A DNA stretch of 64,000 nt, from assembly GCA_903822075.1 (NCBI GenBank), contig CAIJNK010000008.1, forward strand, positions 21,961-85,960, read 5' to 3'. This document shows, piece after piece, positions 1-64,000 of this stretch. This DNA comes from an uncultured bacterium. GTDB lineage: Bacteria; Patescibacteriota; Minisyncoccia; Phycocordibacterales; GWA1-40-21. A program made the translations under genes and the position numbers. Below the pieces are notes generated by a model that was not told where the DNA came from, did no database searches, and worked only from the letters and a program-made list of their open reading frames with translations. Numbering within the stretch: position 1 is the stretch's first letter; the number at the start of each line of letters is the position of its first letter.

Positions 1-39
1 GTCCGCCACGCCTCCAAGAATTCCCGCTTTGTCTCATTG

Positions 40-558
40 TTAAAATTCTTTTTCATTTTGCCATTTCTCCAATTCTTTCAGTACCGCTTTGGGTACATAT
101 TTTGCGACTCTTTTTTCCCAGTTCTTGAAACCAACCATACCCCGGACCGTACTCGAGCTCACTTCGGACAAATTCCGTGGTGGCATCAGAAACACAGTGG
201 TCACCTCGGGATCGATATCCTCATTGACGTGCCTCATCTCGCGCTCAAATTCATAATCCTTGTGACTCCTGATCCCCCGCAGGACGAATTTGGCGTTAAC
301 AGATTTGGCATAATCGACGAGGTATGAACCAACAAAGTCCGTAACTTTTACTTTCTTTGTTTTTCCCACGACCAATCGAAGCATTTTCTTCCGTTGCTCA
401 GTGGAAAACGTCCCATTCTTTCCAGGGTGAACTCCTACCGCCACCACCACCTCGTCAAACATTTCGACGGCTTGTTTTATCATCCACAGATGCCCGTTCG
501 TCAGCAGATCAAAAGAACCGGCATACACCACTCGACGCACATTTTTGCTTGTTTTCAT
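40..558 (-). CDS. coaD: phosphopantetheine adenylyltransferase
   Basis: Nucleotidyltransferase signature AGSFDLLTNGH near the N-terminus; 172 aa; overlaps coaE by 4 nt. Confidence 0.85.
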   Translation of the reverse strand: MKTSKNVRRVVYAGSFDLLTNGHLWMIKQAVEMFDEVVVAVGVHPGKNGTFSTEQRKKMLRLVVGKTKKVKVTDFVGSYLVDYAKSVNAKFVLRGIRSHKDYEFEREMRHVNEDIDPEVTTVFLMPPRNLSEVSSSTVRGMVGFKNWEKRVAKYVPKAVLKELEKWQNEKEF

Positions 559-1169
559 TTCAGCTTTCCTTCCTTGAGTTCCACCAAATTTTGGTAAAGT
601 TTTTCAACTTTTCTTCTCATCTCAACTTCGTTGCAATCAGACCAGATGACCAGATCTGCCCGCTGCACTTTCTCCACTAAGGGCATTTGAGCACCGATTC
701 TTTGCTTGGCCGCCATTTCCGTCATCTTTCGTTCAGTCTGAAGTCTTCGTTCTTGTTCCGTTTCCGAACATGCCACAACGACTACCAGATCAAACAGAGA
801 AGACCAGCCGGTCTCAAAGATCAGAGCGGACTCCACCAGGATTATCCCCTGATCACTTTCCCTGGCCAGTTTTTTCACTTCTTGCCAAACCAGCGGATGC
901 ACTACTTTTTCAAGCTCTTTTCTTTTAGCTTGATCTGTAAAGAGCACCTTGGACAGTTCCTCTTTACCGACCTTTCCTTGAGTGCAAACATCAGAACCAA
1001 AGATCTTCCGGATAGTTATATATAAACCGTCCGAGAAGATCAGCCTTTTGGCCAAGCTATCTGTATCAATGACCAAAACGTCAGTAAACTGACTGAGTAT
1101 TCTGGACACGGTACTTTTCCCGCAACAGATACCGCCAGTGAGACCCACATGTAGTTTGGGACCTTTCAT
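555..1169 (-). CDS. coaE: dephospho-CoA kinase
   Basis: P-loop GLTGGICCGKST at the N-terminus; 204 aa, the typical CoaE size; forms an operon with coaD. Confidence 0.8.
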   Translation of the reverse strand: MKGPKLHVGLTGGICCGKSTVSRILSQFTDVLVIDTDSLAKRLIFSDGLYITIRKIFGSDVCTQGKVGKEELSKVLFTDQAKRKELEKVVHPLVWQEVKKLARESDQGIILVESALIFETGWSSLFDLVVVVACSETEQERRLQTERKMTEMAAKQRIGAQMPLVEKVQRADLVIWSDCNEVEMRRKVEKLYQNLVELKEGKLK

Positions 1170-1213
1170 ATTTCCTCCTTTTTCAAAGATCTATCTACCG
1201 TCACAATACTCGC

Positions 1214-1242
1214 TTGCAAGCTTTTGTTCAATCGTGTATAAT
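1214..1242 (+). promoter_or_regulatory. sigma70-like promoter (TTGCAA-17-TATAAT) upstream of TrmB-like gene
   Basis: -35 TTGCAA at 1214-1219, a 17-nt spacer, and -10 TATAAT at 1237-1242 preceded by TG. Confidence 0.35.
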
Positions 1243-1259
1243 AGTAGTTAGACGATATT

Positions 1260-2021
1260 ATGCAAAATCCCCAAAAAACCCTTGAAAAGCTTGGTCTGAC
1301 CGAATCTGAGATCCGGGTATATTTGTCCTTGGTGTCTGGCGCCAAGAATATCCGGGATATCCTAAAAACTTCGCAACTTAAAAGACCCACCGCCTATTAC
1401 GCCATAAATTCCCTACGCAAGAGAGGCTTGGTTACCAAACCGGTCGAGGAAAATACCATGATTTTTACCTTGGAACCGTATGAAAGACTGGAAACTTTGG
1501 TCGAGGAAAAATCCCGCGACATAGTGGCTCTGTCAAAGGAGATAGATCAGCTCATCCCCTCCTTTACCCGGAAAAACGCCAATAAAGATCAAAAACCGCT
1601 GGTCTCTTTTTATGAAGGAATTGAAGCCGTCAAGACGATCGTGATGGAGACTTTGTATTGTAAAAGCAAACTGCACCTGTCCATTGCCCCGCAAGATAAC
1701 TTTTTTTGGCAAGTCGGGGCAGAATTTGTAAAAACTTATGTGGAAGAAAGGACCAGGCGAAATATTGAAACACGAAATCTTTGGGAAAAAAGAATTGATC
1801 CTGAAGTCTATGAGCAATATTATCGGGAATATTCCAATGTGCGCATCCTGCCGCCGGTAATGCTTGGCAAGTTTGCCACTACCATTTTCCTCTATGATGA
1901 TAAGACTCTTTATATTTCTTCCCTCACAAACGCCTACTGCGTCCTCATCCAGTCCCAGGAACACAAAGATATGATGACCGCCATTTTTGAAGGTCTCTGG
2001 TCTGCTTCGGAGAAGCATTAG
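1260..2021 (+). CDS. TrmB-like winged-helix transcriptional regulator (paralog 1)
   Basis: N-terminal HTH region LEKLGLTESEIRVYLSL; paralogous to the ORFs at 9744, 26538 and 38348. Confidence 0.6.
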   Translation: MQNPQKTLEKLGLTESEIRVYLSLVSGAKNIRDILKTSQLKRPTAYYAINSLRKRGLVTKPVEENTMIFTLEPYERLETLVEEKSRDIVALSKEIDQLIPSFTRKNANKDQKPLVSFYEGIEAVKTIVMETLYCKSKLHLSIAPQDNFFWQVGAEFVKTYVEERTRRNIETRNLWEKRIDPEVYEQYYREYSNVRILPPVMLGKFATTIFLYDDKTLYISSLTNAYCVLIQSQEHKDMMTAIFEGLWSASEKH

Positions 2022-2169
2022 AATAACAATGTATTTTTGAGAAAAGTCAAGATTAACACACCAATCGCCATTAGTGTTGGTGAAGCCTTATTTTAAGCCA
2101 TATTTTGGAACAGTTAAATAACCCTTATTTTGCAACAAACTTACTGCACAGCTTTTGCACCATACCCTG

Positions 2170-2197
2170 TTGCAACAAAAAACCCAAGTATTATAAT
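2170..2197 (+). promoter_or_regulatory. sigma70-like promoter TTGCAA-16-TATAAT upstream of hup
   Basis: -35 at 2170-2175 and -10 TATAAT at 2192-2197; followed by the 18-bp palindrome ATTGCTCGCGCGAGCAAT at 2251-2268. Confidence 0.4.
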
Positions 2198-2280
2198 GGT
2201 TTGGTAGAATAAGGTCGAAAAAATTATTAGAATGAACGTAAAAGTTCATTGCTCGCGCGAGCAATTAATAAAATAAAAAT

Positions 2281-2553
2281 ATGAATAAACAAGCAATTGT
2301 CGAAGTAGTAAATGGTGTTCTTAACACTACCAAAGTACAAGCAGAACAAGTTGTGGATAAGGTATTTGATTCCATTGTCGCTTCTCTAAAGAAGGGCGAG
2401 GAAGTATCCATCGCCGGCCTTGGTATCTTTTCTGTAAAGCAGAGAGCAGCTCGAGACGCTAGAAACCCTCGAACCGGTGAGACCGTCAAGGTCGCCGCTA
2501 TGAAGGTTCCAAAGTTCCGCGCCGCCAAAGCTTTGAAGGACGCTGTAAAATAA
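2281..2553 (+). CDS. hup: DNA-binding protein HU
   Basis: 90 aa; HU/IHF motifs GLGIFSVKQRAARDARNPRTGE. Confidence 0.85.
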   Translation: MNKQAIVEVVNGVLNTTKVQAEQVVDKVFDSIVASLKKGEEVSIAGLGIFSVKQRAARDARNPRTGETVKVAAMKVPKFRAAKALKDAVK

Positions 2554-2566
2554 AGTCTTTAAAAAA

Positions 2567-2632
2567 GCCTCCGGAATATCCTCTTCACTTAACGAAGACT
2601 AATCGTTAGAGGACATTCCGGAGGCTTTTTTG
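2567..2632 (+). terminator. rho-independent terminator after hup
   Basis: 18-bp stem gcctccggaatatcctct / agaggacattccggaggc with one mismatch, followed by TTTTTT. Confidence 0.6.
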
Positions 2633-2704
2633 TTATTCCGTTTAGGCTATTTACAAAAATGGTAAAGTATAGTAGTATGCAAAAAGATAAGAAGGGAGGA
2701 AATT

Positions 2705-2893
2705 ATGGAGACTACCAGTAAAAACAGCATAACCCCAGAAGCTTTTGCTCGCTGGGCCATGCTCCACAAGTGGTGTATAACCACCGCGGAACGTAGGGAA
2801 GTCACCAAGAAAATGAAGCATTTACTCGCCCTCAAGCTCGTTAGCGATGATCAATTGAGTCAGTATAAGAGCTTAAGGAAGGGTCACATTTGA
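2705..2893 (+). CDS. hypothetical small protein
   Basis: Strong SD AAGGGAGGA 5 nt upstream of the ATG; a TTTACA-17-TAGTAT promoter-like sequence lies at 2650-2678. Confidence 0.4.
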   Translation: METTSKNSITPEAFARWAMLHKWCITTAERREVTKKMKHLLALKLVSDDQLSQYKSLRKGHI

Positions 2894-2927
2894 AGGCCGC
2901 AAGATATAGAACGTCTTCGGCCTTTTT

Positions 2928-3971
2928 CTATTTCCGGGGCATAGCTCTGACAATACTGAGGAGTTGTTTTCCTTCAGGCTTATTCAAATCAAACTTATCT
3001 GTCGGACTAGGAATATGCTTAATTCTTTCTCTGATCACTTGGCTATCATAACCCATACTTTTAACTATCCCGATGAGCTCCGCCGAGGCGTTATCATACA
3101 TTTCCAAAGCGCGGCGGTAATTGCCAATCAAGTTTTGATCATTACCCTCGGCTTTTTCCAACTCAATGAATTTTTCCAAGAGTTCGGCGAAAAAGATGAG
3201 TTGTGAGACAGTCTCTCGGATGAAATAAAATTTCAAATCGCAATTATCAAGTCTCTCCCTCAAGTTGGAATCCTCTGCCCCTTCTTCATAGGCGGTAAAA
3301 TCATCCACGGAATCTTCTACCAAATCTCCCGAGCAAGCTAAAATAACGTGTGGAATTTTGAAATCTCTAAGCTTGATGTCTTTTGGACCTTGCAGGGTAC
3401 TAATTTCAGTCTGAAAATATTTCATCTTGGGGATGCGCCCTTGGGACAAGAAAACAATCTGATCAAATATTTTTCCTAGTGCCTCTTTTTGACTCAAAGT
3501 AAAGTCAATGGAAAAGCCAACACAACGGATATCTCTTTCATCTCGGATTTCCCTATCCGGTAAAAGCTGCAAGGCTCCATCTATTTTATTGAAATAATCA
3601 TCATAAAGACTGCTGTTAATGACTTTCACCCGCTCTCCAAGCCAAGCCAGTTCCCTAATCAGTTGCGGTAACATTGACTCCACCAAAGCGGCCATGGCAC
3701 TCACTTCCCCATTATCAATTTTCTCAACAACTTGGGACTTTTCCGTAAAAGCTCTCCTTCTTTCTTCCACTCGCTGTAAATCCGCCTCCACTTCGGCTTT
3801 AGGAAATAAATTTACCACCCGGCCGGCCATTGGCACGGAGTAATCAATAAAGTCCTTTGGGTCAATTCTTCTATTTTCCGGGTTGCCTTCGACTTTCTCT
3901 ATCAAGTCAAATAATTCCCGACCCACGGCACTGAGAGACCCCCCTACAACTGATAGATTTTCTTTAGACAT
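2928..3971 (-). CDS. hypothetical protein
   Basis: 347-aa ORF with no recognisable motif; fits the local gene-dense layout. Confidence 0.5.
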   Translation of the reverse strand: MSKENLSVVGGSLSAVGRELFDLIEKVEGNPENRRIDPKDFIDYSVPMAGRVVNLFPKAEVEADLQRVEERRRAFTEKSQVVEKIDNGEVSAMAALVESMLPQLIRELAWLGERVKVINSSLYDDYFNKIDGALQLLPDREIRDERDIRCVGFSIDFTLSQKEALGKIFDQIVFLSQGRIPKMKYFQTEISTLQGPKDIKLRDFKIPHVILACSGDLVEDSVDDFTAYEEGAEDSNLRERLDNCDLKFYFIRETVSQLIFFAELLEKFIELEKAEGNDQNLIGNYRRALEMYDNASAELIGIVKSMGYDSQVIRERIKHIPSPTDKFDLNKPEGKQLLSIVRAMPRK

Positions 3972-4013
3972 AGACTTGATTGTTATAAATATAGCCGCCA
4001 GATAACTGACGGC

Positions 4014-4295
4014 TTACTTGGTGCAAACAAAGAAATTATCTATAACTTCCACACCTCCTTTTACGGTTATTAATGCTACTGGAACTTTGAAAATCCCCCG
4101 ATCATTCATTCGCTCCAAGAAAGCACTTGTTCCCTGTCTGACCAGCACCTGCCCGTCCGTTTCCGGTATTATGACAGCCTCATCTCTCTCTCCTAAGGAA
4201 AGAGCTACTACGGCTGCTCGTTCGGCCACCCCCTCGGCCAACACATAGCCCATATAGGCCTCTCTTTCTCGTGGTGTGTTATTGTTTTGTTCCAT
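4014..4295 (-). CDS. hypothetical protein
   Basis: 93-aa ORF tightly spaced with its neighbours. Confidence 0.4.
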   Translation of the reverse strand: MEQNNNTPREREAYMGYVLAEGVAERAAVVALSLGERDEAVIIPETDGQVLVRQGTSAFLERMNDRGIFKVPVALITVKGGVEVIDNFFVCTK

Positions 4296-4311
4296 GGTAT
4301 ATATTAACTAA

Positions 4312-5007
4312 TTAATTTACCGTTGTCAACTTTGCACTTATTTTTCTAATCACTTTATTTACCATTGCACCGTCGGAAACCATAATTTTATCCTGACCAT
4401 CCTTGGTGACATGATATGGTCCTCTTTCACCCGGCTCCGGGTCGCCATAAAATTTCACTGCCGCGCCAAAATCAATCACGTAAGGTTGGCAGGTTTCCCG
4501 GTCAATCATAATGTTTCCTTCATGCATATCACGATGATAAATACGCCGTTCATGAATCCTCTCCACGAAATCAAGCAAGTCTTTTTTAAATGAAGCCAAG
4601 TCAAAATTTGCGGGTAATTTTTCTCGGCCCTGTAAAACATCGTCCACACTCATTGCTGGCAAAGTTTCCATCATAAGAAAACTATTGCCGTTATCCGCTT
4701 CAAAACAAGCATAGACCTTTGGCACCTTTACTTTTATCCCCAGATTTTGCAATTCATTCAAAAAAGCTTGCTCTTGAGACGGTGGCAAATAAAAATCTAC
4801 CTCGGTTATTTGCTCCGGTTTCTTATAGATTTTAATGCAAACCTTGTCATTAGAATGCAGAAAACAAATCTTAGCTGTCCGCCCCTCGCCCAAACGCTTG
4901 CTGCTGTCAGCCAAAAGTGCCTCTATTTCCATTTCCTGATCAGCCAAAATCTTCTCCGCAATTGCCCGGTATTCCTCATTTATCTGTAATTTTCCAACTT
5001 CGTACAT
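4312..5007 (-). CDS. protein-kinase-like (RIO/Kdo-kinase-like) protein
   Basis: Catalytic-loop HRDMHEGNIMID and DFG motif VIDFGAA. The start is moved to the Met at 5007 because the longer ORF (to 5049) overlaps a tRNA. Confidence 0.55.
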   Translation of the reverse strand: MYEVGKLQINEEYRAIAEKILADQEMEIEALLADSSKRLGEGRTAKICFLHSNDKVCIKIYKKPEQITEVDFYLPPSQEQAFLNELQNLGIKVKVPKVYACFEADNGNSFLMMETLPAMSVDDVLQGREKLPANFDLASFKKDLLDFVERIHERRIYHRDMHEGNIMIDRETCQPYVIDFGAAVKFYGDPEPGERGPYHVTKDGQDKIMVSDGAMVNKVIRKISAKLTTVN

Positions 5008-5022
5008 AATATATTTTACTCG

Positions 5023-5093
5023 TGCGGGTAGGGCGAATCGAACGCCCAACCAGAGTTTGGAAAACTCTCATTTTACCATTAAACTATACCCGC
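5023..5093 (-). tRNA. tRNA-Gly(UCC)
   Basis: Reverse-complement folds as a cloverleaf: acceptor GCGGGTA/TACCCGC, anticodon loop TTTCCAA, T-loop TTCGATT, discriminator A. Confidence 0.8.
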
Positions 5094-5146
5094 ATTGATT
5101 GTAAAAAGAACCTTCATATTATACACAAAATCGACAAATCTCAAAA

Positions 5147-5455
5147 TTATTTCTCCGCCATGATTTTGACGATTTTTAGCACTTCGTCAAAGTTATCTCT
5201 TTTCTCCACTTTTTTTCGACGTTCAAAACCGCATTTCTCACAGCGAAAAGTGAGTAGATATTCACCCTTTTCCGTTTCAACCTTAATCGGTTTCATCATA
5301 CCCTGACAAGACGAAGATCGATCACCGGGGTTAACATCCACATGTTTACTCCACAAGCATTTGGGACAATGGTTAGTATAGCCGTCCCCCACCACCTTTT
5401 CTCCGCAGTGCTCGCAAATAAAATCCTCCACTTTTTTTTGAAACAGCTTAGTCAT
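5147..5455 (-). CDS. RNHCP-domain zinc-ribbon protein
   Basis: Motif GYTNHCPKCLWSKH plus CxxC pairs; 102 aa. Confidence 0.6.
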   Translation of the reverse strand: MTKLFQKKVEDFICEHCGEKVVGDGYTNHCPKCLWSKHVDVNPGDRSSSCQGMMKPIKVETEKGEYLLTFRCEKCGFERRKKVEKRDNFDEVLKIVKIMAEK

Positions 5456-5819
5456 TTAATTTTAATTTTTCTTCGGCACCGCTAATCAGATTTAAGGTCT
5501 TCGTGCTCTGGATAAAAAGCAGGAAAACTCCCTCTTCAAATTTATCGGGCCCTCTTTGGCCAATCAAGCCATAATCCTTATCCAATTCCTTGTAACGCTC
5601 TCTGCTTTCAAAATACTCTTTGGCCAATTCCTGATCAGTTCTATCAACGGACATCAGGTATTTCTTTATTCTAAGATACCATTCAAGATCCTTGATATAT
5701 TTTTGAAGAAGTTCCTCTCTTTTCGCCTCCGTCTCATGCGCCCTAAATAATGCCTGTTTTATTTTCACCAGACATAAATCCTCTGTGTTCGGAGAAATGT
5801 CATCTTTAATGTATTCCAT
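5448..5819 (-). CDS. hypothetical protein
   Basis: 123-aa ORF overlapping the downstream gene by 8 nt, suggesting an operon. Confidence 0.45.
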   Translation of the reverse strand: MEYIKDDISPNTEDLCLVKIKQALFRAHETEAKREELLQKYIKDLEWYLRIKKYLMSVDRTDQELAKEYFESRERYKELDKDYGLIGQRGPDKFEEGVFLLFIQSTKTLNLISGAEEKLKLND

Positions 5820-5878
5820 ATTTCATATTCTTTCATAAAATAAAAAACTATGCTAGTATTCTTTGGTCAATCAGATAT

Positions 5879-5949
5879 CGGGGCGTGGTGTAACGGTAGC
5901 ATACATGCTTTGGGAGCATGCAGTTCGGGTTCAAATCCCGGCGCCCCGA
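5879..5949 (+). tRNA. tRNA-Pro(UGG)
   Basis: Acceptor CGGGGCG/CGCCCCG, anticodon stem CATGC/GCATG with loop TTTGGGA, T-loop TTCAAAT. Confidence 0.8.
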
Positions 5950-5990
5950 CAAACAAAACGGCTTTCAGGCCGTTTTTAGTTTGTCGGGGC
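5943..5990 (+). terminator. nested palindrome / terminator hairpin after tRNA-Pro
   Basis: Inner hairpin aaacggc-tttcag-gccgttttt; outer arms gccccgacaaac / gtttgtcggggc. Confidence 0.45.
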
Positions 5991-6134
5991 GCAAAAATGC
6001 GACTAAGCATTTTTAGGGATTTGAAAAGGTTCTTCCATATTTTTGAGCAATTCCGATTGTAAAAAAATGGGAAACCTGTACAGAAACTGTAAGTTTCAAA
6101 ATTTCCGTCTATCGGACATTCATATAGGACACTA

Positions 6135-6578
6135 CTAAATTATGATATCTTCGAGATAATTCACCTTCGTTTGCATATTCTTCAGGTCTAAATAAACAGT
6201 TATAACATCAAATTGCCAGTCAGTTTCATATGAAACAGCACTATTACCGCGGTAACCAAGTAAATATGTTTGTATTACTCGACTTAAACGCTTTAATTTC
6301 CAAGGATGAAGATTATCTTCTGGCCGATAGGTATCGGTTTCATGTGGAACATGCTCCAGATTATACTTAAGATTTTCACGTGTAACTGTCTTAACTTCGA
6401 CAAAGTGAAGTTTCTGTCCTTTTCTGGCAATAATATCTATCTCACCCCACTTTTTTGAATAGTTTCGTTCCACAACTTCAAGACCATGTTTCACCAGAAA
6501 CCTACAAGCAATATTCTCGCCAATATCCCCCGTTTTCCTTTTTTCTGTACGATTATCTTTTTTTGTTTCTGGTTTCAT
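6135..6578 (-). CDS. YraN-family (UPF0102) endonuclease-like protein
   Basis: GENIACRFLVKHGLEVVERNY…GEIDIIA matches the YraN core; 147 aa. Confidence 0.55.
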   Translation of the reverse strand: MKPETKKDNRTEKRKTGDIGENIACRFLVKHGLEVVERNYSKKWGEIDIIARKGQKLHFVEVKTVTRENLKYNLEHVPHETDTYRPEDNLHPWKLKRLSRVIQTYLLGYRGNSAVSYETDWQFDVITVYLDLKNMQTKVNYLEDIII

Positions 6579-6584
6579 ATGAAA

Positions 6585-7244
6585 CTATATCTTACGTAGT
6601 GCTATTTCAAACCACGATTGGCCACTGATATCCTGGACATTCTTGTATATTACAAAAAATATATATGGGCAGAGCTTTTCTATATCCTCCAGAGTATAAA
6701 AATAGTAATATTTATCATCACTCATATTCTTTATGTGTTCCTCCCTATACTGTCCAAATTTAGTCCCCATATACAAAATACCACCAATTTTAAGGATTCT
6801 ATAGCAATCAACTACCAGACGAGCCAATTCCTCACGTTTCAGGTGTAACACAGAAGCAAAACTAAAGATAATTCCAAATGTTTCATCTGAAACATCACTC
6901 AAGTCACGCATATCTTTCACCTGAAAGACTGCTTGTGGCACTTTTTGTCTAGCAAATTTAATTAAGCCTAGAGAAGCATCAATACCGACATAATTGTTGA
7001 CTCCCACCTTTGAAACAATATATTCGGCATCACGCCCGCTTCCACAACCAAGTTCCAGTACTTTATTTGATCTGGATTCATTTAATTTTAAAGCACGGTC
7101 AACATCTTCAATCCTGATACCATAACTATCAAACTTATCAGAGTAAAACTGTGCATTTTTATCATACGCTTCTATTGTTTTTTGGTTTTTGTCCATACTT
7201 TTGTGTTTCAGATGTAACCTTGTTTCACGTGAAACTAAATACAC
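6585..7244 (-). CDS. class I SAM-dependent methyltransferase
   Basis: Motif I VLELGCGSGRD; an alternative start is the Met at 7196. Confidence 0.65.
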   Translation of the reverse strand: MYLVSRETRLHLKHKSMDKNQKTIEAYDKNAQFYSDKFDSYGIRIEDVDRALKLNESRSNKVLELGCGSGRDAEYIVSKVGVNNYVGIDASLGLIKFARQKVPQAVFQVKDMRDLSDVSDETFGIIFSFASVLHLKREELARLVVDCYRILKIGGILYMGTKFGQYREEHIKNMSDDKYYYFYTLEDIEKLCPYIFFVIYKNVQDISGQSWFEIALRKI

Positions 7245-7625
7245 TATTTATAAGACCGGAGCAGTGTTACGTAATTCTGTCTATTAAATATAACCTTATT
7301 TATAGCCGTATATTATCAAAGACGAATCTTTCTGTCTAAAATATCTTATTAATGAATAATTAATAAAAGACGTCTTTTATCAACATATCCCCATAGTTAT
7401 CCACAGTTCCATATCCGAATGGTGTTTATAAATAAAGTCAAAATGAACTTTTTCTCACGTATTTCAAAAAACGTGTTGAAATTTGTCCGTAAAAAACTTA
7501 ACCGTCTTTTAAGAAATCCTGCGTTTAGTATAGCACGAATTATTTTATCGATAGAAAAATTTGTAAAAAAAATTGTTTTCGTATATGATAGGTTGGTCAC
7601 CTTCAGTAAAAGTTGGTGTACCAAT

Positions 7626-7696
7626 GCGGGCATGGTTTAGTGGTAGAACAGGTCCTTGCCAAGGATCAGACGGGAGTCCGATTCTCCCTGCCCGCA
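7626..7696 (+). tRNA. tRNA-Gly(GCC)
   Basis: Acceptor GCGGGCA/TGCCCGC, anticodon loop TTGCCAA, T-arm GGGAG-TCCGATT-CTCCC. Confidence 0.8.
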
Positions 7697-7725
7697 CTCC
7701 GAATAGTTTTATTAATCATTTATCC

Positions 7726-7797
7726 GCTCCCATGGTGAAATGGATATCACAACGGTCTTCGGAACCGTTATTGTGGGTTCGAGTCCTACTGGGGGCG
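7726..7797 (+). tRNA. tRNA-Arg(UCG)
   Basis: Acceptor GCTCCCA/TGGGGGC with one G·U pair, D-stem GTGA/TCAC, anticodon stem ACGGT/ACCGT with loop CTTCGGA, T-loop TTCGAGT. Confidence 0.75.
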
Positions 7798-7808
7798 CAA
7801 AAAATTAG

Positions 7809-9311
7809 ATGACTCTAAATAAGTACGAGGTAAAAAAGTTAAATCTTCCGGAAGAAGTGTTATTTGTCGTAAATACCTTGAAAAACAAGGGTTTTGAGGC
7901 GTATTTAATTGGTGGTTGTGTTCGAGATATCCTACTTAGCAGGAAACCAAAAGATTGGGACGTAACGACCAACGCCACACCAGAGGAGATAATCCCTTTA
8001 TTTAAAGATACTTTCTATGAAAACAATTATGGCACCGTAGGAATTGTAAATGAAGAGTGCAAAGATGAGACCTTAAAAGTGATTGAAGTGACACCATATC
8101 GTCTGGAAGCAGAGTATTCTGATAATAGGCGCCCTGATCACGTCACTTTTAGTAAAAACTTGGAAGAAGACTTACAAAGAAGGGATTTTACAATTAATGC
8201 TATTGCCTTAGATATTGATAAAACCGGTAAAAAAGGAGACTGCCTAGATTATTATAACGGACACGAGGACATAAATAATAAGATCATCCGAACCGTGGGG
8301 GAGGCTCATGACAGATTCAACGAAGACGGCCTTAGAATTCTACGCGCAGTCAGAATAGCCACAGAAATAGGTTTTAAAATTGATAAAAACACGGAAAAAG
8401 CCATAATTAACAACGTTTCTTTACTAAAAAAAATCGCTAAGGAAAGGATTCGGGATGAATTTGAAAAGATAGTTATGTCTGACCACCCCATGGATGGGCT
8501 GATTTTCTGTCGCAAGGTGGGTATTTTGCCATATATTTCACCAGAGATAGAAATAATGGTGAGTATTGAACAAAGTCGGTCCCATATTTATGATGTCTAC
8601 GAACACAGCTTACGGGCTTTACAGCATACCGCCGATAAAAAATACTCCTTAGAGTTGAGATTGGCAGCCCTTTTCCATGATATCGGCAAACCCAGCACCA
8701 GAAGGCGAGACGAGGCACAAAACCTTTGGACTTTTTACGGGCATGAAGTAGTGGGTTCTAAAATGGTAGCTAAAATTTTAACGGAGCTAAGATTCCCTAA
8801 GAAAGTGATTGAAAAAGTTACCAAGCTAGTTCGGTGGCATATGTTCTTTGCGGATACTGAACAAATTTCCTTATCGGCAGTCAGACGCATAATATCCAGT
8901 GTGGGGAGAGACAATATTTGGGACCTGATGAACTTACGTGGTGCTGACAGAATGGGCATGGGCAGACCAAAAGAAAGCCCATACCGCCTTAGAAAATATC
9001 ATTCAATGGTAGAAGAAGCGATGACCGATCCAGTATCTGTGGGGATGCTTAAAATTGACGGTCAGAAACTAATGGAAGTTACTCAAGAAAAGCCCGGACC
9101 CAAAATAGGCTATATTTTGCACGCTCTTTTGGAAGAAGTGTTAGAAAACCCAGCCTTAAACACGGAAGAGTATTTAAACAAAAGAAGTAAAGAATTAGTG
9201 AAATTAGATGCCTTAGAACTTAAAAAGCTTGGGGATTCCGGCAAAGAAACTAAAGAAAAGGAAGAGGAGAAGAAAATTGAGGATATAAGAAAAAAGTACT
9301 GGGTGAAATAG
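7809..9311 (+). CDS. cca: CCA-adding tRNA nucleotidyltransferase with HD domain
   Basis: GGCVRDILL…DWD polymerase-beta motif and an HD domain (LFHDIGK); sits directly downstream of the tRNA pair. Confidence 0.8.
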   Translation: MTLNKYEVKKLNLPEEVLFVVNTLKNKGFEAYLIGGCVRDILLSRKPKDWDVTTNATPEEIIPLFKDTFYENNYGTVGIVNEECKDETLKVIEVTPYRLEAEYSDNRRPDHVTFSKNLEEDLQRRDFTINAIALDIDKTGKKGDCLDYYNGHEDINNKIIRTVGEAHDRFNEDGLRILRAVRIATEIGFKIDKNTEKAIINNVSLLKKIAKERIRDEFEKIVMSDHPMDGLIFCRKVGILPYISPEIEIMVSIEQSRSHIYDVYEHSLRALQHTADKKYSLELRLAALFHDIGKPSTRRRDEAQNLWTFYGHEVVGSKMVAKILTELRFPKKVIEKVTKLVRWHMFFADTEQISLSAVRRIISSVGRDNIWDLMNLRGADRMGMGRPKESPYRLRKYHSMVEEAMTDPVSVGMLKIDGQKLMEVTQEKPGPKIGYILHALLEEVLENPALNTEEYLNKRSKELVKLDALELKKLGDSGKETKEKEEEKKIEDIRKKYWVK

Positions 9312-9743
9312 GGAATTAAAAAACCGCTCCTAAGTGGTCTTTCAAAAGTCGGTTAAGAAAAACAATTGGGAACGGTTTGAAGGCCGGCCCATATGTTTTG
9401 TATATTTTGGTACCGAGCTTCGATATGTGTGACATTGATCAGATGTCATTTTTTCTGCGAAAGAACAAATTTTTCTTCAACACTTGATGACTAGTTGGCA
9501 AAAGATGTTTGCCTACATTTTTGTCTTCGGTGTTGGTCTGGTATCATTATAATCTATCTAAAAGACATGTAAAGGACATTTAACCTTCAACCTGTGGATA
9601 ACTTTTTCGTGAATGTCCTTTATAAAGGACATCAAAAAAACATATACAGGATAAGGCTATTTTGCAAAATATAATATCTGTCAAAATAATATTACACAAA
9701 TTATTTAGCATTATGATATAATCGAGACTAATAAAAATATAAA

Positions 9744-10496
9744 ATGTTTGATAAATATTTAAAAGAAATTGGTTTAAGTGAAAAAGAAGCGGAGGTATAT
9801 TTAGCCCTTTTACAAGGTGACAGTTTTTCGATATTGGAAATTGCCAAAAAAACAAAAATTAATAGAACAACAATTTATCCGGTAATCAAGTCATTATCGG
9901 AGAAAGGCTTGGTCAGCGAAACAACCACCAACACTAAAGTTCACTATCAAGCGGAATCTCCGGACCGCTTGGAAACATACATTGAAAGACAAAAAATTCT
10001 TTTGGAAGAAAATTCCAAGAAAATGAAGGACATCATACCCCAATTAAAAAGTACCAGGCGAGAAATGGGCGAGAGGCCGGTTGTAAAATATTTTGAGGGT
10101 AAAGAGGGAGTAATCAGCATTAATGAGGATATTTTTAAGGATCCGGAGCCACAAGAAAAGGCCTATATGATTTATTCCAAAGATTTGGTTGATGATGTGC
10201 TAAAAAACGAAGAAACGGCTAAGTTTAAGCATAAAAGGATTGACAGAAAGATCAAAGGCTTCTCCGTATACACCTATTCAAAAGGGGAAATACCCAGTGA
10301 TGAAACATCAACTAGAGTAAAAATTGACGGTAGCAAATATCCGATAAACTGCGATATCTCTGTCTACAAAGATAAGACCATAATTACAACCTTGAATAAA
10401 AAACTGGCGGGGATATACATTCAAAGCACCGATTTGGCTGAAACCTTAAAAAGTTTAATCAGAGTGATTCACGACTTAACAAACAACAAACAATAG
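9744..10496 (+). CDS. TrmB-like transcriptional regulator (paralog 2)
   Basis: HTH LKEIGLSEKEAEVYLALL; a 20-bp perfect palindrome lies upstream at 9613-9632; borders GC-rich island 1. Confidence 0.6.
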   Translation: MFDKYLKEIGLSEKEAEVYLALLQGDSFSILEIAKKTKINRTTIYPVIKSLSEKGLVSETTTNTKVHYQAESPDRLETYIERQKILLEENSKKMKDIIPQLKSTRREMGERPVVKYFEGKEGVISINEDIFKDPEPQEKAYMIYSKDLVDDVLKNEETAKFKHKRIDRKIKGFSVYTYSKGEIPSDETSTRVKIDGSKYPINCDISVYKDKTIITTLNKKLAGIYIQSTDLAETLKSLIRVIHDLTNNKQ

Positions 10497-10523
10497 TGCG
10501 CTCGCTTAGAGATACAATAAGAA

Positions 10524-10563
10524 AGGGGGTTCAGGAGACGACGTGTCACCCTGAACCCCCTTT
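10524..10563 (+). terminator. terminator hairpin
   Basis: 11-bp stem gggggttcagg / cctgaaccccc followed by TTT. Confidence 0.5.
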
Positions 10564-11107
10564 AAGCGTTTTCACGCAGTTCGCTCTGAGACTCCCATGA
10601 CGAGAACCTCAAAAAAAACGAATTTTACCGACTTACGATCTATCTATGTTTAGTCAAACATACCAGTTCCTCTCTTTCTGTTTAGCTCATATAATTGAGC
10701 CCCGAGCACAGCCATCTGCGCCTCATCCCCCTTAACACGTAAGGGGGAGGCCAGCTTGGCTGTTTAATCGTGCATATTGCCTCCCAATTTGGTTGTTAAC
10801 TACTCGCTGTTCAAAAAGCCTCTGCCAGAAAGTATAGCAGATTGAAATTAATTGTCAAGTAATTTTGACGTTTTTAGCCATTTTATGCACCACTGTGTCA
10901 AAATATGCCCTATTTATAAGGTTATTTTAACAAATAGGGCAAAATTATATGTTTTTGACTAAAAACAGACTAAAAATACCACAAAACATGCTAAATATAT
11001 GTCAAAATTTAGTATATTATGTTTATACTCATTGACATTATATACTATATTTTAGCTTTATTTATAGGCCTTTTTTTGGTTTTTAAAAAAGAAAATGTCA
11101 TTCTTAC

Positions 11108-11135
11108 TTGACAAAAATGTGAATATGAGTATACT
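11108..11135 (+). promoter_or_regulatory. sigma70-like promoter TTGACA-16-TATACT (island 1)
   Basis: Perfect -35 TTGACA at 11108-11113 and -10 TATACT at 11130-11135; an AGGAGG RBS lies downstream. Confidence 0.4.
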
Positions 11136-11176
11136 TACATCAGAAAGCAAAAAGTTCTCTCAAATAGGAGGTGGGT

Positions 11177-11434
11177 ATGGTTTTCAAAAAAGTCTACTTT
11201 GTGTGTATACATTGTGGGCACAAAAACTCACCACACCAAAGTCCGAGGAAGAGTTACCGGTTGGTAATTGCCAATCCACGGATTCAGTGCAGCGCGTGCA
11301 GGAGAGATTTCCAAGCAGATCTTGAAGATCTCTACCGAAAAAGTCCGCTGGCTTGCAGGATAAGGGAAGAACTGGAAGGAGAACAACATGCACTGGCTCA
11401 GACTACGACAAGAGAGAACAGCACTCCGGGTTGA
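11177..11434 (+). CDS. small zinc-ribbon protein (hypothetical)
   Basis: AGGAGG 5 nt upstream of the ATG; CIHCGH…CSACRR CxxC pairs. Confidence 0.45.
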   Translation: MVFKKVYFVCIHCGHKNSPHQSPRKSYRLVIANPRIQCSACRRDFQADLEDLYRKSPLACRIREELEGEQHALAQTTTRENSTPG

Positions 11435-11576
11435 ACGAATGGCCCTCGGAGAAGAACATAGAAAAAGCTGGTTATGGAGATTGCTCGAATACATCTTCGA
11501 GTAAGACCAGCGAAAGGGTGGAGTAAACCATCCTGAAACTGAAACAAACAACGGCGGGTAGATGTTCTACCCGTCT

Positions 11577-11641
11577 ATCCGTCGCAAGATATGTATCTTG
11601 CCTGATGAGTCCTTCACTTAGACGTTCAGGACGAAACGGAA
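11577..11641 (+). ncRNA. hammerhead ribozyme motif HHR1 (type III)
   Basis: GUC cleavage triplet; stem I hairpin gcaagata-tgt-atcttgc; CUGAUGA; stem II gtcct…aggac; GAAAC; a 5-bp stem III (tccgt/acgga) pairs with the upstream flank. Confidence 0.8.
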
Positions 11642-11666
11642 AAGATCTTTGAGAAAATGAAAATAA

Positions 11667-11717
11667 CACCTGCGCCGGATTGTTCTGAAATTATTTCAGA
11701 TTGATCCGGTGCAGGTG
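11667..11717 (+). other. long near-perfect hairpin A in HHR1-downstream leader
   Basis: Arms cacctgcgccggat / atccggtgcaggtg with one G·U pair, plus an inner tctgaaat/atttcaga stem. Confidence 0.5.
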
Positions 11718-12068
11718 TGCGCAGACACCCTAGCATGTATGTGCGGTCCCTAAACTCATCAACTTGACATCCTAGGTTGGGTTGGGTATAGGGCTACCGA
11801 CAATTCTTTCACCTCAGGAAAAGTTTTCCTGTTGCCGAAGGAGGGCATGACCAAACTTCGTTTACCGACGAAGCGCCTTCTGGAAAGAATACGGGGTGTG
11901 TAACCGACAGAAGGAGCAAATTGCCTCTTTCTAAACGGGCGGTGCCGTTCGCTTACACATTTCATGGATATAGGGGCCTTTACTCCGGTCAGGGGTCAAG
12001 GTTAGTAAAGTCCAGCTGCGCAATTTTTCAAACATTAACCATAGACAAAACTCAACGAAAGGGAATAA

Positions 12069-12365
12069 ATGAGTACCAGTTATGGTCACGCAACAGTCGC
12101 TTTCCCGGGATTTCCACCAGTCACGGGAAACACGGTAAATGACCGGGTCCTCTTTGCGAATTATCACTGGGGGTATAAAGTTGAATCCTTTCTTCCAGTG
12201 AGAACTCTAAAGTTCGCCGACGGTACGAAACGCCGCCTCTCCAAAAAAGAGCGCAGCCGCTTACTCACACTTTCTCGAAAGTGGAACAAGCACGGCCAGT
12301 GGGATTATACCCAAAATAAACGCCACCGGCCGTTTCGAACCATCGAAGAGGTGAACGACTACTAG
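12069..12365 (+). CDS. hypothetical protein (weakly supported)
   Basis: 98-aa ORF between HHR1 and HHR2; weak SD. Confidence 0.3.
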   Translation: MSTSYGHATVAFPGFPPVTGNTVNDRVLFANYHWGYKVESFLPVRTLKFADGTKRRLSKKERSRLLTLSRKWNKHGQWDYTQNKRHRPFRTIEEVNDY

Positions 12366-12527
12366 CTTCCGGGAGATCTGAGAGACAGATCGCCATGAAC
12401 CGGACGAGGTAGAGAAAACTACCTTTGGAACAGAAGCGACTACGGGCACATCACTCTACATAATGTCCCGAAAGTAAAATCCGTGAAAAAAATCACGTTA
12501 ATCATCCGAATACGCAAGGTATTCGGG

Positions 12528-12578
12528 TCTGTCTCACGATGTGTGTCGTGACTGATGAGCTCAAAAGAGCGAAACAGA
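12528..12578 (+). ncRNA. hammerhead ribozyme motif HHR2
   Basis: GUC triplet; stem I tcacga-tgtgtg-tcgtga; CUGAUGA; stem II gctc-aaaa-gagc; GAAAC; 5-bp stem III; preceded by the 8-bp hairpin ccgaatac/gtattcgg. Confidence 0.8.
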
Positions 12579-12602
12579 AAAGATCTTTGAGAATAAATAT
12601 TT

Positions 12603-12665
12603 GTCCTGCGTCTAGATTAGAAATTATTACCTGATTTTTAATCTAGACGCAGGACTCTTGCAGGG
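12603..12665 (+). other. 17-bp perfect-stem hairpin B downstream of HHR2
   Basis: gtcctgcgtctagatta … taatctagacgcaggac with a 29-nt AU-rich loop. Confidence 0.55.
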
Positions 12666-12909
12666 GTTGGACGTCTTTTGTTCACCGGTTTTCGCGAGCC
12701 GGTAACCGAATAGTATAAGGTTCGGAGCAGAGATCAGTCTCTGATAGGGGCAATGGGTCACCCTCAACCTGCACGACATAGAGATGCCGATAGTTCAAGC
12801 CTGATGTGAAGATTGTGTGGCTCCATTGTGGGCCCCAGCTTTACAAAAACGGTTTGATCATCTCTCGAGAGGGTAGCATTATGTCTGACCAACATTCTGC
12901 CCCCTCTCG

Positions 12910-12977
12910 TTTCTGTACGGGAGTATGTTCTCTCGCTGATGAGTCCTTCGCTTAGGCGTTCAGGATGAAACAGAAAA
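12910..12977 (+). ncRNA. hammerhead ribozyme motif HHR3
   Basis: GUA triplet; stem I cgggag-tatgtt-ctctcg; CUGAUGA; stem II gtcc…ggat; GAAAC; 7-bp stem III; the 12912-12986 stretch is identical to the HHR4 copy. Confidence 0.8.
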
Positions 12978-13002
12978 GATCTTTCAAACAAAGGGAGCTA
13001 AT

Positions 13003-13584
13003 ATGTTTTCAAGCAAAATCGGCAAAGGCAAGTTGTCAGTGAAAAAAGAATTCGCTGTCACCCTGCCCAAGGAGGCCAAGAAGTGGGATGACTACCGGTC
13101 GGAGATCGTGGAAGCTTTCCATACCTTGGGTGGAGTGCGGGGGATCATGGGCGTGACCGGTCTGCGTCAGACTCAGGCGTATTTACTGGCGGCGAAATTT
13201 GGATTGATTATCGAAAAAGCCGTCCGAAGGAACAGCCAAGTTTACGCCAGACGACGGATGAACAACCTCGAGCACTTAAGAAATGTTTGGGGCTGGCGGC
13301 CGGGGGATGACACAGTAACTTTGAAAAATGGGCGACACTATGCCGCTAACCGCAGTTTTATGGCTGGCAGATCGCATTTCAAAGAAGGTGAAGTCTTCGT
13401 CCAGTACTCTCTGCCTACAGGGAAAGTCCGCGAGTATTTGCTGGCTCACGGAGTTAAATGGTGGATTGCCGGAGTGGAAATGGTTCCAGTCGATGCGGTC
13501 AAAGGAGAGGGGGCCTCTCTTTCCATGAAACTGGAGACTTCGCATTTTGCCAAGGTTGATTGTCAACCCATAAAACAATCTTGA
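13003..13584 (+). CDS. hypothetical protein (island 1)
   Basis: 193 aa; SD AAAGGGAG; lies immediately downstream of HHR3; GC-rich codon usage. Confidence 0.55.
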   Translation: MFSSKIGKGKLSVKKEFAVTLPKEAKKWDDYRSEIVEAFHTLGGVRGIMGVTGLRQTQAYLLAAKFGLIIEKAVRRNSQVYARRRMNNLEHLRNVWGWRPGDDTVTLKNGRHYAANRSFMAGRSHFKEGEVFVQYSLPTGKVREYLLAHGVKWWIAGVEMVPVDAVKGEGASLSMKLETSHFAKVDCQPIKQS

Positions 13585-13611
13585 GTTCCAGATACTCAAA
13601 AATAAAATCTG

Positions 13612-13675
13612 TCTGTACGGGAGTATGTTCTCTCGCTGATGAGTCCTTCGCTTAGGCGTTCAGGATGAAACAGAA
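13612..13675 (+). ncRNA. hammerhead ribozyme motif HHR4
   Basis: Exact repeat of the HHR3 core (13612-13686 matches 12912-12986). Confidence 0.8.
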
Positions 13676-13723
13676 AAGATCTTTCGGGAAAATTAGAAAC
13701 AAAACAGCAGAAGGAGAGAAGCT

Positions 13724-14014
13724 ATGCCTAAGATTAAGTTCTCGTCGAATTTCTTGCAGGAACGCCGGATCCGTCTTGGCTTTGAACCCTGCGAGGTAGC
13801 GAGGCTGGTGGGAGTCAAGCTCGATACTTACCGACAGTGGGAATGCCGCGGGGAAATCCCCGAGAAACATCTGCCACAGTTGGCCGCCGCGCTTCAGATT
13901 CCGGAGAACGAACTGAAGGCCGAGAAGGTGGCAGTGCTGGTGGAGGCGATGTTGGGAATCCCTCGGCAGGAAACCCACGGCTTCATCAACCGAATGTTGC
14001 GCGGAAATGCGTAG
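13724..14014 (+). CDS. HTH (XRE-like) domain protein
   Basis: SD AAGGAGAG; LGFEPCEVARLVGVKLDTYRQWE helix-turn-helix; 96 aa. Confidence 0.5.
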   Translation: MPKIKFSSNFLQERRIRLGFEPCEVARLVGVKLDTYRQWECRGEIPEKHLPQLAAALQIPENELKAEKVAVLVEAMLGIPRQETHGFINRMLRGNA

Positions 14015-14026
14015 CCGGATAACACC

Positions 14027-14053
14027 CCCCGAGCAGAAATGCTCGGGGTTTTC
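14027..14053 (+). terminator. rho-independent terminator closing island 1
   Basis: Stem ccccgagc / gctcgggg followed by TTTT. Confidence 0.55.
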
Positions 14054-14090
14054 TATACGAAAAAAGTTTGGAGTGTGCTAGACTTGAAAG

Positions 14091-15659
14091 ATGAAAGCCT
14101 CGAGATTATTTTTTCAGAAAAGAAATATTTTTGTCTTGGCCTCTTTTATTGCCGGTTTTTCTTTGATGACAGTAGAACTGACTGCTTCCCGGATAATTGC
14201 CCCACTGATTGGTAGTTCTATTTTTACCTGGACCGCCGTCATTGGAGTCATACTCTTAGGCTTGGCCATCGGCAGTTACTTGGGCGGAAAAATCTCGGAT
14301 AAATATTCTGATAAACCTATTCTTGGCTTGACTTTTATTTCCGCCTCCATCACGGTCTTTATTGTGAACTACCTGGCCGCCCACACCCTCTGGCTAATAA
14401 ACAATCTTAATTCAATCGGGGTTCTGTCACTAATTTTAGTGTCCTATCTTTTTTTAATGCCGGCAATTATTCTTGGCGGAATCCAACCAATTATCTTGAA
14501 AGAATACGCCAAAGATTTTTCCCACATCGGCGCTGAATACGGCCTTTTATCCTCGTCCTGGTCTTTGGGGAGTATTTTGGGGGTATTTCTGACCGGTTTT
14601 TTTCTTATTTCTTACGTGGGTAGCGCGGAGACAATTTTTCTTATCTCCCTAACCCTGGCCATCCTGGCTTTAGTTTTCTGCATTATTGGAAAAAACAAGG
14701 ATTTAATTTATCTGTCTGCCATTATGATTTTATTTATAGTTACAGCTCTGGCTATCCAGGCCGGAATAAAAATCTCGGACAAGAATATCCTGTTTGAAAA
14801 AGAAACGGCCTATTACAAGGCCAGAGTAGTTGATTTTAATTATCCGGGTGTGGGTCAGACGAGAGGTTTTTTTTTAGACTTTGATTCTCACAGTCTGGAA
14901 ACAAAAAATACCATCCCAAATTTCTACACGGAAATATACCCAGCTTTTAGTGTCTTTAAGAATGATTTAAAAAATATTTTAGTAATCGGCGGTGGTGCCT
15001 ACACCTTGCCAAAAAATCTGGCAAGCTTTTATTCTGACTCAAGTGTAAAAGTGTGGGAGATAGATCCCGCAGTGCCAAAGCTTGCCGAAAAGTACTTTAA
15101 CCTCAATCCGCAGAAGATACACACCACGATCGGGGACGCCCGCTACCTGATAAAAAAAGACAAAGCAACCTACGACCTAATTTATGGTGATGCTTATAAC
15201 TCTTTCATCTCCGTCCCCGGCCATCTATTGACCAAAGAGTGGAATACCGAAGTCAAAAACCATCTTTCGAGTGGCGGAATATACGCGATTAATTTTATTG
15301 GCTCTCTCACGGGAGAAAAATCTATTTTATTCAAAAGCATCCTGAACACTTTTACCCAAACTTTTGGCAACTATTATATTTTTTCTTTTGGCAACAGCCC
15401 AGAAGAAATCCAAAGTATCACCATCTTGGGCGTGAATGACAATATTAAAAGAAACGGAACAGACTTGGTAGAAATACTCGGTCGGGGAATGAATCCGTTT
15501 TTAGCCCAAAAGTTAATTAGCGAACCGCAAAAATATCTCGATCCTAGAGCCATAATTTTGACCGATGATTATTACCCGACGGAGAGATTAATGTTGCCGG
15601 TAGTTACGGATTATTTTCCCAAGTTTGTCTCTTTTACAAAAAACGTCTTCGGTAATTAA
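14091..15659 (+). CDS. fused polytopic membrane domain / spermidine-synthase-like methyltransferase
   Basis: About 7 N-terminal TM helices; C-terminal VIGGGAYTL…DLIYGDAY aminopropyltransferase fold. Confidence 0.6.
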   Translation: MKASRLFFQKRNIFVLASFIAGFSLMTVELTASRIIAPLIGSSIFTWTAVIGVILLGLAIGSYLGGKISDKYSDKPILGLTFISASITVFIVNYLAAHTLWLINNLNSIGVLSLILVSYLFLMPAIILGGIQPIILKEYAKDFSHIGAEYGLLSSSWSLGSILGVFLTGFFLISYVGSAETIFLISLTLAILALVFCIIGKNKDLIYLSAIMILFIVTALAIQAGIKISDKNILFEKETAYYKARVVDFNYPGVGQTRGFFLDFDSHSLETKNTIPNFYTEIYPAFSVFKNDLKNILVIGGGAYTLPKNLASFYSDSSVKVWEIDPAVPKLAEKYFNLNPQKIHTTIGDARYLIKKDKATYDLIYGDAYNSFISVPGHLLTKEWNTEVKNHLSSGGIYAINFIGSLTGEKSILFKSILNTFTQTFGNYYIFSFGNSPEEIQSITILGVNDNIKRNGTDLVEILGRGMNPFLAQKLISEPQKYLDPRAIILTDDYYPTERLMLPVVTDYFPKFVSFTKNVFGN

Positions 15660-15678
15660 CTTCAACAACTCCAATAAT

Positions 15679-16443
15679 TTATTTGAGTTCCAACCAGACC
15701 GGACAATGATCAGAGCCGAAAATATTTTCGAGTATTTTAGCAGATTTGAGACGAGAAAGAAGGTTGGGGGAGATAAAAAAATAATCCAAACGCCAACCCA
15801 CATTCCGGTCCCGGGCAAAAGTCTTCATATCCCACCAGGAATATTTTACTTCGGTTGGGTACAGATAACGAAAAGTATCCACGTAACCGTTAGAAATAAC
15901 TTTATCCAACCAGTCCCGCTCGATTCGCAAAAAACCGGTATTCTCTTCGTTTTCTTTTGGCCGAGCCAAATCAATTTCATTGTGCGCCGTGTTCACGTCC
16001 CCGCAGAAGATCACCGAGAAACCTTTCTTTTGTAAATTCTCAATATAATTAAAAAATTCTTTGTAGAATTCCAGCTTGAAAGCCAAGCGTTCAGGCCCCC
16101 CACCACCGTTTGGAAAATAACAGGTGATAACCACCATCTTTCCGAAAAAAGCAGCCAGAAACCTTCCTTCTTGGTCTAAATCAAACTTACCCATAGCATC
16201 TTCCACCTTATCCGGCTTAATTTTGCTGTAAATAGCCACGCCGCTATAACCTTTACGCATTTTAGAATGATCAAAATAGGAAAAATAACCGGCTGGATGA
16301 CGCAGTTCTTCGGGCAAATCATCCGGGTGTGCTTTTGTTTCCTGCAAGCAGATAATGTCAGGGTCAAGCTCAAACAGCTGATTCCATTTATCTTTTTTAT
16401 ACACGGCCCGCAAACCATTTACGTTCCAGGATAAAAGTTTCAT
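15679..16443 (-). CDS. xth: exodeoxyribonuclease III
   Basis: MKLLSWNVNGLRA…QETK…GDVNTAHNEIDL…SDHCPV, the EEP nuclease signature. Confidence 0.85.
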   Translation of the reverse strand: MKLLSWNVNGLRAVYKKDKWNQLFELDPDIICLQETKAHPDDLPEELRHPAGYFSYFDHSKMRKGYSGVAIYSKIKPDKVEDAMGKFDLDQEGRFLAAFFGKMVVITCYFPNGGGGPERLAFKLEFYKEFFNYIENLQKKGFSVIFCGDVNTAHNEIDLARPKENEENTGFLRIERDWLDKVISNGYVDTFRYLYPTEVKYSWWDMKTFARDRNVGWRLDYFFISPNLLSRLKSAKILENIFGSDHCPVWLELK

Positions 16444-16465
16444 ACGTTAATAATAGCACAAATCC

Positions 16466-17467
16466 TTAGCCTTTATTATGAAACTTTTTGTGGATGTCGC
16501 GGAGGTGCTTGTCCGTCACATGGGTATAAATCTGGGTGGTCATGATGCTGGAGTGGCCAAGCATGCTTTGCACGGAGCGCAAATCTGCCCCATTACTAAG
16601 CAAATCAGTGGCAAAAACGTGCCGGATAACGTGGGGAGTGACTTTTTTGGTAATGCCAGCAATCGTCGCATAGCGTTTAACAATTCTTTCGATGGAGACA
16701 GTGGTCAGACCTTTGTTTATTTCCGCTCCGCCCCGAAGTTTGGCGGGCTTTCTTTGATATTCTCGCACTCCGCTCACGGGAACAAACAAAGCGTCAGACA
16801 TATCCTTACGTAGAGCCAAATATTGTCGGATGGCGTCTTTGGCTTCATCGGATAGAAAAACCACGCGGACTTTACCGCCTTTGCCCCGAATGGAAAATTC
16901 ATCCAGTTTTATATCCAAATCTCGGCCCAGGGAACACAGCTCGGCTACACGCAAGCCGGTAGAGAAAAGCAACTCTAAGATAGCCCGATCTCGGAAACGG
17001 CGTTCCGGATTTTCTTCCTGATTAGGCGCATCAAGCAAGCGCTGCAGCTCTTTTAGGGAAATCAGGTCAATGGAACGTTCACCCACTTTGGCTAATTCAA
17101 TATTATCGGCAGGGAGGGAAGTGACGCCTCGGCGCGCCAAGAACTTAAGAAAGACACGTAGGGCAATCAGGTAATAGTTCTGGGTTTTTCGGCTTAGGCT
17201 CCCACCGGCTTGCCCCTGCTCACCAAAGGAGTGATAAGCCTTGGCTCCAGGCCGCCGGTTCAGCCAGAGACGAAAGTCACGTACTTTTTCATTGGTAATA
17301 TCTTTGGGGTCAGTGAGCTTGGTCTGACTCAGGAATAAGCTCAGATAACGGTCGTACCGATCGACGGTTTTGAGCGCTCGCCCTTTTTCAATTTCAATAT
17401 ATTCCAGGAATCGAGTTTTGAGTTCATTCAAATTGTTACTCATGGTACTAATTATATCATGTTGCAC
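16466..17467 (-). CDS. tyrosine site-specific recombinase XerC/XerD-like
   Basis: C-terminal HVIRHVFATDLL…LGHSSIMTTQIYTHV catalytic R-H-R-Y motifs. Confidence 0.8.
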   Translation of the reverse strand: MQHDIISTMSNNLNELKTRFLEYIEIEKGRALKTVDRYDRYLSLFLSQTKLTDPKDITNEKVRDFRLWLNRRPGAKAYHSFGEQGQAGGSLSRKTQNYYLIALRVFLKFLARRGVTSLPADNIELAKVGERSIDLISLKELQRLLDAPNQEENPERRFRDRAILELLFSTGLRVAELCSLGRDLDIKLDEFSIRGKGGKVRVVFLSDEAKDAIRQYLALRKDMSDALFVPVSGVREYQRKPAKLRGGAEINKGLTTVSIERIVKRYATIAGITKKVTPHVIRHVFATDLLSNGADLRSVQSMLGHSSIMTTQIYTHVTDKHLRDIHKKFHNKG

Positions 17468-17535
17468 AATAATTTGTGTTTTTAAATTTTTAATGTGCTA
17501 TTATATAGAATATTATTAGAATAAATTAAAAATAT

Positions 17536-20028
17536 ATGACTATTGAAAGTTCTGCGCAAGGAACCGGTCCTCAACAAGAAACTCCGCCATCAGACGAGGC
17601 ATTACTCGGTGTGCCTAACAAAGGAAAGAGGAAGCTTCGCCTTGCAAGCGCGGCCGCGGCAGAGACTGCTCAAAATCCAGGTTCAACTGATGACACGTTA
17701 GCTAGGGCGCTGGAAGATCTTGCTCAACCAAAAGATGTGACACAGGCTCCGCCACCGGCGGCCGAACCGGTAAGAGTTGGCACCGAACAAAAGGAGAATC
17801 CTTTGGATATTCTAGCCGGTATCAGCCAGGAACAAACAGTCGCCGGTATACTAGAGCGCGTGCGGAAAGCTTATGACAATGAGAAAAAAGAAGAAGACAG
17901 AAGCTATTATACGCTCATCCTGGATACATTGGAGCAAATCAACAAGAAAGTTGGCGATCCGAAGGTAAAAATAGCGGCAGACCTTATCGATAGGCTCTCT
18001 GAAAGTTACGGGTTAAGAGAAACCGTTGTAAAGATCCTGAAACAGGAGAGAAAATATAAGGAGGCAGCGCCAATCAAAGAAAAAACAGACCGGCGGGGGG
18101 AGCAAAAAGAAACGGACGTGGAAAGTTTAAATAAAATCAAAGACGCAAAAAGTATGGCGGAGATAATCACCTTGGTAGAACAAGCTGGCGGATTAATAGA
18201 TGACCAAGGTACGTTCTCAGAAGTACCAATGCGTAAGGGTTACCTGCAAAATGTTGAACATGACGCTTCGATTTATTCCAAAGCCAAGGAAGCTGGGACA
18301 GAACAAACACCGGAAATAGCCCAAATCAAGAAAGAGTTGCTGTTTTTATTAGGCCAATTACCTGAAAAATATAGTCTGAAAGCAAAAGTAATTGAGATAT
18401 TGGGATTAGGAGAACTTGTCTCCCCTCAAAAGAAAGGAAGGGTTGAGGAACCGGGAGAAGCTGAAAGAAAGCAAGCCGAGGCTACTCCTGAACCGGTGAC
18501 GGCTGAAGCGGTATTGGCTTTTATCAATCAATCACCGGACAACATGAGTGTCCGCGCAATTATGAGTAAATTCGGCGCCGATGAAGATACCGCCAAAGAA
18601 TATTTGAAAAAATCCTTGGGGGTGGAGACAAAAAAAGAAGGGGCGGAAGAAACCACCGGAGAGACAAGAGCACAAGAGGAAGAAACTCCCGAAGAAAGCA
18701 CCGCCGAAAAAATAGATCTCGCTGACGACAAGATTGAAGGTTTAAACAAAGCTTTTGATACGCCCGGTTTCCTAGAATTTCTGGCAAAAAATCCGGATAA
18801 GAAATTTGATATTGAGGATACCAACAACGCTGAGGCGATACTGAAAATGTACGAGGCCTTCCAAGTCAAAGAACAAGTTTCTAAAGGACTCAAAGGAATA
18901 GTTATTGAGGGCCTGAATGATGTGGTGGGAGTGGGAGACGCCGAATCAGTCTCTTGCCTTGATGATTATTTGAACTCTAAAAATTATGAGGATCCAGAAA
19001 TACTACTAGCACACAAGAAACAATTAGATACTCTGGTAGACGGAAGGAATGAGATTGCCCAATTACAGGAACAAGTGAAGGAAATAACCGCCAGCCTGCC
19101 ATTAGGAAAAGTGACTACCCCCGAAGAGGCCGACCTCGAAGCTTTATATACCCCGATTGACGCCAGCTTTATCGGCCCCGTCGGACGAAAGATTCTCTCT
19201 CAGTTTGCTTCAACCGGAAAAATATTTGAAATAATGAAGGAGGACTCCGCAAAAGACTCTGGCAGTGGACGGATTTGGCGCGATATTTACCGCGGCGGGG
19301 TTATAGGACTAAAACTCTTTTTTGCCGATGTTCCTTATGCTCTCTATCAATTAACCAGGATCCGCTCTGCTGAAAATGTAAAAAATAAGGAAGAAGCACG
19401 GGGTAAAATCGAGAAGATCACCGGCGAAAAATATTCCAGTGCCTCGGTTGGAAAATTTTTGGAAAAAATGCTGGAACAAAAGGAAAAATCTGCGCAAATT
19501 GGAGCGCTTGACGGAAAAATTGGTGGCGAAACTTTTATTTATGAAATATTTAAGGAGAGACTGGCCGCTGAGCTGATGAAGATAGAAGGTATTTCCGAGG
19601 GGGCCGGCCAGACGATCAAAAAAACCATCCGAAATGTCTTGTCCAACAAAAACTTTGATTTGAGCTCGACGGAAAAAGCGCAAGACCTGTTGGAGAAAGC
19701 AGAAAGAGCAGTGGCGCAAGGTGACGGTTTAAGTTTCTTGGGTGAGGACGAACTGGCAGTGCTGCAGGCAGAAATTGATAAGCGAGCCCAGGAGATTGTT
19801 CTGGCTCAGATTAAGAATGCTTTTGAACTTAACAAAAAAACCAAGGGTCCATTTACTAATATTGAAAAAGCTCTAAAAGGGATCCTGGAAAAAACAAGAA
19901 TAGGTTCGAAGGAGGGGGATGGGGTTAGAAAAACAATAAAAGAAGCTTTGGTCGAAGTGGCAAAAAGATGTAATGATCCGGTCATCAGTATTAAAGCTAA
20001 GGCATTCATATTAACTAATAAATTGTAA
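17536..20028 (+). CDS. large acidic coiled-coil hypothetical protein
   Basis: 830-aa K/E-rich ORF with an uninterrupted reading frame. Confidence 0.5.
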   Translation: MTIESSAQGTGPQQETPPSDEALLGVPNKGKRKLRLASAAAAETAQNPGSTDDTLARALEDLAQPKDVTQAPPPAAEPVRVGTEQKENPLDILAGISQEQTVAGILERVRKAYDNEKKEEDRSYYTLILDTLEQINKKVGDPKVKIAADLIDRLSESYGLRETVVKILKQERKYKEAAPIKEKTDRRGEQKETDVESLNKIKDAKSMAEIITLVEQAGGLIDDQGTFSEVPMRKGYLQNVEHDASIYSKAKEAGTEQTPEIAQIKKELLFLLGQLPEKYSLKAKVIEILGLGELVSPQKKGRVEEPGEAERKQAEATPEPVTAEAVLAFINQSPDNMSVRAIMSKFGADEDTAKEYLKKSLGVETKKEGAEETTGETRAQEEETPEESTAEKIDLADDKIEGLNKAFDTPGFLEFLAKNPDKKFDIEDTNNAEAILKMYEAFQVKEQVSKGLKGIVIEGLNDVVGVGDAESVSCLDDYLNSKNYEDPEILLAHKKQLDTLVDGRNEIAQLQEQVKEITASLPLGKVTTPEEADLEALYTPIDASFIGPVGRKILSQFASTGKIFEIMKEDSAKDSGSGRIWRDIYRGGVIGLKLFFADVPYALYQLTRIRSAENVKNKEEARGKIEKITGEKYSSASVGKFLEKMLEQKEKSAQIGALDGKIGGETFIYEIFKERLAAELMKIEGISEGAGQTIKKTIRNVLSNKNFDLSSTEKAQDLLEKAERAVAQGDGLSFLGEDELAVLQAEIDKRAQEIVLAQIKNAFELNKKTKGPFTNIEKALKGILEKTRIGSKEGDGVRKTIKEALVEVAKRCNDPVISIKAKAFILTNKL

Positions 20029-20032
20029 AGAA

Positions 20033-20299
20033 ATGAAAAATATAAAGCTTGATACAAGCAACCGCACCAAACTGGCTGATGATATGATTAAAAACTTGGG
20101 TAAAGTCTCCAAGGTAGACAAAGGAGAAGTAGTGGCAAATATGGCTATTTCCTATATCAAAATAATGAATGAGCTGAATAAGAAGCAGATTGAAGACCTA
20201 AAAAAGACCCTGGCTTTGTTTGGGGATATAAAGAAAGAGGAAAGAGAGGAAGATGAAAAAGTAAGGCTTCAGAGGATTAGAAAGGAGCTTAACAAATAG
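20033..20299 (+). CDS. hypothetical K/E-rich protein
   Basis: 88-aa ORF, 4 nt after the upstream stop. Confidence 0.35.
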   Translation: MKNIKLDTSNRTKLADDMIKNLGKVSKVDKGEVVANMAISYIKIMNELNKKQIEDLKKTLALFGDIKKEEREEDEKVRLQRIRKELNK

Positions 20300-20338
20300 C
20301 CCCTTGCATTTTACAGGAAGATGTGCTAGACTCTGCCA

Positions 20339-20599
20339 ATGCTTACAAAGAACAAAAAAGCTAAGGTTATCAAGGAAGTGGCTGTACACGCTACGGATAC
20401 CGGTTCGACCGAGGTCCAAGTGGCTGTTTTGAGCAAGAGAATTGATGAATTAGCCGCTCATTTGAAGAAGAATCCAAAAGATAATCACTCCCGTCGCGGT
20501 CTTCTAGGGATGGTGGCTGACCGCCGAACTCATTTGAAGTATTTGGAAAAGAAGAACCCGAAGCGTTATGCTTCTCTGGTCAAGAAATTAGGATTGTAA
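20339..20599 (+). CDS. rpsO: 30S ribosomal protein S15
   Basis: 86 aa; [20 protein letters not shown], the S15 signature. Confidence 0.85.
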
Positions 20600-20608
20600 A
20601 ACAAAAAA

Positions 20609-20636
20609 ATCAGTCCAGCTCGGACTGATTTTTTTG
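20609..20636 (+). terminator. rho-independent terminator after rpsO
   Basis: atcagtccg-agct-cggactgat followed by TTTTTTT. Confidence 0.65.
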
Positions 20637-20687
20637 TGGTATAATTGCCACAGGTCGAATTTTAATAAAAATTAATTATATTTTTAT

Positions 20688-21209
20688 ATGTTAATTAAAC
20701 ACAAAGATCAAAGAGTTGGTATTTTTATCGATACTCAGAATCTATATCATTGCGCCAAGAATTTATACGGTGCCAAGGTTAATTTTGCTCAAGTAGTCAA
20801 AGAAGCATTGGCCGAACGCTCGCTAATCAGAGCTATTGCCTATGTTATTACCACCGAAAGTGGTGATGAAAAAAGCTTTTTTGAAGCCTTAACCAAGGCG
20901 GGGATAGAAACCAAAACCAAAGACTTGCAAATATTTGCCGGTGGTGCCAAAAAGGCGGACTGGGATGTTGGTCTGGCCGTGGACGCCATTAAAATGGCGC
21001 CCAAGCTTGATACTGTCATCATAGTTTCCGGTGATGGGGATTTTGTTCCGCTCGTGGAGTACTTAAAGATGAACGAAGGTTGCCAGGTAGAAGCTATCTG
21101 CTTCGGTAAGAGTTCGTCCGCCAAACTGATTGAAGCGGTGGATGGTTTTATGGATTTAGATATCAATCCCAGAAAATATCTTTTAGGACCGGTAGGAGTG
21201 AGGAGGTAG
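20688..21209 (+). CDS. NYN-domain (LabA-like) protein
   Basis: VGIFIDTQNLY…VSGDGDF acidic residues typical of NYN nucleases. Confidence 0.65.
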   Translation: MLIKHKDQRVGIFIDTQNLYHCAKNLYGAKVNFAQVVKEALAERSLIRAIAYVITTESGDEKSFFEALTKAGIETKTKDLQIFAGGAKKADWDVGLAVDAIKMAPKLDTVIIVSGDGDFVPLVEYLKMNEGCQVEAICFGKSSSAKLIEAVDGFMDLDINPRKYLLGPVGVRR

Positions 21210-21226
21210 AAACCTAAAAATTGAAA

Positions 21227-21259
21227 TCCCCACGGTGCCGTTGGCTCCGTGGGGATTTT
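21227..21259. terminator. hairpin terminator (possibly bidirectional)
   Basis: ccccacgg / ccgtgggg 8-bp stem plus TTTT; lies between convergent genes. Confidence 0.5.
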
Positions 21260-21279
21260 GGTATCCTTCCCTAGATAGT

Positions 21280-21516
21280 CTAGTGGGCTTTTTGTTCGGC
21301 AAACGCAACAGCGACGGAAAAGGCCCTCGCCTCAATGTCGTCGCCAGTCAACTCGTGCGTCTGGCCGGTAGCCTCGACAACTTCCCAGACGCCACCTTCG
21401 GTCTTTGACGGAATGACACGAACCTTCTGTATCGTCTCCGAAGGCACGGTATGCCAGTAATGGTTATCCCAAATAAATTGAACACCATATTCAATTCGGT
21501 TTCCACGTTTTTTCAT
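21280..21516 (-). CDS. hypothetical protein
   Basis: 78-aa ORF. Confidence 0.35.
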   Translation of the reverse strand: MKKRGNRIEYGVQFIWDNHYWHTVPSETIQKVRVIPSKTEGGVWEVVEATGQTHELTGDDIEARAFSVAVAFAEQKAH

Positions 21517-21686
21517 TGGTGAACTCCTCTCCTCTTGTCTCGCTCAAATAGCCTAGGTCTATAATAAGATTACATGAATAAATATTTTTGTCAATAACAG
21601 ACTAAGAATAGTTAAATTTTTCTTGCAAAATTTACCCTTTTTGGTAGGCTTTAGACAGAAGAAGTACAAACAAGGAGGAAGTGTGA

Positions 21687-21872
21687 ATGAGCTTATTTGG
21701 TGCAGTAAAACCCTGTAAACACGGTCTGACGCGACAAGATTGTCACATCTGTCGCGTTCAAGCAAAAACTTTGAGCAAGGAAGCAGTTACGGAGGTAAAA
21801 CAGATACTCACGGGAAATCTACCTCGAAACAGAGCACAGAGAACCTTCAGGACAATGAATCGAAAGGTTTGA
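21687..21872 (+). CDS. hypothetical small protein
   Basis: Strong SD AAGGAGGAAG; followed by a terminator. Confidence 0.4.
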   Translation: MSLFGAVKPCKHGLTRQDCHICRVQAKTLSKEAVTEVKQILTGNLPRNRAQRTFRTMNRKV

Positions 21873-21881
21873 ATCGGGGTG

Positions 21882-21916
21882 GTCGGGCACGCGGTGTACC
21901 CGACCTGTTTTTTTTA
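21882..21916 (+). terminator. rho-independent terminator
   Basis: gtcgggcac…gtacccgac stem followed by T8. Confidence 0.55.
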
Positions 21917-22085
21917 TTTCATTTGTGCTACTCTAAAATTGAAAGTTTTATTAATTTATTAGCGATTTGCCTTCAAATAAGCAGTTTGGAACATATGTTC
22001 TAATCTGAAATTTGACGGTAAATCTAATTTAGAAAGAGTATCGCGCTTTAATGGACGGTTGCGCGATATAATTTCGTAAAATCAA

Positions 22086-24203
22086 ATGATTAAAAGAGAG
22101 TTTTCAATGGAGCTTAACGGCAAGAAATTGACCGCGGAGTTCAACGACCTAGTAGAAAATGCACATGGTTCCTGTTTATTAAGATATGGCAACACGGTGA
22201 TTTTGGCCACCGCCGTTATAAGTAAGGATGAGATTAGTAAAGATTATTTGCCTTTGACCGTAGACTATGAAGAAAAGTTTTACGCTTCCGGTCAAATTCT
22301 GGGCAGTCGTTTTATGAAAAGGGAAGGTAAGCCGTCTGATGAGGCCATCTTAACTGGCCGCGTAGTGGACCGTACCATTCGTCCACTCTTTGATCAGTGG
22401 ATACGGAATGAGATGCAAGTGGTAATAACCATTCTTTCCATTGATGAGGATGATCCGGATGTACTTGGTGTTGTCGCCGCCTCCCTCGCTCTTGGCGTGT
22501 CCAAGATTCCTTTCCATGGCCCGGTCTCCGCGGTCAGAATTGGCAAGCACAAGACGGACGGCTTTGAGATAAACCCAACCTATACCGAAAGAGAAAATGA
22601 AAATTTTGAAATCGACTTAATTGCCTGCGGTAAAGATGGAAACATAAACATGATCGAACTTGGTGGTGATGAAGCCCAGGAAAACGTGATTATGGAGGCA
22701 ATGAAAAAGGCGTCAGAGGAAATTGAAAAAATAAATGCTTGGCAGAAAACGGTTATCGCCGAAATTGGCGTGCCAAAGATTTCTCTGCCAGCTCCAGTCA
22801 TGCCTGAAGAAATAAAAGATCTTTTCACTTCTGAAATTGAACCAAAACTAGAAAACTACGTAATGAGCGGTATCCCTGGCGGCTCAAAAATAGGGGAGAT
22901 CATGGATATCTGGATGCAGCTGGCTGCCGAAAAATATCCAGAAGTAAAATCTTCTTTTTCGGAACATTTATTCGAGGAAAAAGTGGACGCCTTGATTCAC
23001 GAGCAAGTTTTGAAAAATAACAAACGAGCTGACGGCCGAGGCATTGATGAGATTCGTCCTTTGTTTGCCCAGGCCGGTGGCATTTCCCCAATCTTGCACG
23101 GTTCCGGTATCTTCTACCGCGGCGGTACCCACATCCTGACCGCTTTGACTTTAGGCGGCCCGTCTGACGCCCAGATAATTGATGGGATGGAAGAAAGCAC
23201 GGAAGCCAAAAGATTTATGCATCATTACAACTTCCCACCGTACTCTACGGGTGAGACCGGTAAGATGGGTGGTACAAATAGAAGAATGATCGGTCACGGC
23301 GCCTTAGCCGAAAAAGCTTTACTGCCAATGATCCCAAAGAATTCCGTTTTCCCTTATACCGTTAGACTCGTCTCGGAAGCCATGTCCTCAAACGGTTCTA
23401 CTTCTATGGGTTCCGTCTGCGCCTCCACCATCGCTTTGATGGATGGTGGCGTGCCAATCAAAGCTCCAGTCGCCGGTATCGCTTCGGGTCTCATGATGGA
23501 TGATAAAGGTAATTACAAAGTACTCACTGATATTCAAGGACCAGAAGATCATTACGGTGATATGGATTTTAAAGTGGCCGGAACAAAGAACGGTGTGACC
23601 GCCATCCAAATGGACGTAAAAGTCAGCGGTGTACCGATTCCTGCTTTAGCGGAAGCTTTTGAAAAAGCAAAAATAGCCAGACTAAAAATCTTGGATGTTA
23701 TCTTGGCCGCCATTCCGGAAGTACGAAAAGATATTTCCGTCAACGCGCCAAAAATCTTAGTGTTAAAAATTCGACCAGACCAGATTGGCGGAGTGATTGG
23801 TTCTGGTGGAAAAATTATTAAAGAAATAAAAGAAAAGACCGGGGCCGATATTGATATTGAAGATGATGGCACGGTTTATTGTACCGGTAAGAATGGTTCG
23901 GCCGAAAAAGCCAAAGCGGTGATTGAAGCTTTAACCCACGAATACAAGCCAGGTGAAAGATATGAGGGTGTTGTCACCAAGATTGCGGACTTTGGTGCCT
24001 TTGTCCGCCTGCAAGGTGATACTGAAGGATTGGTTCACGTTTCCGAGATTGCGCCGTTCAGAGTTGACGTAGTTGGTTCAATCTTAAAAGTTGGTGATAA
24101 AGTACCCGTAATAGTTAAGGAGGTTGACCCGGAAAGAGGTCGTGTCAGTCTGTCTATCAAATTGGCGGATCCAGACTGGGCTAAGAGAAAGATGGGAAAA
24201 TAA
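22086..24203 (+). CDS. pnp: polynucleotide phosphorylase
   Basis: Two RNase PH domains plus C-terminal KH and S1 domains (KIADFGAFVRL…GLVHVSEI); 705 aa. Confidence 0.9.
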   Translation: MIKREFSMELNGKKLTAEFNDLVENAHGSCLLRYGNTVILATAVISKDEISKDYLPLTVDYEEKFYASGQILGSRFMKREGKPSDEAILTGRVVDRTIRPLFDQWIRNEMQVVITILSIDEDDPDVLGVVAASLALGVSKIPFHGPVSAVRIGKHKTDGFEINPTYTERENENFEIDLIACGKDGNINMIELGGDEAQENVIMEAMKKASEEIEKINAWQKTVIAEIGVPKISLPAPVMPEEIKDLFTSEIEPKLENYVMSGIPGGSKIGEIMDIWMQLAAEKYPEVKSSFSEHLFEEKVDALIHEQVLKNNKRADGRGIDEIRPLFAQAGGISPILHGSGIFYRGGTHILTALTLGGPSDAQIIDGMEESTEAKRFMHHYNFPPYSTGETGKMGGTNRRMIGHGALAEKALLPMIPKNSVFPYTVRLVSEAMSSNGSTSMGSVCASTIALMDGGVPIKAPVAGIASGLMMDDKGNYKVLTDIQGPEDHYGDMDFKVAGTKNGVTAIQMDVKVSGVPIPALAEAFEKAKIARLKILDVILAAIPEVRKDISVNAPKILVLKIRPDQIGGVIGSGGKIIKEIKEKTGADIDIEDDGTVYCTGKNGSAEKAKAVIEALTHEYKPGERYEGVVTKIADFGAFVRLQGDTEGLVHVSEIAPFRVDVVGSILKVGDKVPVIVKEVDPERGRVSLSIKLADPDWAKRKMGK

Positions 24204-24218
24204 AATAATTCAAATTAA

Positions 24219-24247
24219 AAAACCTCCGGAACTTCCTGAGGTTTTTT
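24219..24247 (+). terminator. rho-independent terminator after pnp
   Basis: aacctc…gaggtt stem plus TTTTTT. Confidence 0.6.
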
Positions 24248-24251
24248 AAAT

Positions 24252-25424
24252 CTATTGATGGAAATAAAAGGCCACGGCCATAATGAAATAAGCCACTAAG
24301 AGCTGAGCGCCTTCAAACCAATTACTCTCACCGTCTTCAATAATAGAGTTAACAATAAAGACTGAGAAGATGATAGCTACCAGCTCAAATGTGTTGAAGA
24401 CTAGATTCATTTGATTCTGGAAAAATAAACTAATCAAAACTAAGACTGGGGCCACGAGCATAATGATTTGTGTGGCTGAGCCAATAGATATCTGCAAAGC
24501 TAAGTCCATTTTCCCTTTGATGGCTACAGTAATGGCCGAAGTATGCTCGGCAACGTTACCAATAATGGCCACAAAAATCACACCAATAAATAATTCCGTC
24601 CAACCAAAACTGGCCACCAAGGGCTCGATGGAGCCGACTAATACCCTGCTCATAAAAGCAACGGCGATGGTGGACAAAGCTAGGATGAAGATACTTCTGG
24701 AGATACTCCAACGGCCATCGTATTTCCCAACATCCTCCGTGTATAAATGCTTATGAGTATAAAGGGAAAAAAATAAGCTAGCCAAATAAACACCGATCAT
24801 CAAAAAGGAAACGGAGATACTCAGCTTCTCAACCACAACCGAAGGAGCGGTAGTTGAGGTAACGAGAAAAACCGCGGGAATAACTAACGCAACCATCGCC
24901 AATAACAAGGTGGAGCCGCTGGCTTTGGCAGCGGTAGCGTTAAAGGTTTGTTTTTCTTTTTTCAGACCACCAAAGAAAATAGCTGAACCAAGGACTAGAA
25001 GCAAATTGCCGATAATCGATCCGGTAATGGAAGCTTTCACAACCTCGATCAAACCGGATTGCAAGGCAAAGATACCGATAATGAGTTCTGTAGCGTTACC
25101 AAAAGAGGCATTCAAAAAGCCACCGAGCGCTGGGCCGGTGTAGACCGCTAACTCTTCAGTGGCTTCCCCGATAAACTTGGCTAGAGGAATAATAGCCAAA
25201 GCTGACAGGATAAACAAAGTAAGAGGTGAAGCATGCCGAACTTCTGCAATGACCGTAATAGGGATGAATAATAAAAGAAATGAAAAAATCTTATCTATCA
25301 TAAATTTAATTAAAACTGATAATATTCCAAATTGTAACACAAATACAACAATAAAGTAGAAGACTGCGGACAGCCATGTTATACTGAAGGTCAGATATGC
25401 CTCCCACTGAAAATAAAAACCCAA
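24252..25424 (-). CDS. Ca2+/cation antiporter (CaCA family)
   Basis: Paired alpha-repeats GNATELIIG and GNVAEHTSAI; the true start may be the Met at 25301. Confidence 0.7.
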   Translation of the reverse strand: MGFYFQWEAYLTFSITWLSAVFYFIVVFVLQFGILSVLIKFMIDKIFSFLLLFIPITVIAEVRHASPLTLFILSALAIIPLAKFIGEATEELAVYTGPALGGFLNASFGNATELIIGIFALQSGLIEVVKASITGSIIGNLLLVLGSAIFFGGLKKEKQTFNATAAKASGSTLLLAMVALVIPAVFLVTSTTAPSVVVEKLSISVSFLMIGVYLASLFFSLYTHKHLYTEDVGKYDGRWSISRSIFILALSTIAVAFMSRVLVGSIEPLVASFGWTELFIGVIFVAIIGNVAEHTSAITVAIKGKMDLALQISIGSATQIIMLVAPVLVLISLFFQNQMNLVFNTFELVAIIFSVFIVNSIIEDGESNWFEGAQLLVAYFIMAVAFYFHQ

Positions 25425-26530
25425 ATAACCAAAGTTTTGAGCCCATTAAGGTGGGGATTGACCCAGTCTTCAAAGGCACCAATTCCTACCAAAATATTCC
25501 AGGCCAAAGCCCCGTAACTCCGATTGGCGGAGCTTTTGGCGTCTTAAATAACCAAAGATATAACCCTTCGCAATCGCCAATAACTTTAGGAGTAAAAGAA
25601 CCTAGCACAACTTCAGCCGTCCCGAAATCAATAGTTCGAACATTCAAAGGCGACATTGAGTCGGCTATTGAGAATAACCATTTGAACTCAATTAATATCG
25701 CCTTGGCCGAAAAGGAAAAAATGCGCGGGGAAATCAAAGCTGCAGAAGGAGAAGTGGGAGAAGAATCATCGACAGCAGCCGCCAAAAATGGCTATTCAAA
25801 AAGTAAAATAGCGGTTTTTCTCAGTGTGATCTTGATTATCGCAGGGGCGGCCGGTTTAACACTCCTTTATCTGACAAAAAAACAGGACAGCATTCCGGTG
25901 TCGCAAACCCAGGAATTACCGTCCTTAATTACAGCCGAATACAAAGATGAAATTGATACCAGCCGCATCGCCAAAGACAAATTTGCGGCAGCGTTGAGTA
26001 GTAAGCTAAATGACACTGTAATCCCAACTGACAATCTTTATAATTTATACGTGACGGCGGCTTCCGGCACAGAAAAAAGATTACTCACCTCGACCGAATT
26101 TACAACTTTATTAGGCTTTAAAATTCCCGATATTGTAAAAAGAAGCCTAGAACCTGACTTTATGGTCGGGATGTATTACGTGGACAAAAGCTTACCTTTT
26201 GTTATTTTAAAAACTTCCTATTTTGAAAATGCTTTTGCGGGAATGCTCTCCTGGGAAACGAGTCTGGAGAGAGACTTTCGGCTATTATTTGAACTGCCAG
26301 GTTATGAAAACGCCAATACTCTAGAAACTACTTTAGCTACAGCCGAGCAGGATAAATTTGAAGATACAGTGATTGTTAACAAAGACGTCCGGCAACTTCG
26401 AGATGCAACCGGAAATGTAATTCTCCTATATAGTATAGTCGACAAAGAAACGATAATCATTACCGTTAATGATATCGCTTTTAAAGAAATAATTAATCGC
26501 CTAAATAAGGAAAAGGGGATGCAGAGATAA
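25397..26530 (+). CDS. hypothetical membrane-anchored protein
   Basis: 377-aa ORF with one TM helix; its 5' end overlaps the antiporter ORF, so the start is uncertain. Confidence 0.4.
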   Translation: MPPTENKNPNNQSFEPIKVGIDPVFKGTNSYQNIPGQSPVTPIGGAFGVLNNQRYNPSQSPITLGVKEPSTTSAVPKSIVRTFKGDIESAIENNHLNSINIALAEKEKMRGEIKAAEGEVGEESSTAAAKNGYSKSKIAVFLSVILIIAGAAGLTLLYLTKKQDSIPVSQTQELPSLITAEYKDEIDTSRIAKDKFAAALSSKLNDTVIPTDNLYNLYVTAASGTEKRLLTSTEFTTLLGFKIPDIVKRSLEPDFMVGMYYVDKSLPFVILKTSYFENAFAGMLSWETSLERDFRLLFELPGYENANTLETTLATAEQDKFEDTVIVNKDVRQLRDATGNVILLYSIVDKETIIITVNDIAFKEIINRLNKEKGMQR

Positions 26531-26537
26531 ATACTGC

Positions 26538-27269
26538 TTAGCCTAATTTCTCATAGAAAGTTTGGAATATTTGCTTTTGGAACTCGGCGATCCTCTTACT
26601 CTCAATAATCATGACCGTTTCCGTATTGTAATCGATAAAAGCGACTTTATTACCATAGATTATCTCAGTAACATTATGTTCAAAAGGACCAAAATCGTTC
26701 GGCATAATTTTTGCAAAGCGATCCAGGCTTGGTCTTTTGTGCACTGCCGTCTGGGCGTTAGTAATCACTTCTCGCTGTAATTTCTTTTCGTCACGCATTT
26801 GACGATAAATCCTGGGCACATATTTATCTTTTTTTTCATTACCGTCCTTGTTTGAACTGTAACGGTAAAAGACATCCCCTTTTTTAAGACTGCGCACCAC
26901 ATCATCAAAAATTCTTTTAGTTCCATCTCTTCCTTCAAGAAATCTGATCTTCGGTTTTTTCTCACTGCTATTATAGGCGTCCTCCATGTCCGGCAGGATT
27001 TCAAAAAAATCAATTCGTAAATCGTCAAAAAGAGTTTCTAATCGATTGGGTGGTTCAGCGCCATAAACTACACTTTTTATTTTTTGCGTTTTAGTGACTA
27101 GTTTTTTTTCCATGAGGGAGGGTAGGGCCTTGTAAACCAGGGGACGATGGATTGAAGTTTTTTCGGAAATTTGGGAGATATTGGAGGTTCCCATCTCCAG
27201 CAAAGCCAGGTAAATGGCACTTTCATGCTTAGTCAGGCCTATTTTCTCCAAAATCTTGTTTTTATCCAT
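26538..27269 (-). CDS. TrmB-like transcriptional regulator (paralog 3)
   Basis: HTH LEKIGLTKHESAIYLALL; divergently oriented from island 2. Confidence 0.6.
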   Translation of the reverse strand: MDKNKILEKIGLTKHESAIYLALLEMGTSNISQISEKTSIHRPLVYKALPSLMEKKLVTKTQKIKSVVYGAEPPNRLETLFDDLRIDFFEILPDMEDAYNSSEKKPKIRFLEGRDGTKRIFDDVVRSLKKGDVFYRYSSNKDGNEKKDKYVPRIYRQMRDEKKLQREVITNAQTAVHKRPSLDRFAKIMPNDFGPFEHNVTEIIYGNKVAFIDYNTETVMIIESKRIAEFQKQIFQTFYEKLG

Positions 27270-27569
27270 ATATTTAGTTATTTTTGCTGTAATTTTAGCT
27301 TACATAGAGTATAGATAAATATCTTCAAAAAATCAAGTATTTAAGGTATTTAATATACCTTTTCTTGATTATCTATTCTTAATGTAATAATTAGTTACAT
27401 TTTTAATCAGCAAGGATTGTTGATACATAAGGGTTATTTGGGATTTAGCCAATAAACATTACATGACATTGAGCAAATTCAAGCAAGAGTTCTCCCTTTA
27501 ATATATGCTGTTCCGAGACCAAGAACGGCACTTCGAGAAGATAAACCAACCAAACAGGAGGGAACGAGG

Positions 27570-27869
27570 ATGAACAGCCCCATCATGAGTCGATACCAGG
27601 CTTGGCGTGAGGACAGAAACGCTCGAATTGCTTTCCTGATGCTAAGGAAACAGTGGGCCAGAAACTTACTAAGGGAGGCGGCACTGACCGAACCCGGACA
27701 GGAGACTGAAGCCGAGTTCCGGGGAGCAGTCTACCGGGTCTGGATTGGCCCGCGAGGCGGAGTCAGAATCCACCAAACAAGAGTACTGCCAAAACCCCTG
27801 CCGCCGGCAACGCTGCCAAAAACTGAAAATCTGCCCATGCTCGCCGCCTTTCAAAGGGTTGGGCTATAA
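27570..27869 (+). CDS. hypothetical protein (first gene of island 2)
   Basis: SD ACAGGAGGGAACGAGG; GC-rich; 99 aa. Confidence 0.45.
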   Translation: MNSPIMSRYQAWREDRNARIAFLMLRKQWARNLLREAALTEPGQETEAEFRGAVYRVWIGPRGGVRIHQTRVLPKPLPPATLPKTENLPMLAAFQRVGL

Positions 27870-27898
27870 ACAACGGCGGGGATTAGGAACCCCCGCCT

Positions 27899-27960
27899 TC
27901 CGTCGCCAAGTGAAACTTGGCCTGATGAGTCCTTCACTTAGACGTTCAGGACGAAACGGA
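27899..27960 (+). ncRNA. hammerhead ribozyme motif HHR5
   Basis: GUC; stem I gccaag-tgaaa-cttggc; CUGAUGA; stem II as in HHR1; GAAAC; 5-bp stem III; preceded by the hairpin ggcgggg/ccccgcc. Confidence 0.8.
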
Positions 27961-27999
27961 TAAAGGTCGAAAGATTATCAAAATAACTAAAAATAAATA

Positions 28000-28371
28000 A
28001 TGCTCAAAAAAGTAAAAACATTGAGAACGCCGGCGTCGCATGCGGAATACGAACGCTACCAAAAAACGCCAAAGTTCCCGGCTTGTTACATCTGCACGGC
28101 CAAGACGATAAAAACTTATGAGAAATGGAAGATGATTGAAAACGAGTTTCCTTACAACGAAATAGCCACGAAAAACGACATGATTGTCCCGATCAGGCAC
28201 ACCACTGAAAACGACTTGACGGAGGAAGAACTAAGGGAGTTTACAAAGATAAAAGAAGACATCAACGACAAATACGACATGATTCTGGAAAATACCCACA
28301 AACAAAAATCCATCCCCGGGCACTTCCACTTGCACCTCTTACAAATAAAAGAGCGGGAAATTGAAATTTAA
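28000..28371 (+). CDS. HIT-family (histidine triad)-like protein
   Basis: HFHLHLL histidine-triad motif; N-terminal CYIC. Confidence 0.5.
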   Translation: MLKKVKTLRTPASHAEYERYQKTPKFPACYICTAKTIKTYEKWKMIENEFPYNEIATKNDMIVPIRHTTENDLTEEELREFTKIKEDINDKYDMILENTHKQKSIPGHFHLHLLQIKEREIEI

Positions 28372-28400
28372 CGGCCGAGAGGCTGTTTTTTAGACCCAAA

Positions 28401-28450
28401 CTGTCTCGGAATGTGTATTCCGGCTGATGATTCCGAAAGGATGAAACAGG
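28401..28450 (+). ncRNA. hammerhead-like motif HHR6 (variant, U·U at 10.1/11.1)
   Basis: GUC; stem I cggaat-gtgt-attccg; CUGAUGA; stem II ttcc-gaaa-ggat; GAAAC; 4-bp stem III. The conserved G10.1-C11.1 pair is replaced by U/U, so it may be inactive. Confidence 0.5.
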
Positions 28451-28478
28451 TAAGTTCATTAACAACAGGAGATATAAA

Positions 28479-28700
28479 ATGTCGTGCCCAGTATGCGGAA
28501 GAGTCTTATGTGATCACTCGCCGGATGAACGTGGACAATCCTACGAGGGGATGATGGCAGATATGGATAATGATACACGCCGAATACAAGGCGGGGGTGG
28601 CTTATTGGGGCCAGCAACACCATTTCATCCAAACAGCTTCAATCCTCGTAGAGATTTACCTCCAGGGGAACGACCAGCTGACTGGGGGTTACGAGATTGA
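28479..28700 (+). CDS. small Cys-containing hypothetical protein
   Basis: SD AGGAG 9 nt upstream; MSCPVCG…C. Confidence 0.35.
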   Translation: MSCPVCGRVLCDHSPDERGQSYEGMMADMDNDTRRIQGGGGLLGPATPFHPNSFNPRRDLPPGERPADWGLRD

Positions 28701-28732
28701 CAATACACCCCGCATCTTAATTGATGCGGGTA

Positions 28733-28782
28733 CTGTCCGAGAGTGTGTACTCTCGCTGATGAGTCCAAAAGGACGAAACGGA
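28733..28782 (+). ncRNA. hammerhead ribozyme motif HHR7
   Basis: GUC; stem I cgagagt-gtgt-actctcg; CUGAUGA; stem II gtcc-aaaa-ggac; GAAAC; preceded by the hairpin cccgcatc/gatgcggg. Confidence 0.8.
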
Positions 28783-28798
28783 AAAGTTCTTTGAAAAA

Positions 28799-28859
28799 GT
28801 TGCCAAGAGATTTGAGAACTTGATTTGTGATTAATTGATTTTTCAAATCTCTTGGCAAC
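28799..28859 (+). other. 17-bp perfect-stem hairpin C in 5' leader of REC-domain gene
   Basis: gttgccaagagatttga … tcaaatctcttggcaac with a 27-nt AU-rich loop. Confidence 0.55.
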
Positions 28860-28892
28860 AATAAACAAAAAGAAAGGAAACGAGGTAGAGGT

Positions 28893-30332
28893 ATGAATAA
28901 GACAAGCGGCATTGAGATCGTGAAGGGTACGCTCCATTTTGAACATGACGGAAACGGTTTCGTCTGTCGAGAGCTCAGGGAACTGCCGGTACTGTTTGGG
29001 GAGACTCATGGCACCGATAAAGTGGATGAGGCAATCAAGCAATACTTGGCGGGTCTGCGAGGAATTTTCGAACCGAGGTACGGCTCCAGGACGGAGCGGG
29101 ACGCGGTTCCGGAAGTCGAGCGGGTGCGTTTGGGTGGTTTGGCCTTCGATGAAATCGTGGGCTCGATCGACACCAAAGATCTCTCGCTCTTCCAGAAGCT
29201 CATGTTCTGGCTGTCGGACTGGTGGTATTACAATGTGGCTCTTCGTCAGAAGTGCAACTTTGATTACAACAAATTCGACTTCTACGGAATAAGCTCGAAA
29301 ATCATCGGCGAATTCGTGCTGGCTTTGCTGCCGGAACAGATTCAGTCGGTGCTCGGGAAGATGCAGGTAGCCGGAACCGCAGTGGGATTTGGTCACTTCG
29401 CCATTTTGTTCATTGATGGTGTTCATGGCCGGTCGGGAACGGTGCGCCGGATTGTGACGGATACGCAGCTCATTGAGTTGCATGACGTCAGCGGGTACAC
29501 CTACCTCGACATCACCAAGGAAGGGAAGCCGGTCGCAAGGTCGGTGACCAGCCGCGGTGGTGAGCGAGCGTTCTTCGACGGGGTTCGACTCATGTCGCAT
29601 GACATGTTTCAGACCTGCGCGCCCAAGACGGTCGTGATCAATGGTGGATACAAGGTGAACTCCACCCAATGCACGATTATCAATGGGATTCTGTTCCCGG
29701 TGATCGAGAGCAATGATGCCGTGGCGAAAACGACCGGCGCCTTTATGGGGATGGTGGATTTCACCAATACCCAGGCCCTCGAGTCTTATGCCTTGTCGGA
29801 AGCGACGGGGACGCGACTCAAGGTTGATGGGCCAAGGGTGTTTCTGGATAAAAAAGAGCTCAAACCGATCGGGGTTTTCCAACCCAGCTCGGTGCATCTA
29901 CTGGATTCAGGGTTTGCCCTCTACGACTGGTCGGACTTTCACGAGGTGATGAACTGTCGGTTCGATTCCGTTCTGGTCATTGATGACAAGAAGGATTGGA
30001 TCGATCAATTTCGGCAAGCCTTTGGCTCCGAGATCACTCACCTCAAAGAGGTCCAGACCAGTAGCCGTGAAGAAGCGCTTGGGGCGATTGTCAACGGAAA
30101 GCCAGAAGTGGTGATCCTCGACATGCACCTGTCCGACTCCGAGGGTTTTGAAGGCCTTTGGATTGCGAACCAGTTGTTCGCCAACGCATTCGGTGGTCGA
30201 ATCGTGATTGCGAGCAGTTACCCGGATGAACAATTGAAAGCCATGACTACTCTAATCAAGGGTAAGGTCTGGGCTCCAGGCAAGAACATCGACCGTATTC
30301 GTAAACTGCTCGGCAGTACGAATTGGCGATAA
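28893..30332 (+). CDS. protein with unknown N-terminal domain and C-terminal CheY-like receiver domain
   Basis: C-terminus VLVIDDKKD…VVILDMHLSDSEG…GKVWAPGK fits a response-regulator receiver domain; SD GAGGTAGAGG. Confidence 0.6.
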   Translation: MNKTSGIEIVKGTLHFEHDGNGFVCRELRELPVLFGETHGTDKVDEAIKQYLAGLRGIFEPRYGSRTERDAVPEVERVRLGGLAFDEIVGSIDTKDLSLFQKLMFWLSDWWYYNVALRQKCNFDYNKFDFYGISSKIIGEFVLALLPEQIQSVLGKMQVAGTAVGFGHFAILFIDGVHGRSGTVRRIVTDTQLIELHDVSGYTYLDITKEGKPVARSVTSRGGERAFFDGVRLMSHDMFQTCAPKTVVINGGYKVNSTQCTIINGILFPVIESNDAVAKTTGAFMGMVDFTNTQALESYALSEATGTRLKVDGPRVFLDKKELKPIGVFQPSSVHLLDSGFALYDWSDFHEVMNCRFDSVLVIDDKKDWIDQFRQAFGSEITHLKEVQTSSREEALGAIVNGKPEVVILDMHLSDSEGFEGLWIANQLFANAFGGRIVIASSYPDEQLKAMTTLIKGKVWAPGKNIDRIRKLLGSTNWR

Positions 30333-30403
30333 CGGCGACACTTGCGCCTATAAGTTGTAAGACTTATTAAAACTTACGACCTGCATCTTGATCGATGCAG
30401 GTT

Positions 30404-30452
30404 CTGTCCGAGAGTGTGTACTCTCGCTGATGAGTCCAAAAGGACGAAACAG
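30404..30452 (+). ncRNA. hammerhead ribozyme motif HHR8
   Basis: Same core as HHR7 with a different stem III (tctg/caga versus HHR7 tctg/cgga); preceded by the hairpin cctgcatc/gatgcagg. Confidence 0.8.
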
Positions 30453-30502
30453 TAGTTCTTTGAAACAAACAAGTCCCGACAGGGACGGAAAGGTGGAAAC
30501 AG

Positions 30503-30949
30503 ATGAAGAAGGCAGCATTTCTCTCGTACAATTCGATAGCGGGTTTTAGTGCCGGATGGATCGACGGCACGACAGACTGCAAGGCTCTGATTATTCCTTG
30601 TTCGCATGGGTCATCAGCCGCCCCGAAAGTTCGCAGCGAAGCTCAGTGTCATGATGTCACGAATGAGATCACTCGACTGTGGGCCCAGCTCCGAGAACAC
30701 GTAAAGGAGTTGGATTACATCGTCGTGTATGTTGGAAGTGATGGGTCGGAAAATGCCATCACACTAGCTTCTGAGCTACCTTCCGAAAAGGTAACCTTCG
30801 TGATGTGTGACTGCCGTCTTGGTACAAAGGATGAGCTTCTCAGAAGAGCTGGCCACACAAATGCTCGGCAAATTATGTGTGAATGTCGTGGGTTAGAGAC
30901 CATGGGCCGGCTCTGCAAAAGATTCCTGGATACTGGCATGATCGGCTAA
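30503..30949 (+). CDS. hypothetical Cys-rich protein
   Basis: 148 aa; SD AAAGGTGG. Confidence 0.45.
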   Translation: MKKAAFLSYNSIAGFSAGWIDGTTDCKALIIPCSHGSSAAPKVRSEAQCHDVTNEITRLWAQLREHVKELDYIVVYVGSDGSENAITLASELPSEKVTFVMCDCRLGTKDELLRRAGHTNARQIMCECRGLETMGRLCKRFLDTGMIG

Positions 30950-30990
30950 CGGAGGCATGGTTAGAGGTTCCATTACAAAAACCTCACACT

Positions 30991-31036
30991 AGCAAAGTGT
31001 GTACTTTCGCTGATAAGTCCAGAAGTATGAAACAGA
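30991..31036 (+). ncRNA. degenerate hammerhead relic HHR9
   Basis: CUGAUAAG (G8 changed to A), stem II disrupted (gtcc-agaa-gtat), no U at 16.1; still aligned with HHR7/8 and followed by the same leader. Confidence 0.4.
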
Positions 31037-31068
31037 AAAGTTCATAAACAACAAGATATGGAGATTAA

Positions 31069-31638
31069 ATGTCTAGTATATTGATGAAGTATGAATCCAG
31101 TTTCCGTGACGGTGAGAGCCTTGAGAATTTCGAGCTCTGTCTTCTACCTGGTGAAGTATGGCTTACCACTGAGCCGGAAATGATGACTTGGCTTGAAGCA
31201 ATAGAGATTGCTGGAGCTAAATCAAACTTACGCCTGCCACATTACGCTGATCTAATAAGGGCGGTAGAAAGTTTGTCGAAAGATAGCCGGCTTGGCGAGC
31301 AGTTCTCTCCACTTGAAGATGGAGAGTTTTGGACAATAGGTTCGGAGGGATATGAAGCAAATCAGCCATTCGCCTGTTGTGTTCAAGCCACACACAGTAG
31401 CTATGACTCACACAGCCTAAAGACTTGCCTAAAATGGGTAAGGTTCATCAAACGAGGTAAGGCAGAAACATCATTTGAAATCCAAAAGAAAAAGGAGTTG
31501 AGAGAAAGATGGATGCATGAGGTTAATCTTCACCGGAAAGTATCCGATATTCTTGATTTAGATCAAGTTGAAATTGGTACCATACATGGACAATTTCAAC
31601 TTGAATCAAAATCGCAAATTCGCAAAAGGCTGCAGTAA
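31069..31638 (+). CDS. hypothetical protein
   Basis: 189 aa; SD GGAG upstream of the ATG. Confidence 0.45.
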   Translation: MSSILMKYESSFRDGESLENFELCLLPGEVWLTTEPEMMTWLEAIEIAGAKSNLRLPHYADLIRAVESLSKDSRLGEQFSPLEDGEFWTIGSEGYEANQPFACCVQATHSSYDSHSLKTCLKWVRFIKRGKAETSFEIQKKKELRERWMHEVNLHRKVSDILDLDQVEIGTIHGQFQLESKSQIRKRLQ

Positions 31639-31711
31639 TGTCAATGCGGCGCAGAGAAAGATAAAAAGTGGAGACAACCACCTATCAAAAACCCTGGGGA
31701 ATTTACCCAGG

Positions 31712-31764
31712 TTCTGTCCGGGAGTGTGTACTCTCGCTGATGAGTCCAAAAGGACGAAACGGAA
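31712..31764 (+). ncRNA. hammerhead ribozyme motif HHR10
   Basis: GUC; stem I cgggagt-gtgt-actctcg with a G·U pair; CUGAUGA; gtcc-aaaa-ggac; GAAAC; 6-bp stem III; preceded by the hairpin cctggg/cccagg. Confidence 0.8.
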
Positions 31765-31795
31765 AAAGGTCGAAAAATTATTAAAGGAGAAAGTG

Positions 31796-32950
31796 ATGAC
31801 AACAAAAAAAGAGAAAACAATTCTGTGCGACGCCAAGGCTTTCTGCTTTGGGCCCATATCGAAACTCTTAACGATTAGCGAGAGACTCTTTGAAAAGTAT
31901 CGAATTGTGTTTCTGGTCTCCCGGACAAGCAAGATGCTTTCCGCGCATGCTTGCGCCGATGAGATAGTGGAATGTGATACGGAAAACATCACCGATCTAT
32001 TGGCACACGAGGCCTTGTTTAAGTCGGCCGACCTGTTTGTAAACATTATGAATCCGCTCTCGGCACGTTTTGCGGCCGAAAGAGGATTACCGATGGTCCA
32101 GATAGACAGCTTGTTCTGGATGTGGGAACAGATAGCGGAAGAAATTCTCAGCTCAGAGATTTATTTCATTCAGGACTTTGAAGGAGTCGCTGAGCAAATG
32201 AAAAAATTCTCTGGCCGGATAAAGAATCCGGTTCTGGTCGGTCCAATCATAAAAGAGGTTCCTAATGGCGTACCGAAGAAGAACAAACTGCTCATTAATT
32301 TGGGCGGGATGGAATCGGCTTCGATAAAGGTGGGGGTTAATACGGAGTACCCTTACGTAATAATGCGACTCATCAATGATTTGCTGGCAAAAGGCCACGA
32401 CTTTGCTGAGATTGTCTGTGCGGGTAACCGAGACATTCTGGAAGAGATGAAAAGGAGGACACCGAACGGGGCTATTCATTACCAGTTCTTTGAACATAAT
32501 GATTTTCTCCGGCAGATAGCGGAATCAAGGTTGATCATATCGTCTCCGGGACTGACAACCGCCTTCGAGGTTTTTAATTCGGGGACACCGGTGTTCTTCA
32601 TACCGCCCCAGAATTACAGCCAATATTGGAATCTTGATAGTTTTATCAAGAACGGTGTGGCGGAAGAAGCAATAAACTGGAATCACCTCTACTCGGAGGT
32701 AAGCATTCTGAAAAACGAGGAACAAAAGAAAGGGATTGAAAAAGTACTTCAATGTACCCGCCAATTCGAAAAGGATCCAAAAGCTTGGTCCAAAGTGGAG
32801 GGAGGTGTAAAACACTTTCTCACTCTCCCAACAGATGAATTGGAGGGGGTGGGGAAGCGTCAGAAGAAGTACTTCGAAACGCTCGGTGGTAACGGTACAG
32901 AGGTCATAGTCAAAGGTATTATAGACTTACTCGAGAAGAGGAAAGTATAA
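31796..32950 (+). CDS. GT-B fold glycosyltransferase-like protein (MurG/GT28-like C-terminal domain)
   Basis: The start is placed at the ATG after SD AAAGGAGA, because the longer ORF from 31568 runs through HHR10 and the upstream gene. C-terminal LIISSPGLTTAFEVFNSGTPVFFIPP resembles the nucleotide-sugar-binding half of MurG-like enzymes. Confidence 0.5.
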   Translation: MTTKKEKTILCDAKAFCFGPISKLLTISERLFEKYRIVFLVSRTSKMLSAHACADEIVECDTENITDLLAHEALFKSADLFVNIMNPLSARFAAERGLPMVQIDSLFWMWEQIAEEILSSEIYFIQDFEGVAEQMKKFSGRIKNPVLVGPIIKEVPNGVPKKNKLLINLGGMESASIKVGVNTEYPYVIMRLINDLLAKGHDFAEIVCAGNRDILEEMKRRTPNGAIHYQFFEHNDFLRQIAESRLIISSPGLTTAFEVFNSGTPVFFIPPQNYSQYWNLDSFIKNGVAEEAINWNHLYSEVSILKNEEQKKGIEKVLQCTRQFEKDPKAWSKVEGGVKHFLTLPTDELEGVGKRQKKYFETLGGNGTEVIVKGIIDLLEKRKV

Positions 32951-33042
32951 TATACTTGACTTTTAGGCCTAGACGTGCTACCATTGTAAACAGAACAGAG
33001 GGTATCACTTGCCCTGATTTAGAGCCGTAAAATCGGCCACAA

Positions 33043-33444
33043 GTGAAGAAGAAGGAGACAAACATGAAGAAGTACCTTGGTAAGTTGGTGCAGATGTTGT
33101 CGGTAATTGCACTGTTGGCGCTGGCCACATTTTCGAGCGGCTGTGCGACGGTCCTGCCTGGCGGGGATGGTGATAAGGAAACTCGAGTTATGTCCGGTGA
33201 CATACCGCGGGCGGGGTCGACGATCTTTATCTTCTACGCCGGCAGCAACATGAACTGCGGGTATAGCGGGTTTGAGTCTGTCATCATCTGGGCCTATGAG
33301 GTGGGTGACGGACTCGATAAGATGAAGGTACTCAGAACCAAGGGGTTCGCCTTCAACTTCAAATCCGAATGTCCGCGCGGCCGGTTCTTCGTAGGCGAAG
33401 ATGGCCAGACAAGGATCAGCTTCGAGCCCAAACCAGGCGAATAA
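33043..33444 (+). CDS. lipoprotein (hypothetical)
   Basis: Signal peptide with lipobox LATFSSGC. Confidence 0.5.
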   Translation: MKKKETNMKKYLGKLVQMLSVIALLALATFSSGCATVLPGGDGDKETRVMSGDIPRAGSTIFIFYAGSNMNCGYSGFESVIIWAYEVGDGLDKMKVLRTKGFAFNFKSECPRGRFFVGEDGQTRISFEPKPGE

Positions 33445-33484
33445 CTCCGCCACAGACCTGATATGTCTGAACCAACTGTCAACA

Positions 33485-33510
33485 AAGCCCAACTTCGGTT
33501 GGGCTTTTTC
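33485..33510 (+). terminator. rho-independent terminator closing island 2
   Basis: aagcccaac-ttcg-gttgggctt followed by TTTT. Confidence 0.6.
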
Positions 33511-33542
33511 TATGCCGGATTTCACGTTATAATGCCAGCATT

Positions 33543-35216
33543 ATGAAAACAGAAATAATAACCCAATCGGAAGCAGTTAAAGAAGTCGAAAGAAAGTTTA
33601 AGCTTAGAAGTCTGCCAGAAAACTTGGGAACTTTTCCAAAAAAGATAATCCGCCAAGGATATGTTTCCATCACAGATGACGGCACGGAAACAAGGGTTCG
33701 GCAAAAAGACGATAAATATTTTAAAACGATAAAAAGCGGCGCCGGAATTTCTAGGTCAGAAAATGAAGTTGAAATTCCGCCGGAAGATTTTGAAAGGCTG
33801 TGGCCCGAGACCGAGGGGAGGAGGATCGAGAAAACCCGTTATGAAATAACTTTGACTGGTGGATACCTGGCGGAACTTGATATATATGGCGGAAGCCTGG
33901 AGGGGCTTATGGTGGTGGAGGTGGAATTTACAGATGAAAACCAGGCGGCCGAGTTTGTTCCGCCGGAATGGTTTGGCGAGGATGTCACCGATAATTCTGC
34001 TTATAAAAATGCGTCATTGGCCGTTAACGGCAATCCCGAAAAAGTAGCCGGGCAACCGACGTTTGAATTGGAGGAAGGTGTCGATTTTTTGAAAAAAGAA
34101 ATAGAGACCAGGAAAAACGAGCAGGTTGGTCCGTTGGTGGTTTTGATTGCCGGCGGTTCCGCTTCCGGCAAGACTAGCGCTGTGGCCAGTAAGATTCATG
34201 AGGCTTTTGCCGACGAATCCATCATTTTGTCTTTGGACGATTATTACCGCGGTAAAAAATTTATGCAAGACATGGCCGCCCGGGGGATAGACTACAATTA
34301 TGATCAGCCGGAGGTGATTGATTTGGATCTTTTTAATCGCCATCTAAACTCCCTGAAAACCGGACAGGCCGTAGAAAAACCAGTCTATAATTTTTCAATC
34401 GGTGAGGCCGATAAGACAGAAACTATCGAGCCAAAGAAAATTATAATCGTTGAGGGTCTGTTTGCCTTAAACGAAAAACTGTTGGAGGTTGGCGACGTGA
34501 AAGTGTTTGTGGAAGTTGGAACCCATGGCCGTCTTGTCAGAAGAATTTTGCGTGACATCGAGTCACGGGGGCAGGAGCCTAACGGCATCCTGGAATATTT
34601 TGCCAGGGTGGTTGAACCGATGCATCAAGAATACATTGAGAGTACCAAAAAATCGGCCGATGTGGTTATTACGAATGAATACAATCCAGAGATAGAGGCT
34701 AGGGGAATGAAAGAAGTGCAATTGAAATTCAAAGGCGTCATTGATCAGGAAAAACTGAGAAAGTTGGGTGCAGAAAGGATCGGCAGTTCGGTCCAGGTGG
34801 ATACATATTACAATCCTAAAGATCGAAACCTAAATGAAACCGGCGAAGTTTTAAGGGTTAGGGAAGAAAATGGACACAATATTGTTTCCTATAAAGGCCC
34901 AAAACAAGATGGGGACTTCCGAGTTAGGCCAAAGATTGATTTTGAAATCGATAGGAGCACAAGGGATACCTTTATTGGTATGTACGGCGGAGAGACGGTA
35001 GTTATAAAAAAGGACAGGACACTTTATCAGTTGGAAGGAGTCACTTTTAGCGTTGACAAGGTAGTGAAAGTTGAAGACGGGATAGAAAAAGATTTGGGTG
35101 ACTTTGTAGAGATAAGAGGAGTCAATTCTTCAGACGAAGGTTTGTTAGTAAGAATAACTGAACGTCTGGGATTCAAAATGGAGGATGGTGACAAGAGGGC
35201 CTATTCAGAAATGTAA
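33543..35216 (+). CDS. CYTH–uridine kinase–CYTH fusion protein
   Basis: P-loop LIAGGSASGKTS with a uridine-kinase-like core, flanked by triphosphate-tunnel (CYTH) like segments (EVERKFKL…; VQVDTYYN…). Confidence 0.65.
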   Translation: MKTEIITQSEAVKEVERKFKLRSLPENLGTFPKKIIRQGYVSITDDGTETRVRQKDDKYFKTIKSGAGISRSENEVEIPPEDFERLWPETEGRRIEKTRYEITLTGGYLAELDIYGGSLEGLMVVEVEFTDENQAAEFVPPEWFGEDVTDNSAYKNASLAVNGNPEKVAGQPTFELEEGVDFLKKEIETRKNEQVGPLVVLIAGGSASGKTSAVASKIHEAFADESIILSLDDYYRGKKFMQDMAARGIDYNYDQPEVIDLDLFNRHLNSLKTGQAVEKPVYNFSIGEADKTETIEPKKIIIVEGLFALNEKLLEVGDVKVFVEVGTHGRLVRRILRDIESRGQEPNGILEYFARVVEPMHQEYIESTKKSADVVITNEYNPEIEARGMKEVQLKFKGVIDQEKLRKLGAERIGSSVQVDTYYNPKDRNLNETGEVLRVREENGHNIVSYKGPKQDGDFRVRPKIDFEIDRSTRDTFIGMYGGETVVIKKDRTLYQLEGVTFSVDKVVKVEDGIEKDLGDFVEIRGVNSSDEGLLVRITERLGFKMEDGDKRAYSEM

Positions 35217-35476
35217 TATTTTGCTTTAGTATTTATCTTCTCTCTTTTGTAATAAAAAATTACACTATTATCGCTAAAATAAGTTGATAATTAAGGGTTA
35301 TTTATTATACTTGTTTTTGATGTTACATATTTATAACAAAAATTAAGCAAGATTAGATGTTATCTATATAATGATACTTTGGATAGAACTAATAAGTTCT
35401 GTAACAAAATAAGGTGAGATATCCTGGATTAAGAGTATAATTGAGGTAAATTTTAATAATTAACCATAAAAAATAA

Positions 35477-36277
35477 ATGAAATTTAAGGATTTTGTGAAA
35501 AAGAATAAAATACTGGTTGGAATGGTTCATGTTCAGTCATTACCGGGGACGCCAGGTAGCAGATTATCTTCCCAGGAAATAATTGATAGAGCTGCAGAGG
35601 AAGCGATGATTTTTAAGAAATTAGGTTTTAATACGGTAATGATTGAGAATATGCACGATATTCCCTACATCAAGACTGTTGGACCAGAAATTACTTCGCT
35701 GATGACTTTGGTAGGTAAAGAAATAAAGAAATTAGGATTATACTGCGGAATTCAGATTCTGGCTGGTGCAAACAAGGAAGCGATGGCGGCGGCCAAAGCC
35801 TCGGATTTAGATTTTATAAGAGCCGAAGGATTTGTTTTTGCCCATGTAGCTGACGAGGGTTACATCGAATCTTGCGCCGGAGAATTAACAAGATATCGAA
35901 AGATGATTAACGCCGAAGATGTAATGATTTTTACCGACATAAAAAAGAAACATTCATCCCACTCCATCACCGCTGACGTCAGCATAGAAGAAACCGCCCA
36001 CGCCGCCGAATTTTTCTTGTCTGACGGAGTCATTGTCACCGGTGTTTCGACCGGCACGGAGGCATCACTCGATGAAGTAAAGGGTGTTAAAAAAGCCGTC
36101 AAGATTCCGGTCCTGATCGGATCGGGCATCACTGATAAAAATCTTAAAAATTATTTCCCTTATGCCGACATTTTTATCGTCGGATCATTTATTAAGAAGG
36201 GTGGCTATTGGAAAAATGAGTTGGATGAGACTAATATCAAATTATTAATGGACGAGTTTAATAAATTAAATAAATAA
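35477..36277 (+). CDS. BtpA/SgcQ-family TIM-barrel protein
   Basis: ILVGMVHVQSLPGTPG N-terminal motif typical of the BtpA family. Confidence 0.65.
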   Translation: MKFKDFVKKNKILVGMVHVQSLPGTPGSRLSSQEIIDRAAEEAMIFKKLGFNTVMIENMHDIPYIKTVGPEITSLMTLVGKEIKKLGLYCGIQILAGANKEAMAAAKASDLDFIRAEGFVFAHVADEGYIESCAGELTRYRKMINAEDVMIFTDIKKKHSSHSITADVSIEETAHAAEFFLSDGVIVTGVSTGTEASLDEVKGVKKAVKIPVLIGSGITDKNLKNYFPYADIFIVGSFIKKGGYWKNELDETNIKLLMDEFNKLNK

Positions 36278-36885
36278 TGAAAAAGAAAATAATTTTGGCT
36301 TCGACCTCGCCCCGGCGGCATGGTCTGGCTCAACAAATGGGTTTGGAATTTGAGATTGTGCCAAGCAACTATGAAGAGGATATGTCTATGGATATAGGAC
36401 CAGCCGAGCTCTCAATGACCCTGGCTTACGGAAAAGCAAAAGAAGTGGCCGTCAGATTAAAAAAAGGAGTCGTTCTCGGAGTTGATACTTTTATTGTCTT
36501 TGAAGGAAAAAAATTGGGCAAACCAAAATCAAAGGAGGATGCGTTTCTTATGTTAAAGAGTTTTTCAGGCAAGTCTCAAGAAGTTTACTCTGGTGTGACC
36601 ATAATTGACTGTGAAACTGGGCAGGAACTCAAAGATTTTGAAGTAACAAAGGTAAAATTCAGGGAAATGGAAGATTCTGAAATTAATAACTACATCAAGA
36701 CTGGCGAGCCAATGGATAAGGCCGGATCTTATGGTATACAGGATTTAGGTGCTGTCTTTGTGGAAAAAATCGATGGTTGCTATTCAAACGTTATGGGCTT
36801 TCCTATACACAATATCTACAAAAACCTGAAAAAACTTGGGGTAGACATCTTTGAGTATGAGAAATGGCAGGGTGGGCAAGAGTAG
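36277..36885 (+). CDS. maf: Maf-like nucleoside triphosphate pyrophosphatase
   Basis: ILASTSPRR N-terminal signature; 202 aa. Confidence 0.8.
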   Translation: MKKKIILASTSPRRHGLAQQMGLEFEIVPSNYEEDMSMDIGPAELSMTLAYGKAKEVAVRLKKGVVLGVDTFIVFEGKKLGKPKSKEDAFLMLKSFSGKSQEVYSGVTIIDCETGQELKDFEVTKVKFREMEDSEINNYIKTGEPMDKAGSYGIQDLGAVFVEKIDGCYSNVMGFPIHNIYKNLKKLGVDIFEYEKWQGGQE

Positions 36886-36920
36886 CTTTGATTTTTTAGC
36901 GTTTATGCTATTATTAGGCT

Positions 36921-37274
36921 ATGAAAGATACAAATAAATATAAAAAATTACTGGAGGTGGAAAAAGAGAAATTGCTAAAAGAACTGGCCACCGTCGGCAA
37001 AAAAACTGGTAAAGTGGACGGTTGGGAAGCCACCGCCACTGACCTTGATTCAGACTCGGCCGACGAGAATGAAACAGCAGACGTGATGGAAAGCCTGGAT
37101 GAGAATAAAGGCATTTTGGAACAGTTGGAAATCCAATTACTGCAAGTAGAAAGTGCTTTGGGGAAAATAGAATCCGGCACGTACGGCAAGTGTAACGTTT
37201 GCGGGAAAGAGATCCCCGAACACCGCCTGGACGCCAACCCCGCCTCGCTGACTTGTATGGAGCATACAAAATAA
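36921..37274 (+). CDS. DksA/TraR-family C4 zinc-finger protein
   Basis: C-terminal GTYGKCNVCGKEIPEHRLDANPASLTC. Confidence 0.65.
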   Translation: MKDTNKYKKLLEVEKEKLLKELATVGKKTGKVDGWEATATDLDSDSADENETADVMESLDENKGILEQLEIQLLQVESALGKIESGTYGKCNVCGKEIPEHRLDANPASLTCMEHTK

Positions 37275-37336
37275 AGTGAAGGAATTCCAATGAAACGATA
37301 ATCAGTCGGATTCTTTTTATCCGTGGGAAAAAGGTA

Positions 37337-37819
37337 ATGTTTGATAGTGACTTAGCTAAATTATACCAGGTAGAAACTAAGCAACTTAACCAAGCGGTAA
37401 AGAGGAACAAAGAAAGGTTTCCGGAGGATTTCATGTTTCAACTGAATGATTTAGAAACTTTAAACTTGAGGTCACAATTTGTGACCTCAAGTTTAGATAC
37501 CAATACTTCTCCAAGGTCACAATTTGTGACCTTGAACCATGGCGGAAGAAGAAATAATCCCTACGTTTTTACCGAAGAAGGCGTAGCCATGCTTTCTAGT
37601 GTTTTAAATAGCAAGAAAGCCATCCAAGTAAATATTCAAATCATCCGCACCTTCAAAAAACTGCGAGAAATATTGTCGGAAAATAAAAAACTCGCCGAGA
37701 AGCTGGAAAAAATGGAGAAAAAATACGACTCCAAAATCTCCGTCATCTTCGACGTCCTGAAATCCCTGATGACCGAAAAATCCAAACCAAAATCCGAAAT
37801 TGGTTTCTCCACAAAATAA
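37337..37819 (+). CDS. ORF6N-domain protein
   Basis: MFDSDLAKLYQVETKQLNQAVKRNKERFPEDFMFQL…HGGRR…FTEEGVAMLSSVL matches ORF6N; contains an internal duplicated palindrome. Confidence 0.65.
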   Translation: MFDSDLAKLYQVETKQLNQAVKRNKERFPEDFMFQLNDLETLNLRSQFVTSSLDTNTSPRSQFVTLNHGGRRNNPYVFTEEGVAMLSSVLNSKKAIQVNIQIIRTFKKLREILSENKKLAEKLEKMEKKYDSKISVIFDVLKSLMTEKSKPKSEIGFSTK

Positions 37820-38037
37820 TTTTCCAAAATAAAACCCCACTGATGTTACTCGGTGGGGGAGGGAAACATTGGATTTCCAAAGAACATCAAACGTCGCCAG
37901 TGTGCCAGTAATAATCTTTACCTGGACCCGGGTCTGGCAACTCATCCTTATCCTTGCTTGCTTCAGCCGCATTCGCTATGGTTTCCTGCCACTCCCTCTC
38001 CCTATCTTCCTCAATTGTTGTATTTGGGTCACACATG

Positions 38038-38316
38038 CTACACACTCCTTATCTTTCTTTCCATTTCTTGATACCAAACAGTTAGCGTGAATGTCCTTGC
38101 TAAACCTTCTGGATTTGTCGTCGAAATACCTCTTACTAAAAGTTTTCTCCTATATTTCCTCCTTTGTTTTATTAACCACTCTGTAGCGCGTTGCTGGCAT
38201 TCACCACCAGTAAAAGTCTCAAAATAGTCATAAACCATAATCAACTCCTCTCTGTTATCAAATACCTTTCTATCACCAGGATAGCAAACAACATTAGTGG
38301 TGGCTAATACCACCAT
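38038..38316 (-). CDS. hypothetical protein
   Basis: 92-aa ORF. Confidence 0.3.
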   Translation of the reverse strand: MVVLATTNVVCYPGDRKVFDNREELIMVYDYFETFTGGECQQRATEWLIKQRRKYRRKLLVRGISTTNPEGLARTFTLTVWYQEMERKIRSV

Positions 38317-38347
38317 TTTACTTGCATTATTTTAGAGCTTTGCTATA

Positions 38348-39094
38348 ATGACTAATATGTACGAAGAAACATTGGAAATGCTAGGTTTATCACCAAACGA
38401 GGCTAAAATATACAAGGCTTTATTGGAGCTAAAAAATGCCAACATCTGGAATATCAGCACTCATGCCCAAATACACAGAAGAAATACTTATGATGCCATC
38501 CAACGGCTAATGAACAAAGGTTTGGCCTATCAAATACTACCCAAAAAGACATTAACTTATGCTCCGGTCCATCCAGAAAAACTTCGTGAAATTGTTGAAG
38601 AAAAACAAAAAGAGCTTGAATCAGTGATGCCCGGCCTGGTCAGGCGATTCAGTGAAATAAATATAGAACAAACTATTTATGTCTATAAAGGCATAGGTGG
38701 TTTAAAAAACTTCATAGATCTTATCATCAGAGAGAAAAGGGATATCTACGGCATTGGGAGCAAGGGAACATGGTTTGACCCAAGAATAAGAAACTTTGCA
38801 ACCAGAGCTCAGAAGAAATACATAAAGGCGGGGATAACAAGCCATTTGATATATGATCAGAATCTAGAGGGACATCCTGAGGTGATAAAAATAGTCGGTG
38901 GAAATAAAAAATTTCTGCCACAAAAATATTGCGGTGGTTCGTCCGTTGATATATTTGGCGATTATGTGGCAATTTACTCCGGAGTCGGCGTAAAATCGCT
39001 TGAACAAGATATCACGATTTTTATATTGAAAGATAAGACTCTGGCTAAAGATTATATGAGGTGGTGGCACTTCATCTGGGATATGCTCCCATAG
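38348..39094 (+). CDS. TrmB-like transcriptional regulator (paralog 4)
   Basis: HTH LEMLGLSPNEAKIYKALLEL; a -10 TATAAT lies 17 nt upstream. Confidence 0.6.
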   Translation: MTNMYEETLEMLGLSPNEAKIYKALLELKNANIWNISTHAQIHRRNTYDAIQRLMNKGLAYQILPKKTLTYAPVHPEKLREIVEEKQKELESVMPGLVRRFSEINIEQTIYVYKGIGGLKNFIDLIIREKRDIYGIGSKGTWFDPRIRNFATRAQKKYIKAGITSHLIYDQNLEGHPEVIKIVGGNKKFLPQKYCGGSSVDIFGDYVAIYSGVGVKSLEQDITIFILKDKTLAKDYMRWWHFIWDMLP

Positions 39095-39171
39095 AGTATG
39101 ATATACTTAGTCCAGGTTTTTTGTTTTATAAATTTCCTCTATTTTCCCTTAATCGAATATAAATAAACTAA

Positions 39172-40824
39172 ATGGGTTTTGCCAAAACTTATAGCGCGCA
39201 ACCAAGCGTTTTAGGGGCGCGGATTATCGACGTGGAAGTGGATATTTCCAAAGGATTGAATGCCTTAACCATTGTCGGGCTAGGGGACAAAAGTGTAGAA
39301 GAAAGCAAGGACAGGATCTCTTCGGCCATTAAAAATTCCGGCTTTAAATCACCCAAGCAGTGCAACCAAAAGGTAGTTATCTCGCTCGCACCAGCTGATT
39401 TTAAAAAAGAAGGACCGGTATTTGATCTGGCCATGGCCATTGCTTACCTGACAGCCAACGAAGAAATCTCTTTTGACCCAGGGGGTAAAATATTCCTGGG
39501 TGAACTTTCCCTGGACGGTAATTTGCGAAAAATCAGCGGCGTATTACCGGCGGTAGCTGAAGCCAAGAAAAAAGGTTTTACGGAAATTTACTTACCGAAA
39601 GAAAACGCCCGCGAAGCCGCCCTGATTTCTGATGTTTTAATTTACGGCGCAGAAACCTTGGAGGAAATAATCACGCATTTGAGCCTGGTTGATGAAAAAA
39701 ATGACCACATTGATAATGCTGACCCGGAATGTTTTGAAGCAGAGGAGCTGAAAAATACAGGCACCTTACAAAAAATAAATGGGCAAACAAAAAATCGGTT
39801 TCACGAATATTCACAAAAGATAAAAAGTCAGATCAAAACCAAAATTGATTACCCGGATGAGGAAAATGAAATTGATTTCTCCGACGTGGTCGGGCAGGAG
39901 AGTGCCAAACGCGGACTGGAAATCGCGGCGGCCGGAGGACACAATATCGCCATGTACGGCCCGCCCGGCACCGGTAAGACCATGTTGGCCAAAGCTTTTT
40001 CCGGTATCTTACCTCCGCTGTCTTTTGAAGAAATTATTGAAATCACTGGTATCCATTCCGTGGCCGGAGTCTTAAAAGGAGACCTGGTTTGTGTGCCCCC
40101 TATTCGCGCTCCACACCACACCGCATCTTACGTATCACTCGTGGGTGGCGGGGCGATTCCCAAACCAGGCGAAGTGACTTTGGCGCATAGAGGAGTCTTG
40201 TTTCTCGATGAGTTTCCCGAGTTTGATAAGAAAGTATTGGAAACCTTACGCCAACCGTTGGAAGAAAGGGAGATCAGTATTTCCCGCGCGCGCGGCTCCA
40301 TTACCTTCCCGGCCAATTTTATTTTGATTGCCGCCATGAACCCCTGTCCTTGTGGTAATTATGGCTCCAAAACAAAGGAGTGCATCTGCCGGGCCATAGA
40401 CCTGTTAAAATACCAACGAAAAATTTCCGGCCCGATCATGGACCGGATAGACATGTGGGTAGAAGTTTCACAGATTAACCACGCAGACTTGTCTGGACGC
40501 AAAAGTGACAACCAGAAAAAGTCTAACTCCGTAATTAGAAATAGGATTTCTCTTGCCCGGGCGATGCAAACAGAAAGATTTTCTAAATTGAAACGTAAGA
40601 TAAAAACCAACAGTGACATGAGCTCAAAAGAGCTATCCAATCTGATTGAATTATCAAAAGAGGTAAAGGATGTTTTAGATAAAAGTGCTGCCAAGCTGGC
40701 CCTTTCCGCTCGCGCTTACCACCGAGTTATAAAACTTGCCCGTACTATCGCGGACTTGGAACAGAAAAAGGAGATCGGCCTCCCGCACATTCTGGAAGCA
40801 CTGCAATACCGACCAAAGAATTAA
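39172..40824 (+). CDS. comM: YifB/ComM-family Mg-chelatase-like AAA+ ATPase
   Basis: N-terminal Lon-like domain, Walker A GPPGTGKT and Walker B FLDEFPE. Confidence 0.85.
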   Translation: MGFAKTYSAQPSVLGARIIDVEVDISKGLNALTIVGLGDKSVEESKDRISSAIKNSGFKSPKQCNQKVVISLAPADFKKEGPVFDLAMAIAYLTANEEISFDPGGKIFLGELSLDGNLRKISGVLPAVAEAKKKGFTEIYLPKENAREAALISDVLIYGAETLEEIITHLSLVDEKNDHIDNADPECFEAEELKNTGTLQKINGQTKNRFHEYSQKIKSQIKTKIDYPDEENEIDFSDVVGQESAKRGLEIAAAGGHNIAMYGPPGTGKTMLAKAFSGILPPLSFEEIIEITGIHSVAGVLKGDLVCVPPIRAPHHTASYVSLVGGGAIPKPGEVTLAHRGVLFLDEFPEFDKKVLETLRQPLEEREISISRARGSITFPANFILIAAMNPCPCGNYGSKTKECICRAIDLLKYQRKISGPIMDRIDMWVEVSQINHADLSGRKSDNQKKSNSVIRNRISLARAMQTERFSKLKRKIKTNSDMSSKELSNLIELSKEVKDVLDKSAAKLALSARAYHRVIKLARTIADLEQKKEIGLPHILEALQYRPKN

Positions 40825-40842
40825 TTATTAAAAAAAGATTAT

Positions 40843-42030
40843 TTAGAACGGGTTCTTGGCCCCACGAACTTCAAAGTGGAGGTGTGGACCGGTGGACTTG
40901 CCGGTATTACCGGAATAACCAATCAACTGACCTTGTTTGACAACCTGGCCGACAGCAACCTCCGGATCACTCATATGGCCATAAACAGTTTGTGTACCGT
41001 TTGGATGTTGTATAACCACATATTCACCGTAGCCACCGTTATAACCAGAACTCTTGCTGATGATGATAGTTCCGTCGGCGGCCGCATAAAGAGGGGAACC
41101 AACTGGCATGCCGTAATCCACCGCATTGTGTCCATGCAGACCTTGGGTCCTATGACCGCCAACAAATGGTTTCATATAGTAGCTGTCATAGTCGGGAAGA
41201 GTGTTCACGTTTACGAGCAGTGGCTCAGAAAGTTTTCCACTCACTGGCTTTTTAGAGACTGGAGCTGGAGCGACATAAGAAGCTTCGCCATCCGGAATCA
41301 TAATAGTGTCACCAATAGTCAGTTTGTCATTCACAGCCAAGTCATTGAAGTTGGCAACTTCTGTAACATCCCCGCCATATTTCTTGGCAATGGAGTTCAA
41401 GGTATCGCCAGCAGCCACAGTATGCATTACTCCAGAGATAGGCAGAATTATCAAATTTTGTCCTTCCTTAAGGGCTGACCCTTTGGACATATTGTTGGCC
41501 CAAAGTATGGTATTAACCGAAACATCAAACATTTTGGCGACAGAGGCCAAAGTATCCCCACTTCTCACGGTATAAGTACTAATCTGATCACTAGAAGTAT
41601 CGGCCTTGTCTGGTGCTTCGGTGGATGGCCCAACTTCTGGCAATAAAGCTTCGCCTCCATCAATAGTCATCTCCGTACTTGCTTTTAAAGAGGGGTCAAA
41701 GTTCGTGGCTGGTTCAGGCAAAGGCATATCTTGCGAGCTAGAACCGATAGTTGATTCCGTTTGAGCCGAAGCCTCTTGGCCACTAAAGAGACCAGAAATG
41801 AAAGAAATAACTCCGGCATGTGTGGTGGCAGGAGTTATTAACACGCTAAAAATTAAGGCCGAAAGCAAAAAAAGCTTTCCTAGGGACAGCTGAACACGCT
41901 TATTTACTATAATTTGAGGTTTAAAATCCATAATCGAGGCAGCTTGTAAATCGGAAAAGTGGTAATCTGAGGGAAAAGTCTTTAAGACCAGTGGACTGCC
42001 TACCCCAATACAATAGCAGAAAAGGGGCAT
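40843..42030 (-). CDS. LysM-domain M23 peptidoglycan endopeptidase
   Basis: Two LysM repeats (YTVRSGDTLASVA; HTVAAGDTLNSIA) plus M23 motifs HNAVDY…GNTGKSTGPHLHFE. Confidence 0.8.
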   Translation of the reverse strand: MPLFCYCIGVGSPLVLKTFPSDYHFSDLQAASIMDFKPQIIVNKRVQLSLGKLFLLSALIFSVLITPATTHAGVISFISGLFSGQEASAQTESTIGSSSQDMPLPEPATNFDPSLKASTEMTIDGGEALLPEVGPSTEAPDKADTSSDQISTYTVRSGDTLASVAKMFDVSVNTILWANNMSKGSALKEGQNLIILPISGVMHTVAAGDTLNSIAKKYGGDVTEVANFNDLAVNDKLTIGDTIMIPDGEASYVAPAPVSKKPVSGKLSEPLLVNVNTLPDYDSYYMKPFVGGHRTQGLHGHNAVDYGMPVGSPLYAAADGTIIISKSSGYNGGYGEYVVIQHPNGTQTVYGHMSDPEVAVGQVVKQGQLIGYSGNTGKSTGPHLHFEVRGAKNPF

Positions 42031-42132
42031 TAAAACAAGATTAAGGGGGCTTGCCTGTGGATATCTTTAGGCGTATTTTGGCTTAAAATAAGGGTTTTTT
42101 GGCTAGGTAAAGGAAAACAACTATGCTATGAT

Positions 42133-44106
42133 ATGTCAATGAATCAAAACAATGAAATTCAGGATTACTTGGCTGGGCTCAACCCGGGTCAGAAAGAGGC
42201 CGTTTTACACACCGAAGGACCGCTTTTAATCTTTGCCGGGGCAGGAGCGGGTAAAACCAAGACTGTTACCCATAGAATAATGCATTTAATCAAGTCTGGG
42301 GTTGAACCCAGGAACATTTTGGCCATCACCTTTACCAATAAAGCGGCCAAGGAGATGCGGGATCGAGTTCTGACTGCCTTAGAAAAAGAAAGGGGGCTCA
42401 CAGGAACTTCCTTCCAAGAAAAACCTTTCGTCAGTACCTTCCACTCACTCGGCGTGCACATCCTGAAAGAAAACAGCCGGGAGATCGGCCTTACCCGCCA
42501 TTTTTCCATTTTTGATAAGAGTGATTCCTTGAGGACAGTCAAAGATATTGTCCGAGATATGGGACTTGATCCAAAACAGCACGAACCAGGCAAGATCTTG
42601 AACATTATTTCTCGGGAAAAAGGAAATCTAAAAAATGCCGCAGATTTTGCCGAGTCTATCCAAGGAGAAAACAACACTGCCCAACACAGCCTCATCTCCC
42701 GCGTTTGGACCGAGTACGAAAGAAAGCTGAAAGAGGAAAAATCTTTGGATTTTGACGACCTACTGCTTAAAACCTACAAACTGCTTAAAAACAGCAAAGA
42801 GATTTTGGAGAAATACCAAAATATCTGGAAATACATTCACATCGACGAGTATCAAGACACCAACAAGGTGCAGTATATGACCGTCAAACTGTTGGCGGAA
42901 AAACATCAGAACCTCTGCGTGGTTGGGGATATTGATCAGAACATTTATTCCTGGCGTGGAGCGGACATAAAAAATATTTTAAATTTTGAAAAAGATTACC
43001 CAAGGGCCAAGGTCGTTTTATTAGAGGAAAATTACCGTTCCACGCAAAATATCCTGGCCGCCGCCAACAGCATCATTAAGATAAACACCAACCGAGTAGA
43101 AAAAAACCTTTTTACAAAAAATGCCGAGGGGGAAAAATTATCCCTATATGCCGGCTACAACGAAAATGAAGAAGCGCACTACATCGCCAACAAGGCAAAG
43201 GAACTCATTGGCAAAGGTGTTTCAGCCAAAGAAATTGCCGTACTGTACCGGGCAAACTTTCAAAGCCGAATACTGGAAGATGCTTTTCTGACTAAAAGTG
43301 TCCCGTACCAAGTCCTCGGGACAAAATTCTTTGAGCGAAAGGAGGTTAAAGATGTTATTTCTTTTGTTCGAGCCGGATTAAACCCGGACAGTATGACGGA
43401 TATCAAAAGAATCATCAACGTACCGGTGCGGGGGATAGGCAAGGTAACTATCATCAAAATTTTTGCCGGGCAAAAGGAAGAGTTGCCGTCCGGAACAAAA
43501 ATAAAAGTAAACCAGTTTTTTGACTTGCTGAAAAAAATTGGTGAGTTAGCTCTGACGACTAAACCTTCAGAGGTAATCAAATTTATTATTAAGGAGAGTG
43601 GGATAGAAAAGGAACTGAGAGACGGAAGCGACGAGGATAAGGAAAGACTTGAAAATATGAGAGAATTGGCCACTTTAGCCATCAAATACGACCACCTACC
43701 GGTGGGTGAAGGAATAGAAAAATTGATCGAGGAGGCGGCACTGGCCACGGACCAGGACAGCCTGGAGAAGAACGAGGAAGCGGTAAAACTCCTGACGGTC
43801 CACGCCTCCAAAGGTCTGGAATTTGACTATGTTTTTATTACCGGTTTGGAAGAAGACTTGTTTCCGCACCAAAGGATGAACACCACCAAAAATAAGGAGG
43901 ATAATGAGGAGGAAAGGCGCTTGTTTTACGTAGCGCTGACTCGCGCGCGGAAGAAAGTATTTCTCACTTACGCCAATACTCGGACCATCTTTGGTTCGAC
44001 TCAATCAAACACACCCTCCCAGTTCATAGGAGATGTGCCTGAAGATCTAATAGAACAGGACCAGACATTTGAATATCGGGAGAAGATAATTTACTTGGAA
44101 TTGTAG
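42133..44106 (+). CDS. pcrA: ATP-dependent DNA helicase UvrD/PcrA family
   Basis: Motif I AGAGAGKTKT; motifs II to VI are also present; 657 aa. Confidence 0.85.
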   Translation: MSMNQNNEIQDYLAGLNPGQKEAVLHTEGPLLIFAGAGAGKTKTVTHRIMHLIKSGVEPRNILAITFTNKAAKEMRDRVLTALEKERGLTGTSFQEKPFVSTFHSLGVHILKENSREIGLTRHFSIFDKSDSLRTVKDIVRDMGLDPKQHEPGKILNIISREKGNLKNAADFAESIQGENNTAQHSLISRVWTEYERKLKEEKSLDFDDLLLKTYKLLKNSKEILEKYQNIWKYIHIDEYQDTNKVQYMTVKLLAEKHQNLCVVGDIDQNIYSWRGADIKNILNFEKDYPRAKVVLLEENYRSTQNILAAANSIIKINTNRVEKNLFTKNAEGEKLSLYAGYNENEEAHYIANKAKELIGKGVSAKEIAVLYRANFQSRILEDAFLTKSVPYQVLGTKFFERKEVKDVISFVRAGLNPDSMTDIKRIINVPVRGIGKVTIIKIFAGQKEELPSGTKIKVNQFFDLLKKIGELALTTKPSEVIKFIIKESGIEKELRDGSDEDKERLENMRELATLAIKYDHLPVGEGIEKLIEEAALATDQDSLEKNEEAVKLLTVHASKGLEFDYVFITGLEEDLFPHQRMNTTKNKEDNEEERRLFYVALTRARKKVFLTYANTRTIFGSTQSNTPSQFIGDVPEDLIEQDQTFEYREKIIYLEL

Positions 44107-44166
44107 GTAAGAAAAAGGGCGTTTACGGTCTTATAACACGTAAACGCCCAAACTGTCCAACCCCGC

Positions 44167-44916
44167 TCAAAGCGAGAAAGTACAGGACTCGATGGTCAGA
44201 CCCGACTCCGCCAATCGTTGATCAAAAAAACCGTGCACCAACCTGGCAAACCTCTCCTGATGCTCTTTGTTCAGTGGATTGTAGAGTTCGGCCAGGTCCC
44301 GTGAATGAACTTCAATGAAGTCATAAAGCAGGCTCTTCACTGCGTCTCCCCATCCTAGTCCACTTTCACAATACGAAGGTTGAGACAAATAGGCCCTGCC
44401 GAACTTGTCTTCGCCGGCAAAATGGATCACCCGCTGGAAGCCAGCGACGGTTTCTTCCATCACTTTAAGCTGCAACTGACAGATGATATCGCGAACTTTT
44501 GGATTACTGGTCACAGGGTGAGCAACGATCCTTAGGCTACCGCTTTCGGCAATCCTTGTCACCAAGTAACTCTCACCGAGAACCGGATGTGTATCTCGTA
44601 AATAAGTGACCTTATCCAACACCTCTTCAACTTTCTGGGTAATCTTGCTGTAGATCACCGTCCCGGCCCGGAGTTTAGTAACAAAAATGTGACACTCGTC
44701 CGACCAGTAGTTGAGACTGAAAAATAAGAAGCCGATGAATCCTATAAAGACTGAGAATCCTTGGATGCCCTCATCTGTCCACGAACCGTTGCTCCAACCT
44801 GCGGTCAGCCTGCAGAAACAGACAACGATAACGATAAAAACAGGCAGGATCAAACCAACGATCAACGAACCGAGGAACCTCCAAGAATACGCCGACAAAC
44901 TGTTTGCAGCTTTCAT
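44167..44916 (-). CDS. hypothetical membrane protein (GC-richer)
   Basis: 249-aa ORF with 2 N-terminal TM helices. Confidence 0.4.
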   Translation of the reverse strand: MKAANSLSAYSWRFLGSLIVGLILPVFIVIVVCFCRLTAGWSNGSWTDEGIQGFSVFIGFIGFLFFSLNYWSDECHIFVTKLRAGTVIYSKITQKVEEVLDKVTYLRDTHPVLGESYLVTRIAESGSLRIVAHPVTSNPKVRDIICQLQLKVMEETVAGFQRVIHFAGEDKFGRAYLSQPSYCESGLGWGDAVKSLLYDFIEVHSRDLAELYNPLNKEHQERFARLVHGFFDQRLAESGLTIESCTFSL

Positions 44917-45045
44917 TTTCTCCTCCTTTTTCGCTTGCTCTTAGCCTTTTGGCCAAATTCTGCCGAGCAATAGGCAAGTCAAAGATCAAAACTACTAACT
45001 GGAAGTTAAGCATAAATGACGTTAAAAGTCAATAGATAAAAAATA

Positions 45046-45864
45046 ATGGTCGGTGGTAGGATAAGTGGAATGAAAGCAAAAAAATCATTGGGGCAGAACT
45101 TTTTGAAGTCCAAGGTGGCTTTGTTTAAGATGCTTGAGGCGGGGGAGGTGAATGATGCCGATACTATCTTGGAAGTTGGCCCCGGCAAAGGCGCGTTAAC
45201 GGAAAAACTCTTGGAAAAGGCCAAGAAAGTGATTGCCGTGGAAAAAGATGACCGCTTGATTTCCTTTTTGCAAGAAAAATTTGTCGCAGAAGTAACCGCC
45301 GGTAAGCTCGCTATTGTTCATGAGGATATTTTAGATTTTACTCCTTCTGATCACCAGCTAGCCACCCAAAACTATAAGATAATTGCCAATATTCCGTATT
45401 ACATTACCGGCCAATTTTTGCGGAAATTTTTGGAAACGGCCAATCAGCCGGAAAAGATAGTGGTGATGGTTCAAAAGGAAATTGCCGACCGGATAGTGGC
45501 GAGAGACGGCAAAGAAAACCTGCTCTCCCTGTCCATTAAGGCTTTTGGCGCGCCTAAAAAAATAATGAAAGTGGACAAGGAAAATTTCTCACCGTCACCC
45601 AAAGTAGATTCCGCTATTCTTTTGATCGACAAGATTTCAAAAAGTTTTTTCTTGGACAACAAAATTACCGAGGAAAATTTCTTTACCGTCATCCACGCCG
45701 GTTTTGCCCACAAAAGAAAAATGCTCTTCGGTAATCTGAAAAGCATTTTCTCCAACAAAGACTTGACTCAAATTTTTACAACTTGCGGAATACCGGTGAA
45801 GGCCCGCGCTGAGGACTTACCTCTTCAAAAGTGGGTTCCCCTTATTAATGACCTGTTGTCGTAG
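45046..45864 (+). CDS. rsmA: 16S rRNA (adenine1518/1519-N6)-dimethyltransferase
   Basis: SLGQNFL… ILEVGPGKGALT motifs; an alternative start is the ATG at 45070. Confidence 0.85.
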   Translation: MVGGRISGMKAKKSLGQNFLKSKVALFKMLEAGEVNDADTILEVGPGKGALTEKLLEKAKKVIAVEKDDRLISFLQEKFVAEVTAGKLAIVHEDILDFTPSDHQLATQNYKIIANIPYYITGQFLRKFLETANQPEKIVVMVQKEIADRIVARDGKENLLSLSIKAFGAPKKIMKVDKENFSPSPKVDSAILLIDKISKSFFLDNKITEENFFTVIHAGFAHKRKMLFGNLKSIFSNKDLTQIFTTCGIPVKARAEDLPLQKWVPLINDLLS

Positions 45865-47809
45865 CGGTACTGGTGGCAATATTTGGTACTCCATTAATAC
45901 CATAATCCCAGGAGGTCCCGAACTCTTGAATATAACCCAACTTCTTATAATAAAGATGGCTAACAAAAGGGTTTAAGCTGGGGCCGCTAAGATAGTAGGA
46001 ACAACTTGGACCACCGCTGTTCAACGCGTAACCTAAAATGGGTTTAGCAACGATAAAAGGTTGGGCCTTGGTAGTACCGCTACTTGAAGTGGTTGTGGCT
46101 AATTTTTCTTTAGCATAATAGACATACCAGCCGGTAAAAGGCTTGACTCCTTCAATCTCTATTCTCAATGTCGCCGGCTTCACCCCAGCGCAAAGACCAA
46201 CACCAGAAATCGTTCCGGCGAAGACAGTCTTGCCAACCAGTTTCTTTTCTATTTCTGCCATATCTGGAAGTGTCGAGCTGGCCGATTCGTCATCTGCAGC
46301 CAATTGGTCCTGTATATCAGCAAGATCCTGATCTGTGGTACTAGCAAAATCTGAAGACAGGTCGTCGGTGAGGGACAGGGTAGCAATGTCGGCAACTGGT
46401 CCTCCTAAACCACCGCTACAGACTAGCCTAAATTGGGTGGAAGTTGATAATCTCAACCATTCAAAACCATTGGTCGTCTTGGTTCCACTCCAACCTGAAA
46501 CGCTAGGGGAAGAGGAGGCGATACAACTATCAACGTTTTGCGCTACCCAGGAAATCAGATACTCCCCGCCGTTTCCTGAACCGGATGAATAGTCGACGTA
46601 ATCGTCTTGTGAATTTATCTTCACATCCACGGAAGGAGAACCGTCCGATAAATTACCATTATCAGTTGAGGTAGAAACTGAAGTATCCTCTGTAGAGGTT
46701 GAAGTGTCACCGGAAGTATCTGCGTTACCAATATCGGTTCCAAGGGAAACATCAACCGAATCCGTAACTGAACCACTAGGACCGGAACAAGTAATAGTAT
46801 AGCGGCTGGAACTGGCAACAGATACGGTTAGCGAGCCGTTGGCCGCTCGAGTACCATTGGCAAAAACACAAGAAGTAACATTGTAGGAACTCCAAGAGAA
46901 TGTCACGTTGGCGGGAGACATCATAAACAGCATGCCGTATTGATTATTAGCTTTTAGATTCACATAAGAAACATCGGCAGCGTTTTGCGGATTAACAAAA
47001 GTAAAAGGATTATAATTCCCCGAATTAGAATAATTACCGGAATTGGAGTAGTTTGAGTTAGAGTTACCGTTTGATGAGGAATTTACGGTAGAAGAACAGC
47101 CCATTGCCGACCGAGCGGCCGTGGCTTTATTTGCCGATACGGCGCCAATATTTATTAAGAGTTCGACAAACTGACAGGTGGTGGAAGTAGTACAACTAAG
47201 AGCCGAACGAGCCAAAGCGACTTTACTAGGGGCAATGGCACCAATACTGATCAAAAGTTCGACAAATTGGCACGAGGTCATGGTCGACTGGCCCACAGTT
47301 GAGGCAGATGAGGAGGAATAGGTGCTGCTACCAGTATTGGCGCTTGCGCCCCCTCGACTTTGAGGTGAACCAACAGAATCATCAGTGGTCATCACTCCAA
47401 TCAAAAGGTTCAGCTTGGTTCTGGTGGCCTTATTGACCACTCCGTTGGCGGCTGTCAGACCACTTTGGGCAAAAATGACGTCTTTATACTTATTTTGAAA
47501 CTTAATAACGGCGAGCTTGGTCATTTCACCATAGTAAGTGGTCTCTTTTCCCTTAGAGCCCACATTATCAGTGGCAACAATGGTGTCTACATCCGCATTC
47601 AGCACTTTTTGCAATTCTTTCACAGCGGGATCAGTATCACCCGGCGCCAAATCCATCTTGAAGGAAAAGCCGGAGGTTACGACGTCTCCAAAACTTTCAA
47701 TATTTCCAATTATCCTAGCTTCGGCTTTTGGCGTAAAAGAATAAAGACCGATCAAGAATAAAAAAGAGAGAGAAAAGAGAACCGCCACTGTGATAAATTT
47801 ATTGTGCAT
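45845..47809 (-). CDS. secreted protein with peptidoglycan-binding-like domain and tandem Cys-containing repeats
   Basis: Signal peptide; PG-binding-like segment DPAVKELQKVLN…; repeats TxCQFVELLI(S/N)IGA…; S/T-rich. Confidence 0.5.
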   Translation of the reverse strand: MHNKFITVAVLFSLSFLFLIGLYSFTPKAEARIIGNIESFGDVVTSGFSFKMDLAPGDTDPAVKELQKVLNADVDTIVATDNVGSKGKETTYYGEMTKLAVIKFQNKYKDVIFAQSGLTAANGVVNKATRTKLNLLIGVMTTDDSVGSPQSRGGASANTGSSTYSSSSASTVGQSTMTSCQFVELLISIGAIAPSKVALARSALSCTTSTTCQFVELLINIGAVSANKATAARSAMGCSSTVNSSSNGNSNSNYSNSGNYSNSGNYNPFTFVNPQNAADVSYVNLKANNQYGMLFMMSPANVTFSWSSYNVTSCVFANGTRAANGSLTVSVASSSRYTITCSGPSGSVTDSVDVSLGTDIGNADTSGDTSTSTEDTSVSTSTDNGNLSDGSPSVDVKINSQDDYVDYSSGSGNGGEYLISWVAQNVDSCIASSSPSVSGWSGTKTTNGFEWLRLSTSTQFRLVCSGGLGGPVADIATLSLTDDLSSDFASTTDQDLADIQDQLAADDESASSTLPDMAEIEKKLVGKTVFAGTISGVGLCAGVKPATLRIEIEGVKPFTGWYVYYAKEKLATTTSSSGTTKAQPFIVAKPILGYALNSGGPSCSYYLSGPSLNPFVSHLYYKKLGYIQEFGTSWDYGINGVPNIATSTATTTGH

Positions 47810-47889
47810 AGTGCTTTAAAATTAATAAAATTAATAAAATTAATAATCACTGTATTTTATCATAGATACTTGGTATAATCTATCCACTT

Positions 47890-48957
47890 ATGTCTAATAA
47901 ATATAAAAAATATCTGCCTTCAAAAAAATTCTCATTAATTATTCTTTCCATTATAATCGCCCTTGGTATTGTGTTTGGCTTTTCTTTCTTTGGGAGACCG
48001 AAAACTGTCGCTGTAAAACTGACCGATGATCAAGCTAGAGCTAAAATCCAAGAATTTATGGTTTTGGATTCGGACCATGACGGCTTGCCGGATTGGGAAG
48101 AGGCTTTGTGGAAAACCGACCCCAAGAAAGCTGATACTGACAGTGACGGCACGAGCGACGGTGATGAGATTAATGCCAATCGTGATCCGCTCAAGCCAAA
48201 CACTGCGCCAAAAGGCCAAGAGCCAAATGACAAAATAGATCAAAAAATAATTGCCGATAATAAAAAGGTAGAGGATGATTTTGCTGCCCTGTCAAGTACA
48301 GACAAGATTGGCCGAACACTTTTTTCCCAATATCTGGCCGTTAAGAAAGTAAACGGCAGTTTATCAAATGACGACATAGCTGTGATAGTCGGTAATACGC
48401 TAGCCGAACTGCCACAGGTAACCCTAAAACAATACTCCTTGACGGATTTAACAGTTTTCCCCTCAGGAACAACAGCATCGGTGAAAAAATATGGAAATGA
48501 TGTTTCCGAAGTCCTAATGAAAGACCTTTTCGCCAAACAACTGGCCGTGCAGAGCTATGACTTTTATGCTCAGGCCCAAATTAATGACATTGTCAATCAG
48601 TTACAGAGTGAGGATAACAGCGGCGTGGCCACCTCCACCCTGACCGAGCTCCAATCTGTCATCGACGAATACGATATATTGGTCAAAGCTCTGTTGAAAG
48701 TACCGGTACCGACAGTTGTCATGAACGAACATTTAGCCTTGGTCAATTCCATTGAATCCATTCATAGCAACTTATCCCAGATTAAGGCCTCGGTCAATGA
48801 CATTGTTTTATTTACTTCTCTTTTATCTGTCTATTCTGACAATATAAGTAATTTCTGGCCAATTATCGATAATTTAGGGACGGCACTAAAAAACAATCAA
48901 GTTACTTTTACCTCGGGTGATTATGGCAACCAATTATTTAATGGTATACTAAATTAG
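47890..48957 (+). CDS. membrane-anchored protein with Ca-binding Asp-rich repeats
   Basis: N-terminal TM helix; DSDHDGLPDWEE and DTDSDGTSDGDE repeats. Confidence 0.45.
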   Translation: MSNKYKKYLPSKKFSLIILSIIIALGIVFGFSFFGRPKTVAVKLTDDQARAKIQEFMVLDSDHDGLPDWEEALWKTDPKKADTDSDGTSDGDEINANRDPLKPNTAPKGQEPNDKIDQKIIADNKKVEDDFAALSSTDKIGRTLFSQYLAVKKVNGSLSNDDIAVIVGNTLAELPQVTLKQYSLTDLTVFPSGTTASVKKYGNDVSEVLMKDLFAKQLAVQSYDFYAQAQINDIVNQLQSEDNSGVATSTLTELQSVIDEYDILVKALLKVPVPTVVMNEHLALVNSIESIHSNLSQIKASVNDIVLFTSLLSVYSDNISNFWPIIDNLGTALKNNQVTFTSGDYGNQLFNGILN

Positions 48958-48963
48958 TAAAAG

Positions 48964-50565
48964 ATGCCTTCCATTTTTTTAAAATTTAAAAAGGCCCTAT
49001 CCATTATCTTGATTCTCTCTTTCCTATTGCCGGCAATGGCCATGCTTAATCCCCAAAAGGCACAGGCAACCATCCCAACCATTGATTATTCAGCCATACT
49101 AACGGCCATAAAAGGTTGGGCTTCTCAGGCTGCCCAGTGGGCAAAAGAGAACGCCCGGTGGGTAGAAGAGAACGCCCTCAAATATCTTGAGGCCCGAGTC
49201 CTGCGCCTGCTTACTCAGGCCATTGTCAATTGGATTGACAATGGTTTCAAGGGCAACCCTGCTTTTATAACCAATACCGGACAATTTCTTGAAGACACGG
49301 CTGATGCTACAATTGGTGATCTCCTCATGAGTTCCACTACCGGACTGGCTTTTCTCTGTGACCCGTTCAAAATTCAAGTAAAATTATCTCTTGGTCTGCA
49401 GTATAGACCCTTTCAAGACCAAATAAAATGCAGCCTGACCGGGGTTCTGAAAAATATAAAAGGAGCGATGAATGATTTTACCAACGGTGACTTTATCGCC
49501 GGCGGAGGCTGGGACTCGTGGGTGCAAATAAGCACGGTGCCGCAAAATAATCAGATGGGAGCGATGATTTTGGCCCAAAATGAAATGGACGCGCGAATAA
49601 CCGGTAGTAAGAATGTGGCGTTGACGGAAGCCAGCTGGGGTAATGGTTTTCTTTCATACAAAGATGACAAAGGGGTTATTCAAACTCCCGGTAGTGTTAT
49701 TTCCAATAAAATCGACTGGGCGGACACCAGTGATATTCGGAAAACCGAGCTGGCCAATGATATCAACGAAATAATAAACGCCCTGGTAAATCAAGTCGTA
49801 ACGAAGATGAAGAATGGCCTATTGAAGAGTGGGGATAATAATAGGATAACCGGCTCTAATGCCAGACAAAGTAATATAAATTACCTGAACGGCCTCCAGG
49901 CACAATCCGGTTCAGGAAATGGTGTGAATTATTCTTACGGTACCGGTAGTGGAGGTGACAACTTCAACTCGGGTGGGGACACCGGCTCTGGTAACGGGAC
50001 TGGAGACGGATCAGGTAACGGAACGGGGAATGGAACCGGTTCGGGTTCGGGCACAGACGTTAATTTTAACGGGCTCACTAATGTGACAGATATTCTGACG
50101 GCAATTGACGCCCAAAACACAAATGAGAATCGCTTCTTGCTCACCCAAAACAATATCTATGACCTGCTTAGCACCACTCAAGATCTCTTTAATTCTTCCA
50201 CCTGCAGCCCGGCTATTAAAACCGCTATAATCAATCAACTTACCGGTAATTACAGCCCCGCTGCCAAAGAATTGATCTGGAACGAAAGAGACGCCACCCG
50301 AGCCGCCACCACCACTGTCAATAACCTGACCTCTTTGGCGCAAGTCCGCGGAGCGGTCGCAGTAAGCACCAACAGTACGGCCCTGGCTGGTTTGGTCCAA
50401 AACCTGAACGCTATCAGCACCTTACACTCATCGGCCGATATTGCCAATTATTCTACCGGTGGCACTTACCTTGAAGGCGTGAAGAGCTGGGTGAGAGGCA
50501 AGATAAACCTTTATGGGACGTCCTGTGGCATCAACGCAAGTTTGTTATCCAGCTGGGGGATATAG
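48964..50565 (+). CDS. secreted Gly/Ser/Asn-rich protein
   Basis: Signal peptide ending AQA; low-complexity GSGNGTG repeats. Confidence 0.45.
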   Translation: MPSIFLKFKKALSIILILSFLLPAMAMLNPQKAQATIPTIDYSAILTAIKGWASQAAQWAKENARWVEENALKYLEARVLRLLTQAIVNWIDNGFKGNPAFITNTGQFLEDTADATIGDLLMSSTTGLAFLCDPFKIQVKLSLGLQYRPFQDQIKCSLTGVLKNIKGAMNDFTNGDFIAGGGWDSWVQISTVPQNNQMGAMILAQNEMDARITGSKNVALTEASWGNGFLSYKDDKGVIQTPGSVISNKIDWADTSDIRKTELANDINEIINALVNQVVTKMKNGLLKSGDNNRITGSNARQSNINYLNGLQAQSGSGNGVNYSYGTGSGGDNFNSGGDTGSGNGTGDGSGNGTGNGTGSGSGTDVNFNGLTNVTDILTAIDAQNTNENRFLLTQNNIYDLLSTTQDLFNSSTCSPAIKTAIINQLTGNYSPAAKELIWNERDATRAATTTVNNLTSLAQVRGAVAVSTNSTALAGLVQNLNAISTLHSSADIANYSTGGTYLEGVKSWVRGKINLYGTSCGINASLLSSWGI

Positions 50566-50606
50566 TGATTGGCTTTTGGAGTTTTTTAAGGTAAAATAAA
50601 GTCGGA

Positions 50607-52715
50607 ATGAAGAAAATTTCTTCAAAAATTATCGTATGTATAATTCTTGTCACGCTTTTTTGGGGCGGGTTTGGTTTTGTTTCAAATGGAACAAAAACCG
50701 CCTTCTCAATAAATAAGGCTCAGGCCTCAATCGCTGATGAAAAATGCGGAAATACCGCCCCGAATTCAGACGTAAACAGTCCAGCCTATACCCAATGGAG
50801 AACTTGCCGAGCTGACGCTACTAAAGCCCAAGCACCAATAGATAATGGCTATCTGGCATTTTTAAAAGATGTCGGCACTAACGCCCTAGCCTATTTAGGA
50901 GAAGGAGCTGTTCGTGCCGCGACCGCAGTGATTGGTGGAGTTTTACAGTTAATCGTTATACCTGTTTTAGGTATGCTTTTGCGAATAGTTGCGGCTTGTT
51001 TGGATTTAGCAATTAAGTTTACTTTAGACTCCGGCCATATATCAGCAGTCTCTGATGCTATTAATAGTGTTTGGACGATCGTAAGAAATATATTCAATAT
51101 TACGTTTATCTTTATTCTCCTTTGGGCAGCTATTCAAACGATCGTTGGTGTAGCTGGAGCAAATACCAAGAAAATCATTGCCGATGTGGTAATCGCTGCC
51201 CTGCTAATAAATTTCAGTCTTCTAATTACCAGAATTATCATTGATGCTGGTAATATTATTGCTGTAGCTCTGTATAATTTAATTACCAGTAACGATAGCA
51301 TTACCATCTCAACAATAATAGCCAATAATCTACAATTAGGAACTCTTTATGCTACCACAGGAACCACAGGGAGTGTTTTTTCCACACCATTTTTTATAAT
51401 CAGCGCTCTGCAATTCATTACTATCCTGACGGCAATCATTACCTTGGGTTATGCCGCTTTACTGTTCTTAGTAAGAAACGTTATGCTAATTTTCCTTATG
51501 GCGCTTTCGCCGGTCGGCTTTATGGGTAATGTTTTACCAAAAGTTGATGAGTATTCGAAAATGTGGCGGAAAAATCTTTACGGCATGGTTTTTATGGCCC
51601 CAATTTTTTTACTCCTATTTTATTTGATTGTTAAGATAGGGGACGGCTTAACTCTCTCTGGATCGGCAGCTGGTATAAATACCGACTACACAGCCTACTT
51701 CAAATACATGATGATAATCATATTACTAATAGCCGCCACCAAGATGACCAAAAGTATGAGTGGAGTAGCTGGGGAGTTTACAGAAAAAATGGGGACACTG
51801 GCAGCAGGTGCAGCAATTGGTGTCGCCACTGGTGGACTAGCTTTGGCGGGGAGGGCAACACTGGGTAGGGCAGCATCACATATTGCCCAGAGTGAGACGT
51901 TAACTAACGCGGCATCAAAAGGCGGGCTTGGTGGAATTGCTTCCCGCATGGCCCTAAAGAGTGCGGTAGGAACTTCCAAAGCCAGCTTTGATGCTAGAAA
52001 TACCGGTGGCTTTAAATCAGCAACTAATATGATTGGTTCACAAACTGGCTTAAAGATTGACTACAATAGGGGGATGAAGACTCAAAAGGATGGCTACGTT
52101 GGTATGGCGGACCGTCAAGAAAAGAGGGAATTGGATACGGCAAAAATGATAAACAAGGGTCGTGTAAGTCTAACTAAAGAAGAAAAGGAGGCAATAACAA
52201 AAAAGAGGGAGGATCGAGAGCAAGCTGAACAGGACACTATCAACAAAAACAAGACGGAAATAGAGACTCTCGAAGCAGCCAAGAGAGTTGGGACGATACC
52301 AAAAGAAGATGAGGAGAAGCTGGAGAAACTTAAAAAAGATACGGCAGTCTTAACAAGCAAACCGGTCCGAACTCCGGAAGAGAAGCAGAAAGATATCGAA
52401 AAAGAGGAAGCAGAGATGATAAAAGAAAAGGAGAAGGACAAGAAGAATGAGCGAACCGAGGCATATGCCAGCCAAGCGCAAAGTTCTTGGTTGAGCCGAA
52501 CATTTAGAAACGAAGCCGAGGCTAAGGAAGCAGCTGACAAAGTTAGGAAAACGACAAAACCAAAAGACGGGAAGACTCTGGCGGCGGAGGCGGCAGAATT
52601 ACTTGCTAAAGAAAAGGCGGAGGCAGAAGGTAAGCCAGCCGCAGGTACTCCAGCACCGGCACCAGCCGCTGCGCCAGCAGGCGGTGGAGCGCCGGCCGGA
52701 GGGCAGTGGGGGTAG
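50607..52715 (+). CDS. TrbL/VirB6-like polytopic membrane protein
   Basis: Signal peptide, at least 6 TM helices, a long charged C-terminal tail and a Pro/Ala/Gly tail; adjacent to VirB4. Confidence 0.45.
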   Translation: MKKISSKIIVCIILVTLFWGGFGFVSNGTKTAFSINKAQASIADEKCGNTAPNSDVNSPAYTQWRTCRADATKAQAPIDNGYLAFLKDVGTNALAYLGEGAVRAATAVIGGVLQLIVIPVLGMLLRIVAACLDLAIKFTLDSGHISAVSDAINSVWTIVRNIFNITFIFILLWAAIQTIVGVAGANTKKIIADVVIAALLINFSLLITRIIIDAGNIIAVALYNLITSNDSITISTIIANNLQLGTLYATTGTTGSVFSTPFFIISALQFITILTAIITLGYAALLFLVRNVMLIFLMALSPVGFMGNVLPKVDEYSKMWRKNLYGMVFMAPIFLLLFYLIVKIGDGLTLSGSAAGINTDYTAYFKYMMIIILLIAATKMTKSMSGVAGEFTEKMGTLAAGAAIGVATGGLALAGRATLGRAASHIAQSETLTNAASKGGLGGIASRMALKSAVGTSKASFDARNTGGFKSATNMIGSQTGLKIDYNRGMKTQKDGYVGMADRQEKRELDTAKMINKGRVSLTKEEKEAITKKREDREQAEQDTINKNKTEIETLEAAKRVGTIPKEDEEKLEKLKKDTAVLTSKPVRTPEEKQKDIEKEEAEMIKEKEKDKKNERTEAYASQAQSSWLSRTFRNEAEAKEAADKVRKTTKPKDGKTLAAEAAELLAKEKAEAEGKPAAGTPAPAPAAAPAGGGAPAGGQWG

Positions 52716-52795
52716 TGGTGGAGGAGCAAGTGGCGGAGGTGGAGCGTCGGGTGGAGGCGGGGGTGGCGGAAAATAAAAAATAATTAAAGTAAAAA

Positions 52796-53599
52796 ATGGA
52801 CGCGGAGACCAAAAAAATAATACAGGATCAGATGAAGAACCTGCCACAGGACGTTAAAGAGGCGATTATTTCTGTGGACTACACAAACAGAATGCAGGAA
52901 ATCACCCGCCGACAAAAACTGCTGATTGACCAAGCGGCCAAACTGGAGATGGAAACCACTTTAGTCCTGATTGGCCTGGAACCGCTGACTGATTACATTA
53001 GTAACCTGCAAAGAGAGCTTGTTGTGAACGAGATTCGGGCCAGAGAAGTGGCTTTGGACGTCAGTGAAAATGTTTTTAAGCCGATTCGAGAATCCCTAAA
53101 AAGAATGAACAGTAACGTCTTGAACGAAAAAGGTGAAGTGGTGGACGGATCAGAGATTCTGTCGGAAGATGAGCCGGAGCCACCAGCCCCAAGATTCACT
53201 GACAGTAATGAGACCAGCTTAAATCGTGATCAGATCTTAAAAGAAATCGAAGACCCAGCCCAGATTGATGGAGGAGACCGAAGTATGAATTTTGCTCCCG
53301 TCGCAAGCCCTAAACCGGAAAATCTGGCCCCAACCGCTGAAAAAAAGACTGAACTTGAAGTAAAACCGGCCCAAGAAATCCAAATCCGCCAGGTTGAAGC
53401 TAGACAAATGGAAACTATTCCGGGACAGATAGCTAAGGACGTAACTCAGGAGACAGGTGATATGGTGAAATCCAAAATGACCGGCACGACCATCGTTTCC
53501 CAGCAGATCATTGATGTCAAACCGGACACCAAATTACCGGAGATAGAGAAAAAACGTCCATCAAGCGGCGCAGACCCCTACCGTGAACCAATAATATAA
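52796..53599 (+). CDS. hypothetical acidic protein
   Basis: 267-aa ORF in the secretion-like cluster. Confidence 0.4.
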   Translation: MDAETKKIIQDQMKNLPQDVKEAIISVDYTNRMQEITRRQKLLIDQAAKLEMETTLVLIGLEPLTDYISNLQRELVVNEIRAREVALDVSENVFKPIRESLKRMNSNVLNEKGEVVDGSEILSEDEPEPPAPRFTDSNETSLNRDQILKEIEDPAQIDGGDRSMNFAPVASPKPENLAPTAEKKTELEVKPAQEIQIRQVEARQMETIPGQIAKDVTQETGDMVKSKMTGTTIVSQQIIDVKPDTKLPEIEKKRPSSGADPYREPII

Positions 53600-54031
53600 A
53601 TGCGATTCCAAGTCCCACAATTTATTGACATCGAAGACAAAATATTTGGCCCGCTGACCATCAAGCAATTTATCTACGTTGCTGGCGGCGCGGGTTTGTC
53701 TTTCATCCTGTTCCGTTTCATTTACCTGCCCGTGGCTATTATCCTTATTATCGTGGTTTTGGGTTTTTCCTTGGCTCTAGCCTTTTACCAAATAAATAAC
53801 AAACCCTTGATTTATATTATCCAGAGCGCGCTTGGTTATTTTTTATCCAGCAAACTGTATCTTTGGAAAAAAAGAGATAAGTCACTTCAAAAAATAACCA
53901 ACTCCGCCCCACAAAACGTAAATTTACCGCCAGTTTATGTCCCCAAATTATCTCAAAGCAAACTGCACGATTTGACGTGGAGTCTGGATATCAAGGAAAG
54001 TTTGAACCCCGTCACCAGAGAGGAGAAATAA
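53600..54031 (+). CDS. small two-TM membrane protein (VirB3/PrgI-like, putative)
   Basis: The start overlaps the upstream stop; two hydrophobic helices; sits immediately upstream of VirB4. Confidence 0.35.
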   Translation: MRFQVPQFIDIEDKIFGPLTIKQFIYVAGGAGLSFILFRFIYLPVAIILIIVVLGFSLALAFYQINNKPLIYIIQSALGYFLSSKLYLWKKRDKSLQKITNSAPQNVNLPPVYVPKLSQSKLHDLTWSLDIKESLNPVTREEK

Positions 54032-54068
54032 TAGGAGGAAAAAGAAATTTAAGTTATAATAACAGGGT

Positions 54069-54704
54069 ATGACCGAAGCCAAAACAACCCAAGAGTTTGT
54101 CCCTATAAAGGAAGTCCGTGACGGCATCATAATCATGAAAGATGGCAGTATGCGGGCCATAATTTTGTCCTCTTCATTAAACTTTGCCTTGAAGTCAACA
54201 GAGGAGCAAGAAGCCATCATCTACCAATTCCAAAATTTCCTCAACTCACTGGATTTTTCTATTCAAATTTCCGTCCAAAGCCGCGAACTGGACATCCGCC
54301 CCTATCTCGCTACACTGGAGAAACGTTACAACGAAGAGCTTAATGACCTTCTTAAAATTCAGACCAAGGAATACATCAGCTTCGTAAAAAGTTTTACCGA
54401 AAGCCAAAATATCATGTCCAAAACCTTTTTTATTGTGATCCCTTTTGCTCCCACTTTTCTGGGAGCCAAAAAAGACACCGGGCTGGGCCGGTTTTTACCC
54501 AGCAAGAACGCCCCAGAAAAAGTAGCTGAAAAAAGTGACAACTTTGAAGAAAACCGGACGCAGTTAGAGCAGAGAGTTTCCGTCGTTCAACAAGGTCTCA
54601 CGCGTTGCGGTATCAGAAGCGTTAGTCTTGGGACCGAAGAAACCATCGAATTGTTCTACAAATTATTCAATCCAGGTGATACCGAAAAACCAATTAAACT
54701 ATAA
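54069..54704 (+). CDS. VirB4-family ATPase, N-terminal fragment
   Basis: EVRDGIIIMKDGSMRAIILSSSLNFALKSTEEQ resembles the VirB4 N-terminal domain; stops 5 nt before the next ORF. Confidence 0.5.
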   Translation: MTEAKTTQEFVPIKEVRDGIIIMKDGSMRAIILSSSLNFALKSTEEQEAIIYQFQNFLNSLDFSIQISVQSRELDIRPYLATLEKRYNEELNDLLKIQTKEYISFVKSFTESQNIMSKTFFIVIPFAPTFLGAKKDTGLGRFLPSKNAPEKVAEKSDNFEENRTQLEQRVSVVQQGLTRCGIRSVSLGTEETIELFYKLFNPGDTEKPIKL

Positions 54705-54709
54705 ATGAA

Positions 54710-56527
54710 ATGGGTATACTTGATTTTTTAAAAAAGAAAAAAGCCAGCGAACCGGAACTTACTTCCTTCTTGCCCCAGGAAATATACAATTCTGGCGTCT
54801 TGGAATTGCAAGATATTATTGCTCCCTCAGCCCTAAAGATCACCCCCAACCAAATAAACCTGGGAGAAAAAATTGCTCGAACTTTTTTTGTCATTTCTTA
54901 TCCTCGTTTTCTGACCGAAAGCTGGTTTGCGCCAATCATAAACTTGGATAAAATTTTTAATATTTCCATCTTCGTCCACCCAATCGAAACGGCCAAAATA
55001 TTGCGGACATTCCAGAAAAAAGTGGCCGAGGTCCAAAGCCAGATCAACCAAAGAGAAGGGCGGGGACTGGTCAGAGATCCTATGCTGGATACCGCTTATC
55101 AAGATCTCGAATCCTTGCGTGATAACTTGCAACAAGCCCAGGAAAAGCTTTTTGATGTTGGTGTGTATATTACCCTTTATGGTAATAGTGATGAAGACCT
55201 AAACAAACTGGAATCAGAAATAAAATCCCTGCTCGAATCGAAATTAGTTTACTTAAAACCAGCTCTTTTCCAGCAAGAACAAGGCTACAAAAGCATCCTG
55301 CCGATTGCGGATGATCAATTGGGTATCCACTCCAAGCTCAACTCCTCACCCCTGTCCAGTATTTTTCCGTTTGTCTCCTTCGATTTAACGTCCGACAAAG
55401 GTATTCTCTACGGGATTAACCGCCACAATAACAGCTTGGTTCTTTTTGATCGCTTTTCCTTGGACAACTATAACTCCGTTACCTTTGCCAAGTCCGGTTC
55501 CGGTAAAAGCTACGCCACTAAGTTGGAAATCTTGCGTTCCCTGATGTTTGAAACGGAAGTGATCGTAATTGACCCGGAAAAGGAGTACCAATACCTATCG
55601 GAAGCCGTTGGTGGGAAAAATTTCAATATCTCCCTTAACTCAACAAACCATATCAACCCATTTGACCTGCCTTTTCCACGGGATGACGAGCCGGCAGCTG
55701 ATATTTTGCGTTCCAACATTATTAACTTGGTGGGCTTGTTCCGGATTATGTTTGGCGGTCTGACACCGGAAGAAGATGCGATCGTTGACCGCGCTATCAG
55801 TGAAACTTACGCCCTTAAAGACATCACACCCGAATCAGATTTCTCCAATTTGGAACCGCCATTGTTGTCAGATTTTGAGCTAGTTCTTTCTGGGATGGAA
55901 GGGGCCGAAGGTTTGGTTCAGAAATTATCAAAATATACCCGTGGTTCTTGGGCAGGCTTTATAAACAGACCTACTAACGTTGATATTAATGCCAAGTTTG
56001 TGGTTTTCTCCATTCGAGATATGGAAGACGAGCTCAAGCCGGTCGCCATGTATATTATCACTCACTATATTTGGACCGCCGTCAGACGTGAGAAAAAGAA
56101 GAGATTACTGGTGATTGATGAGGCTTGGTGGATGATGAAGACCGAAGACACCGCCTCTTTCTTGTTCAGTTTGGCCAAAAGAGGCCGTAAATATTGGCTG
56201 GGGCTGGCTACCATCACTCAGGATGTGGATGACTTCTTGCGCTCACCTTATGGTTTGCCGATCGTGACCAACTCTTCCATCCAGATTCTTCTGAAACAAA
56301 GCCCGTCAACTGTCGATAGCCTGCAAAAAACTTTCAACTTAACTGACGAAGAGAAATTCCTGCTCTTGGAGTCTGATGTGGGGGAGGGGTTGTTCTTTGT
56401 TGGGCAAAAACACGTCGCTATCAAGGTTATTGCCTCTTACACCGAGGATCAGATCATCACTTCTGACCCATCACAATTATTGGCCATCAAAAGATCCCGA
56501 GAAGAGCTGAACAACAGTGGACAATAA
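54710..56527 (+). CDS. VirB4/TrbE-family type IV secretion ATPase (C-terminal ATPase part)
   Basis: Walker A FAKSGSGKSYAT and Walker B LLVIDEAWWMM. Confidence 0.8.
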   Translation: MGILDFLKKKKASEPELTSFLPQEIYNSGVLELQDIIAPSALKITPNQINLGEKIARTFFVISYPRFLTESWFAPIINLDKIFNISIFVHPIETAKILRTFQKKVAEVQSQINQREGRGLVRDPMLDTAYQDLESLRDNLQQAQEKLFDVGVYITLYGNSDEDLNKLESEIKSLLESKLVYLKPALFQQEQGYKSILPIADDQLGIHSKLNSSPLSSIFPFVSFDLTSDKGILYGINRHNNSLVLFDRFSLDNYNSVTFAKSGSGKSYATKLEILRSLMFETEVIVIDPEKEYQYLSEAVGGKNFNISLNSTNHINPFDLPFPRDDEPAADILRSNIINLVGLFRIMFGGLTPEEDAIVDRAISETYALKDITPESDFSNLEPPLLSDFELVLSGMEGAEGLVQKLSKYTRGSWAGFINRPTNVDINAKFVVFSIRDMEDELKPVAMYIITHYIWTAVRREKKKRLLVIDEAWWMMKTEDTASFLFSLAKRGRKYWLGLATITQDVDDFLRSPYGLPIVTNSSIQILLKQSPSTVDSLQKTFNLTDEEKFLLLESDVGEGLFFVGQKHVAIKVIASYTEDQIITSDPSQLLAIKRSREELNNSGQ

Positions 56528-56577
56528 TCACTTGTTCTTGGAAATTAACGAACTGGTGTGATATAATTGGTATTAGT

Positions 56578-57582
56578 ATGATAAAGAAAATTTTTAGCGG
56601 CTGGCTAATAATAACAGCTTTTCTCCTCGTTCTTTCTCCCATGATTTCTTCGGCGCAAAGCATCCCAACCGAAGGAGTAATCAGCATCACCATGAAGCCG
56701 GAAAATCCGGCACCCTTGCAAACCGTGACCCTAACTTTAGAGAGCTACACTTATGATTTGGACCGGTCTAAGATAACCTGGTCAGTTGACGGTCAAAATA
56801 AAACGACCGATCTCGGCCTTAGGGAATTCACCGTTCAAGCTGGTAAAAATGGTCATATGACTACGGTAAAGGCCCAGGTACAAACTCAACAAGATGGCAC
56901 AGTGGAGACAGAAATATCGTTTATCCCCTCGGCAGTGGATCTGATTTATGAATCACAATCCTATACACCACCATTTTATAAAGGCCGGTCTTTAAATCCA
57001 AACCAAGGAAAAGTCCTGGTGGCTGCTATTCCCGAACTTATCAAAACGACTGGCGAAAAAATCAGTTCTAAAAGTATTATTTATTCCTGGAAAAAGAACG
57101 GAACGATAGATCAGTCTGCCTCGGGTATGGGGAAGGATACTTTTACTTTTACCGGATCTGTTCCAATCAGAGACTCGGTAGTGGAAGTGACCGCTTCATC
57201 TTTGGACGGCACACTCACGGCTTCAAAAGAAATAACGATTACCAATGTCGACCCGAAAATAATTTTTTATGAAGATAGCCCGGTCTACGGAATTATGATG
57301 AACAAGGCCATAAAAAGTACGGTTAAAATGCTTACTGACGAGTTCAGTATTTTTACGGCACCATATTTCTTTAGCACCGGATATGCCAACACACAGGACT
57401 TGGATTATACCTGGAGCATGAATGGAAAAGATATTGACAGCCAAGACCCAAAAAATTCCTTCACCGCCAGAGTAGATAAAGCCGGTTCAGGAACGGCAAA
57501 TATAAGTCTGAAAATAAGCAACAACCTCCGAATATTCCAAATTGCAACCAACAGTTATTCGATTAATTTTGAAAAACAATAA
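56578..57582 (+). CDS. secreted hypothetical protein
   Basis: Signal peptide ending SSAQS; 334 aa. Confidence 0.45.
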   Translation: MIKKIFSGWLIITAFLLVLSPMISSAQSIPTEGVISITMKPENPAPLQTVTLTLESYTYDLDRSKITWSVDGQNKTTDLGLREFTVQAGKNGHMTTVKAQVQTQQDGTVETEISFIPSAVDLIYESQSYTPPFYKGRSLNPNQGKVLVAAIPELIKTTGEKISSKSIIYSWKKNGTIDQSASGMGKDTFTFTGSVPIRDSVVEVTASSLDGTLTASKEITITNVDPKIIFYEDSPVYGIMMNKAIKSTVKMLTDEFSIFTAPYFFSTGYANTQDLDYTWSMNGKDIDSQDPKNSFTARVDKAGSGTANISLKISNNLRIFQIATNSYSINFEKQ

Positions 57583-57583
57583 A

Positions 57584-57895
57584 ATGGCCTTAGGATATAC
57601 ACCTTTAGAAAATGGGGTTTTTAATGATTTTAACACTGGAGTAAGCTCAAATAATCAGTTGGGCACTTTCCTTGGTCAGGCTTTTCAGTTTGGGCTAGCG
57701 GTGGCTGCCGCTTTGGCAGTAGTGATGATTGTCTGGGGTGGGGTAGAGATAATGCTTTCGGAATCCATGTTTAAGAAAGAAGATGGCAAGAAGAAAATTC
57801 AAGATGCCATCTGGGGGCTGCTGTTGGCGCTGGTTTCCTGGCTAATCCTCTTCACCATCAATCCGGATATTTTGAACTTTAAAATAACAAATTAA
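57584..57895 (+). CDS. pilin-like small membrane protein (VirB2/TrbC-like, putative)
   Basis: The start is set at the ATG 1 nt after the upstream stop; two hydrophobic helices. Confidence 0.4.
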   Translation: MALGYTPLENGVFNDFNTGVSSNNQLGTFLGQAFQFGLAVAAALAVVMIVWGGVEIMLSESMFKKEDGKKKIQDAIWGLLLALVSWLILFTINPDILNFKITN

Positions 57896-57899
57896 TTTT

Positions 57900-59153
57900 A
57901 TGATGTCTAAAAAAACAGCCATAATACTTATCCTTGTTGTCTTCCTTGGCGCTTTGGGCGCTTTGGTTTATTTCTATTTTTCTTTAAATAACCATCCTGC
58001 AGTGACCTCAAAACCCGCAAGCACGACGGTTGATGTCTACGATCAATTTGGCATTAGGCCAGTTGAGGACAATCCCTTTTCCGCCACTAGCTCTCAAGAA
58101 ATAACTATCGAACCCCAAACACAACCGGTATCTCTAGACAAACTTCGCCAAATCACTCAAGATCCCGTCTCCGGTTACTCAGTGATTGAGGATTTAAAAA
58201 ACAAACAGACAGACATCCACTACATCCTGCGCGCCAACGGCAACATTTACGAATCTTACACTGATTCTTTGGAAAGTAAGCGCCTTTCCATCACAACTAT
58301 TCCCAAAGTCTATGAATCAAACTGGTTGCCAGACGGCAAGAGATTGATTATTAGGTATTTACGCGGTAACACGGAAGATATTGATACTTTCTCCGTAAAA
58401 ATTAACCCCGCCACCACTACTTTAAATACTTTCGAGGGTGGGGTAGATGGAAATCATCTGGTTCAAAATATTAACGGGTTAGCTATAAACCCGGCTGGCG
58501 ATAAGATCTTTTACCTTACAAATAATCTAGTAGGCGCAAATGGTTATATCGACAAGCCAGATGGGCTTAGTGGAAAGCTGCTACTCAAAACTCCACTGAC
58601 GGAATGGACTGTTTCTTGGCCAAAAGAGGAAACGATTGCTTTAAATACTGCTCCGGCAGCCAATATTGCCGGTTATCTATATTTCGTAAATAGCAAAACA
58701 GGAGATTTTACTCATATTTTAGGAGGAATAAACGGCTTAACCACGAAAACAAATAAGACCGCCACTGAAGTTCTTTACTCAGACAGTACCGGAGCCGCCC
58801 CTAAACTTTATCTATACGATGTAAAAAGTGGGGGAGTTAAAACTCTTCCTTGGAATACCCTACCAGAAAAATGTCTCTGGAGTGAGGCAGATTCCAAGAT
58901 TGTTTATTGTGCCGTTCCAAAGAGCTTCCCTGAGGGTGATTATCCCGATGCTTGGTACCAAGGTTTGGTTAATTTTACCGATGATATTTGGATGATAAAT
59001 ACCGACACCATGGCCTCCACCTTAGTTATGGATTTAGAAAAAGAAACAAACAATGACTTGGATATTACCGATCTAAAAATGGATAGTAAGGGCAACTTCC
59101 TCTTCTTTGTGAATAAAACAGACCTGACTCTGTGGAGTTTGAATTTAAAATAA
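57900..59153 (+). CDS. membrane-anchored hypothetical protein
   Basis: N-terminal TM helix followed by a beta-rich ectodomain; 417 aa. Confidence 0.45.
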   Translation: MMSKKTAIILILVVFLGALGALVYFYFSLNNHPAVTSKPASTTVDVYDQFGIRPVEDNPFSATSSQEITIEPQTQPVSLDKLRQITQDPVSGYSVIEDLKNKQTDIHYILRANGNIYESYTDSLESKRLSITTIPKVYESNWLPDGKRLIIRYLRGNTEDIDTFSVKINPATTTLNTFEGGVDGNHLVQNINGLAINPAGDKIFYLTNNLVGANGYIDKPDGLSGKLLLKTPLTEWTVSWPKEETIALNTAPAANIAGYLYFVNSKTGDFTHILGGINGLTTKTNKTATEVLYSDSTGAAPKLYLYDVKSGGVKTLPWNTLPEKCLWSEADSKIVYCAVPKSFPEGDYPDAWYQGLVNFTDDIWMINTDTMASTLVMDLEKETNNDLDITDLKMDSKGNFLFFVNKTDLTLWSLNLK

Positions 59154-59157
59154 GAGA

Positions 59158-59622
59158 CTAGATGGCTAGATACTTTACTTTTACTCGTCTTTCTTTGCCA
59201 ATACCAATAGATTCAGTACTGATATCAGGCTGGCCAGCGAGGGTGCTGTGCACGATCATTCTTTCATAAGAAGACATTGGTTCCATAAGAACATCTGTTT
59301 TTAAGTTCTTGGCCTCTTCTGCGGCGTTGAGGGCTTTCATTTTTATTTTGGCATCCACTTTGGATTGTAAATCATTGATATCAATAGTGCATTTAAAAAT
59401 TTCCTCACCAGGGCGGGAATCCTTATTAAACATCCTTTTAAGTAGATAGACGAGGTCGCGCGTCAAATCATCTCTCTCCGCTGATACCTTCTCGAATTCC
59501 ACGCTCTTCACAGCAAAAACATGACCTCTTTTTTCATCCACAGCATAGCTCACAGATTCTGTTGGTATCCCAATGAGGGAAAAAATGTCTTCTATTGTTT
59601 TTTTGGCTTTTTCAGCATCCAT
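59158..59622 (-). CDS. khpB: Jag/KhpB-like RNA-binding protein (KH + R3H)
   Basis: R3H segment YERMIVHSTLA; conserved position next to yidC. Confidence 0.65.
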   Translation of the reverse strand: MDAEKAKKTIEDIFSLIGIPTESVSYAVDEKRGHVFAVKSVEFEKVSAERDDLTRDLVYLLKRMFNKDSRPGEEIFKCTIDINDLQSKVDAKIKMKALNAAEEAKNLKTDVLMEPMSSYERMIVHSTLAGQPDISTESIGIGKERRVKVKYLAI

Positions 59623-59635
59623 ATTGTTATGTTAA

Positions 59636-60382
59636 TTATTTTTTATCTTCCTGTGCTATTTTTTTCCGCATATATATTTCCTGACCAATGGCGAAAATAC
59701 TGGAGGTGATAAGGTAAAGCGAAACGAGGGAAGGGAAACTCCTGGCAATAAAGAACATGAACACGGGCATCACATATTTCATCTGCATACTCATGCTTTT
59801 GGCCAGTTCACCCTGGAATGAAGAGTCTTTCTTGCCATCGGCCGTCTTTGGGGTGGGGGTCATGGCCGGCATTGTATATCTGATTTGTAAGTACTGGCCC
59901 AAAGCCACCACAACCGCCAGTATAGTGTTTTTTTGCGTGATGTCAAAGAGACCAAGGAACCAAGTGTTGATGTGGGCGGGAGCGTGAACAAAAGAGTAAA
60001 GAAGATTGGTATTTACTTGGCCCAAGCTATTCTTATAAAAAACCATATAAAGGGCTATCAGTATGGGGAGTTGGATCAGGGTCAAGAGGATGCCGGAAAA
60101 TGGACTAACACCCTTTTCTTTGTATAAAGCCATGGTTTTTAAGGCTTGTTCCTGTTTATCCTGGTATTTAAGCTTTATAGCATCTATTTCCGGCTGAATC
60201 TTCTTCATCTCAATCTGACTTCTGACGGACTTCTGGGATAATGGAAACAAAATTAGCTTAACGAGCAGAGTAAAAAGAATAACGACGATACCCGCGTCTA
60301 TCCATGGAAAAGTGCCTATAAAGCCGATAAAGACGTTATAAAAGGGCCGATATAAGAGCATATTGAAGATATTACCGATCAT
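59636..60382 (-). CDS. yidC: membrane protein insertase YidC/Oxa1
   Basis: Short YidC type; position within the yidC–rnpA–rpmH block. Confidence 0.8.
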   Translation of the reverse strand: MIGNIFNMLLYRPFYNVFIGFIGTFPWIDAGIVVILFTLLVKLILFPLSQKSVRSQIEMKKIQPEIDAIKLKYQDKQEQALKTMALYKEKGVSPFSGILLTLIQLPILIALYMVFYKNSLGQVNTNLLYSFVHAPAHINTWFLGLFDITQKNTILAVVVALGQYLQIRYTMPAMTPTPKTADGKKDSSFQGELAKSMSMQMKYVMPVFMFFIARSFPSLVSLYLITSSIFAIGQEIYMRKKIAQEDKK

Positions 60383-60413
60383 GGGGAGAGTATACCTTAT
60401 ATGGTCCCCAAAC

Positions 60414-60755
60414 TCAACCCAAGATCTTCGCTTTTTTTAGTAATTCGATAATCTCTTTCTCTGTATCGTCAAAAGGAAAGGCAGACACGTCTTTTTTGGC
60501 GAAAAATATGACCAGAAAGCCCGGTTTTAGAGTTATCAACAGCTTTTCCACCACCGCAGACATTCTTCTTTTGATTAAATGCCGGCCGACAGAGGTCTTT
60601 TTAATCTTATTCGGCACCACAAAGCTAAAAAACGAGGGAAGTTTATCTTTCCTATCCACAAGACGAAGGTAAAAGTTTGGCGAGTGCACAAAAACACCCT
60701 CTTTCATGATTTTACCGAAAGATTCCTTCCTAACCCGACTTTTAGTGGGTAACAT
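60414..60755 (-). CDS. rnpA: RNase P protein component
   Basis: 113-aa basic protein; position between yidC and rpmH. Confidence 0.8.
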   Translation of the reverse strand: MLPTKSRVRKESFGKIMKEGVFVHSPNFYLRLVDRKDKLPSFFSFVVPNKIKKTSVGRHLIKRRMSAVVEKLLITLKPGFLVIFFAKKDVSAFPFDDTEKEIIELLKKAKILG

Positions 60756-60762
60756 AGTGAGT

Positions 60763-60898
60763 TTAGACCGTGCTTAAGCGCTTGCGACCCTTCTGCATCC
60801 TCTTTCGAAGCACTCTCTTACCATAAGAAGTCCGGCTTCGAGATAGGAAACCGTGCTTTTTTGCTCTTTTAACCTTTTTTGGTTTATATGTAAACGAC
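60763..60898 (-). CDS. rpmH: 50S ribosomal protein L34 with apparent +1 frameshift
   Basis: The minus strand reads MSFTYKPKKVKRAKKHGF, then loses frame at a ttcc run, and YRSRTSYGKRVLRKRMQKGRKRLSTV* continues in the +1 frame. Deleting one C restores a 44-aa L34. Confidence 0.6.
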
Positions 60899-61041
60899 AT
60901 GTGAAAGAGTATAGTTTATTTTTTGCCCGCCGTCAAATCCAAACCAAGAAAAGTTTCCCCAGGTTATAAACAACTTATGAACATATAAACGTGTTTCCCA
61001 CAACTTTAACATTTTAGAATTCAGTATATAATCTATGGAGC

Positions 61042-62385
61042 ATGACGGAAGAAAATAAAAAACTCTGGCAAAGCGTCCTATCAGAAATAGAACTGTCTAT
61101 TTCTAAGGCCAACTTTAATATGTGGTTTAAAGACACCTTTATTAACAAGCAGGAAGAGGGAACAATTTTTGTCGGTGTACCAAATGTCTTCGTTAAAGAT
61201 TGGTTGATAAATAAATACCATAAAAACATCCTGAAGAGTCTCCGTTCTTTCGGTGAGCACATCCACGCAGTTGAGTACTTAGTAATAAAACCCGAGGGGA
61301 AAAGGGAGTTGCCTAAAGAAAATACCAACGAAAGCCATAGTGAGCTGCCCCTGCAGGATTTCTATATTAATAAAGAAGATAACCTGAACTCTAAATATAC
61401 TTTTGACAATTTTGTCGTAGGCCCATTTAATGAGCTTGCTTACGCGGCTGCCCAAGCAATTATAAAAAGGACGGCCATTTATAATCCGCTCTTTATCTAC
61501 GGTGGTACCGGGCACGGTAAGACCCACCTGGTTCAAGCGGTAGGCAATCATGTTAAAAATAGCGGGCAAGGTAAGAAAATATATTATCTGACCTCGGAAA
61601 AATTTACCCTGGACCTTATGAACTCCATCCAAGGGGGGACAGCTAACCAATTTAAAGAAAAATACCGCCGCTACGATCTTTTGATTGTTGACGACATCCA
61701 ATTTTTTGCTGGAAAACAAAAAACCGAAGAAGAGTTCTTCCATCTTTTCAACAGCTTCTATGACAATAACAAACAAATCATTTTCTCTTCAGATAAACAC
61801 CCAAACTTTATTGTTGGACTGGAAGACCGTTTAAAATCAAGACTTAACTCCGGGATGATTGTGGAGATACCAAAGCCAGACCTAGAGTCTCGTATCCAGA
61901 TCTTTAAAACTAAGTCTCGAATGTTAGGTTTCTCATTGTCAGCGGAAATTATTGAATATCTGGCCTCCTCAGTGGAAGGGAACATCCGTGAACTCGAGGG
62001 GGTTCTAAACTCCATAATCTGCCAAAGTAAACTGAAGGGGAGAGACCTAACCATCACGGAAATAAAGGATCTGATCAAAAACAACCTAAAACCAAAGAAA
62101 AATTCTTCCATCAAGGAGGTAATCAAGACAATCGCGGAGTTTTATGGTATTACGGAAGAGGAAATTTATGAAAAAACCAGGAAAAAGACCGTGGTGAAGC
62201 CAAGGCAGGTAGTTATGTATATTCTCCGAGAAGACTTTGATGTTTCTTACCCCACCATTGGAGAAAAACTGGGGGGAAAGGACCACACTACAGTTATGCA
62301 CTCTTGCGAAAAAATAAAAGAAGATATCAAAACCGACTCGTCATTGATCCGAGAGCTTAGTCAGATCCGCTCAATGCTCACCTAA
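61042..62385 (+). CDS. dnaA: chromosomal replication initiator DnaA
   Basis: AAA+ Walker A GGTGHGKTHL and C-terminal DNA-binding domain; 447 aa. Confidence 0.9.
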   Translation: MTEENKKLWQSVLSEIELSISKANFNMWFKDTFINKQEEGTIFVGVPNVFVKDWLINKYHKNILKSLRSFGEHIHAVEYLVIKPEGKRELPKENTNESHSELPLQDFYINKEDNLNSKYTFDNFVVGPFNELAYAAAQAIIKRTAIYNPLFIYGGTGHGKTHLVQAVGNHVKNSGQGKKIYYLTSEKFTLDLMNSIQGGTANQFKEKYRRYDLLIVDDIQFFAGKQKTEEEFFHLFNSFYDNNKQIIFSSDKHPNFIVGLEDRLKSRLNSGMIVEIPKPDLESRIQIFKTKSRMLGFSLSAEIIEYLASSVEGNIRELEGVLNSIICQSKLKGRDLTITEIKDLIKNNLKPKKNSSIKEVIKTIAEFYGITEEEIYEKTRKKTVVKPRQVVMYILREDFDVSYPTIGEKLGGKDHTTVMHSCEKIKEDIKTDSSLIRELSQIRSMLT

Positions 62386-62547
62386 AGAGGAAAACATGTG
62401 GAAAAGTTATGGATTAAATGTTAAGAATTCACTTCCAAAAAAGAATAACTTTATAAAGAGTAAGGAAAAATAAAAATTAATAAAAAGTTACCAACAAGTT
62501 TAATAATTAAAATAAGAAAAAACGAACCAATATATAGGTAAAAAAGT

Positions 62548-62564
62548 TTATCCACATATCCACA
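62548..62564 (+). promoter_or_regulatory. tandem DnaA boxes in dnaA–dnaN intergenic region (putative oriC)
   Basis: Perfect TTATCCACA at 62548-62556, immediately followed by ATATCCACA; AT-rich surroundings. Confidence 0.5.
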
Positions 62565-62607
62565 CTTGTAATAGTAATAGTCTTTATAAAAATTAGAAAA
62601 TAAAAAA

Positions 62608-63708
62608 ATGAAAGCAGAGTGCCTGAAAGAAAAATTTTGTTTGGCAGTTTCCAAAGCCGAAAAAATAACCGGTAAAACCATGACCCTACCTATCCTTTCT
62701 TGTATTCTGATAGAAGCTAAGGGTAGCCACTTAATATTAAAAGCGACTAATTTAGATCTGGGTATAGAAATAAAAATTCCCGCCAAGATTATTAAAGAAG
62801 GGGTGGTAGCGGTGCCGGGAGCTATTTTAAATAGTTTCCTTACTAATCTTACCAATGATAAAAATCTGAATCTGGAAGAAAAGGACGGCAACCTATATGT
62901 CTTGGGTACCAACAGCCAGACCATAATTAAAAGTCACCAAAGTGAGGATTTTCCATCCATACCCAAGGTAGTGGACGGCCGAATCTATGAAATGAACTCC
63001 ATTGATTTGGTAAAAGGTTTAAAATCTGTCTGGTACAGCGCTTCTTTGTCAAACATCAAACCGGAGTTATCCAGTGTTTATATTCATACTAAGGATGAAG
63101 GTTTGGTCTTCGTGGCCACTGACTCCTTCCGTTTGGCGGAAAAAACCGTTAAGTTTAAGAGAAACGATGATTTTGAGCAGATTCTTATCCCCTTTAAGAA
63201 CGTGGCAGACTTACTAAAGATCATTAGTGATGAAAAGGATAACTTAGCCATTAATTCCACTAAGAACCAAATTTCTTTCGAGTACCAAGATATTTACATT
63301 GTTTCCCGGGTAATTGACGGTATTTTTCCAGATTATCAGCAGATTATTGCCAAAGATTTTAAAACTGAAGTGATAGTCTTGAAGCAAGATTTTGTAAACG
63401 TTTTGAAGCTATCGAACGTTTTCTCCGATAGTTTCAATCAGATAAATATAAAAGTGTCTCCCAAAGATAAGATCCTCCAAATAAAATCTAAGAATTCCAA
63501 TGTGGGAGAAAATGCCAACCGCTTACCAGCGACCGTGTCGGGGGAGGAGATAGAGATTAATTTCAACCACAAGTATATTATCGATTGTTTCCAGTCTATT
63601 GATTCTGACAGCGTCTCCCTTTCTTTTAACGGTCTAAATAAGCCTATGGTCATCCGTGGCGTGTCAGATAAGAGTTTTACCTATCTCGTAATGCCAATGA
63701 ACAAGTAG
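62608..63708 (+). CDS. dnaN: DNA polymerase III beta sliding clamp
   Basis: 366 aa with three-domain clamp architecture; directly downstream of dnaA. Confidence 0.9.
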   Translation: MKAECLKEKFCLAVSKAEKITGKTMTLPILSCILIEAKGSHLILKATNLDLGIEIKIPAKIIKEGVVAVPGAILNSFLTNLTNDKNLNLEEKDGNLYVLGTNSQTIIKSHQSEDFPSIPKVVDGRIYEMNSIDLVKGLKSVWYSASLSNIKPELSSVYIHTKDEGLVFVATDSFRLAEKTVKFKRNDDFEQILIPFKNVADLLKIISDEKDNLAINSTKNQISFEYQDIYIVSRVIDGIFPDYQQIIAKDFKTEVIVLKQDFVNVLKLSNVFSDSFNQINIKVSPKDKILQIKSKNSNVGENANRLPATVSGEEIEINFNHKYIIDCFQSIDSDSVSLSFNGLNKPMVIRGVSDKSFTYLVMPMNK

Positions 63709-63714
63709 TTATAT

Positions 63715-63969
63715 ATGTTTAATATCGCCGCTTATTTAGATAAGTTTAAAAACCTCGGTTTGGGCGAGAGACTTTTGAAGGAAGCCATCCGAACCTCCGT
63801 CAAAGAAATATTAAGCTTTGATTTGGATACCAAAAATATTCTCCTGAAGAACGGCGAGGTAACCTTCAAAGTTTCTCCCTCCATAAAAAATGCCATCTTT
63901 ATAAAGAAGAACGCTATTTTAAAACGACTGGCGGAGAATGGGGTCGAGAATATAGAAGATATCCATTAA
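63715..63969 (+). CDS. hypothetical small protein downstream of dnaN
   Basis: 84-aa ORF followed by the hairpin cctcttctaa…agaagagg. Confidence 0.35.
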   Translation: MFNIAAYLDKFKNLGLGERLLKEAIRTSVKEILSFDLDTKNILLKNGEVTFKVSPSIKNAIFIKKNAILKRLAENGVENIEDIH

Positions 63970-64000
63970 CCTCTTCTAACTTAGAAGAGGGTTAGCTTAT

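Follow-up and report, generated by a model that had tools for sequence, protein, structure and literature searches.

The 64,000-nt stretch of DNA analyzed here, which comes from an ultra-small (CPR/Patescibacteria) bacterium and is referred to as the window, contains two islands of small genes with interspersed hammerheads (HH). We consider it fairly probable that in each island small gene cassettes are arrayed in one direction with type III hammerheads between them, beside a TrmB-like winged-helix regulator at a long-standing chromosomal locus. The search for type III hammerheads employed a covariance model, R1, built in this analysis, and it finds ten of them in the window, all on the + strand, intergenic and confined to the two islands, which a sequence-only reading had already described as hammerhead islands. 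Default annotation would miss them, since all matches to Rfam Hammerhead_3 in the window fall below its gathering score (48.5; best match 45.3).

Island 1 and its surroundings consist of the following parts:

9744–10496, +: TrmB-like regulator, paralogue 2 (TrmB2); Pfam PF01978, E 7e-16
10522–10563, either strand: hairpin after TrmB2, terminator-like on both strands; −32.8 (+) and −35.4 (−) kcal/mol, z −6.7 and −7.2
11095–14060: island 1, GC 0.480
11108–11135, +: promoter-like site with consensus match (TTGACA, 16-nt spacer, TATACT)
11177–11434, +: first cassette ORF, 85 aa, zinc-ribbon-like; two CxxC pairs, weak Elf1-type zinc-ribbon match
11574–11644, +: HH1a; R1 69.2 bits, Rfam 39.6 bits
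11645–12068, +: structured leader RNA, about 420 nt; conserved in L009 and the distant L051
12069–12365, +: cassette ORF, 98 aa; no known family
12524–12582, +: HH1b, canonical core; R1 77.1 bits
12583–12907, +: ORF-less RNA unit with a hammerhead on each side; conserved in L009 (2661–3014)
12908–12978, +: HH1c; R1 64.2 bits
13003–13584, +: cassette ORF, 193 aa; no family
13608–13678, +: HH1d, copy of HH1c; R1 61.8 bits
13724–14014, +: cassette ORF, 96 aa, HTH-like; weak similarity to PHROG 4 (transcriptional repressor, E 4.6e-5) and PHROG 4836 (CII-like regulator, E 1.8e-4)
14027–14053, +: intrinsic terminator closing the island; 9-bp stem with 7 G–C pairs, U tract

The corresponding parts for island 2 are:

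26538–27269, −: TrmB-like regulator, paralogue 3 (TrmB3); Pfam PF01978, E 2.6e-14
27288–27304 and 27383–27399: palindrome TGTAA-N7-TTACA, present twice in the TrmB3–island 2 spacer
27500–33510: island 2, GC 0.480
27570–27869, +: first cassette ORF, 99 aa; homologues in L009 and L072
27895–27964, +: HH2a; R1 56.9 bits
28000–28371, +: cassette ORF, 123 aa; no family match
28396–28454, +: HH2b; R1 70.9 bits
28479–28700, +: cassette ORF, 73 aa, third of the island; N-terminal CPVC motif plus Cys11
28728–28786, +: HH2c, canonical; R1 78.9 bits
28893–30332, +: cassette ORF, 479 aa; 350-aa N-terminal domain and C-terminal receiver (REC) domain
30399–30457, +: HH2d, canonical; R1 74.9 bits; hairpin 30379–30402 on the 5′ side
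30503–30949, +: cassette ORF, 148 aa, cysteine-rich; no family
30984–31040, +: HH2e, decayed; R1 30.6 bits
31069–31638, +: cassette ORF, 189 aa; no family
31709–31767, +: HH2f, canonical; R1 78.7 bits; hairpin 31693–31711 on the 5′ side
31796–32950, +: cassette ORF, 384 aa; weak glycosyltransferase match (GT28 C-terminal domain, PF04101, E 3e-5)
33064–33444, +: last ORF, predicted lipoprotein, 126 aa; GC3 0.69, no hammerhead ahead of it
33484–33512, +: intrinsic terminator closing the island; 10-bp stem, UUCG loop, U tract

Hammerheads and structured RNAs

The covariation behind the hammerhead model supports the folds: 97% of cells are paired, and compensatory changes occur in 10 of 15 pairs. 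The distance from the hammerhead end to the next start codon is 25–46 nt in seven of the ten cases. Hairpins are found 5′ of the cleavage sites, and the 42 nt preceding the hammerheads (n=117) fold at −11.8 kcal/mol, compared to −8.0 kcal/mol in controls (p = 1e-9). At HH1a, which has a canonical core and a long stem II, a GC hairpin (11553–11573) lies directly 5′ of the cleavage site; HH2a, whose core and stem II share 98% identity with those of HH1a across 44 nt, is preceded by the hairpin 27875–27897, and HH2c is flanked by hairpins at 28709–28730 (5′) and, a long one, at 28797–28861 (3′).

The stem II pair next to the core deviates in three of the ten, being G–U in HH1c and HH1d and U–U in HH2b, and this mismatch may impair HH2b. 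The core of HH2e reads CUGAUAA (G8 to A), its stem II is broken and it has no GUH cleavage triplet; it is probably inactive. HH1c, with the cleavage triplet GUA, and HH1d are 100% identical across 74 nt and enclose the 193-aa cassette.

Two non-coding RNA units are found among the cassettes. The leader RNA after HH1a forms a long hairpin (11666–11718) followed by a multi-branched domain; RNAalifold on three sequences gives 105 pairs, 28 of which carry compensatory changes, and Rfam holds no match to it. The unit between HH1b and HH1c combines a long AT-rich hairpin (about 12600–12656) with a structured part, and from two sequences 80 pairs are predicted, of which 19 show compensatory changes; its + strand has no ORF of at least 50 aa.

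Clustered bacterial hammerheads were first described in prophage contexts, they cut polycistronic constructs of about 2 kb in vitro, and mRNA processing has been put forward as their role (PMC3088659). The islands are a variant of these known clusters, here paired with a TrmB-like regulator gene.

Linkage to TrmB-like regulators

The sequence-only reading placed each island next to a TrmB-like gene, and the two PF01978 matches bear this out. The profile of the TrmB family can be aligned from end to end with TrmBL2 (PDB 5bqt), and the window contains four paralogues, the remaining two at 1260–2021 and 38348–39094. TrmB2 precedes island 1 and shares its strand, and its relatives in L026 and L051 (50–56% identity) are placed likewise relative to the hammerhead arrays there; TrmB3 and island 2 are divergent, with a 300-bp spacer.

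This linkage is conserved and not due to chance. Among hammerhead-anchored loci of other CPR species, 21 of 37 contain a TrmB-like gene, and in 15 of the 21 this gene lies upstream in divergent orientation. Of 24 hammerhead clusters, 16 have a TrmB-like gene within 2.5 kb on the upstream side and 3 have one within that distance on the downstream side (Fisher p = 2.8e-4). The paralogues serve as internal controls: a divergent hammerhead array accompanies 18 of 24 TrmB3 orthologues from metagenome loci (67–88% identity; the upstream hammerhead is absent at the other six), compared to none of 29 remoter TrmB-like paralogues (p = 2e-9). The earlier suggestion of TrmB-like control is therefore more strongly supported by this recurring, usually divergent pairing, which also offers a concrete handle on the purpose of clustered bacterial hammerheads.

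The promoter-like site of island 1, which is 40 nt ahead of the first ORF's ribosome-binding site, agrees with the consensus at 11 of 12 positions. It is important to point out that the hairpin at 10522–10563 parts TrmB2 from this promoter region, and that the gap, the hairpin plus 600 bp, counts against control by TrmB2. For island 2, a search for an upstream consensus promoter found none; promoter-like sites occur within the island, e.g. at 32922–32984 ahead of the lipoprotein gene. The TGTAA-N7-TTACA palindromes are candidate TrmB3 operators; the window has three copies compared to 0.35 expected, and both spacer copies are kept in the L009 spacer. An operator shared by the regions upstream of 11177 and 27570, which had been proposed as a check, did not emerge, as no common motif was found. 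The strong terminators that had been noted at both island ends are confirmed: the hairpin 14027–14048 (−20 kcal/mol, z −4.6) is followed by UUUUCU, and 33484–33507 (−15.5 kcal/mol, z −4.0) by UUUUUC.

Base composition

That the islands are richer in GC than their flanks is confirmed by the computed values, 0.480 for both against 0.396 (left), 0.421 (middle) and 0.423 (right) for the remainders of the window. In a sliding-window calculation the islands are the GC maxima, and windows of the same sizes elsewhere never reach 0.48 (maxima 0.458 and 0.450; means 0.422 and 0.425, sd 0.024 and 0.019). The GC-rich codons reported earlier are also found: the 12 island ORFs have mean GC 0.50 and GC3 0.55, compared to 0.42 (sd 0.034) and 0.44 (sd 0.054) for the 52 other genes (Mann-Whitney p 1.8e-5 and 1.1e-3). 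GC3 is 0.665 in the 479-aa gene, which contains 29400–29600, and peaks for the window in the 96-aa ORF (0.71). The bias is however uneven, with GC near the host value in 28000–28371 (0.417), 31069–31638 (0.423) and 31796–32950 (0.453).

The excess is recurrent and maintained. It is present at 27 of 34 hammerhead loci of other CPR genomes (p = 2e-5), which differ widely in base composition, and cassettes orthologous between the window and L009 are at about +10% GC in both lineages. Since these orthologues retain it after divergence, foreign DNA that has yet to ameliorate does not by itself account for the excess. It could instead be a by-product of function, either because stable RNA structure or mRNA stability is selected for in ribozyme-processed transcripts or because a recombination hot spot undergoes GC-biased gene conversion, with TrmB a mere syntenic neighbour. 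The maintenance in two lineages, the recurrence across CPR genomes and the abundance of structured RNA in island 1 would fit. However, most of the bias is carried by the third codon positions in ordinary ORFs, it differs from cassette to cassette (GC is 0.30 in the CYTH cassette of L009 and close to the host value in three genes of island 2), and the orientation-specific TrmB linkage is left unaccounted for; we thus find this explanation distinctly doubtful.

Conservation of the loci and turnover of the cassettes

Both loci are syntenic in relatives. In L009 the island 2 locus lies between the TrmB3 orthologue and Udk-CYTH, while the surroundings of island 1 (ExoIII, Xer, S15, NYN, PNPase, and also the CCA enzyme and TrmB) are kept in L060 and several more distant genomes. 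The cassettes themselves turn over, content and order being almost wholly different between relatives that retain the regulator, with the variable blocks bounded by hammerheads. The 99-aa (52% identity) and 384-aa (86%) cassettes have L009 counterparts at other array positions, and the lipoprotein is missing from L009. Homologues of the 98-aa cassette are in the arrays of L009 (52%) and L051 (45%), those of the 123-aa cassette in L009, L061 and L063 (72–79%), and that of the 189-aa cassette in L089 (51%); the 85-aa protein has one adjoining a hammerhead in L057 (39%), the 96-aa ORF one in L076 (46%) and the 99-aa ORF a second in L072 (37%). The 73-aa CPVC cassette has no homologue in any fetched locus.

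The sequence-only reading suggested that the islands are horizontally acquired cassettes, and had named a synteny comparison as the refuting test. At the level of the locus, insertion fails: the islands are not recent insertions, since both loci are present in relatives, and no integrase was found within or directly beside either one. The idea stands for single cassettes, given the turnover in content and order. A stronger form, in which the islands are a prophage remnant or integrative element with the GC signature of a foreign donor and coincidental TrmB neighbours, could draw on the GC maxima, on the mostly orphan genes, on the prophage setting described above and on seven viral contigs with the same hammerhead subtype. 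To these may be added the 96-aa ORF, which weakly resembles phage repressor-type helix-turn-helix (HTH) regulators and has no Pfam match. Against it, in addition to synteny and the non-random TrmB linkage, the nearest tyrosine recombinase, a Xer-type gene at 16466–17467, is 2.4 kb past island 1, in the same place in relatives, and is probably a housekeeping enzyme. The search at the islands turned up no long flanking direct repeats, no adjacent tRNA genes and no phage structural or replication families, and no TrmB-like gene was found beside the viral hammerheads. The cassettes common with L009 are moreover as diverged (52–86% identity) as the housekeeping neighbours (69–91%), yet GC-rich in both lineages. 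Recent mobile DNA is on these grounds very improbable.

Another option is an integron-like acquisition platform, in which the hammerheads or adjoining hairpins act as recombination sites or RNA-level junctions and transcript processing is secondary. The array architecture is indeed alike: co-oriented, mostly promoter-less cassettes with a repeated structured element of 60–75 nt between them and a divergent conserved gene beside them. In addition to the turnover and the identical HH1c and HH1d around one gene, there is movement of cassettes from one array to another: L051 has the 98-aa and REC cassettes in a single array, and here they are in two. Homology-block ends lie within 30 nt of a hammerhead in 30% of cases compared to 10% expected, an enrichment that could merely mirror ORF boundaries. 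However, neither an integron-type integrase nor any other recombinase is regularly found beside the arrays; the covariation and intact catalytic core show selection on RNA fold and catalysis rather than on a DNA site, and homologous recombination between hammerhead repeats gives the same junctions without a dedicated system. We therefore consider this platform unlikely.

Proposed mechanism

The mechanism that we favor, and judge reasonably probable, is that one promoter is under the control of a TrmB-like repressor and that the hammerheads divide the long transcript into mRNAs of one gene each, whose ends are defined and structured. The TrmB-like protein would bind operators in the spacer beside the array (for TrmB3, the two palindromes) and thereby govern how the entire array is transcribed from a single upstream promoter, and it would probably govern its own gene as well. 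The transcript would then cut itself at every hammerhead, each mRNA starting with a 5′-OH and a compact hammerhead fold 25–46 nt before the start codon, and ending with the GC hairpin, a few nucleotides and a 2′,3′-cyclic phosphate. Because cutting would give each cassette defined 5′ and 3′ ends, these would be the same whatever the neighbours, and expression would be insulated from context, a likeness to engineered ribozyme insulators. Cassettes could thus come, go and change order while still being expressed, with hammerhead repeats marking the junctions. Several observations given above count against this scheme: the deviating stem II pairs and the decayed HH2e, the promoter results for island 2, the absence of an operator common to both islands, the six TrmB3 orthologues with no upstream hammerhead, and a REC homologue in L012. 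We infer, in this scheme, that the RNA cleaves itself in the cell, that each array gives one transcript, that TrmB binds and regulates, and that the processed ends affect mRNA stability or translation.

Some observations on individual cassettes can be added. A small CxxC protein had been noted near the 5′ end of each island; both do contain the motif, but in the first ORF of island 1 and the third of island 2, and no homology between the two was found, which makes the point true but weak. The 123-aa ORF has a C-terminal HxHxHxx motif, spotted by eye only. In the AF2 model of the 479-aa protein (pLDDT 91) the predicted fold confirms the receiver domain, and the N-terminal 350-aa domain has no PDB match. 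One REC homologue, the one in L012 counted against the scheme above, has neither hammerhead nor TrmB gene nearby. The protein has 75 homologue clusters, and the source names that include an organism are all from CPR (Patescibacteria) lineages.

Position and composition of the islands

The two arrays of small genes (cassettes) separated by type III hammerhead ribozymes (HHs), and the TrmB-like genes next to them, are located as follows.

9744-10496, + strand: TrmB2, TrmB-like gene beside island 1
11095-14060: island 1
26538-27269, - strand: TrmB3, TrmB-like gene divergent from island 2
27500-33510: island 2

The gene content, with small genes and many ORFs without a family, points to a chromosome of the CPR (Patescibacteria) near the replication origin, for the proximity of which there are two markers.

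61042-62385: DnaA
62608-63708: DnaN

The closest named relatives are Candidatus Paceibacterota/Parcubacteria MAGs, and part of island 2 is 100% identical to a 1.9-kb contig of the GTDB genome 'uncultured bacterium AM-lipid-01-D7_bin-1316'.

The sequence-only reading had described both islands as GC-richer than their flanks, and the calculations agree: GC is 0.480 in each island, compared to 0.396-0.423 in the remaining window (0.426 overall), and windows of the same sizes elsewhere reach at most 0.458 and 0.450. The GC-rich codon use ascribed to the island genes is also confirmed, though it is uneven between cassettes, the GC excess differing from one to the next. The 12 island ORFs have a mean GC of 0.50 and GC3 of 0.55, while the corresponding values for the 52 other genes are 0.42 and 0.44 (Mann-Whitney p = 1.8e-5 for GC and 1.1e-3 for GC3). 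Atypical base composition and codon usage, as in genomic islands, are thus present in both islands.

From this pattern, horizontally acquired cassettes had been suggested. The atypical composition fits that proposal, but the islands are not insertions, as judged from the relatives and from the marks of mobility looked for. In L009, a locus whose housekeeping genes are 69-91% identical to those of the window at the amino-acid level, the TrmB3 orthologue (83%) and an HH array are divergent, and the array extends to Udk-CYTH, as island 2 does. In L060, a locus from another genome, HHs precede ExoIII, Xer, S15, NYN and PNPase, matching the surroundings of island 1. The syntenic sites in these relatives are hence occupied by arrays, and HHs are grouped with genes for a TrmB-like protein and the CCA-adding enzyme in at least 7 more distant CPR genomes. 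No integrase or phage families were found inside the islands, and no integrase directly beside either; the nearest and only tyrosine recombinase is the Xer-type gene at 16466-17467, 2.4 kb past island 1. Apart from the HHs themselves, no direct repeat reaches 25 nt, the tRNA genes are at least 3.3 kb away with none adjacent, and ten island proteins searched against PHROGs and PADLOC received no meaningful phage or defence annotation.

The GC excess is found in other genomes too. HH-adjacent ORFs have a higher GC than the other ORFs of their own locus in 27 of 34 loci (Wilcoxon p = 2e-5), with a mean excess of +5.0% GC and +8.3% GC3. In L009, the mean GC3 is 0.53 for island genes and 0.34 for host genes, and the orthologous cassettes encoding a 99-aa ORF and REC, a 479-aa protein with a C-terminal receiver domain (28893-30332, + strand), are GC-rich in both lineages. 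Since the bias has been kept through ca 25-30% protein divergence, recent import without amelioration hardly accounts for it. Possible sources are ongoing import from a pool of higher GC, selection, or biased gene conversion.

Hammerhead copies

The HH fold was examined using an alignment of eight window copies and eight from one relative, from which the covariance model R1 was built. In these 16 sequences, 97.1% of the cells are paired, and compensatory changes occur in 10 of the 15 pairs; the covariation score was reached by none of 500 shuffles, and slid controls are 36-48% paired. Three helices around the core, with loops capping stems I and II and with stem III open, are supported by this covariation. 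R1 finds ten copies in the window, all intergenic.

starts 11574, 12524, 12908 and 13608, + strand: HHs of island 1 (HH1a-HH1d)
starts 27895, 28396, 28728, 30399, 30984 and 31709, + strand: HHs of island 2 (HH2a-HH2f)

Within the window, R1 gives no matches outside the islands except noise at ca 21 bits, and a search of the islands for other ribozyme classes (twister, pistol, hatchet) gave no hits up to E = 5.

The CUGAUGA and GAAA motifs and a GUC or GUA triplet are kept in nine of the ten copies. The exception is HH2e, which has the core CUGAUAA, has lost G8 and lacks a GUH cleavage triplet; judging from these changes, it is probably dead. Counting both core and stem II, six copies are canonical. 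In HH1c and HH1d, the triplet is GUA and the core-adjacent pair of stem II is G-U, at which position HH2b has a U-U; the former two are identical over 74 nt, with one gene between them.

It should be noted that the Rfam type III model (RF00008) matches eight sites, every one below the gathering score (best 45.3 bits versus 48.5, E-values 4e-7 or weaker), although fold and core are canonical. At the gathering threshold, Rfam returns four tRNAs only for the window, and the HHs require an E-value threshold or a custom model. Standard annotation of CPR genomes therefore misses HHs of this type. In addition, HH repeats fragment short-read assemblies, and the arrays are therefore probably under-represented in MAGs. 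In L001-L008, which are other assemblies of the strain of the window, contigs start or stop at HH copies, e.g. at 11575, 13685 and 28449. These short contigs, which encode island proteins, were considered as alternative cassette contexts, which was rejected, all of them being colinear with the window and broken at HH repeats.

Linkage to TrmB-like regulators

A TrmB-like gene had been noticed beside each island, and both ORFs indeed match TrmB in Pfam (PF01978). They belong to four paralogues within 64 kb (1260-2021, 9744-10496, 26538-27269 and 38348-39094), all with the N-terminal winged helix-turn-helix of PF01978 at 50-58 bits (curated cut-off 25.6) and 20-24% identical to TrmB3; only two adjoin HH arrays. 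In architecture, the CPR regulators appear to be TrmBL2-like and not like the sugar-sensing TrmB, because the profile of the CPR family aligns to Pyrococcus TrmBL2 (PDB 5bqt) over its full length (residues 11-259, ca 240 residues) but to TrmB (PDB 3qph) over residues 9-153 only.

The linkage was examined from both sides. Anchoring on the HHs, a pattern derived from the window yielded 37 loci in species-representative genomes. Most carry CPR labels (Paceibacterota, Nomura-, Taylor-, Kaiser-, Morani-, Doudna-, Falkow- and Saccharibacteria), ca ten have 'uncultured bacterium' as their sole label, and three are labelled Gammaproteobacteria. A TrmB-like gene is present in 21 of the 37. In 15 cases it lies upstream and divergent, in 4 upstream with the same orientation as the array, and in 2 exclusively downstream, with one mixed case (L024, with arrays on both strands). 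The downstream side of the HH clusters served as internal control: 16 of 24 clusters have a TrmB-like gene in the 2.5 kb upstream of their first HH, compared to 3 of 24 in the 2.5 kb downstream of the last (Fisher p = 2.8e-4).

Anchoring on TrmB3, 77 metagenome loci were collected with a four-sequence TrmB3 alignment; a 17-sequence alignment of diverse TrmB-like proteins was dropped for this search as too divergent. Of the 24 orthologues for which 1 kb or more of upstream sequence was available, 18 have a divergent HH array, the first HH being 0.5-1.2 kb from the start of the TrmB3 orthologue (less than 1 kb in 17). For the 29 remoter TrmB-like genes, with 218 kb of flank, the number is zero (p = 2e-9 versus the orthologues).

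The spacer between TrmB3 and island 2 contains two TGTAA-N7-TTACA palindromes, both kept in L009; the window has three, while 0.35 are expected. The conserved linkage and the conserved palindromes give indirect support to a putative regulation of the adjacent operons by the TrmB-like proteins. The palindrome was not found upstream of island 1, and the idea of an operator shared by both islands had to be abandoned: the longest word common to the two upstream regions is a 10-mer, as by chance, which agrees with TrmB2 and TrmB3 being only 24% identical. The third palindrome, a candidate TrmB3 operator, lies outside the islands at 35248-35264, between Udk-CYTH and a BtpA-like gene.

Cassette turnover and layout around the hammerheads

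The cargo of the arrays changes rapidly. L009 has four of the eight genes of island 2, in changed order, and in it an island-1-like array is placed directly beside TrmB3. The arrays at metagenome TrmB3 orthologues (67-88% identity) have almost no genes in common with the window, and a pool of 87 ORFs next to HHs, taken from many genomes, contains 64 singletons. Of the ends of homology blocks between arrays, 30% are no more than 30 nt from an HH, versus 10% expected. This enrichment fits HH-bounded cassettes but does not prove them, because ORF boundaries occupy the same places.

The surroundings of the HHs are more regular. Seven of the ten have their 3' end 25-46 nt ahead of the next start codon, and a GC hairpin is located directly 5' of most copies in the window. 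A hairpin 5' of the cleavage site is a general feature of these HHs: over 117 non-redundant HHs, the 42 nt on the 5' side fold with -11.8 kcal/mol, compared to -8.0 kcal/mol for controls (p = 1e-9). The strong terminators noted at the ends of both islands also turn out, on folding, to be real.

Island 1 apparently holds two conserved, structured non-coding RNAs bounded by HHs.

11645-12068: leader RNA of ca 420 nt, between HH1a and a 98-aa ORF
12583-12907: ORF-less RNA unit of ca 325 nt, with an HH on either side

The leader RNA consists of a long hairpin followed by a multi-branched domain closed by GCGCAG/CUGCGC. It is kept in L009 and in the distant locus L051, with 28 compensatory pairs over the three sequences. 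Rfam contains no match to this leader, which may represent a new motif. The second unit, a long AT-rich hairpin with a structured part, is kept in L009 (2661-3014) with 19 compensatory pairs, and HH cleavage would free it as a stand-alone RNA.

Proposed mechanism

The best-supported reading of these results, in which we infer cleavage, co-transcription and regulator binding, combines the regulator with HH processing. The TrmB-like regulator would set one promoter per array, and the transcript would cut itself at every HH. Cleavage is predicted after C17 or A17 of each canonical copy, e.g. after 12533 in HH1b, whereas none is expected at HH2e and little or none at HH2b. The downstream product would then begin with a 5'-OH and a folded ribozyme shortly before the ribosome-binding site, and the upstream product would terminate in a hairpin and a cyclic phosphate. 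Such context-independent mRNA ends would suit cassettes with changing neighbours. This model has two caveats, namely promoter-like sites within island 2 and the HH copies that deviate.

We have also considered a more far-reaching option, namely that the TrmB-linked arrays are a dedicated cassette system with a wide distribution in CPR bacteria, in which HH and hairpin are both RNA insulator and junction for capture and shuffling. A conserved regulator and promoter would drive hypervariable, exchangeable cassettes, any of which the HH and hairpin would make expressible at any position, and stand-alone structured RNAs, e.g. 11645-12068 and 12583-12907, would also be freed. If true, the arrays would be a functional counterpart of the integron built on ribozymes. 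The arrays do share with chromosomal integrons co-oriented, largely promoter-less cassettes of variable content with a repeated structured separator, putative expression from one end, next to a divergent conserved gene, and fast turnover at a fixed locus. The likeness is architectural only: the neighbour of each array is a TrmB-like gene and not IntI, and the repeat, unlike attC, is a catalytic RNA under RNA-level selection. We consider this option unlikely.

The model of regulator and HH processing, in turn, extends an idea of Perreault et al. 2011, who found that clustered HHs cleaved ca 2-kb polycistronic constructs in vitro (PMC3088659). In prophage-like regions of bacteria, such clusters flank single genes or short blocks of varying identity, and they were proposed to process long transcripts into gene-length mRNAs (PMC3088659); their biological role has been described as largely elusive (PMC6765202). 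The present arrays resemble these clusters in having several close HHs around single genes or short blocks of varying identity. They differ in that the HHs are of type III, all below the Rfam gathering threshold, and lie at syntenic CPR chromosomal loci without integrase or phage genes. They are furthermore tied to a TrmB-like regulator, have GC-enriched cassettes and a hairpin 5' of the cleavage site, and bound conserved non-coding RNAs.

The Thermococcales TrmB and TrmBL2 (3qph and 5bqt) likewise have the N-terminal winged helix of PF01978 and are encoded beside the operon that they possibly control. The CPR regulators are only ca 20-30% identical to them, leave the sugar-binding domain of TrmB proper unaligned and belong to bacterial hosts, and their putative target is a ribozyme-punctuated array and not a sugar transporter operon.

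A synthetic counterpart is found in engineered ribozyme insulators such as RiboJ, reportedly described by Lou et al. in Nat Biotechnol in 2012. In an insulator of this type, an HH before the ribosome-binding site trims the variable 5' leader, making expression independent of the upstream context. These are synthetic single parts from plant satellite RNA, whereas the arrangement in the window is natural, is repeated along the operon and adds a 3' hairpin on the upstream product.

Clustered HHs flanking variable genes are thus already known, bacterial clusters of self-cleaving ribozymes having been described since 2011. New are the wide spread in CPR, the fixed chromosomal loci and the pairing with a regulator, and also the maintained GC excess, the hairpin-plus-ribozyme design and the HH-bounded non-coding RNAs; a literature search for hammerheads in connection with CPR bacteria or TrmB gave nothing relevant. 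In this major bacterial radiation, which is still poorly understood, the arrays are consistently accompanied by one family of regulators, and the loci are fixed while their cargo is compositionally distinct and fast-changing. The recurrent order of hairpin, cleavage site, hammerhead and ribosome-binding site predicts exact mRNA ends. Should the model hold, it would account for the neighbours of bacterial hammerheads being 'not constant', and it would imply a hypervariable, probably adaptive gene pool in organisms with tiny genomes.

Cassette proteins and further observations

The cassette products are mostly unknown proteins. The most widespread is the 479-aa protein REC (REC-479), with 75 clusters, whose named source organisms are all CPR lineages. 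Its AlphaFold model is of high confidence (pLDDT of 91), with a recognisable C-terminal receiver domain; the 350-residue N-terminal domain, in which Cys25, His168 and Asp190 are invariant, has no match among solved structures. Other cassettes encode a weak GT28-type glycosyltransferase, a lipoprotein, zinc-ribbon-like peptides and an HTH protein that weakly resembles families of phage repressors. The small CxxC proteins proposed near the 5' ends of the islands both exist, but one is the third gene and not the first, and the two are not homologous to each other. A 'HIT-like' reading of 28000-28371, made from an HxHxHxx motif seen by eye, found no support in Pfam or in a PDB sequence search.

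Two loci with REC-479 homologues show additional features. In L012, the homologue (71% identical) has no hammerheads or TrmB gene near it, and a diversity-generating retroelement signature, bAvd and reverse transcriptase, is found ca 6 kb away (9582-11405). In the distant relative L016, an element of 137 nt that contains both the 5' and the 3' half of a tmRNA tRNA-like domain (9820-9956; Rfam tmRNA 51.3 versus gathering 47, no ARAGORN call) is located directly upstream of the homologue, and a degenerate hammerhead-like site with the core CUGGCGA is present at 9409-9468.

The gap between TrmB2 and island 1 contains, on the minus strand, a strong promoter-like site (10858-10831; TTGACA, 16-nt spacer, TATACT, extended TG) and, ca 270 nt downstream, a strong hairpin with a U tract (10563-10522). 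Minus-strand positions 10520-10860 contain no ORF longer than 26 aa and may be a small RNA gene. Finally, a long + strand cluster at 47890-59153 encodes large unknown, membrane or secreted proteins, including a VirB4-like ATPase (54710-56527), and is probably a type IV secretion or pilus-like apparatus adjoining the origin region.

Follow-up and report, generated by a model that had tools for sequence, protein, structure and literature searches.

What role do hammerhead ribozymes play when ten such motifs, all on one strand, are set between the genes of a bacterial chromosome? The question is raised by a window of 64,000 nucleotides of a Patescibacteria (CPR) bacterial chromosome, for which a phage origin was considered and rejected as no phage hallmark is present. 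A first-pass annotation had described the motifs there as delimiting essentially every cistron of two gene islands. We propose that arrays of type III hammerheads, each set within a module of hairpin and leader, probably split polycistronic RNA into separately stable units. The features concerned are listed in Table 1.

Table 1. Positions of the ribozymes, their modules and the flanked units in the window, with scores in bits (R1, model described in the text)
Feature	Position	Strand	Predicted cut 3' of	Scores	Basis or remarks
TrmB paralog preceding island 1	9744-10496	+
Promoter-like site	11108-11135	+			TTGACA-16-TATACT, 11/12 matches; consensus match only
Stable hairpin adjoining H1	11553-11575	+			Fold
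H1, type III hammerhead, GUC	11576-11642	+	11583	Rfam RF00008 39.6 (E 1.5e-5); R1 69	12-nt insertion in stem II
Unit A, between H1 and H2	11643-12527	+			426-nt conserved 5' UTR, 98-aa ORF, 160-nt highly conserved 3' UTR
Hairpin (~25 bp) opening unit A 5' UTR	11666-11718	+
Conserved 98-aa ORF of unit A	12069-12365	+			Alignments
H2, type III hammerhead, GUC	12526-12580	+	12533	Rfam 23.8; R1 71.4	Divides units A and B; core and stems legible in sequence
Unit B, between H2 and H3	12581-12909	+			~330-nt structured non-coding RNA
24-bp hairpin in unit B	12603-12655	+
H3, type III hammerhead, GUA	12910-12976	+	12917	R1 67	7-bp stem III; G-U at 10.1-11.1
Units C and D together	13003-14014	+
Unit C, P193	13003-13584	+			ORF; separated from unit D by H4
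H4, type III hammerhead, GUA	13610-13676	+	13617	Rfam 30.8; R1 66.1	G-U at 10.1-11.1
Unit D, HTH protein P96	13724-14014	+			HTH/repressor-like PHROG and NCBIfam matches
Intrinsic-terminator-like hairpin and U-run closing island 1	14027-14048	+			Sole + strand terminator found
Upstream hairpins equivalent to that of H1, island 1	12506-12526, 12866-12909, 13581-13599 (weak)	+			Folds
TrmB-family regulator divergent from island 2	26538-27269	-			Pfam TrmB
Island 2 cistrons P99, P123, P73, P479, P148, P189, P384	27570-32950	+			H5-H10 at boundaries
H5, type III hammerhead, GUC	27897-27962	+	27904	Rfam 37.1; R1 59.1	12-nt insertion in stem II
H6, hammerhead, GUC	28398-28452	+	28405	Rfam 32; R1 69.5	U-U mismatch at 10.1-11.1 (CUGAUGA-UUCC...GGAU-GAAA)
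H7, canonical type III hammerhead, GUC	28730-28784	+	28737	Rfam 41.6; R1 77.3	5' of P479
Near-perfect long hairpin (~20 bp), P479 5' UTR	28799-28859	+			Fold; after H7 and leader
H8, canonical type III hammerhead, GUC	30401-30455	+	30408	Rfam 45.3; R1 76.5
H9, decayed hammerhead relic	30986-31038	+		No Rfam match reported; R1 just 28.4	CUGAUAA (G8 to A), stem II broken, no GUH, no stem III
H10, canonical type III hammerhead, GUC	31711-31765	+	31718	Rfam 45.3; R1 79.4	5' of glycosyltransferase P384
Equivalent upstream hairpins, island 2	27875-27897, 28355-28397, 28709-28730, 30381-30400, 31693-31711	+			Folds
Leader AAAAG-N-UCUUU directly 3' of stem III	11640-11650, 12578-12588, 12974-12984, 13674-13684, 28782-28792, 30454-30461	+
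Leader variant AAAGGUCGAA	27962-27971, 31763-31774	+
Degenerate leader forms	28452-28460, 31036-31046	+

The pattern CTGATGA-N(4-30)-GAAA occurs 12 times in the window against an expectation of 1.4, a count reached in none of 100 shuffles, and all nine intact copies combine CUGAUGA...GAAA with stems I (6-7 bp) and II that are closed and a stem III (4-7 bp) that is open, so that their assignment to type III stands. A model built from the window, R1, scores these nine at 59-79 bits (E 1e-13 to 1e-18). Their pair cells are paired in 95.8% of cases versus 35-51% when the partners are slid, and in stem I both partners vary at six of the seven pairs, as the covariation put forward in the first-pass annotation had implied. 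When the set is widened to 57 copies, drawn from about 19 genomes, pairing is kept in 97.7% of pair cells (31-45% for slid partners), both sides change in 13 of 16 pairs, and the observed covariation score was reached in 0 of 500 shuffles. The core positions C3, G5, A6, U7, G8, A9, G12, A13, A14, A15.1 and U16.1 are invariant in 57/57 and U4 is kept in 54, while H17 is C in 47 copies, U in six and A in four, and is never G.

The best-scoring clan member at eight of the sites is Rfam Hammerhead_3 (RF00008; E 3.5e-7 to 0.43), the type III family of viroids, satellite RNAs, plants and some bacteria, with which the copies share the core, the three-helix junction, the open stem III and the closed loops I and II. 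They differ from it in a distinct conserved pair of loop I (UGUGU-R) and loop II (AAAA) and in scores of 24-45 bits, none of which reaches the gathering score of 48.5 bits; standard Rfam-based annotation would therefore overlook every one. A hit above threshold, the yardstick offered when the motifs were first described and one by which they would formally fail against Rfam, is too strict here, since the sub-threshold matches are significant and are confirmed by R1 and by the covariation over 57 copies. The low Rfam scores, together with upstream hairpins whose opposite strand appears terminator-like, could be taken to mean that the motifs are chance matches or hairpin terminators that merely resemble hammerheads and lack catalysis, but the excess of pattern matches, the R1 E values and the covariation and invariant core of the 57 copies, with H17 never G, make this extremely unlikely, and we regard it as already effectively refuted.

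Folding gives the full three-way junction as the MFE structure for H1, H3, H5 and H10, and the stems form in MFE folds, while in five copies the short stem III is absent from the MFE structure and H9 does not form a hammerhead fold. The stem III result counts against our reading, as do the exceptions at the 10.1-11.1 pair, which is normally G-C. H6 and just one other of the 57 copies lack a standard pair there, and since the pair is not G-C in H3, H4 and H6, the activity of these three may be reduced. By sequence criteria we thus consider nine of the ten claimed sites, which have the core and three helices, to be intact or nearly intact type III hammerheads and bona fide self-cleaving ribozymes; the remaining one, placed at 30991 in the first-pass annotation, is a relic and is predicted to be inactive.

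The ribozymes are embedded in a module whose order is the stop codon of gene n, a stable hairpin, the hammerhead, an A-rich leader, often a long hairpin, the SD and the start of gene n+1. The stable hairpin abuts the ribozyme, which leaves no room for a promoter between them, and would, once the RNA is cut, form the 3' end of the upstream fragment; that preceding H6 contains GGCCGAGAGGCU and then a U-run. Across 56 copies from many genomes, upstream 47-nt windows have a median MFE of -13.9 kcal/mol versus -6.2 for random windows, and the order hairpin-hammerhead-RBS is also common in an unselected metagenome sample. The leader is clade-specific, because just 7 of 98 copies carry it in a metagenome sample picked without regard to it. 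Every copy is intergenic and on the coding strand, and seven start codons follow at distances of 26-108 nt. The earlier placement of every motif directly 5' of an RBS fits H3, H4, H6, H8 and H10, whose start codons are 26-47 nt away, and loosely H7 (108 nt); it fails for H5, with a start codon 37 nt away and no SD there by eye, for H1, where the next conserved ORF is 426 nt downstream, and for H2, which is followed by a non-coding RNA.

Island 1 lies between a strong promoter-like site, which could drive it on the evidence of its consensus match, and a terminator-like hairpin, and the promoter scan found no strong internal promoters. Unit A has tblastn matches with in-frame indels in the related contig L006 and in L030 and L035, and hammerheads flank it in 4/4 genomes. 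Unit B has no long ORF in any frame and no Rfam family match, and an RNAalifold consensus of three genomes contains 100 pairs, 28 of them preserved although both sides have changed; its homologs in L006 and L025 are likewise flanked by hammerheads. In island 2, P123 has a HIT-like motif (by eye), P479 a C-terminal receiver-like domain and 75 homologs, all named ones of which come from Patescibacteria lineages, and P99, P123, P479 and P384 are orthologous to genes of L006, where the same TrmB-family gene (83% identity) also adjoins the array. The claim of a hammerhead at every cistron boundary is not fully confirmed, as units A and B are not simple cistrons and the R1 scan finds no ribozyme at the two gene boundaries past P384 (32950-33043 and 33444-33543). 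For island 2, co-transcription is assumed, and the promoter scan gave no consensus match ahead of it, which counts against our reading.

Co-transcriptional cleavage most likely yields mRNAs, among them one whose UTRs are long and conserved, and a structured ncRNA of about 330 nt. Each island would be transcribed as a single long RNA in which every hammerhead folds while emerging and cleaves after H17, the upstream product ending in the hairpin and a 7-8 nt tail with a 2',3'-cyclic phosphate and the downstream product starting with a 5'-OH and the compact ribozyme fold. The new ends may be protected in this way, and the stability and translation of each RNA would be uncoupled from those of its neighbours, with a possible benefit to the host. 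Two proposals of the first-pass annotation, that the type III structure is under selection and that polycistrons would be cut to such ends, find good support in the sequence and in the comparison of genomes. The signals bracketing island 1 are consistent with it, as are the hammerheads flanking units A and B in three to four genomes each and the H9 relic, which points to decay where a copy is not maintained.

Outside the window, R1 finds 11 intergenic hammerheads within 10 kb in L006, where the P479 ortholog has 70% identity. It also finds clusters in some 17 further genomes, most of them Patescibacteria, with 2-5 copies per cluster in MAGs that include Paceibacterota, Taylorbacteria and Saccharibacteria. 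Positional orthologs can be recognized between the window and L006: the closest relatives of H1 are copies 836 (its positional ortholog) and 1810, each 87% identical, H7 is 86% identical to L006:9806, and H5 is 90% identical to L006:8255, both of which follow P99 or its ortholog. Copies within a genome are often closer to one another than to positional orthologs (H3/H4 99%, H7/H8/H10 93-96%, L006 836/1810 96%), and unit order is shuffled between relatives. The repeated ribozyme sequences may be sites of recombination through which expression units become shuffled and homogenised. The near-identical paralogs fit equally well the spread of a selfish or neutral repeat, in which the hairpin-hammerhead module is homogenised by recombination and cleaves with no host benefit, its sites being tolerated insertions. 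The shuffled order fits such a repeat too, as do the one decaying copy, the prevalence of ribozymes in selfish elements (Perreault et al.; PMC3088659) and the complete absence of the elements from close relatives: no hammerhead or other known ribozyme lies near the P479 ortholog in L004, L008 and L010, although that of L004 is as close as that of L006, and with so patchy a distribution the arrangement must be dispensable. We nevertheless consider this reading unlikely, because compensatory changes keep the core and three helices across deep Patescibacteria lineages, placement is strictly same-strand and precise between hairpin and leader or RBS, units A and B have ribozymes on both sides in several genomes, and the surroundings of the copies show neither a transposase nor target-site duplications or terminal repeats.

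Consecutive type III hammerheads have almost identical stem III, and hence the ends of an excised unit could come together and re-form a hammerhead, and ligation, by the RNA itself or by RtcB, would give exonuclease-proof circular mRNAs or ncRNAs. The flanking stem III strands do cross-pair (UCUGU or UCCGU with ACAGA or ACGGA), yet common ancestry explains this equally. The retrozymes and related viroid-like circular RNAs, in which tandem type III hammerheads flank a non-coding unit (PMC4918200), resemble the window in that direct-orientation type III hammerheads bound units of 0.3-1 kb, and unit B is non-coding, structured and of retrozyme or viroid size. The window differs in its bacterial host, in units that are mostly coding and carry an RBS, and in having no LTRs, primer-binding sites, target-site duplications or evidence of circles. 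Perreault et al. raised the possibility of circles, and sought circular or spliced products in their own arrays and found none (PMC3088659). A 3' hairpin at the cut and an RBS-bearing leader better fit linear mRNAs, no ligase gene was identified among the subset of window ORFs scanned, and circularization seems quite improbable.

We also regard it as very unlikely that cleavage is conditional rather than constitutive, the array tuning expression through pairing of the upstream hairpin, a leader-bound factor or Mg2+/polyamine. The conserved, clade-specific leader and the TrmB regulators linked to the islands would suit such switches, the non-canonical 10.1-11.1 pairs of H3, H4 and H6 could grade activity, and by eye the upstream hairpin strand CCCUCUCG at H3 resembles the 3' strand of stem I, making an alternative fold possible. 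Against this, no covariation backs any alternative structure, the leader covaries with no ribozyme segment, and no stem carries an aptamer-like insert.

The splitting of polycistronic RNA that we favor has a precedent, and the earlier statement that no such arrangement had been described cannot be upheld. Clustered bacterial hammerheads flanking single genes were described by Perreault et al. (2011, PLoS Comput Biol; PMC3088659) and restated in reviews of 2017 and 2019 (PMC6155905, PMC6765202), and such arrays self-cleave in vitro (C. scindens, A. caulinodans, A. tumefaciens) and in vivo (A. tumefaciens constructs; PMC3088659). The likeness extends to several same-strand hammerheads within a few kb between single genes or short blocks, to many small ORFs of unknown function and to the proposed role, the processing of long transcripts to single-gene RNAs. 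The arrays tested in vitro were triple and spanned ~2 kb, whereas the two islands here contain 9 + 1 copies, and L006 has 11 in 10 kb; published descriptions often put bacterial hammerheads near integrases and prophages, whereas these lie in a Patescibacteria chromosome without phage hallmarks. Also unlike those arrays, they flank some phylum-conserved genes (P479), include one structured-ncRNA unit and are followed by a clade-specific leader. The literature search turned up no paper linking hammerheads to Patescibacteria or CPR, and the host phylum, density, non-prophage context and extra parts of the module appear to be unreported.

Synthetic insulators of the RiboJ type reportedly place a hammerhead and a hairpin before the RBS (Lou et al. 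2012, Nat Biotechnol). The window modules are similar in that the hammerhead would strip upstream RNA context to give each cistron a defined 5' UTR, and three window units have a long hairpin right behind the ribozyme. Unlike the engineered RiboJ, the arrangement is natural, repeated along an operon and equipped with an additional hairpin on the upstream side. As a separate observation, by eye L006 appears to carry a hairpin of different sequence at the place matching the long hairpin ahead of P479.

Nine of the ten sites that the first-pass annotation had read as type III hammerheads (H1-H10, in order) carry the core, a cleavage triplet and three stems, while the remaining one at 30991 (H9), with CUGAUAA in place of the usual motif (G8 to A), a broken stem II and neither cleavage triplet nor stem III, is a decayed relic. 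The pattern CTGATGA-N(4-30)-GAAA occurs 12 times in the window compared with an expectation of 1.4, nine of the occurrences lying at the reported sites, and direct reading places the full CUGAUGA...GAAA core in 9/10 sites. The triplet is GUC in seven of the nine copies and GUA in two, stem I is closed with 6-7 bp, and stem II is closed with 4 bp, or is extended by a 12-nt insertion, while stem III is open with 4-7 bp, which, with stems I and II closed by loops, is the type III topology. Across the family (57 copies from about 19 genomes) the core positions C3 U4 G5 A6 N7 G8 A9...G12 A13 A14 are invariant except U4 (54/57), the A15.1-U16.1 pair is present in 57/57, and H17 is C in 47, U in 6, A in 4 and never G; the AUC, UUC and GCU triplets of some family members are accompanied by compensating changes at position 15.2. 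The covariation claimed for the stems was borne out, as 95.8% of the pair cells in the window are paired versus 35-51% with slid partners, with double-sided change in 6/7 stem I pairs, and the corresponding values for the 57 copies are 97.7% versus 31-45% in slid controls, with 13/16 pairs changed on both sides. Folding of each motif, which had been proposed as a check, yielded stems I and II in all nine intact copies, but the complete three-way junction is the minimum free energy (MFE) fold only for H1, H3, H5, and H10. The 10.1-11.1 pair, mispairs at which led to matches being discarded unless activity had already been shown (Perreault et al., 2011; PMC3088659), is G-C in H1, H2, H5, H7, H8, and H10 and in 53/57 family members, G-U in H3 and H4, and U-U in H6. 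Loop I (UGUGU-R) and loop II (AAAA, final A in 57/57) are conserved in the family, which suggests a putative tertiary contact between them, of the kind that rapid cleavage at physiological Mg2+ requires; no loop I-loop II pairing or covariation was demonstrable in the family copies. At the level of sequence, the core, triplet, helices and covariation together are the defining signatures of a hammerhead.

The Rfam covariance-model check gave a divided result. At gathering thresholds the scan of the window reported no hammerhead, but in E-value mode Hammerhead_3 (Rfam RF00008) was found at 8/10 sites with sub-threshold scores of 23.8-45.3 bits (E from 3.5e-7 to 0.43), the best of them, 45.3 bits, lying below the gathering cut-off of 48.5 bits. 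That threshold is set by curation and does not describe any biochemical property, and the sub-threshold scores reflect a divergent subfamily, not false positives. With R1, a covariance model made from the nine intact copies of the window, these copies score 59-79 bits and the relic H9 scores 28 bits. Since every copy falls below the Rfam threshold, current annotation pipelines would overlook them. Two further candidates were rejected, namely an extra R1 match on the minus strand that has neither stem I nor C3 and is a relic or a chance match, and a weak match (18.9 bits) at 8504-8553 (+) within the CCA-enzyme ORF.

The ribozymes are embedded in a recurrent module (see table). On the 5' side a stable hairpin abuts the ribozyme, 1-2 nt from stem III in 8/9 copies and 12 nt from it at H4, and at sites with a clear upstream ORF the start of the hairpin lies between -17 and +54 nt relative to the stop codon. 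In 56 copies the 47 nt upstream have a median MFE of -13.9 kcal/mol; for windows drawn at random from the same loci the value is -6.2. The gap between hairpin and ribozyme leaves no room for a promoter, and hence the ribozyme is presumably transcribed by read-through from the upstream gene. The 5' strand of stem III comes after the hairpins, and a U-run is present only at the hairpin before H6; the plus-strand scan for GC-rich hairpins with a direct U-run gave one convincing terminator, at 14027-14048, and its single further match, at 12904-12923, spans the stem III/stem I sequence of H3 itself. On the 3' side there is a conserved A-rich leader, AAAAG-N-UCUUU(G/A)A, of which the variant AAAGGUCGAA precedes the gene for a HIT-like protein and that for a glycosyltransferase in the window and in L006, a related contig, alike. 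When metagenome copies were chosen on loop I, core and loop II only (98 copies among the matches listed), the leader was present in just 7/98 while the hairpin was again common (median -12.6), and the leader is thus an extra that is specific to the clade and does not belong to the ribozyme itself. Inspection by eye of loop II, the 3' strand of stem III, the upstream A-tract and the 16S 3' end gave no convincing pairing partner for the leader, and no covariation with these candidates was found. The near-perfect hairpins that follow ribozyme and leader at three places might serve as targets of RNase III or stabilise the 5' end; at the position in L006 corresponding to that of P479, a 479-aa protein of the window, a hairpin with a different sequence seems, by eye, to be present. 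The proposed location of each ribozyme directly 5' of a ribosome binding site applies to H3, H4, H6, H8, and H10 and more loosely to H7; start codons lie at 26-47 nt after H3, H4, H5, H6, H8, and H10, mostly with a clear Shine-Dalgarno (SD) sequence, and at 108 nt after H7.

Features of the ribozyme islands and their surroundings
Feature	Position	Strand	Remark
Extra R1 match (rejected)	5269-5317	-	23.8 bits; GAUGA...GAAAC, plausible stem III; between two tRNA genes
Promoter-like site, strong	11108-11135	+	opens island 1 (H1-H4)
A-rich leader AAAAG-N-UCUUU	11640-11650, 12578-12588, 12974-12984, 13674-13684, 28782-28792, 30454-30461	+	3' of ribozyme
Leader variant AAAGGTCGAA	27962-27971, 31763-31774	+	3' of ribozyme
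Unit A (H1-H2 interval)	11643-12527	+	426-nt 5' UTR with conserved blocks, 98-aa ORF, 160-nt 3' UTR
Near-perfect 20-25 bp hairpins after ribozyme and leader	11666-11718, 12603-12655, 28799-28859	+	in unit A, unit B and P479 5' UTR
Unit B (H2-H3 interval)	12581-12909	+	~330 nt, ORF-free, 24-bp 5' hairpin, conserved multi-helix fold
Terminator, only convincing one on + strand	14027-14048	+	closes island 1

The ribozymes had also been thought to mark one cistron boundary each, but unit A is not a simple cistron and unit B is an ORF-free RNA; the remaining units are protein-coding. The 98-aa ORF of unit A (12069-12365) is K/R-rich, is conserved with in-frame indels and has no protein family match, and the 3' UTR (12366-12527) is better conserved than the ORF. 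Unit A is hammerhead-flanked in the window, in L006, in L030 (labelled Saccharibacteria) and in L035, and its location in L035 directly upstream of the P479 ortholog indicates that the two islands of the window are parts of one recurrent gene set; their counterparts are adjacent in L006. Unit B is hammerhead-flanked in three genomes (the window, L006 2659-3013 and L025 3117-3474, minus strand), and 28 pairs of its fold are kept through double changes among only these three. A search of both units against Rfam in E-value mode returned only spurious miRNA-like matches to the long hairpins, leaving unit B without a family. An RNase P-like reading of the strings 'AAAGUCC' and 'ACAGAA' in unit A was dropped upon inspection by eye, as a conserved ORF lies between them and the P4 pairing fails. 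Recoding of stop codons as the origin of the ORF-free stretches was ruled out, the four tRNAs of the window being ordinary (Gly, Pro, Gly and Arg) and none of them a suppressor; the real 98-aa ORF of unit A and the structured RNA of unit B account for the stretches once read as ORF-free. The other units encode small proteins with no assigned function, an HTH protein, the receiver-domain protein P479 and the glycosyltransferase. By eye, the 123-aa HIT-like protein (28000-28371, +) has an HFHLHLL motif resembling a histidine triad; it has no Pfam family match, and no SD is visible at its start in the window or L006.

Several lines of evidence place the arrays on a host chromosome. The genes of the window include those for PNPase (22086-24203), a CCA-adding enzyme, UvrD, a ComM-like Mg-chelatase, DnaA, a XerC/D-type recombinase and two TrmB-family regulators, and the neighbours of the islands are PNPase, S15 (by orthology to L006), the CCA-adding enzyme and DnaA. 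P479, whose gene lies between two of the ribozyme motifs, has 75 homologs, the named ones of which all come from Parcubacteria, Patescibacteria, Gracilibacteria and Moraniibacteria, and hence the host is a member of the Patescibacteria (CPR). A phage origin was rejected because megablast found no match among 50,697 phage records and the housekeeping genes are those of a bacterial chromosome. The reading of the islands as prophage or defence-island cargo was likewise rejected, as searches with PADLOC, PHROGs and NCBIfam turned up nothing beyond weak matches to HTH and receiver domains, with none to PHROG structural or replication genes or to defence systems; the tyrosine recombinase at 16466-17467 is syntenic with housekeeping genes in L006. 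The two TrmB-family paralogs (9744-10496, + and 26538-27269, -) each lie just upstream of a hammerhead island and, judged through L006, are 36% identical over the aligned part; in L006 the same TrmB gene separates the two halves of the array. Beyond the terminator of island 1, a 522-aa ORF (14091-15659, +) combines a weak N-terminal MFS transporter match with a C-terminal spermidine/spermine synthase domain, an unusual fusion.

From the motifs, the module and their conservation, all of them observed, we infer cleavage, co-transcription and end protection, and the most likely reading of the sequence is that every hammerhead cuts the long transcript while it is still being made. The RNA upstream of a cut would then end in the hairpin with a 2',3'-cyclic phosphate, and this hairpin is expected to impede 3' exonucleases, among them the PNPase whose gene lies in the window, while the RNA downstream would begin with a 5'-OH on a compact fold, on which decay that depends on a 5'-monophosphate acts poorly. 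In this way every RNA would acquire a stability of its own and a 5' UTR free of context, the same principle that is exploited by synthetic RiboJ insulators. We weighed three rival explanations of the arrays, as a selfish repeat, as a means of producing circular RNAs, and as conditional switches. Retrozymes, besides yielding circular RNA, are marked by LTR-like repeats, PBS/PPT and target-site duplications; LTR-like repeats were not noticed here. A more far-reaching and less likely reading is that the Patescibacteria arrays may be a host-maintained RNA maturation system for conserved, TrmB-linked chromosomal genes, in which a module of its own, made up of 3' hairpin, ribozyme, AAAAG-N-UCUUU leader and long hairpin, would release structured ncRNAs (unit B), UTR-rich mRNAs (unit A) and ordinary cistrons, and the ribozymes would also serve as recombination junctions for the shuffling of cassettes.

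The arrangement is not new in kind. Contrary to the first-pass annotation, which considered it undescribed, clustered hammerheads flanking single genes were already reported by Perreault et al. (2011), who suggested that processing yields mRNAs of single genes and showed that three arrays cleave (PMC3088659); reviews repeat this proposal, and in them the question of what bacterial hammerheads do biologically is treated as open (PMC6155905, PMC6765202). The window resembles those arrays in having several same-strand hammerheads close together that flank single genes or short blocks, but it lacks the prophage or integrase neighbourhood that is a frequent, though not obligatory, feature of them. 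A full-text literature search with incomplete journal coverage returned no relevant paper in which hammerheads are connected with Patescibacteria or the Candidate Phyla Radiation, and a search for TM7/Saccharibacteria and hammerheads gave none among its top matches. Five features appear to be unreported: the phylum of the host, the density (9 + 1 copies here and 11 in 10 kb in L006), the conserved non-prophage context, the ncRNA between two ribozymes and the clade-specific leader. Most bacterial examples lie in poorly understood prophage regions; here the flanked genes and RNAs show phylum-wide conservation, and positional orthologs can be compared between genomes, and the module of 3' hairpin, leader and ribosome binding site leads to concrete predictions on RNA ends and stability. 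If the maturation-system reading is true, this would be the first defined non-phage cellular role for bacterial hammerheads. The genomes of Patescibacteria are very small and some Saccharibacteria are cultivable, in co-culture. The main value of these arrays is as a tractable entry point to what bacterial hammerheads do.

Such arrays extend well beyond the window. L006 has 11 R1 copies in 10 kb, all intergenic and on the gene strand, and of 35 genome loci fetched with the core-plus-leader pattern 17 contain R1 copies, mostly MAGs of Paceibacterota, Taylorbacteria, Saccharibacteria, Nomurabacteria and Vogelbacteria, the densest having up to five copies in 8 kb or four in a 3-kb contig. Among the metagenome matches listed, hammerheads with the same UGUGU/AAAA loops are abundant in marine, sediment and freshwater samples, often with a GGGGGCUUCGGCCCCC-type hairpin before them and an SD and ATG within ~25 nt after them, and 15/80 of these loci have 2-4 copies. 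The ends of metagenome contigs at hammerheads were rejected as evidence of cleavage because repeats break assemblies. Between the window and L006 the orthologous genes are reordered and several units are private to one genome. The body of the ribozyme tends to stay with the gene and hairpin on its 5' side (H5 and the copy at L006:8255, both after an ortholog of the 99-aa protein P99, are 90% identical), while the leader variant travels with the downstream gene, which points to recombination junctions at the ribozyme. Within the window H3 and H4 are 99% identical and H7, H8, and H10 are 93-96% identical, which indicates recent duplication or gene conversion. Three relatives, L004 (equally close in P479) and the more distant L008 and L010, have no hammerhead near P479, and hence the arrangement is dynamic and dispensable. 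No other known ribozyme class was found to replace the hammerheads in these three, for L004 and L008 even at E <= 1. In L008 the tmRNA model (374 positions) matches 137 nt at 9820-9956 (+), with a score above gathering and directly 5' of the P479 ortholog; this match may be a reduced or permuted tmRNA. In L004 adjacent bAvd and reverse-transcriptase genes at 9582-11405 (+) are the signature of a diversity-generating retroelement.

Follow-up and report, generated by a model that had tools for sequence, protein, structure and literature searches.

Three long hairpins behind hammerhead ribozymes as probable members of a portable 5' leader module in Patescibacteria

Three hairpins, A, B and C, are present on the + strand of a 64-kb stretch of DNA (the window) from an ultra-small Patescibacteria bacterium, and we regard them with high confidence as the sense-strand helices, approximately 24 bp long, of a portable Patescibacteria 5' leader module. 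Equally well supported is the order of its parts: a self-cleaving ribozyme or a promoter, a linker AAGWUCUUU(GA), an A-rich spacer and a bipartite helix. This ribozyme-linker-hairpin leader, which is apparently undescribed so far, probably governs processing, stabilisation or translation of the cut RNA.

Results

The three hairpins (Table 1) are not products of chance, as a first-pass annotation of the window had already held. Their RNA minimum free energies of -39.1 (A), -37.7 (B) and -32.9 kcal/mol (C) correspond to z-scores of -8.8, -9.7 and -9.1 against 200 dinucleotide shuffles, none of which folded equally well. The stems of 14-17 bp with AU-rich loops of 19-29 nt described in that annotation had to be revised, since the "loops" are mostly paired, leaving helices of 24-26 bp with loops of 3-7 nt, and hairpin B ends at 12655 instead of 12665. 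The 9-mer GAAATTATT reported as shared by A and B does exist, but it is situated in the paired apical stem and is not conserved in the homologues of A. It is probably a product of the AU richness of the apical part and not a motif in common; AGAAATTA is conserved in the B homologues. The stems are indeed unrelated to one another, and none of the arms has a second copy in the window. All three fold less well on the - strand, the difference being 7 kcal/mol for A. A T-tract, said to be lacking in two of them, is lacking in all three on the + strand, and the conclusion that they are no ordinary terminators stands, a terminator scan having called none; they are not promoters or repeated elements either. 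Other strong + strand inverted repeats of the window lie beside T-runs or a tRNA gene, or form an operator-like palindrome pair, these classes being assigned by sequence inspection.

Table 1. Features of the A, B and C sites (window coordinates).
Feature	Position	Strand	Description
Type III hammerhead of A	11576..11642	+	Hammerhead_3, 39.6 bits (gathering score 48.5)
Linker of A	11639..11665	+	GAAAAGATCTTTGA then A-rich spacer; between hammerhead and hairpin A
Hairpin A	11666..11718	+	17 bp + 1x1 mismatch + 7 bp, 3-nt loop (24 bp)
Rest of A-RNA	11719..12021	+	Conserved structured domain
98-aa gene	12069-12365	+	3' of A-RNA
Type III hammerhead of B	12526..12580	+	Core match; 23.8 bits over 12540-12580; stems I and II present
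Linker of B	12577..12602	+	GAAAAGATCTTTGA then A-rich spacer; ahead of hairpin B
Hairpin B	12603..12655	+	24 contiguous bp, 5-nt loop
Rest of B-RNA	12656..12917	+	Conserved structured non-coding RNA
Type III hammerhead of C	28730..28784	+	Core match; 41.6 bits, E=1.2e-5
Linker of C	28781..28798	+	GAAAAGTTCTTTGA then A-rich spacer; ahead of hairpin C
Hairpin C	28799..28859	+	20 bp + 1x1 mismatch + 6 bp, 7-nt loop (26 bp)

Counted from the GAAAC of its type III hammerhead core, each hairpin starts 28 (A), 27 (B) or 19 nt (C) downstream. The window contains nine such cores, compared to 0.29 expected by chance, and none of these copies reaches the gathering score of the Rfam hammerhead model. The copy at A has the core CUGAUGA...GAAA and the GUC cleavage triplet, with cleavage predicted after C11583 and stem I at 11584-11601; at B and C, cleavage is predicted after C12533 and C28737. 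The exact linker GAAAAGWTCTTTGA occurs at the A, B and C sites and nowhere else in the window. No promoter-like site was found in either of the two islands (1.7 expected), which fits long transcripts cut by ribozymes.

Hairpins A and B each form the first helix of a conserved, structured non-coding RNA, the two RNAs measuring approximately 320-360 nt. Hairpin A is P1 of a ~360-nt structured leader ahead of the 98-aa gene, and the rest of this A-RNA is closed by a long-range helix, GCGCAG (11719-11724) with CTGCGC (12016-12021), that directly abuts the hairpin. Three sequences yield 17 compensatory pairs for the A-RNA, whose blocks recur in four further protein-selected loci; short ORFs within it are not conserved. 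The B-RNA, ~320 nt long, extends to the point at which the next hammerhead cleaves (after A12917), giving an excised unit of 12534-12917, and has hammerheads on both flanks in all five homologues as well as further covarying helices (GGAGA/CATCTCC, CGAGAGG/CCTCTCG, and CCGG/CTAG around ttttcgcgag). The suggestion of small RNAs released by ribozyme cleavage therefore holds for A and B with regard to release, but not to size. Hairpin C is part of a 5' UTR, with 33 nt between its end and ATG 28893 of a 479-aa response-regulator-like gene that is also called in public contigs; breaks in public assemblies fall inside this hairpin. Proteins of the islands had no informative match in Pfam, NCBIfam, PHROG or PADLOC. 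An integrase-family gene is located at 16466-17467.

Homologues of A, B and C were found in Patescibacteria MAGs and metagenomes. Hairpin A is kept in all eight P98-family loci having upstream DNA and shows compensatory changes at 15 of 23 pairs (11 homologues). For B, such changes were seen at nine of 25 pairs with 97% of cells paired (6 homologues), and for C at 12 of 25 with 98% paired (5 homologues). None of 500 shuffles reached the values observed for B, and across A, B and C four of the five measures were matched by 0-1 of 500, with the number of further pair types not significant for A and C. In slid controls, the paired fraction dropped to 31-54%. The refuting outcome named in the first-pass annotation, homologous loci without the hairpins or without compensatory changes, was not borne out, since such loci retain the hairpins and compensatory changes in them are numerous. 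Hairpin C is absent from homologues at 71%, 50% and 47-51% identity and is dispensable on evolutionary time. The hairpin positions are orthologous, conserved and oriented as the genes. Stem sequences differ wholly between families, and within families mid-helix motifs and G.U positions are conserved (UUURAG/UUYAAA in the C type, AGAAAUUA/UGAUUUUU in the B type).

A set of 41 curated hairpins of unrelated sequence reveals the common architecture. Helix length is 21-27 bp in 40 of them, with a mode of 23 and a lower bound set in part by the selection threshold of at least 16 bp, and the span is 50-61 nt in 39. The helices have no bulges, and only 1x1 mismatches occur, from bp 13-14 on. They are bipartite, with a perfect Watson-Crick, GC-mixed lower part of 12 bp, an upper part of 12 bp rich in AU and G.U, and a sharp change in GC, G.U and mismatch content at bp 12/13. 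The sense strand provides the better fold in most cases, usually by several kcal/mol, and 111 G.U pairs were counted versus 14 A/C 1x1 mismatches, indicating that selection acts on the sense-strand RNA; the upper-half G.U enrichment could also be mere avoidance of perfect DNA palindromes. Nearly all 41 carry an (A)GWTCTTT-like linker within ~40 nt upstream. What precedes the linker varies: a type III hammerhead, a twister, a stem-loop of no assigned class, or a promoter. Twister-P1 scored 58.9 bits at the orthologous A site of locus L044 and 50.6 bits in L001, and plain sigma70-like promoters stand upstream in L028, L030 and L051. The association with hammerheads proposed earlier is therefore correct for A, B and C but not exclusive. 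Pooling the loci, we find an at least 10-fold excess of long hairpins within 130 nt 3' of hammerheads (30 in 10.3 kb versus 163 in ~589 kb).

In 14 hairpins of relatives, the 3' arm contains the ATG of a long ORF, at a distance of 7-11 nt (mostly 8) from the base of the helix. An SD-like motif accompanies one of the scored buried-AUG sites compared to 17 of 27 hairpin-less units, and inspection of the relatives' arms revealed no well-placed -10 box. A homologous gene has its AUG buried in L001, but is preceded by hairpin and SD in L018; the SD follows the helix by 0-2 nt in several relatives (L010, L018 twice). Translational control, also raised in the first-pass annotation, is directly evident in relatives with buried SD-less starts, while A, B and C occlude no SD or start codon in the window.

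Discussion

From helix length and geometry, we tentatively propose that the hairpins are length-measured double-stranded RNA sites for processing or gating of the RNase III type. Once the hammerhead has cut the polycistronic transcript, the helix is the first strong structure that the RNA released downstream carries, and it might be read as double-stranded RNA of a measured length of about two helical turns, most likely by an RNase III-type enzyme. With cleavage near the helix middle, ribozyme and linker would be lost and a mature 5' end defined, on which the stability and translatability of each unit freed by a ribozyme would depend. In relatives with an SD-less AUG at about bp 8, such a cut may create a near-leaderless, translatable mRNA. 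However, the GC-mixed lower duplex of 12 bp would tend to stay annealed after a mid-helix cut, and unmasking of the AUG would therefore not be automatic. Moreover, A is stacked on the long-range helix and B is likewise integrated, which suggests a P1 with an architectural or protective role more than an expendable site of cleavage. The evolutionary dispensability of C and the fact that A, B and C cover no SD or AUG in the window also speak against the proposal.

The main rival, which we consider possible but rather doubtful, sees in the helix a 5' stabiliser or a barrier to exonucleases, together with an architectural P1. Ribozyme cleavage, perhaps followed by an endonucleolytic cut in the A/U-rich linker, would precede 5'-to-3' decay that halts at the base of a very stable helix, which caps and protects the mature RNA and, for A and B, also clamps the non-coding RNA fold. 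The 5'-proximal position behind a conserved single-stranded A/U-rich linker, the integral first helices of A and B, the lower 12 bp as the most stable part and the SD positions 0-2 nt after the helix are consistent with this; in aprE and in cggR-gapA processing the SD likewise comes right after the hairpin. Stabilisation does not account, however, for a bulge-free length held at 21-27 bp, would leave the SD-less starts at bp ~8 permanently occluded, and meets a new 5' end already base-paired by hammerhead stem I. A role as a platform to which a dedicated protein or a trans-acting RNA binds (translational operator, localisation signal, toehold) is unlikely; the linker would then be its single-stranded and the bipartite helix its double-stranded part. 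A conserved single-stranded motif beside a fixed-length helix is typical of an RNP site, and the family-specific mid-helix motifs and G.U positions agree with it, but the stems differ completely between families, the searches of island proteins yielded no candidate, and plausible RNA of the window contains no complement to the arms or linker.

A still less probable function is that of an insulator similar to the synthetic RiboJ part, in which the hairpin shields ribozyme folding from downstream sequence and standardises the 5' UTR context. The hairpin directly adjoins hammerheads or twisters and folding in silico with an unpaired 3' arm of A disturbed the predicted hammerhead fold; removal of the whole hairpin left that of A and C unchanged, although this is weak evidence. 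Against insulation also speak the occurrence behind plain promoters, the tolerance of 39-90 nt inserts between ribozyme and hairpin, the lack of such a hairpin at roughly half or more of the hammerheads (six of nine in the window), and a helix of 24 bp, more than insulation needs. Very improbable is a DNA-level element, whether a palindromic protein-binding site, a recombination site (attC-like or MITE/REP-like) or a cruciform. Long inverted repeats, the assembly breaks inside C and the integrase-family gene would fit, but the strong strand asymmetry, arms unique in the window, stems differing between sites, conserved orthologous positions in gene orientation, and the lack of extrahelical bases and of a repeat family contradict it. 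Least credible are intrinsic terminators or attenuators on either strand. The hairpins are strong and T-rich runs follow A and C on the - strand, but the folds of that strand are weaker and no convergent genes end there; on the + strand, T-tracts are missing, the downstream conserved RNA and genes, having no promoter of their own, need read-through, and the stems are far longer than those of the window's terminators.

RNase III processing hairpins are established in leaders and polycistronic RNAs (T7 R1.1-R5, the lambda N leader, E. coli adhE, the S. aureus cspA 5' UTR); adhE, cspA and lambda N are activated or stabilised when RNase III cleaves the long hairpins in their 5' UTRs, and hairpins of ~22 bp punctuate T7 early mRNAs. 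The module resembles them in having, within a 5' UTR or an intercistronic region, a sequence-independent helix that makes about two turns (~22-26 bp), and is likened to them in that they can unmask an occluded translation start or alter stability, and punctuate operon transcripts. It differs in that a self-cleaving ribozyme and a conserved linker are coupled to the helix, in the bipartite composition and in being a putative cleavage site; T7 sites moreover have internal loops that limit cleavage to one strand, whereas the module helix is almost perfectly paired. In contrast to these systems, the window and the fetched loci, which represent a small part of each genome, contained no rnc.

Clustered hammerhead and twister ribozymes flanking genes in bacterial or prophage operons are described by Perreault et al. 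2011 (PMC3088659) and in a review (PMC6765202), where they are proposed to convert polycistronic RNA into units differing in stability or translation. Here, too, single genes are bracketed by several ribozymes of the same strand, but the setting is a Patescibacteria chromosome, and targeted word searches of both papers retrieved no downstream linker or hairpin module. The locus had no match in 2.9 million viral contigs.

Strong 5'-proximal hairpins within operon transcripts, sometimes directly ahead of an SD, also act in ompA, aprE, ermC and cggR-gapA as 5' stem-loop stabilisers or in processing-dependent differential stability. Known stabilisers have 5-12 bp and must be at the very 5' end, in contrast to ~24 bp at 75-95 nt from the ribozyme-made end. 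Start sites are sequestered by fold-back pairing in IS10/IS200 transposase mRNAs, type I toxin mRNAs (tisB, zorO) and synthetic toehold switches. In the relatives, the 5' arm is likewise antisense to the region around the AUG and is preceded by a single-stranded leader, but A, B and C have no internal promoter and cover no start site, and unlike for toehold switches no trans-acting trigger was found in the window. RiboJ, a synthetic ribozyme insulator, combines a hammerhead with a 23-nt hairpin. As in RiboJ, the type III hammerhead stays on the 3' product and a self-contained hairpin follows within ~20 nt, ahead of the RBS in RiboJ. In contrast, the module is natural, has a helix twice as long, is present at only some ribozyme sites, also follows promoters and sometimes contains the start codon rather than exposing an RBS.

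Results

The presence on the forward strand of the three long hairpins that the first-pass annotation had described downstream of hammerhead ribozymes was confirmed by RNA folding, and no shuffled sequence folded equally well (see table). What had been taken for large loops proved to be mostly paired, leaving true loops of only a few nucleotides, and the end of hairpin B, previously placed at 12665, was moved inwards. The reverse strand of each hairpin folds 7 kcal/mol more weakly because several pairs are G.U. Within the window, the exact linker GAAAAGWTCTTTGA occurs at the A, B and C sites only, and the arms have no further copy or complement with up to four mismatches allowed. By inspection, the remaining strong inverted repeats lie beside T-runs or a tRNA gene or form an operator-like palindrome pair, the latter at the 5' end of an ORF6N/Rha-like gene.

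Positions of the hairpins, the surrounding RNAs and ribozymes and other features; window coordinates unless a related locus is named
Feature	Locus	Position	Strand	Remarks
Hammerhead island	window	11576-13676	+	promoter-poor
Hairpin A	window	11666-11718	+	17 bp, 1x1 mismatch, 7 bp (24 bp in total); loop 3 nt; starts 28 nt from hammerhead-core GAAAC; -39.1 kcal/mol, z-score -8.8
A-RNA	window	11719-12021	+	conserved structured RNA
Long-range helix of A-RNA	window	11719-11724 / 12016-12021	+	GCGCAG / CTGCGC
Predicted excised unit	window	12534-12917	+	contains B-RNA
Hairpin B	window	12603-12655	+	24 contiguous bp; loop 5 nt; starts 27 nt from GAAAC; -37.7 kcal/mol, z-score -9.7
B-RNA	window	12656-12917	+	conserved structured RNA
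Hammerhead and linker copies	window	12910-12976 and 13610-13676	+	near-identical direct repeats
193-aa ORF	window	13003-13584		flanked by these repeats
NYN-domain (PIN-like) nuclease gene	window	20688-21209
PNPase gene	window	22086-24203
Hammerhead island	window	27897-31765	+	promoter-poor
Hairpin C	window	28799-28859	+	20 bp, 1x1 mismatch, 6 bp (26 bp in total); loop 7 nt; starts 19 nt from GAAAC; -32.9 kcal/mol, z-score -9.1
Equivalent of contig starts	L042, L043	~28835 of window		independent metagenome contigs
14-codon ORF	window	28837-28896		TTG start 8 nt inside 3' arm of hairpin C; TGA stop overlaps ATG of 479-aa gene (ATGA)
ORF6N/Rha-like gene	window	37337-37819
Palindrome AGGTCACAATTTGTGACCT	window	37461-37535		two copies, operator-like
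Twister-P1 match	L044	627-687		58.9 bits
Twister-P1 match	L001	1714-1785		50.6 bits
Twister-P1 match	L036	5173-5238	-	36.7 bits
ACTTYAT...TARAGT stem-loop	L030	~1520-1587 and ~2720-2783	-	minus-strand coordinates
ACTTYAT...TARAGT stem-loop	L004	~4415-4483	-
ACTTYAT...TARAGT stem-loop	L013			two sites
tRNA-like domain	L044	2386-2454		69-nt match, 71 bits

Nine hammerhead cores were found on the forward strand of the window, compared with 0.29 expected. Judged by a core CUGAUGA...GAAA, an NUH triplet, closed stems I and II and an open stem III, all nine are type III hammerheads with stems in place and a cleavage triplet of either GUC or GUA. They score 23.8-45.3 bits, below the Rfam RF00008 gathering threshold of 48.5, with E-values down to 1e-6, which we read as a probable divergent subfamily rather than non-membership, and self-cleavage is predicted. 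Standard annotation overlooks the module, because all nine fall below the gathering score of the Rfam hammerhead model. The nine sit in the two islands listed in the table, where no promoter-like site was found (1.7 expected), and each has a GC-rich hairpin without a T-tract just before it. Two near-identical copies of hammerhead and linker flank the 193-aa ORF as direct repeats. Since all units have similar stem III strands, the two ends of an excised unit could assemble into a hammerhead again, by way of which the unit might circularise. Between the islands lie genes for a nuclease of the NYN-domain type and for PNPase; the window showed no gene for RNase III, J or Y.

The window is chromosomal and encodes dnaA, dnaN, yidC, jag, PNPase, CCA-adding enzyme, UvrD and ComM. 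Its source is almost certainly a member of the Patescibacteria (candidate phyla radiation). A search for the hammerhead and linker pattern yielded 16 genome loci, two of which look like chance matches, and 24 metagenome loci; ten of the 16 belong to MAGs of Saccharibacteria, Paceibacterota, Taylor-, Nomura- or Vogelbacteria or of the "Patescibacteria group". Synteny with the window is seen in several loci, where identities are 45-89% for the 98-aa, HTH, 123-aa, 479-aa and glycosyltransferase proteins. Another locus, L010, sits on the 0.997-Mb Nomurabacteria contig JACKGF010000001. A phage or viral origin was rejected: no megablast match was obtained among 50,697 phage records, and the combination of hammerhead and linker was present in none of 2.9 million viral contigs. 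The island proteins gave no informative Pfam, PHROG, NCBIfam or PADLOC matches. Only tRNAs in the window pass Rfam gathering scores. Matches of the hairpins to microRNA precursors (MIR5185, mir-2160 and others) stayed at 37.3 bits against a threshold of 101.7 and 25.9 against 70, and amount, in a bacterium, to generic similarity between long hairpins.

Homologous hairpins for comparison came from loci chosen solely by the ribozyme and linker pattern or by a neighbouring protein. In the A-type family, 15 of 23 pairs carry two-sided changes that preserve pairing (11 sequences), and 89% of cells are paired in an alignment of seven sequences, a value reached by none of 500 shuffles. Pairing amounts to 97% in the B-type family (six sequences, 9 of 25 pairs compensatory) and to 98% in the C-type family (five sequences, 12 of 25), and falls to 31-54% in all three when the 3' partner is slid by 1-3 columns as a control. 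Selecting loci by the 98-aa protein encoded downstream of hairpin A gave a test free of the pattern's bias. This protein has only eight relatives among 5.8 billion proteins, and hairpin A and its conserved leader are kept in all eight distinct loci with enough upstream DNA, at protein identities down to 45%.

Hairpin C has a more patchy distribution. Besides the window, it occurs in two loci whose proteins share 70% (L028) and 54% (L051) identity, the latter with a TTGACA-17-TATACT promoter and a AAGTTCTTTGA linker in front of it, and is absent in L049 (71%), L013 (50%) and L052-L055. Related loci without the hairpins or without compensatory changes had been named beforehand as evidence against a functional element; A and B are kept with such changes and thus do not fall under this objection, which touches C only insofar as the element is gained and lost. 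Hairpin C lies in the 5' UTR of the gene for the 479-aa protein, which has a C-terminal receiver-like domain, and ends 33 nt before its ATG. A 14-codon ORF starts inside its 3' arm and overlaps this ATG; it is not conserved in C-type homologues and is probably a coincidence. Two independent metagenome contigs begin inside hairpin C, probably as an assembler artefact at the inverted repeat, and hairpins of this kind may frequently go missing where contigs end.

From the related loci, 41 non-redundant hairpins were curated. An automated pair count from 125-nt MFE folds was set aside in favour of delineated helices, being too noisy because shuffles too yield long imperfect hairpins. Helix length is 21-27 bp in 40 of the 41 (mode 23), interrupted by 1x1 mismatches only, and 39 span 50-61 nt. 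In most of them the sense strand folds more stably than its complement, with 111 G.U pairs against 14 A/C 1x1 mismatches in all. The helix is bipartite: about 45% of the pairs in the lower part (bp 1-12 from the base) are G-C, and G.U pairs and mismatches are nearly absent there, whereas in the upper part (from bp 13-14 onward) G-C pairs make up about 15-25%, G.U is common and mismatches occur. Long hairpins are at least 10-fold enriched within 130 nt downstream of hammerheads, and follow about 40-55% of the hammerheads in relatives and three of nine in the window.

An (A)GWTCTTT-like linker and an A-rich spacer lie within about 40 nt upstream of nearly all 41 hairpins, and the element before the linker varies between type III hammerhead, twister-P1, a conserved stem-loop and a sigma70-like promoter. 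In L044 and L001 a twister-P1 ribozyme replaces the hammerhead upstream of the long hairpin, the L044 site being orthologous to that of the hammerhead of hairpin A. The stem-loop ACTTYAT-TGAGTTC-hairpin-GRATTCA-TARAGT, for which no Rfam match at E<0.05 was obtained, takes the ribozyme position elsewhere and could be another self-cleaving or processing element. In L028, L030 and L051 the ribozyme is replaced by a sigma70-like promoter, so that the RNA would start with the linker. Inspection of the linker sequence revealed no convincing complementarity that would make it an anti-16S or self-dimer site.

Hairpin A directly adjoins the long-range helix GCGCAG/CTGCGC, which covaries (ACGCAG/CTGCGT in L044, CCGCAG/CTGCGG in L011) and encloses a conserved multi-helix domain upstream of the 98-aa gene. 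Hairpin B heads an RNA of about 320 nt with additional covarying helices, and B-RNA is flanked by hammerheads on both sides in five of five homologues. No Rfam family matches A-RNA or B-RNA, and small ORFs inside or after the hairpins and inside the two RNAs are not conserved in frame. A-RNA and B-RNA are two new conserved structured non-coding RNAs.

The relation of the helix to translation differs among loci. Fourteen related hairpins carry the start codon of a long ORF in their 3' arm, with the ATG 7-11 nt (mostly 8) from the end of the helix; a buried-AUG module of this sort spans minus-strand coordinates 3362-3480 of L030. A crude motif test almost never detected an SD-like motif at these sites, whereas it did so in 17 of 27 hairpin-less units. 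In other relatives the SD begins 0-2 nt after the helix. Both arrangements occur for a homologous small membrane protein with a GSPQR motif, whose AUG is buried in L001 and follows hairpin and AAGGAG in L018. Buried ATGs and SDs abutting the helix thus place it right at the edge of the region where translation starts. In the buried-AUG class the helix must, as predicted from these positions, be removed or opened before translation. Within the window, no SD or start codon is paired inside A, B or C; A and B precede non-coding RNA. A fold-back model with internal promoters was rejected, as neither island contains promoter-like sites and, on inspection, the -10-like hexamers in the buried-AUG arms of relatives lie too near the AUG.

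Discussion

The hairpin finding is real and more general than could be seen in the first-pass annotation. Hairpins A, B and C are helices of sense-strand RNA under selection; their length is almost constant, and they form part of a portable leader module, carried on RNA that is predicted to be released downstream of a self-cleaving ribozyme. The module would best be filed as a processing or gating leader hairpin, here coupled to ribozymes. Its nearest mechanistic relatives are the RNase III leader hairpins of T7, lambda N, adhE and cspA, 5' stabilisers, fold-back start-site sequestration and the synthetic RiboJ part; compared with RiboJ, it would be a natural counterpart of the synthetic device and of ribozyme-flanked RNAs.

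From the two-turn length, the uninterrupted A-form, the independence of sequence and the need to unmask buried AUGs, we infer that the helix is read by a factor specific for double-stranded RNA, most likely RNase III, whose cut in mid-helix sets the mature 5' end, an explanation we favour while giving it somewhat less than an even chance. Continuous A-form dsRNA of at least about 20 bp, i.e. two helical turns, was taken as the mark of an RNase III substrate, and this length and geometry were found in A, B and C (24, 24 and 26 bp) and in 40 of 41 relatives (21-27 bp). Besides detaching ribozyme and linker, such a cut would leave an AUG at bp 8 with 2-3 nt in front of it. For candidate phyla radiation bacteria, one paper infers RNase III-type intervening sequences within 23S rRNA (PMC11270868). 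Searches for rnc revealed no RNase III signature motif or Pfam match in the 64-kb window, which is part of the genome, or in the fetched loci. Against RNase III also count the 12-bp lower duplex, which would tend to stay annealed after the cut, the integration of A and B into larger folds and the evolutionary dispensability of hairpin C. The main rival, a 5' barrier, stabiliser or architectural P1, accounts well for A and B but leaves the fixed length and the buried AUGs unexplained, and we consider it possible though on the whole doubtful.

That the helix serves as a platform for a protein or a trans-acting RNA appears rather improbable. A RiboJ-like insulator is unlikely, given that the same linker and hairpin follow ribozyme-less promoters and that many hammerheads, among them six of the nine in the window, have no such hairpin. 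A DNA palindrome, REP/MITE and attC elements included, has very little in its favour in view of arms unique in the window, the lack of bulged bases and the strand asymmetry of the G.U pairing; REP/MITE or attC would imply many same-family copies per genome, and attC also extrahelical bases and an integron integrase. Least probable of all is an intrinsic terminator, which would show a GC-rich stem of about 5-14 bp with a U-tract immediately behind it on the transcribed strand. The earlier statement that these are not ordinary terminators holds, although not only two but all three hairpins lack a T-tract on the forward strand; the terminator scan calls none, and the conserved RNA and genes downstream require read-through.

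More speculatively, and with the greater likelihood that it is wrong in this full form, the leaders may represent an undescribed "punctuation grammar" of Patescibacteria operons, in which interchangeable self-cleaving elements, the AAGWUCUUU linker and a length-measured bipartite 24-bp helix gate or license the released RNA. The elements may comprise the type III hammerhead, the twister and, as a possible further ribozyme, the conserved stem-loop. An SD-less AUG buried at about bp 8 may become near-leaderless only after a double-strand-specific cut. The two new structured RNAs may belong to the same scheme, and the ends of the B-unit may rebuild a hammerhead and circularise.

Clusters of hammerheads flanking genes are known from prophages, for which processing of polycistronic RNA has been proposed (PMC3088659), and the function of most genomic hammerheads and twisters of bacteria is still called open (PMC6765202; PMC3088659). 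No publication on self-cleaving ribozymes, hammerheads included, came up for Patescibacteria in our literature search. The question of what bacterial hammerheads are for is now tied to a specific, testable RNA architecture, in which cleavage by the ribozyme is combined with a conserved linker and a fixed-length helix, the latter located exactly where RNA stability and translation are decided. This module occurs widely across Patescibacteria, a very large bacterial group about which little is understood; for one of its lineages, the Saccharibacteria, genetics has recently become feasible (PMC10633639). The comparison has also brought two new structured RNAs to light. A further RNA was noticed in L044, one of the loci related to that of A-RNA, where a short segment matches both ends of the tmRNA model while the middle 310 positions are absent; by this match it is predicted to be a stand-alone tRNA-like domain.
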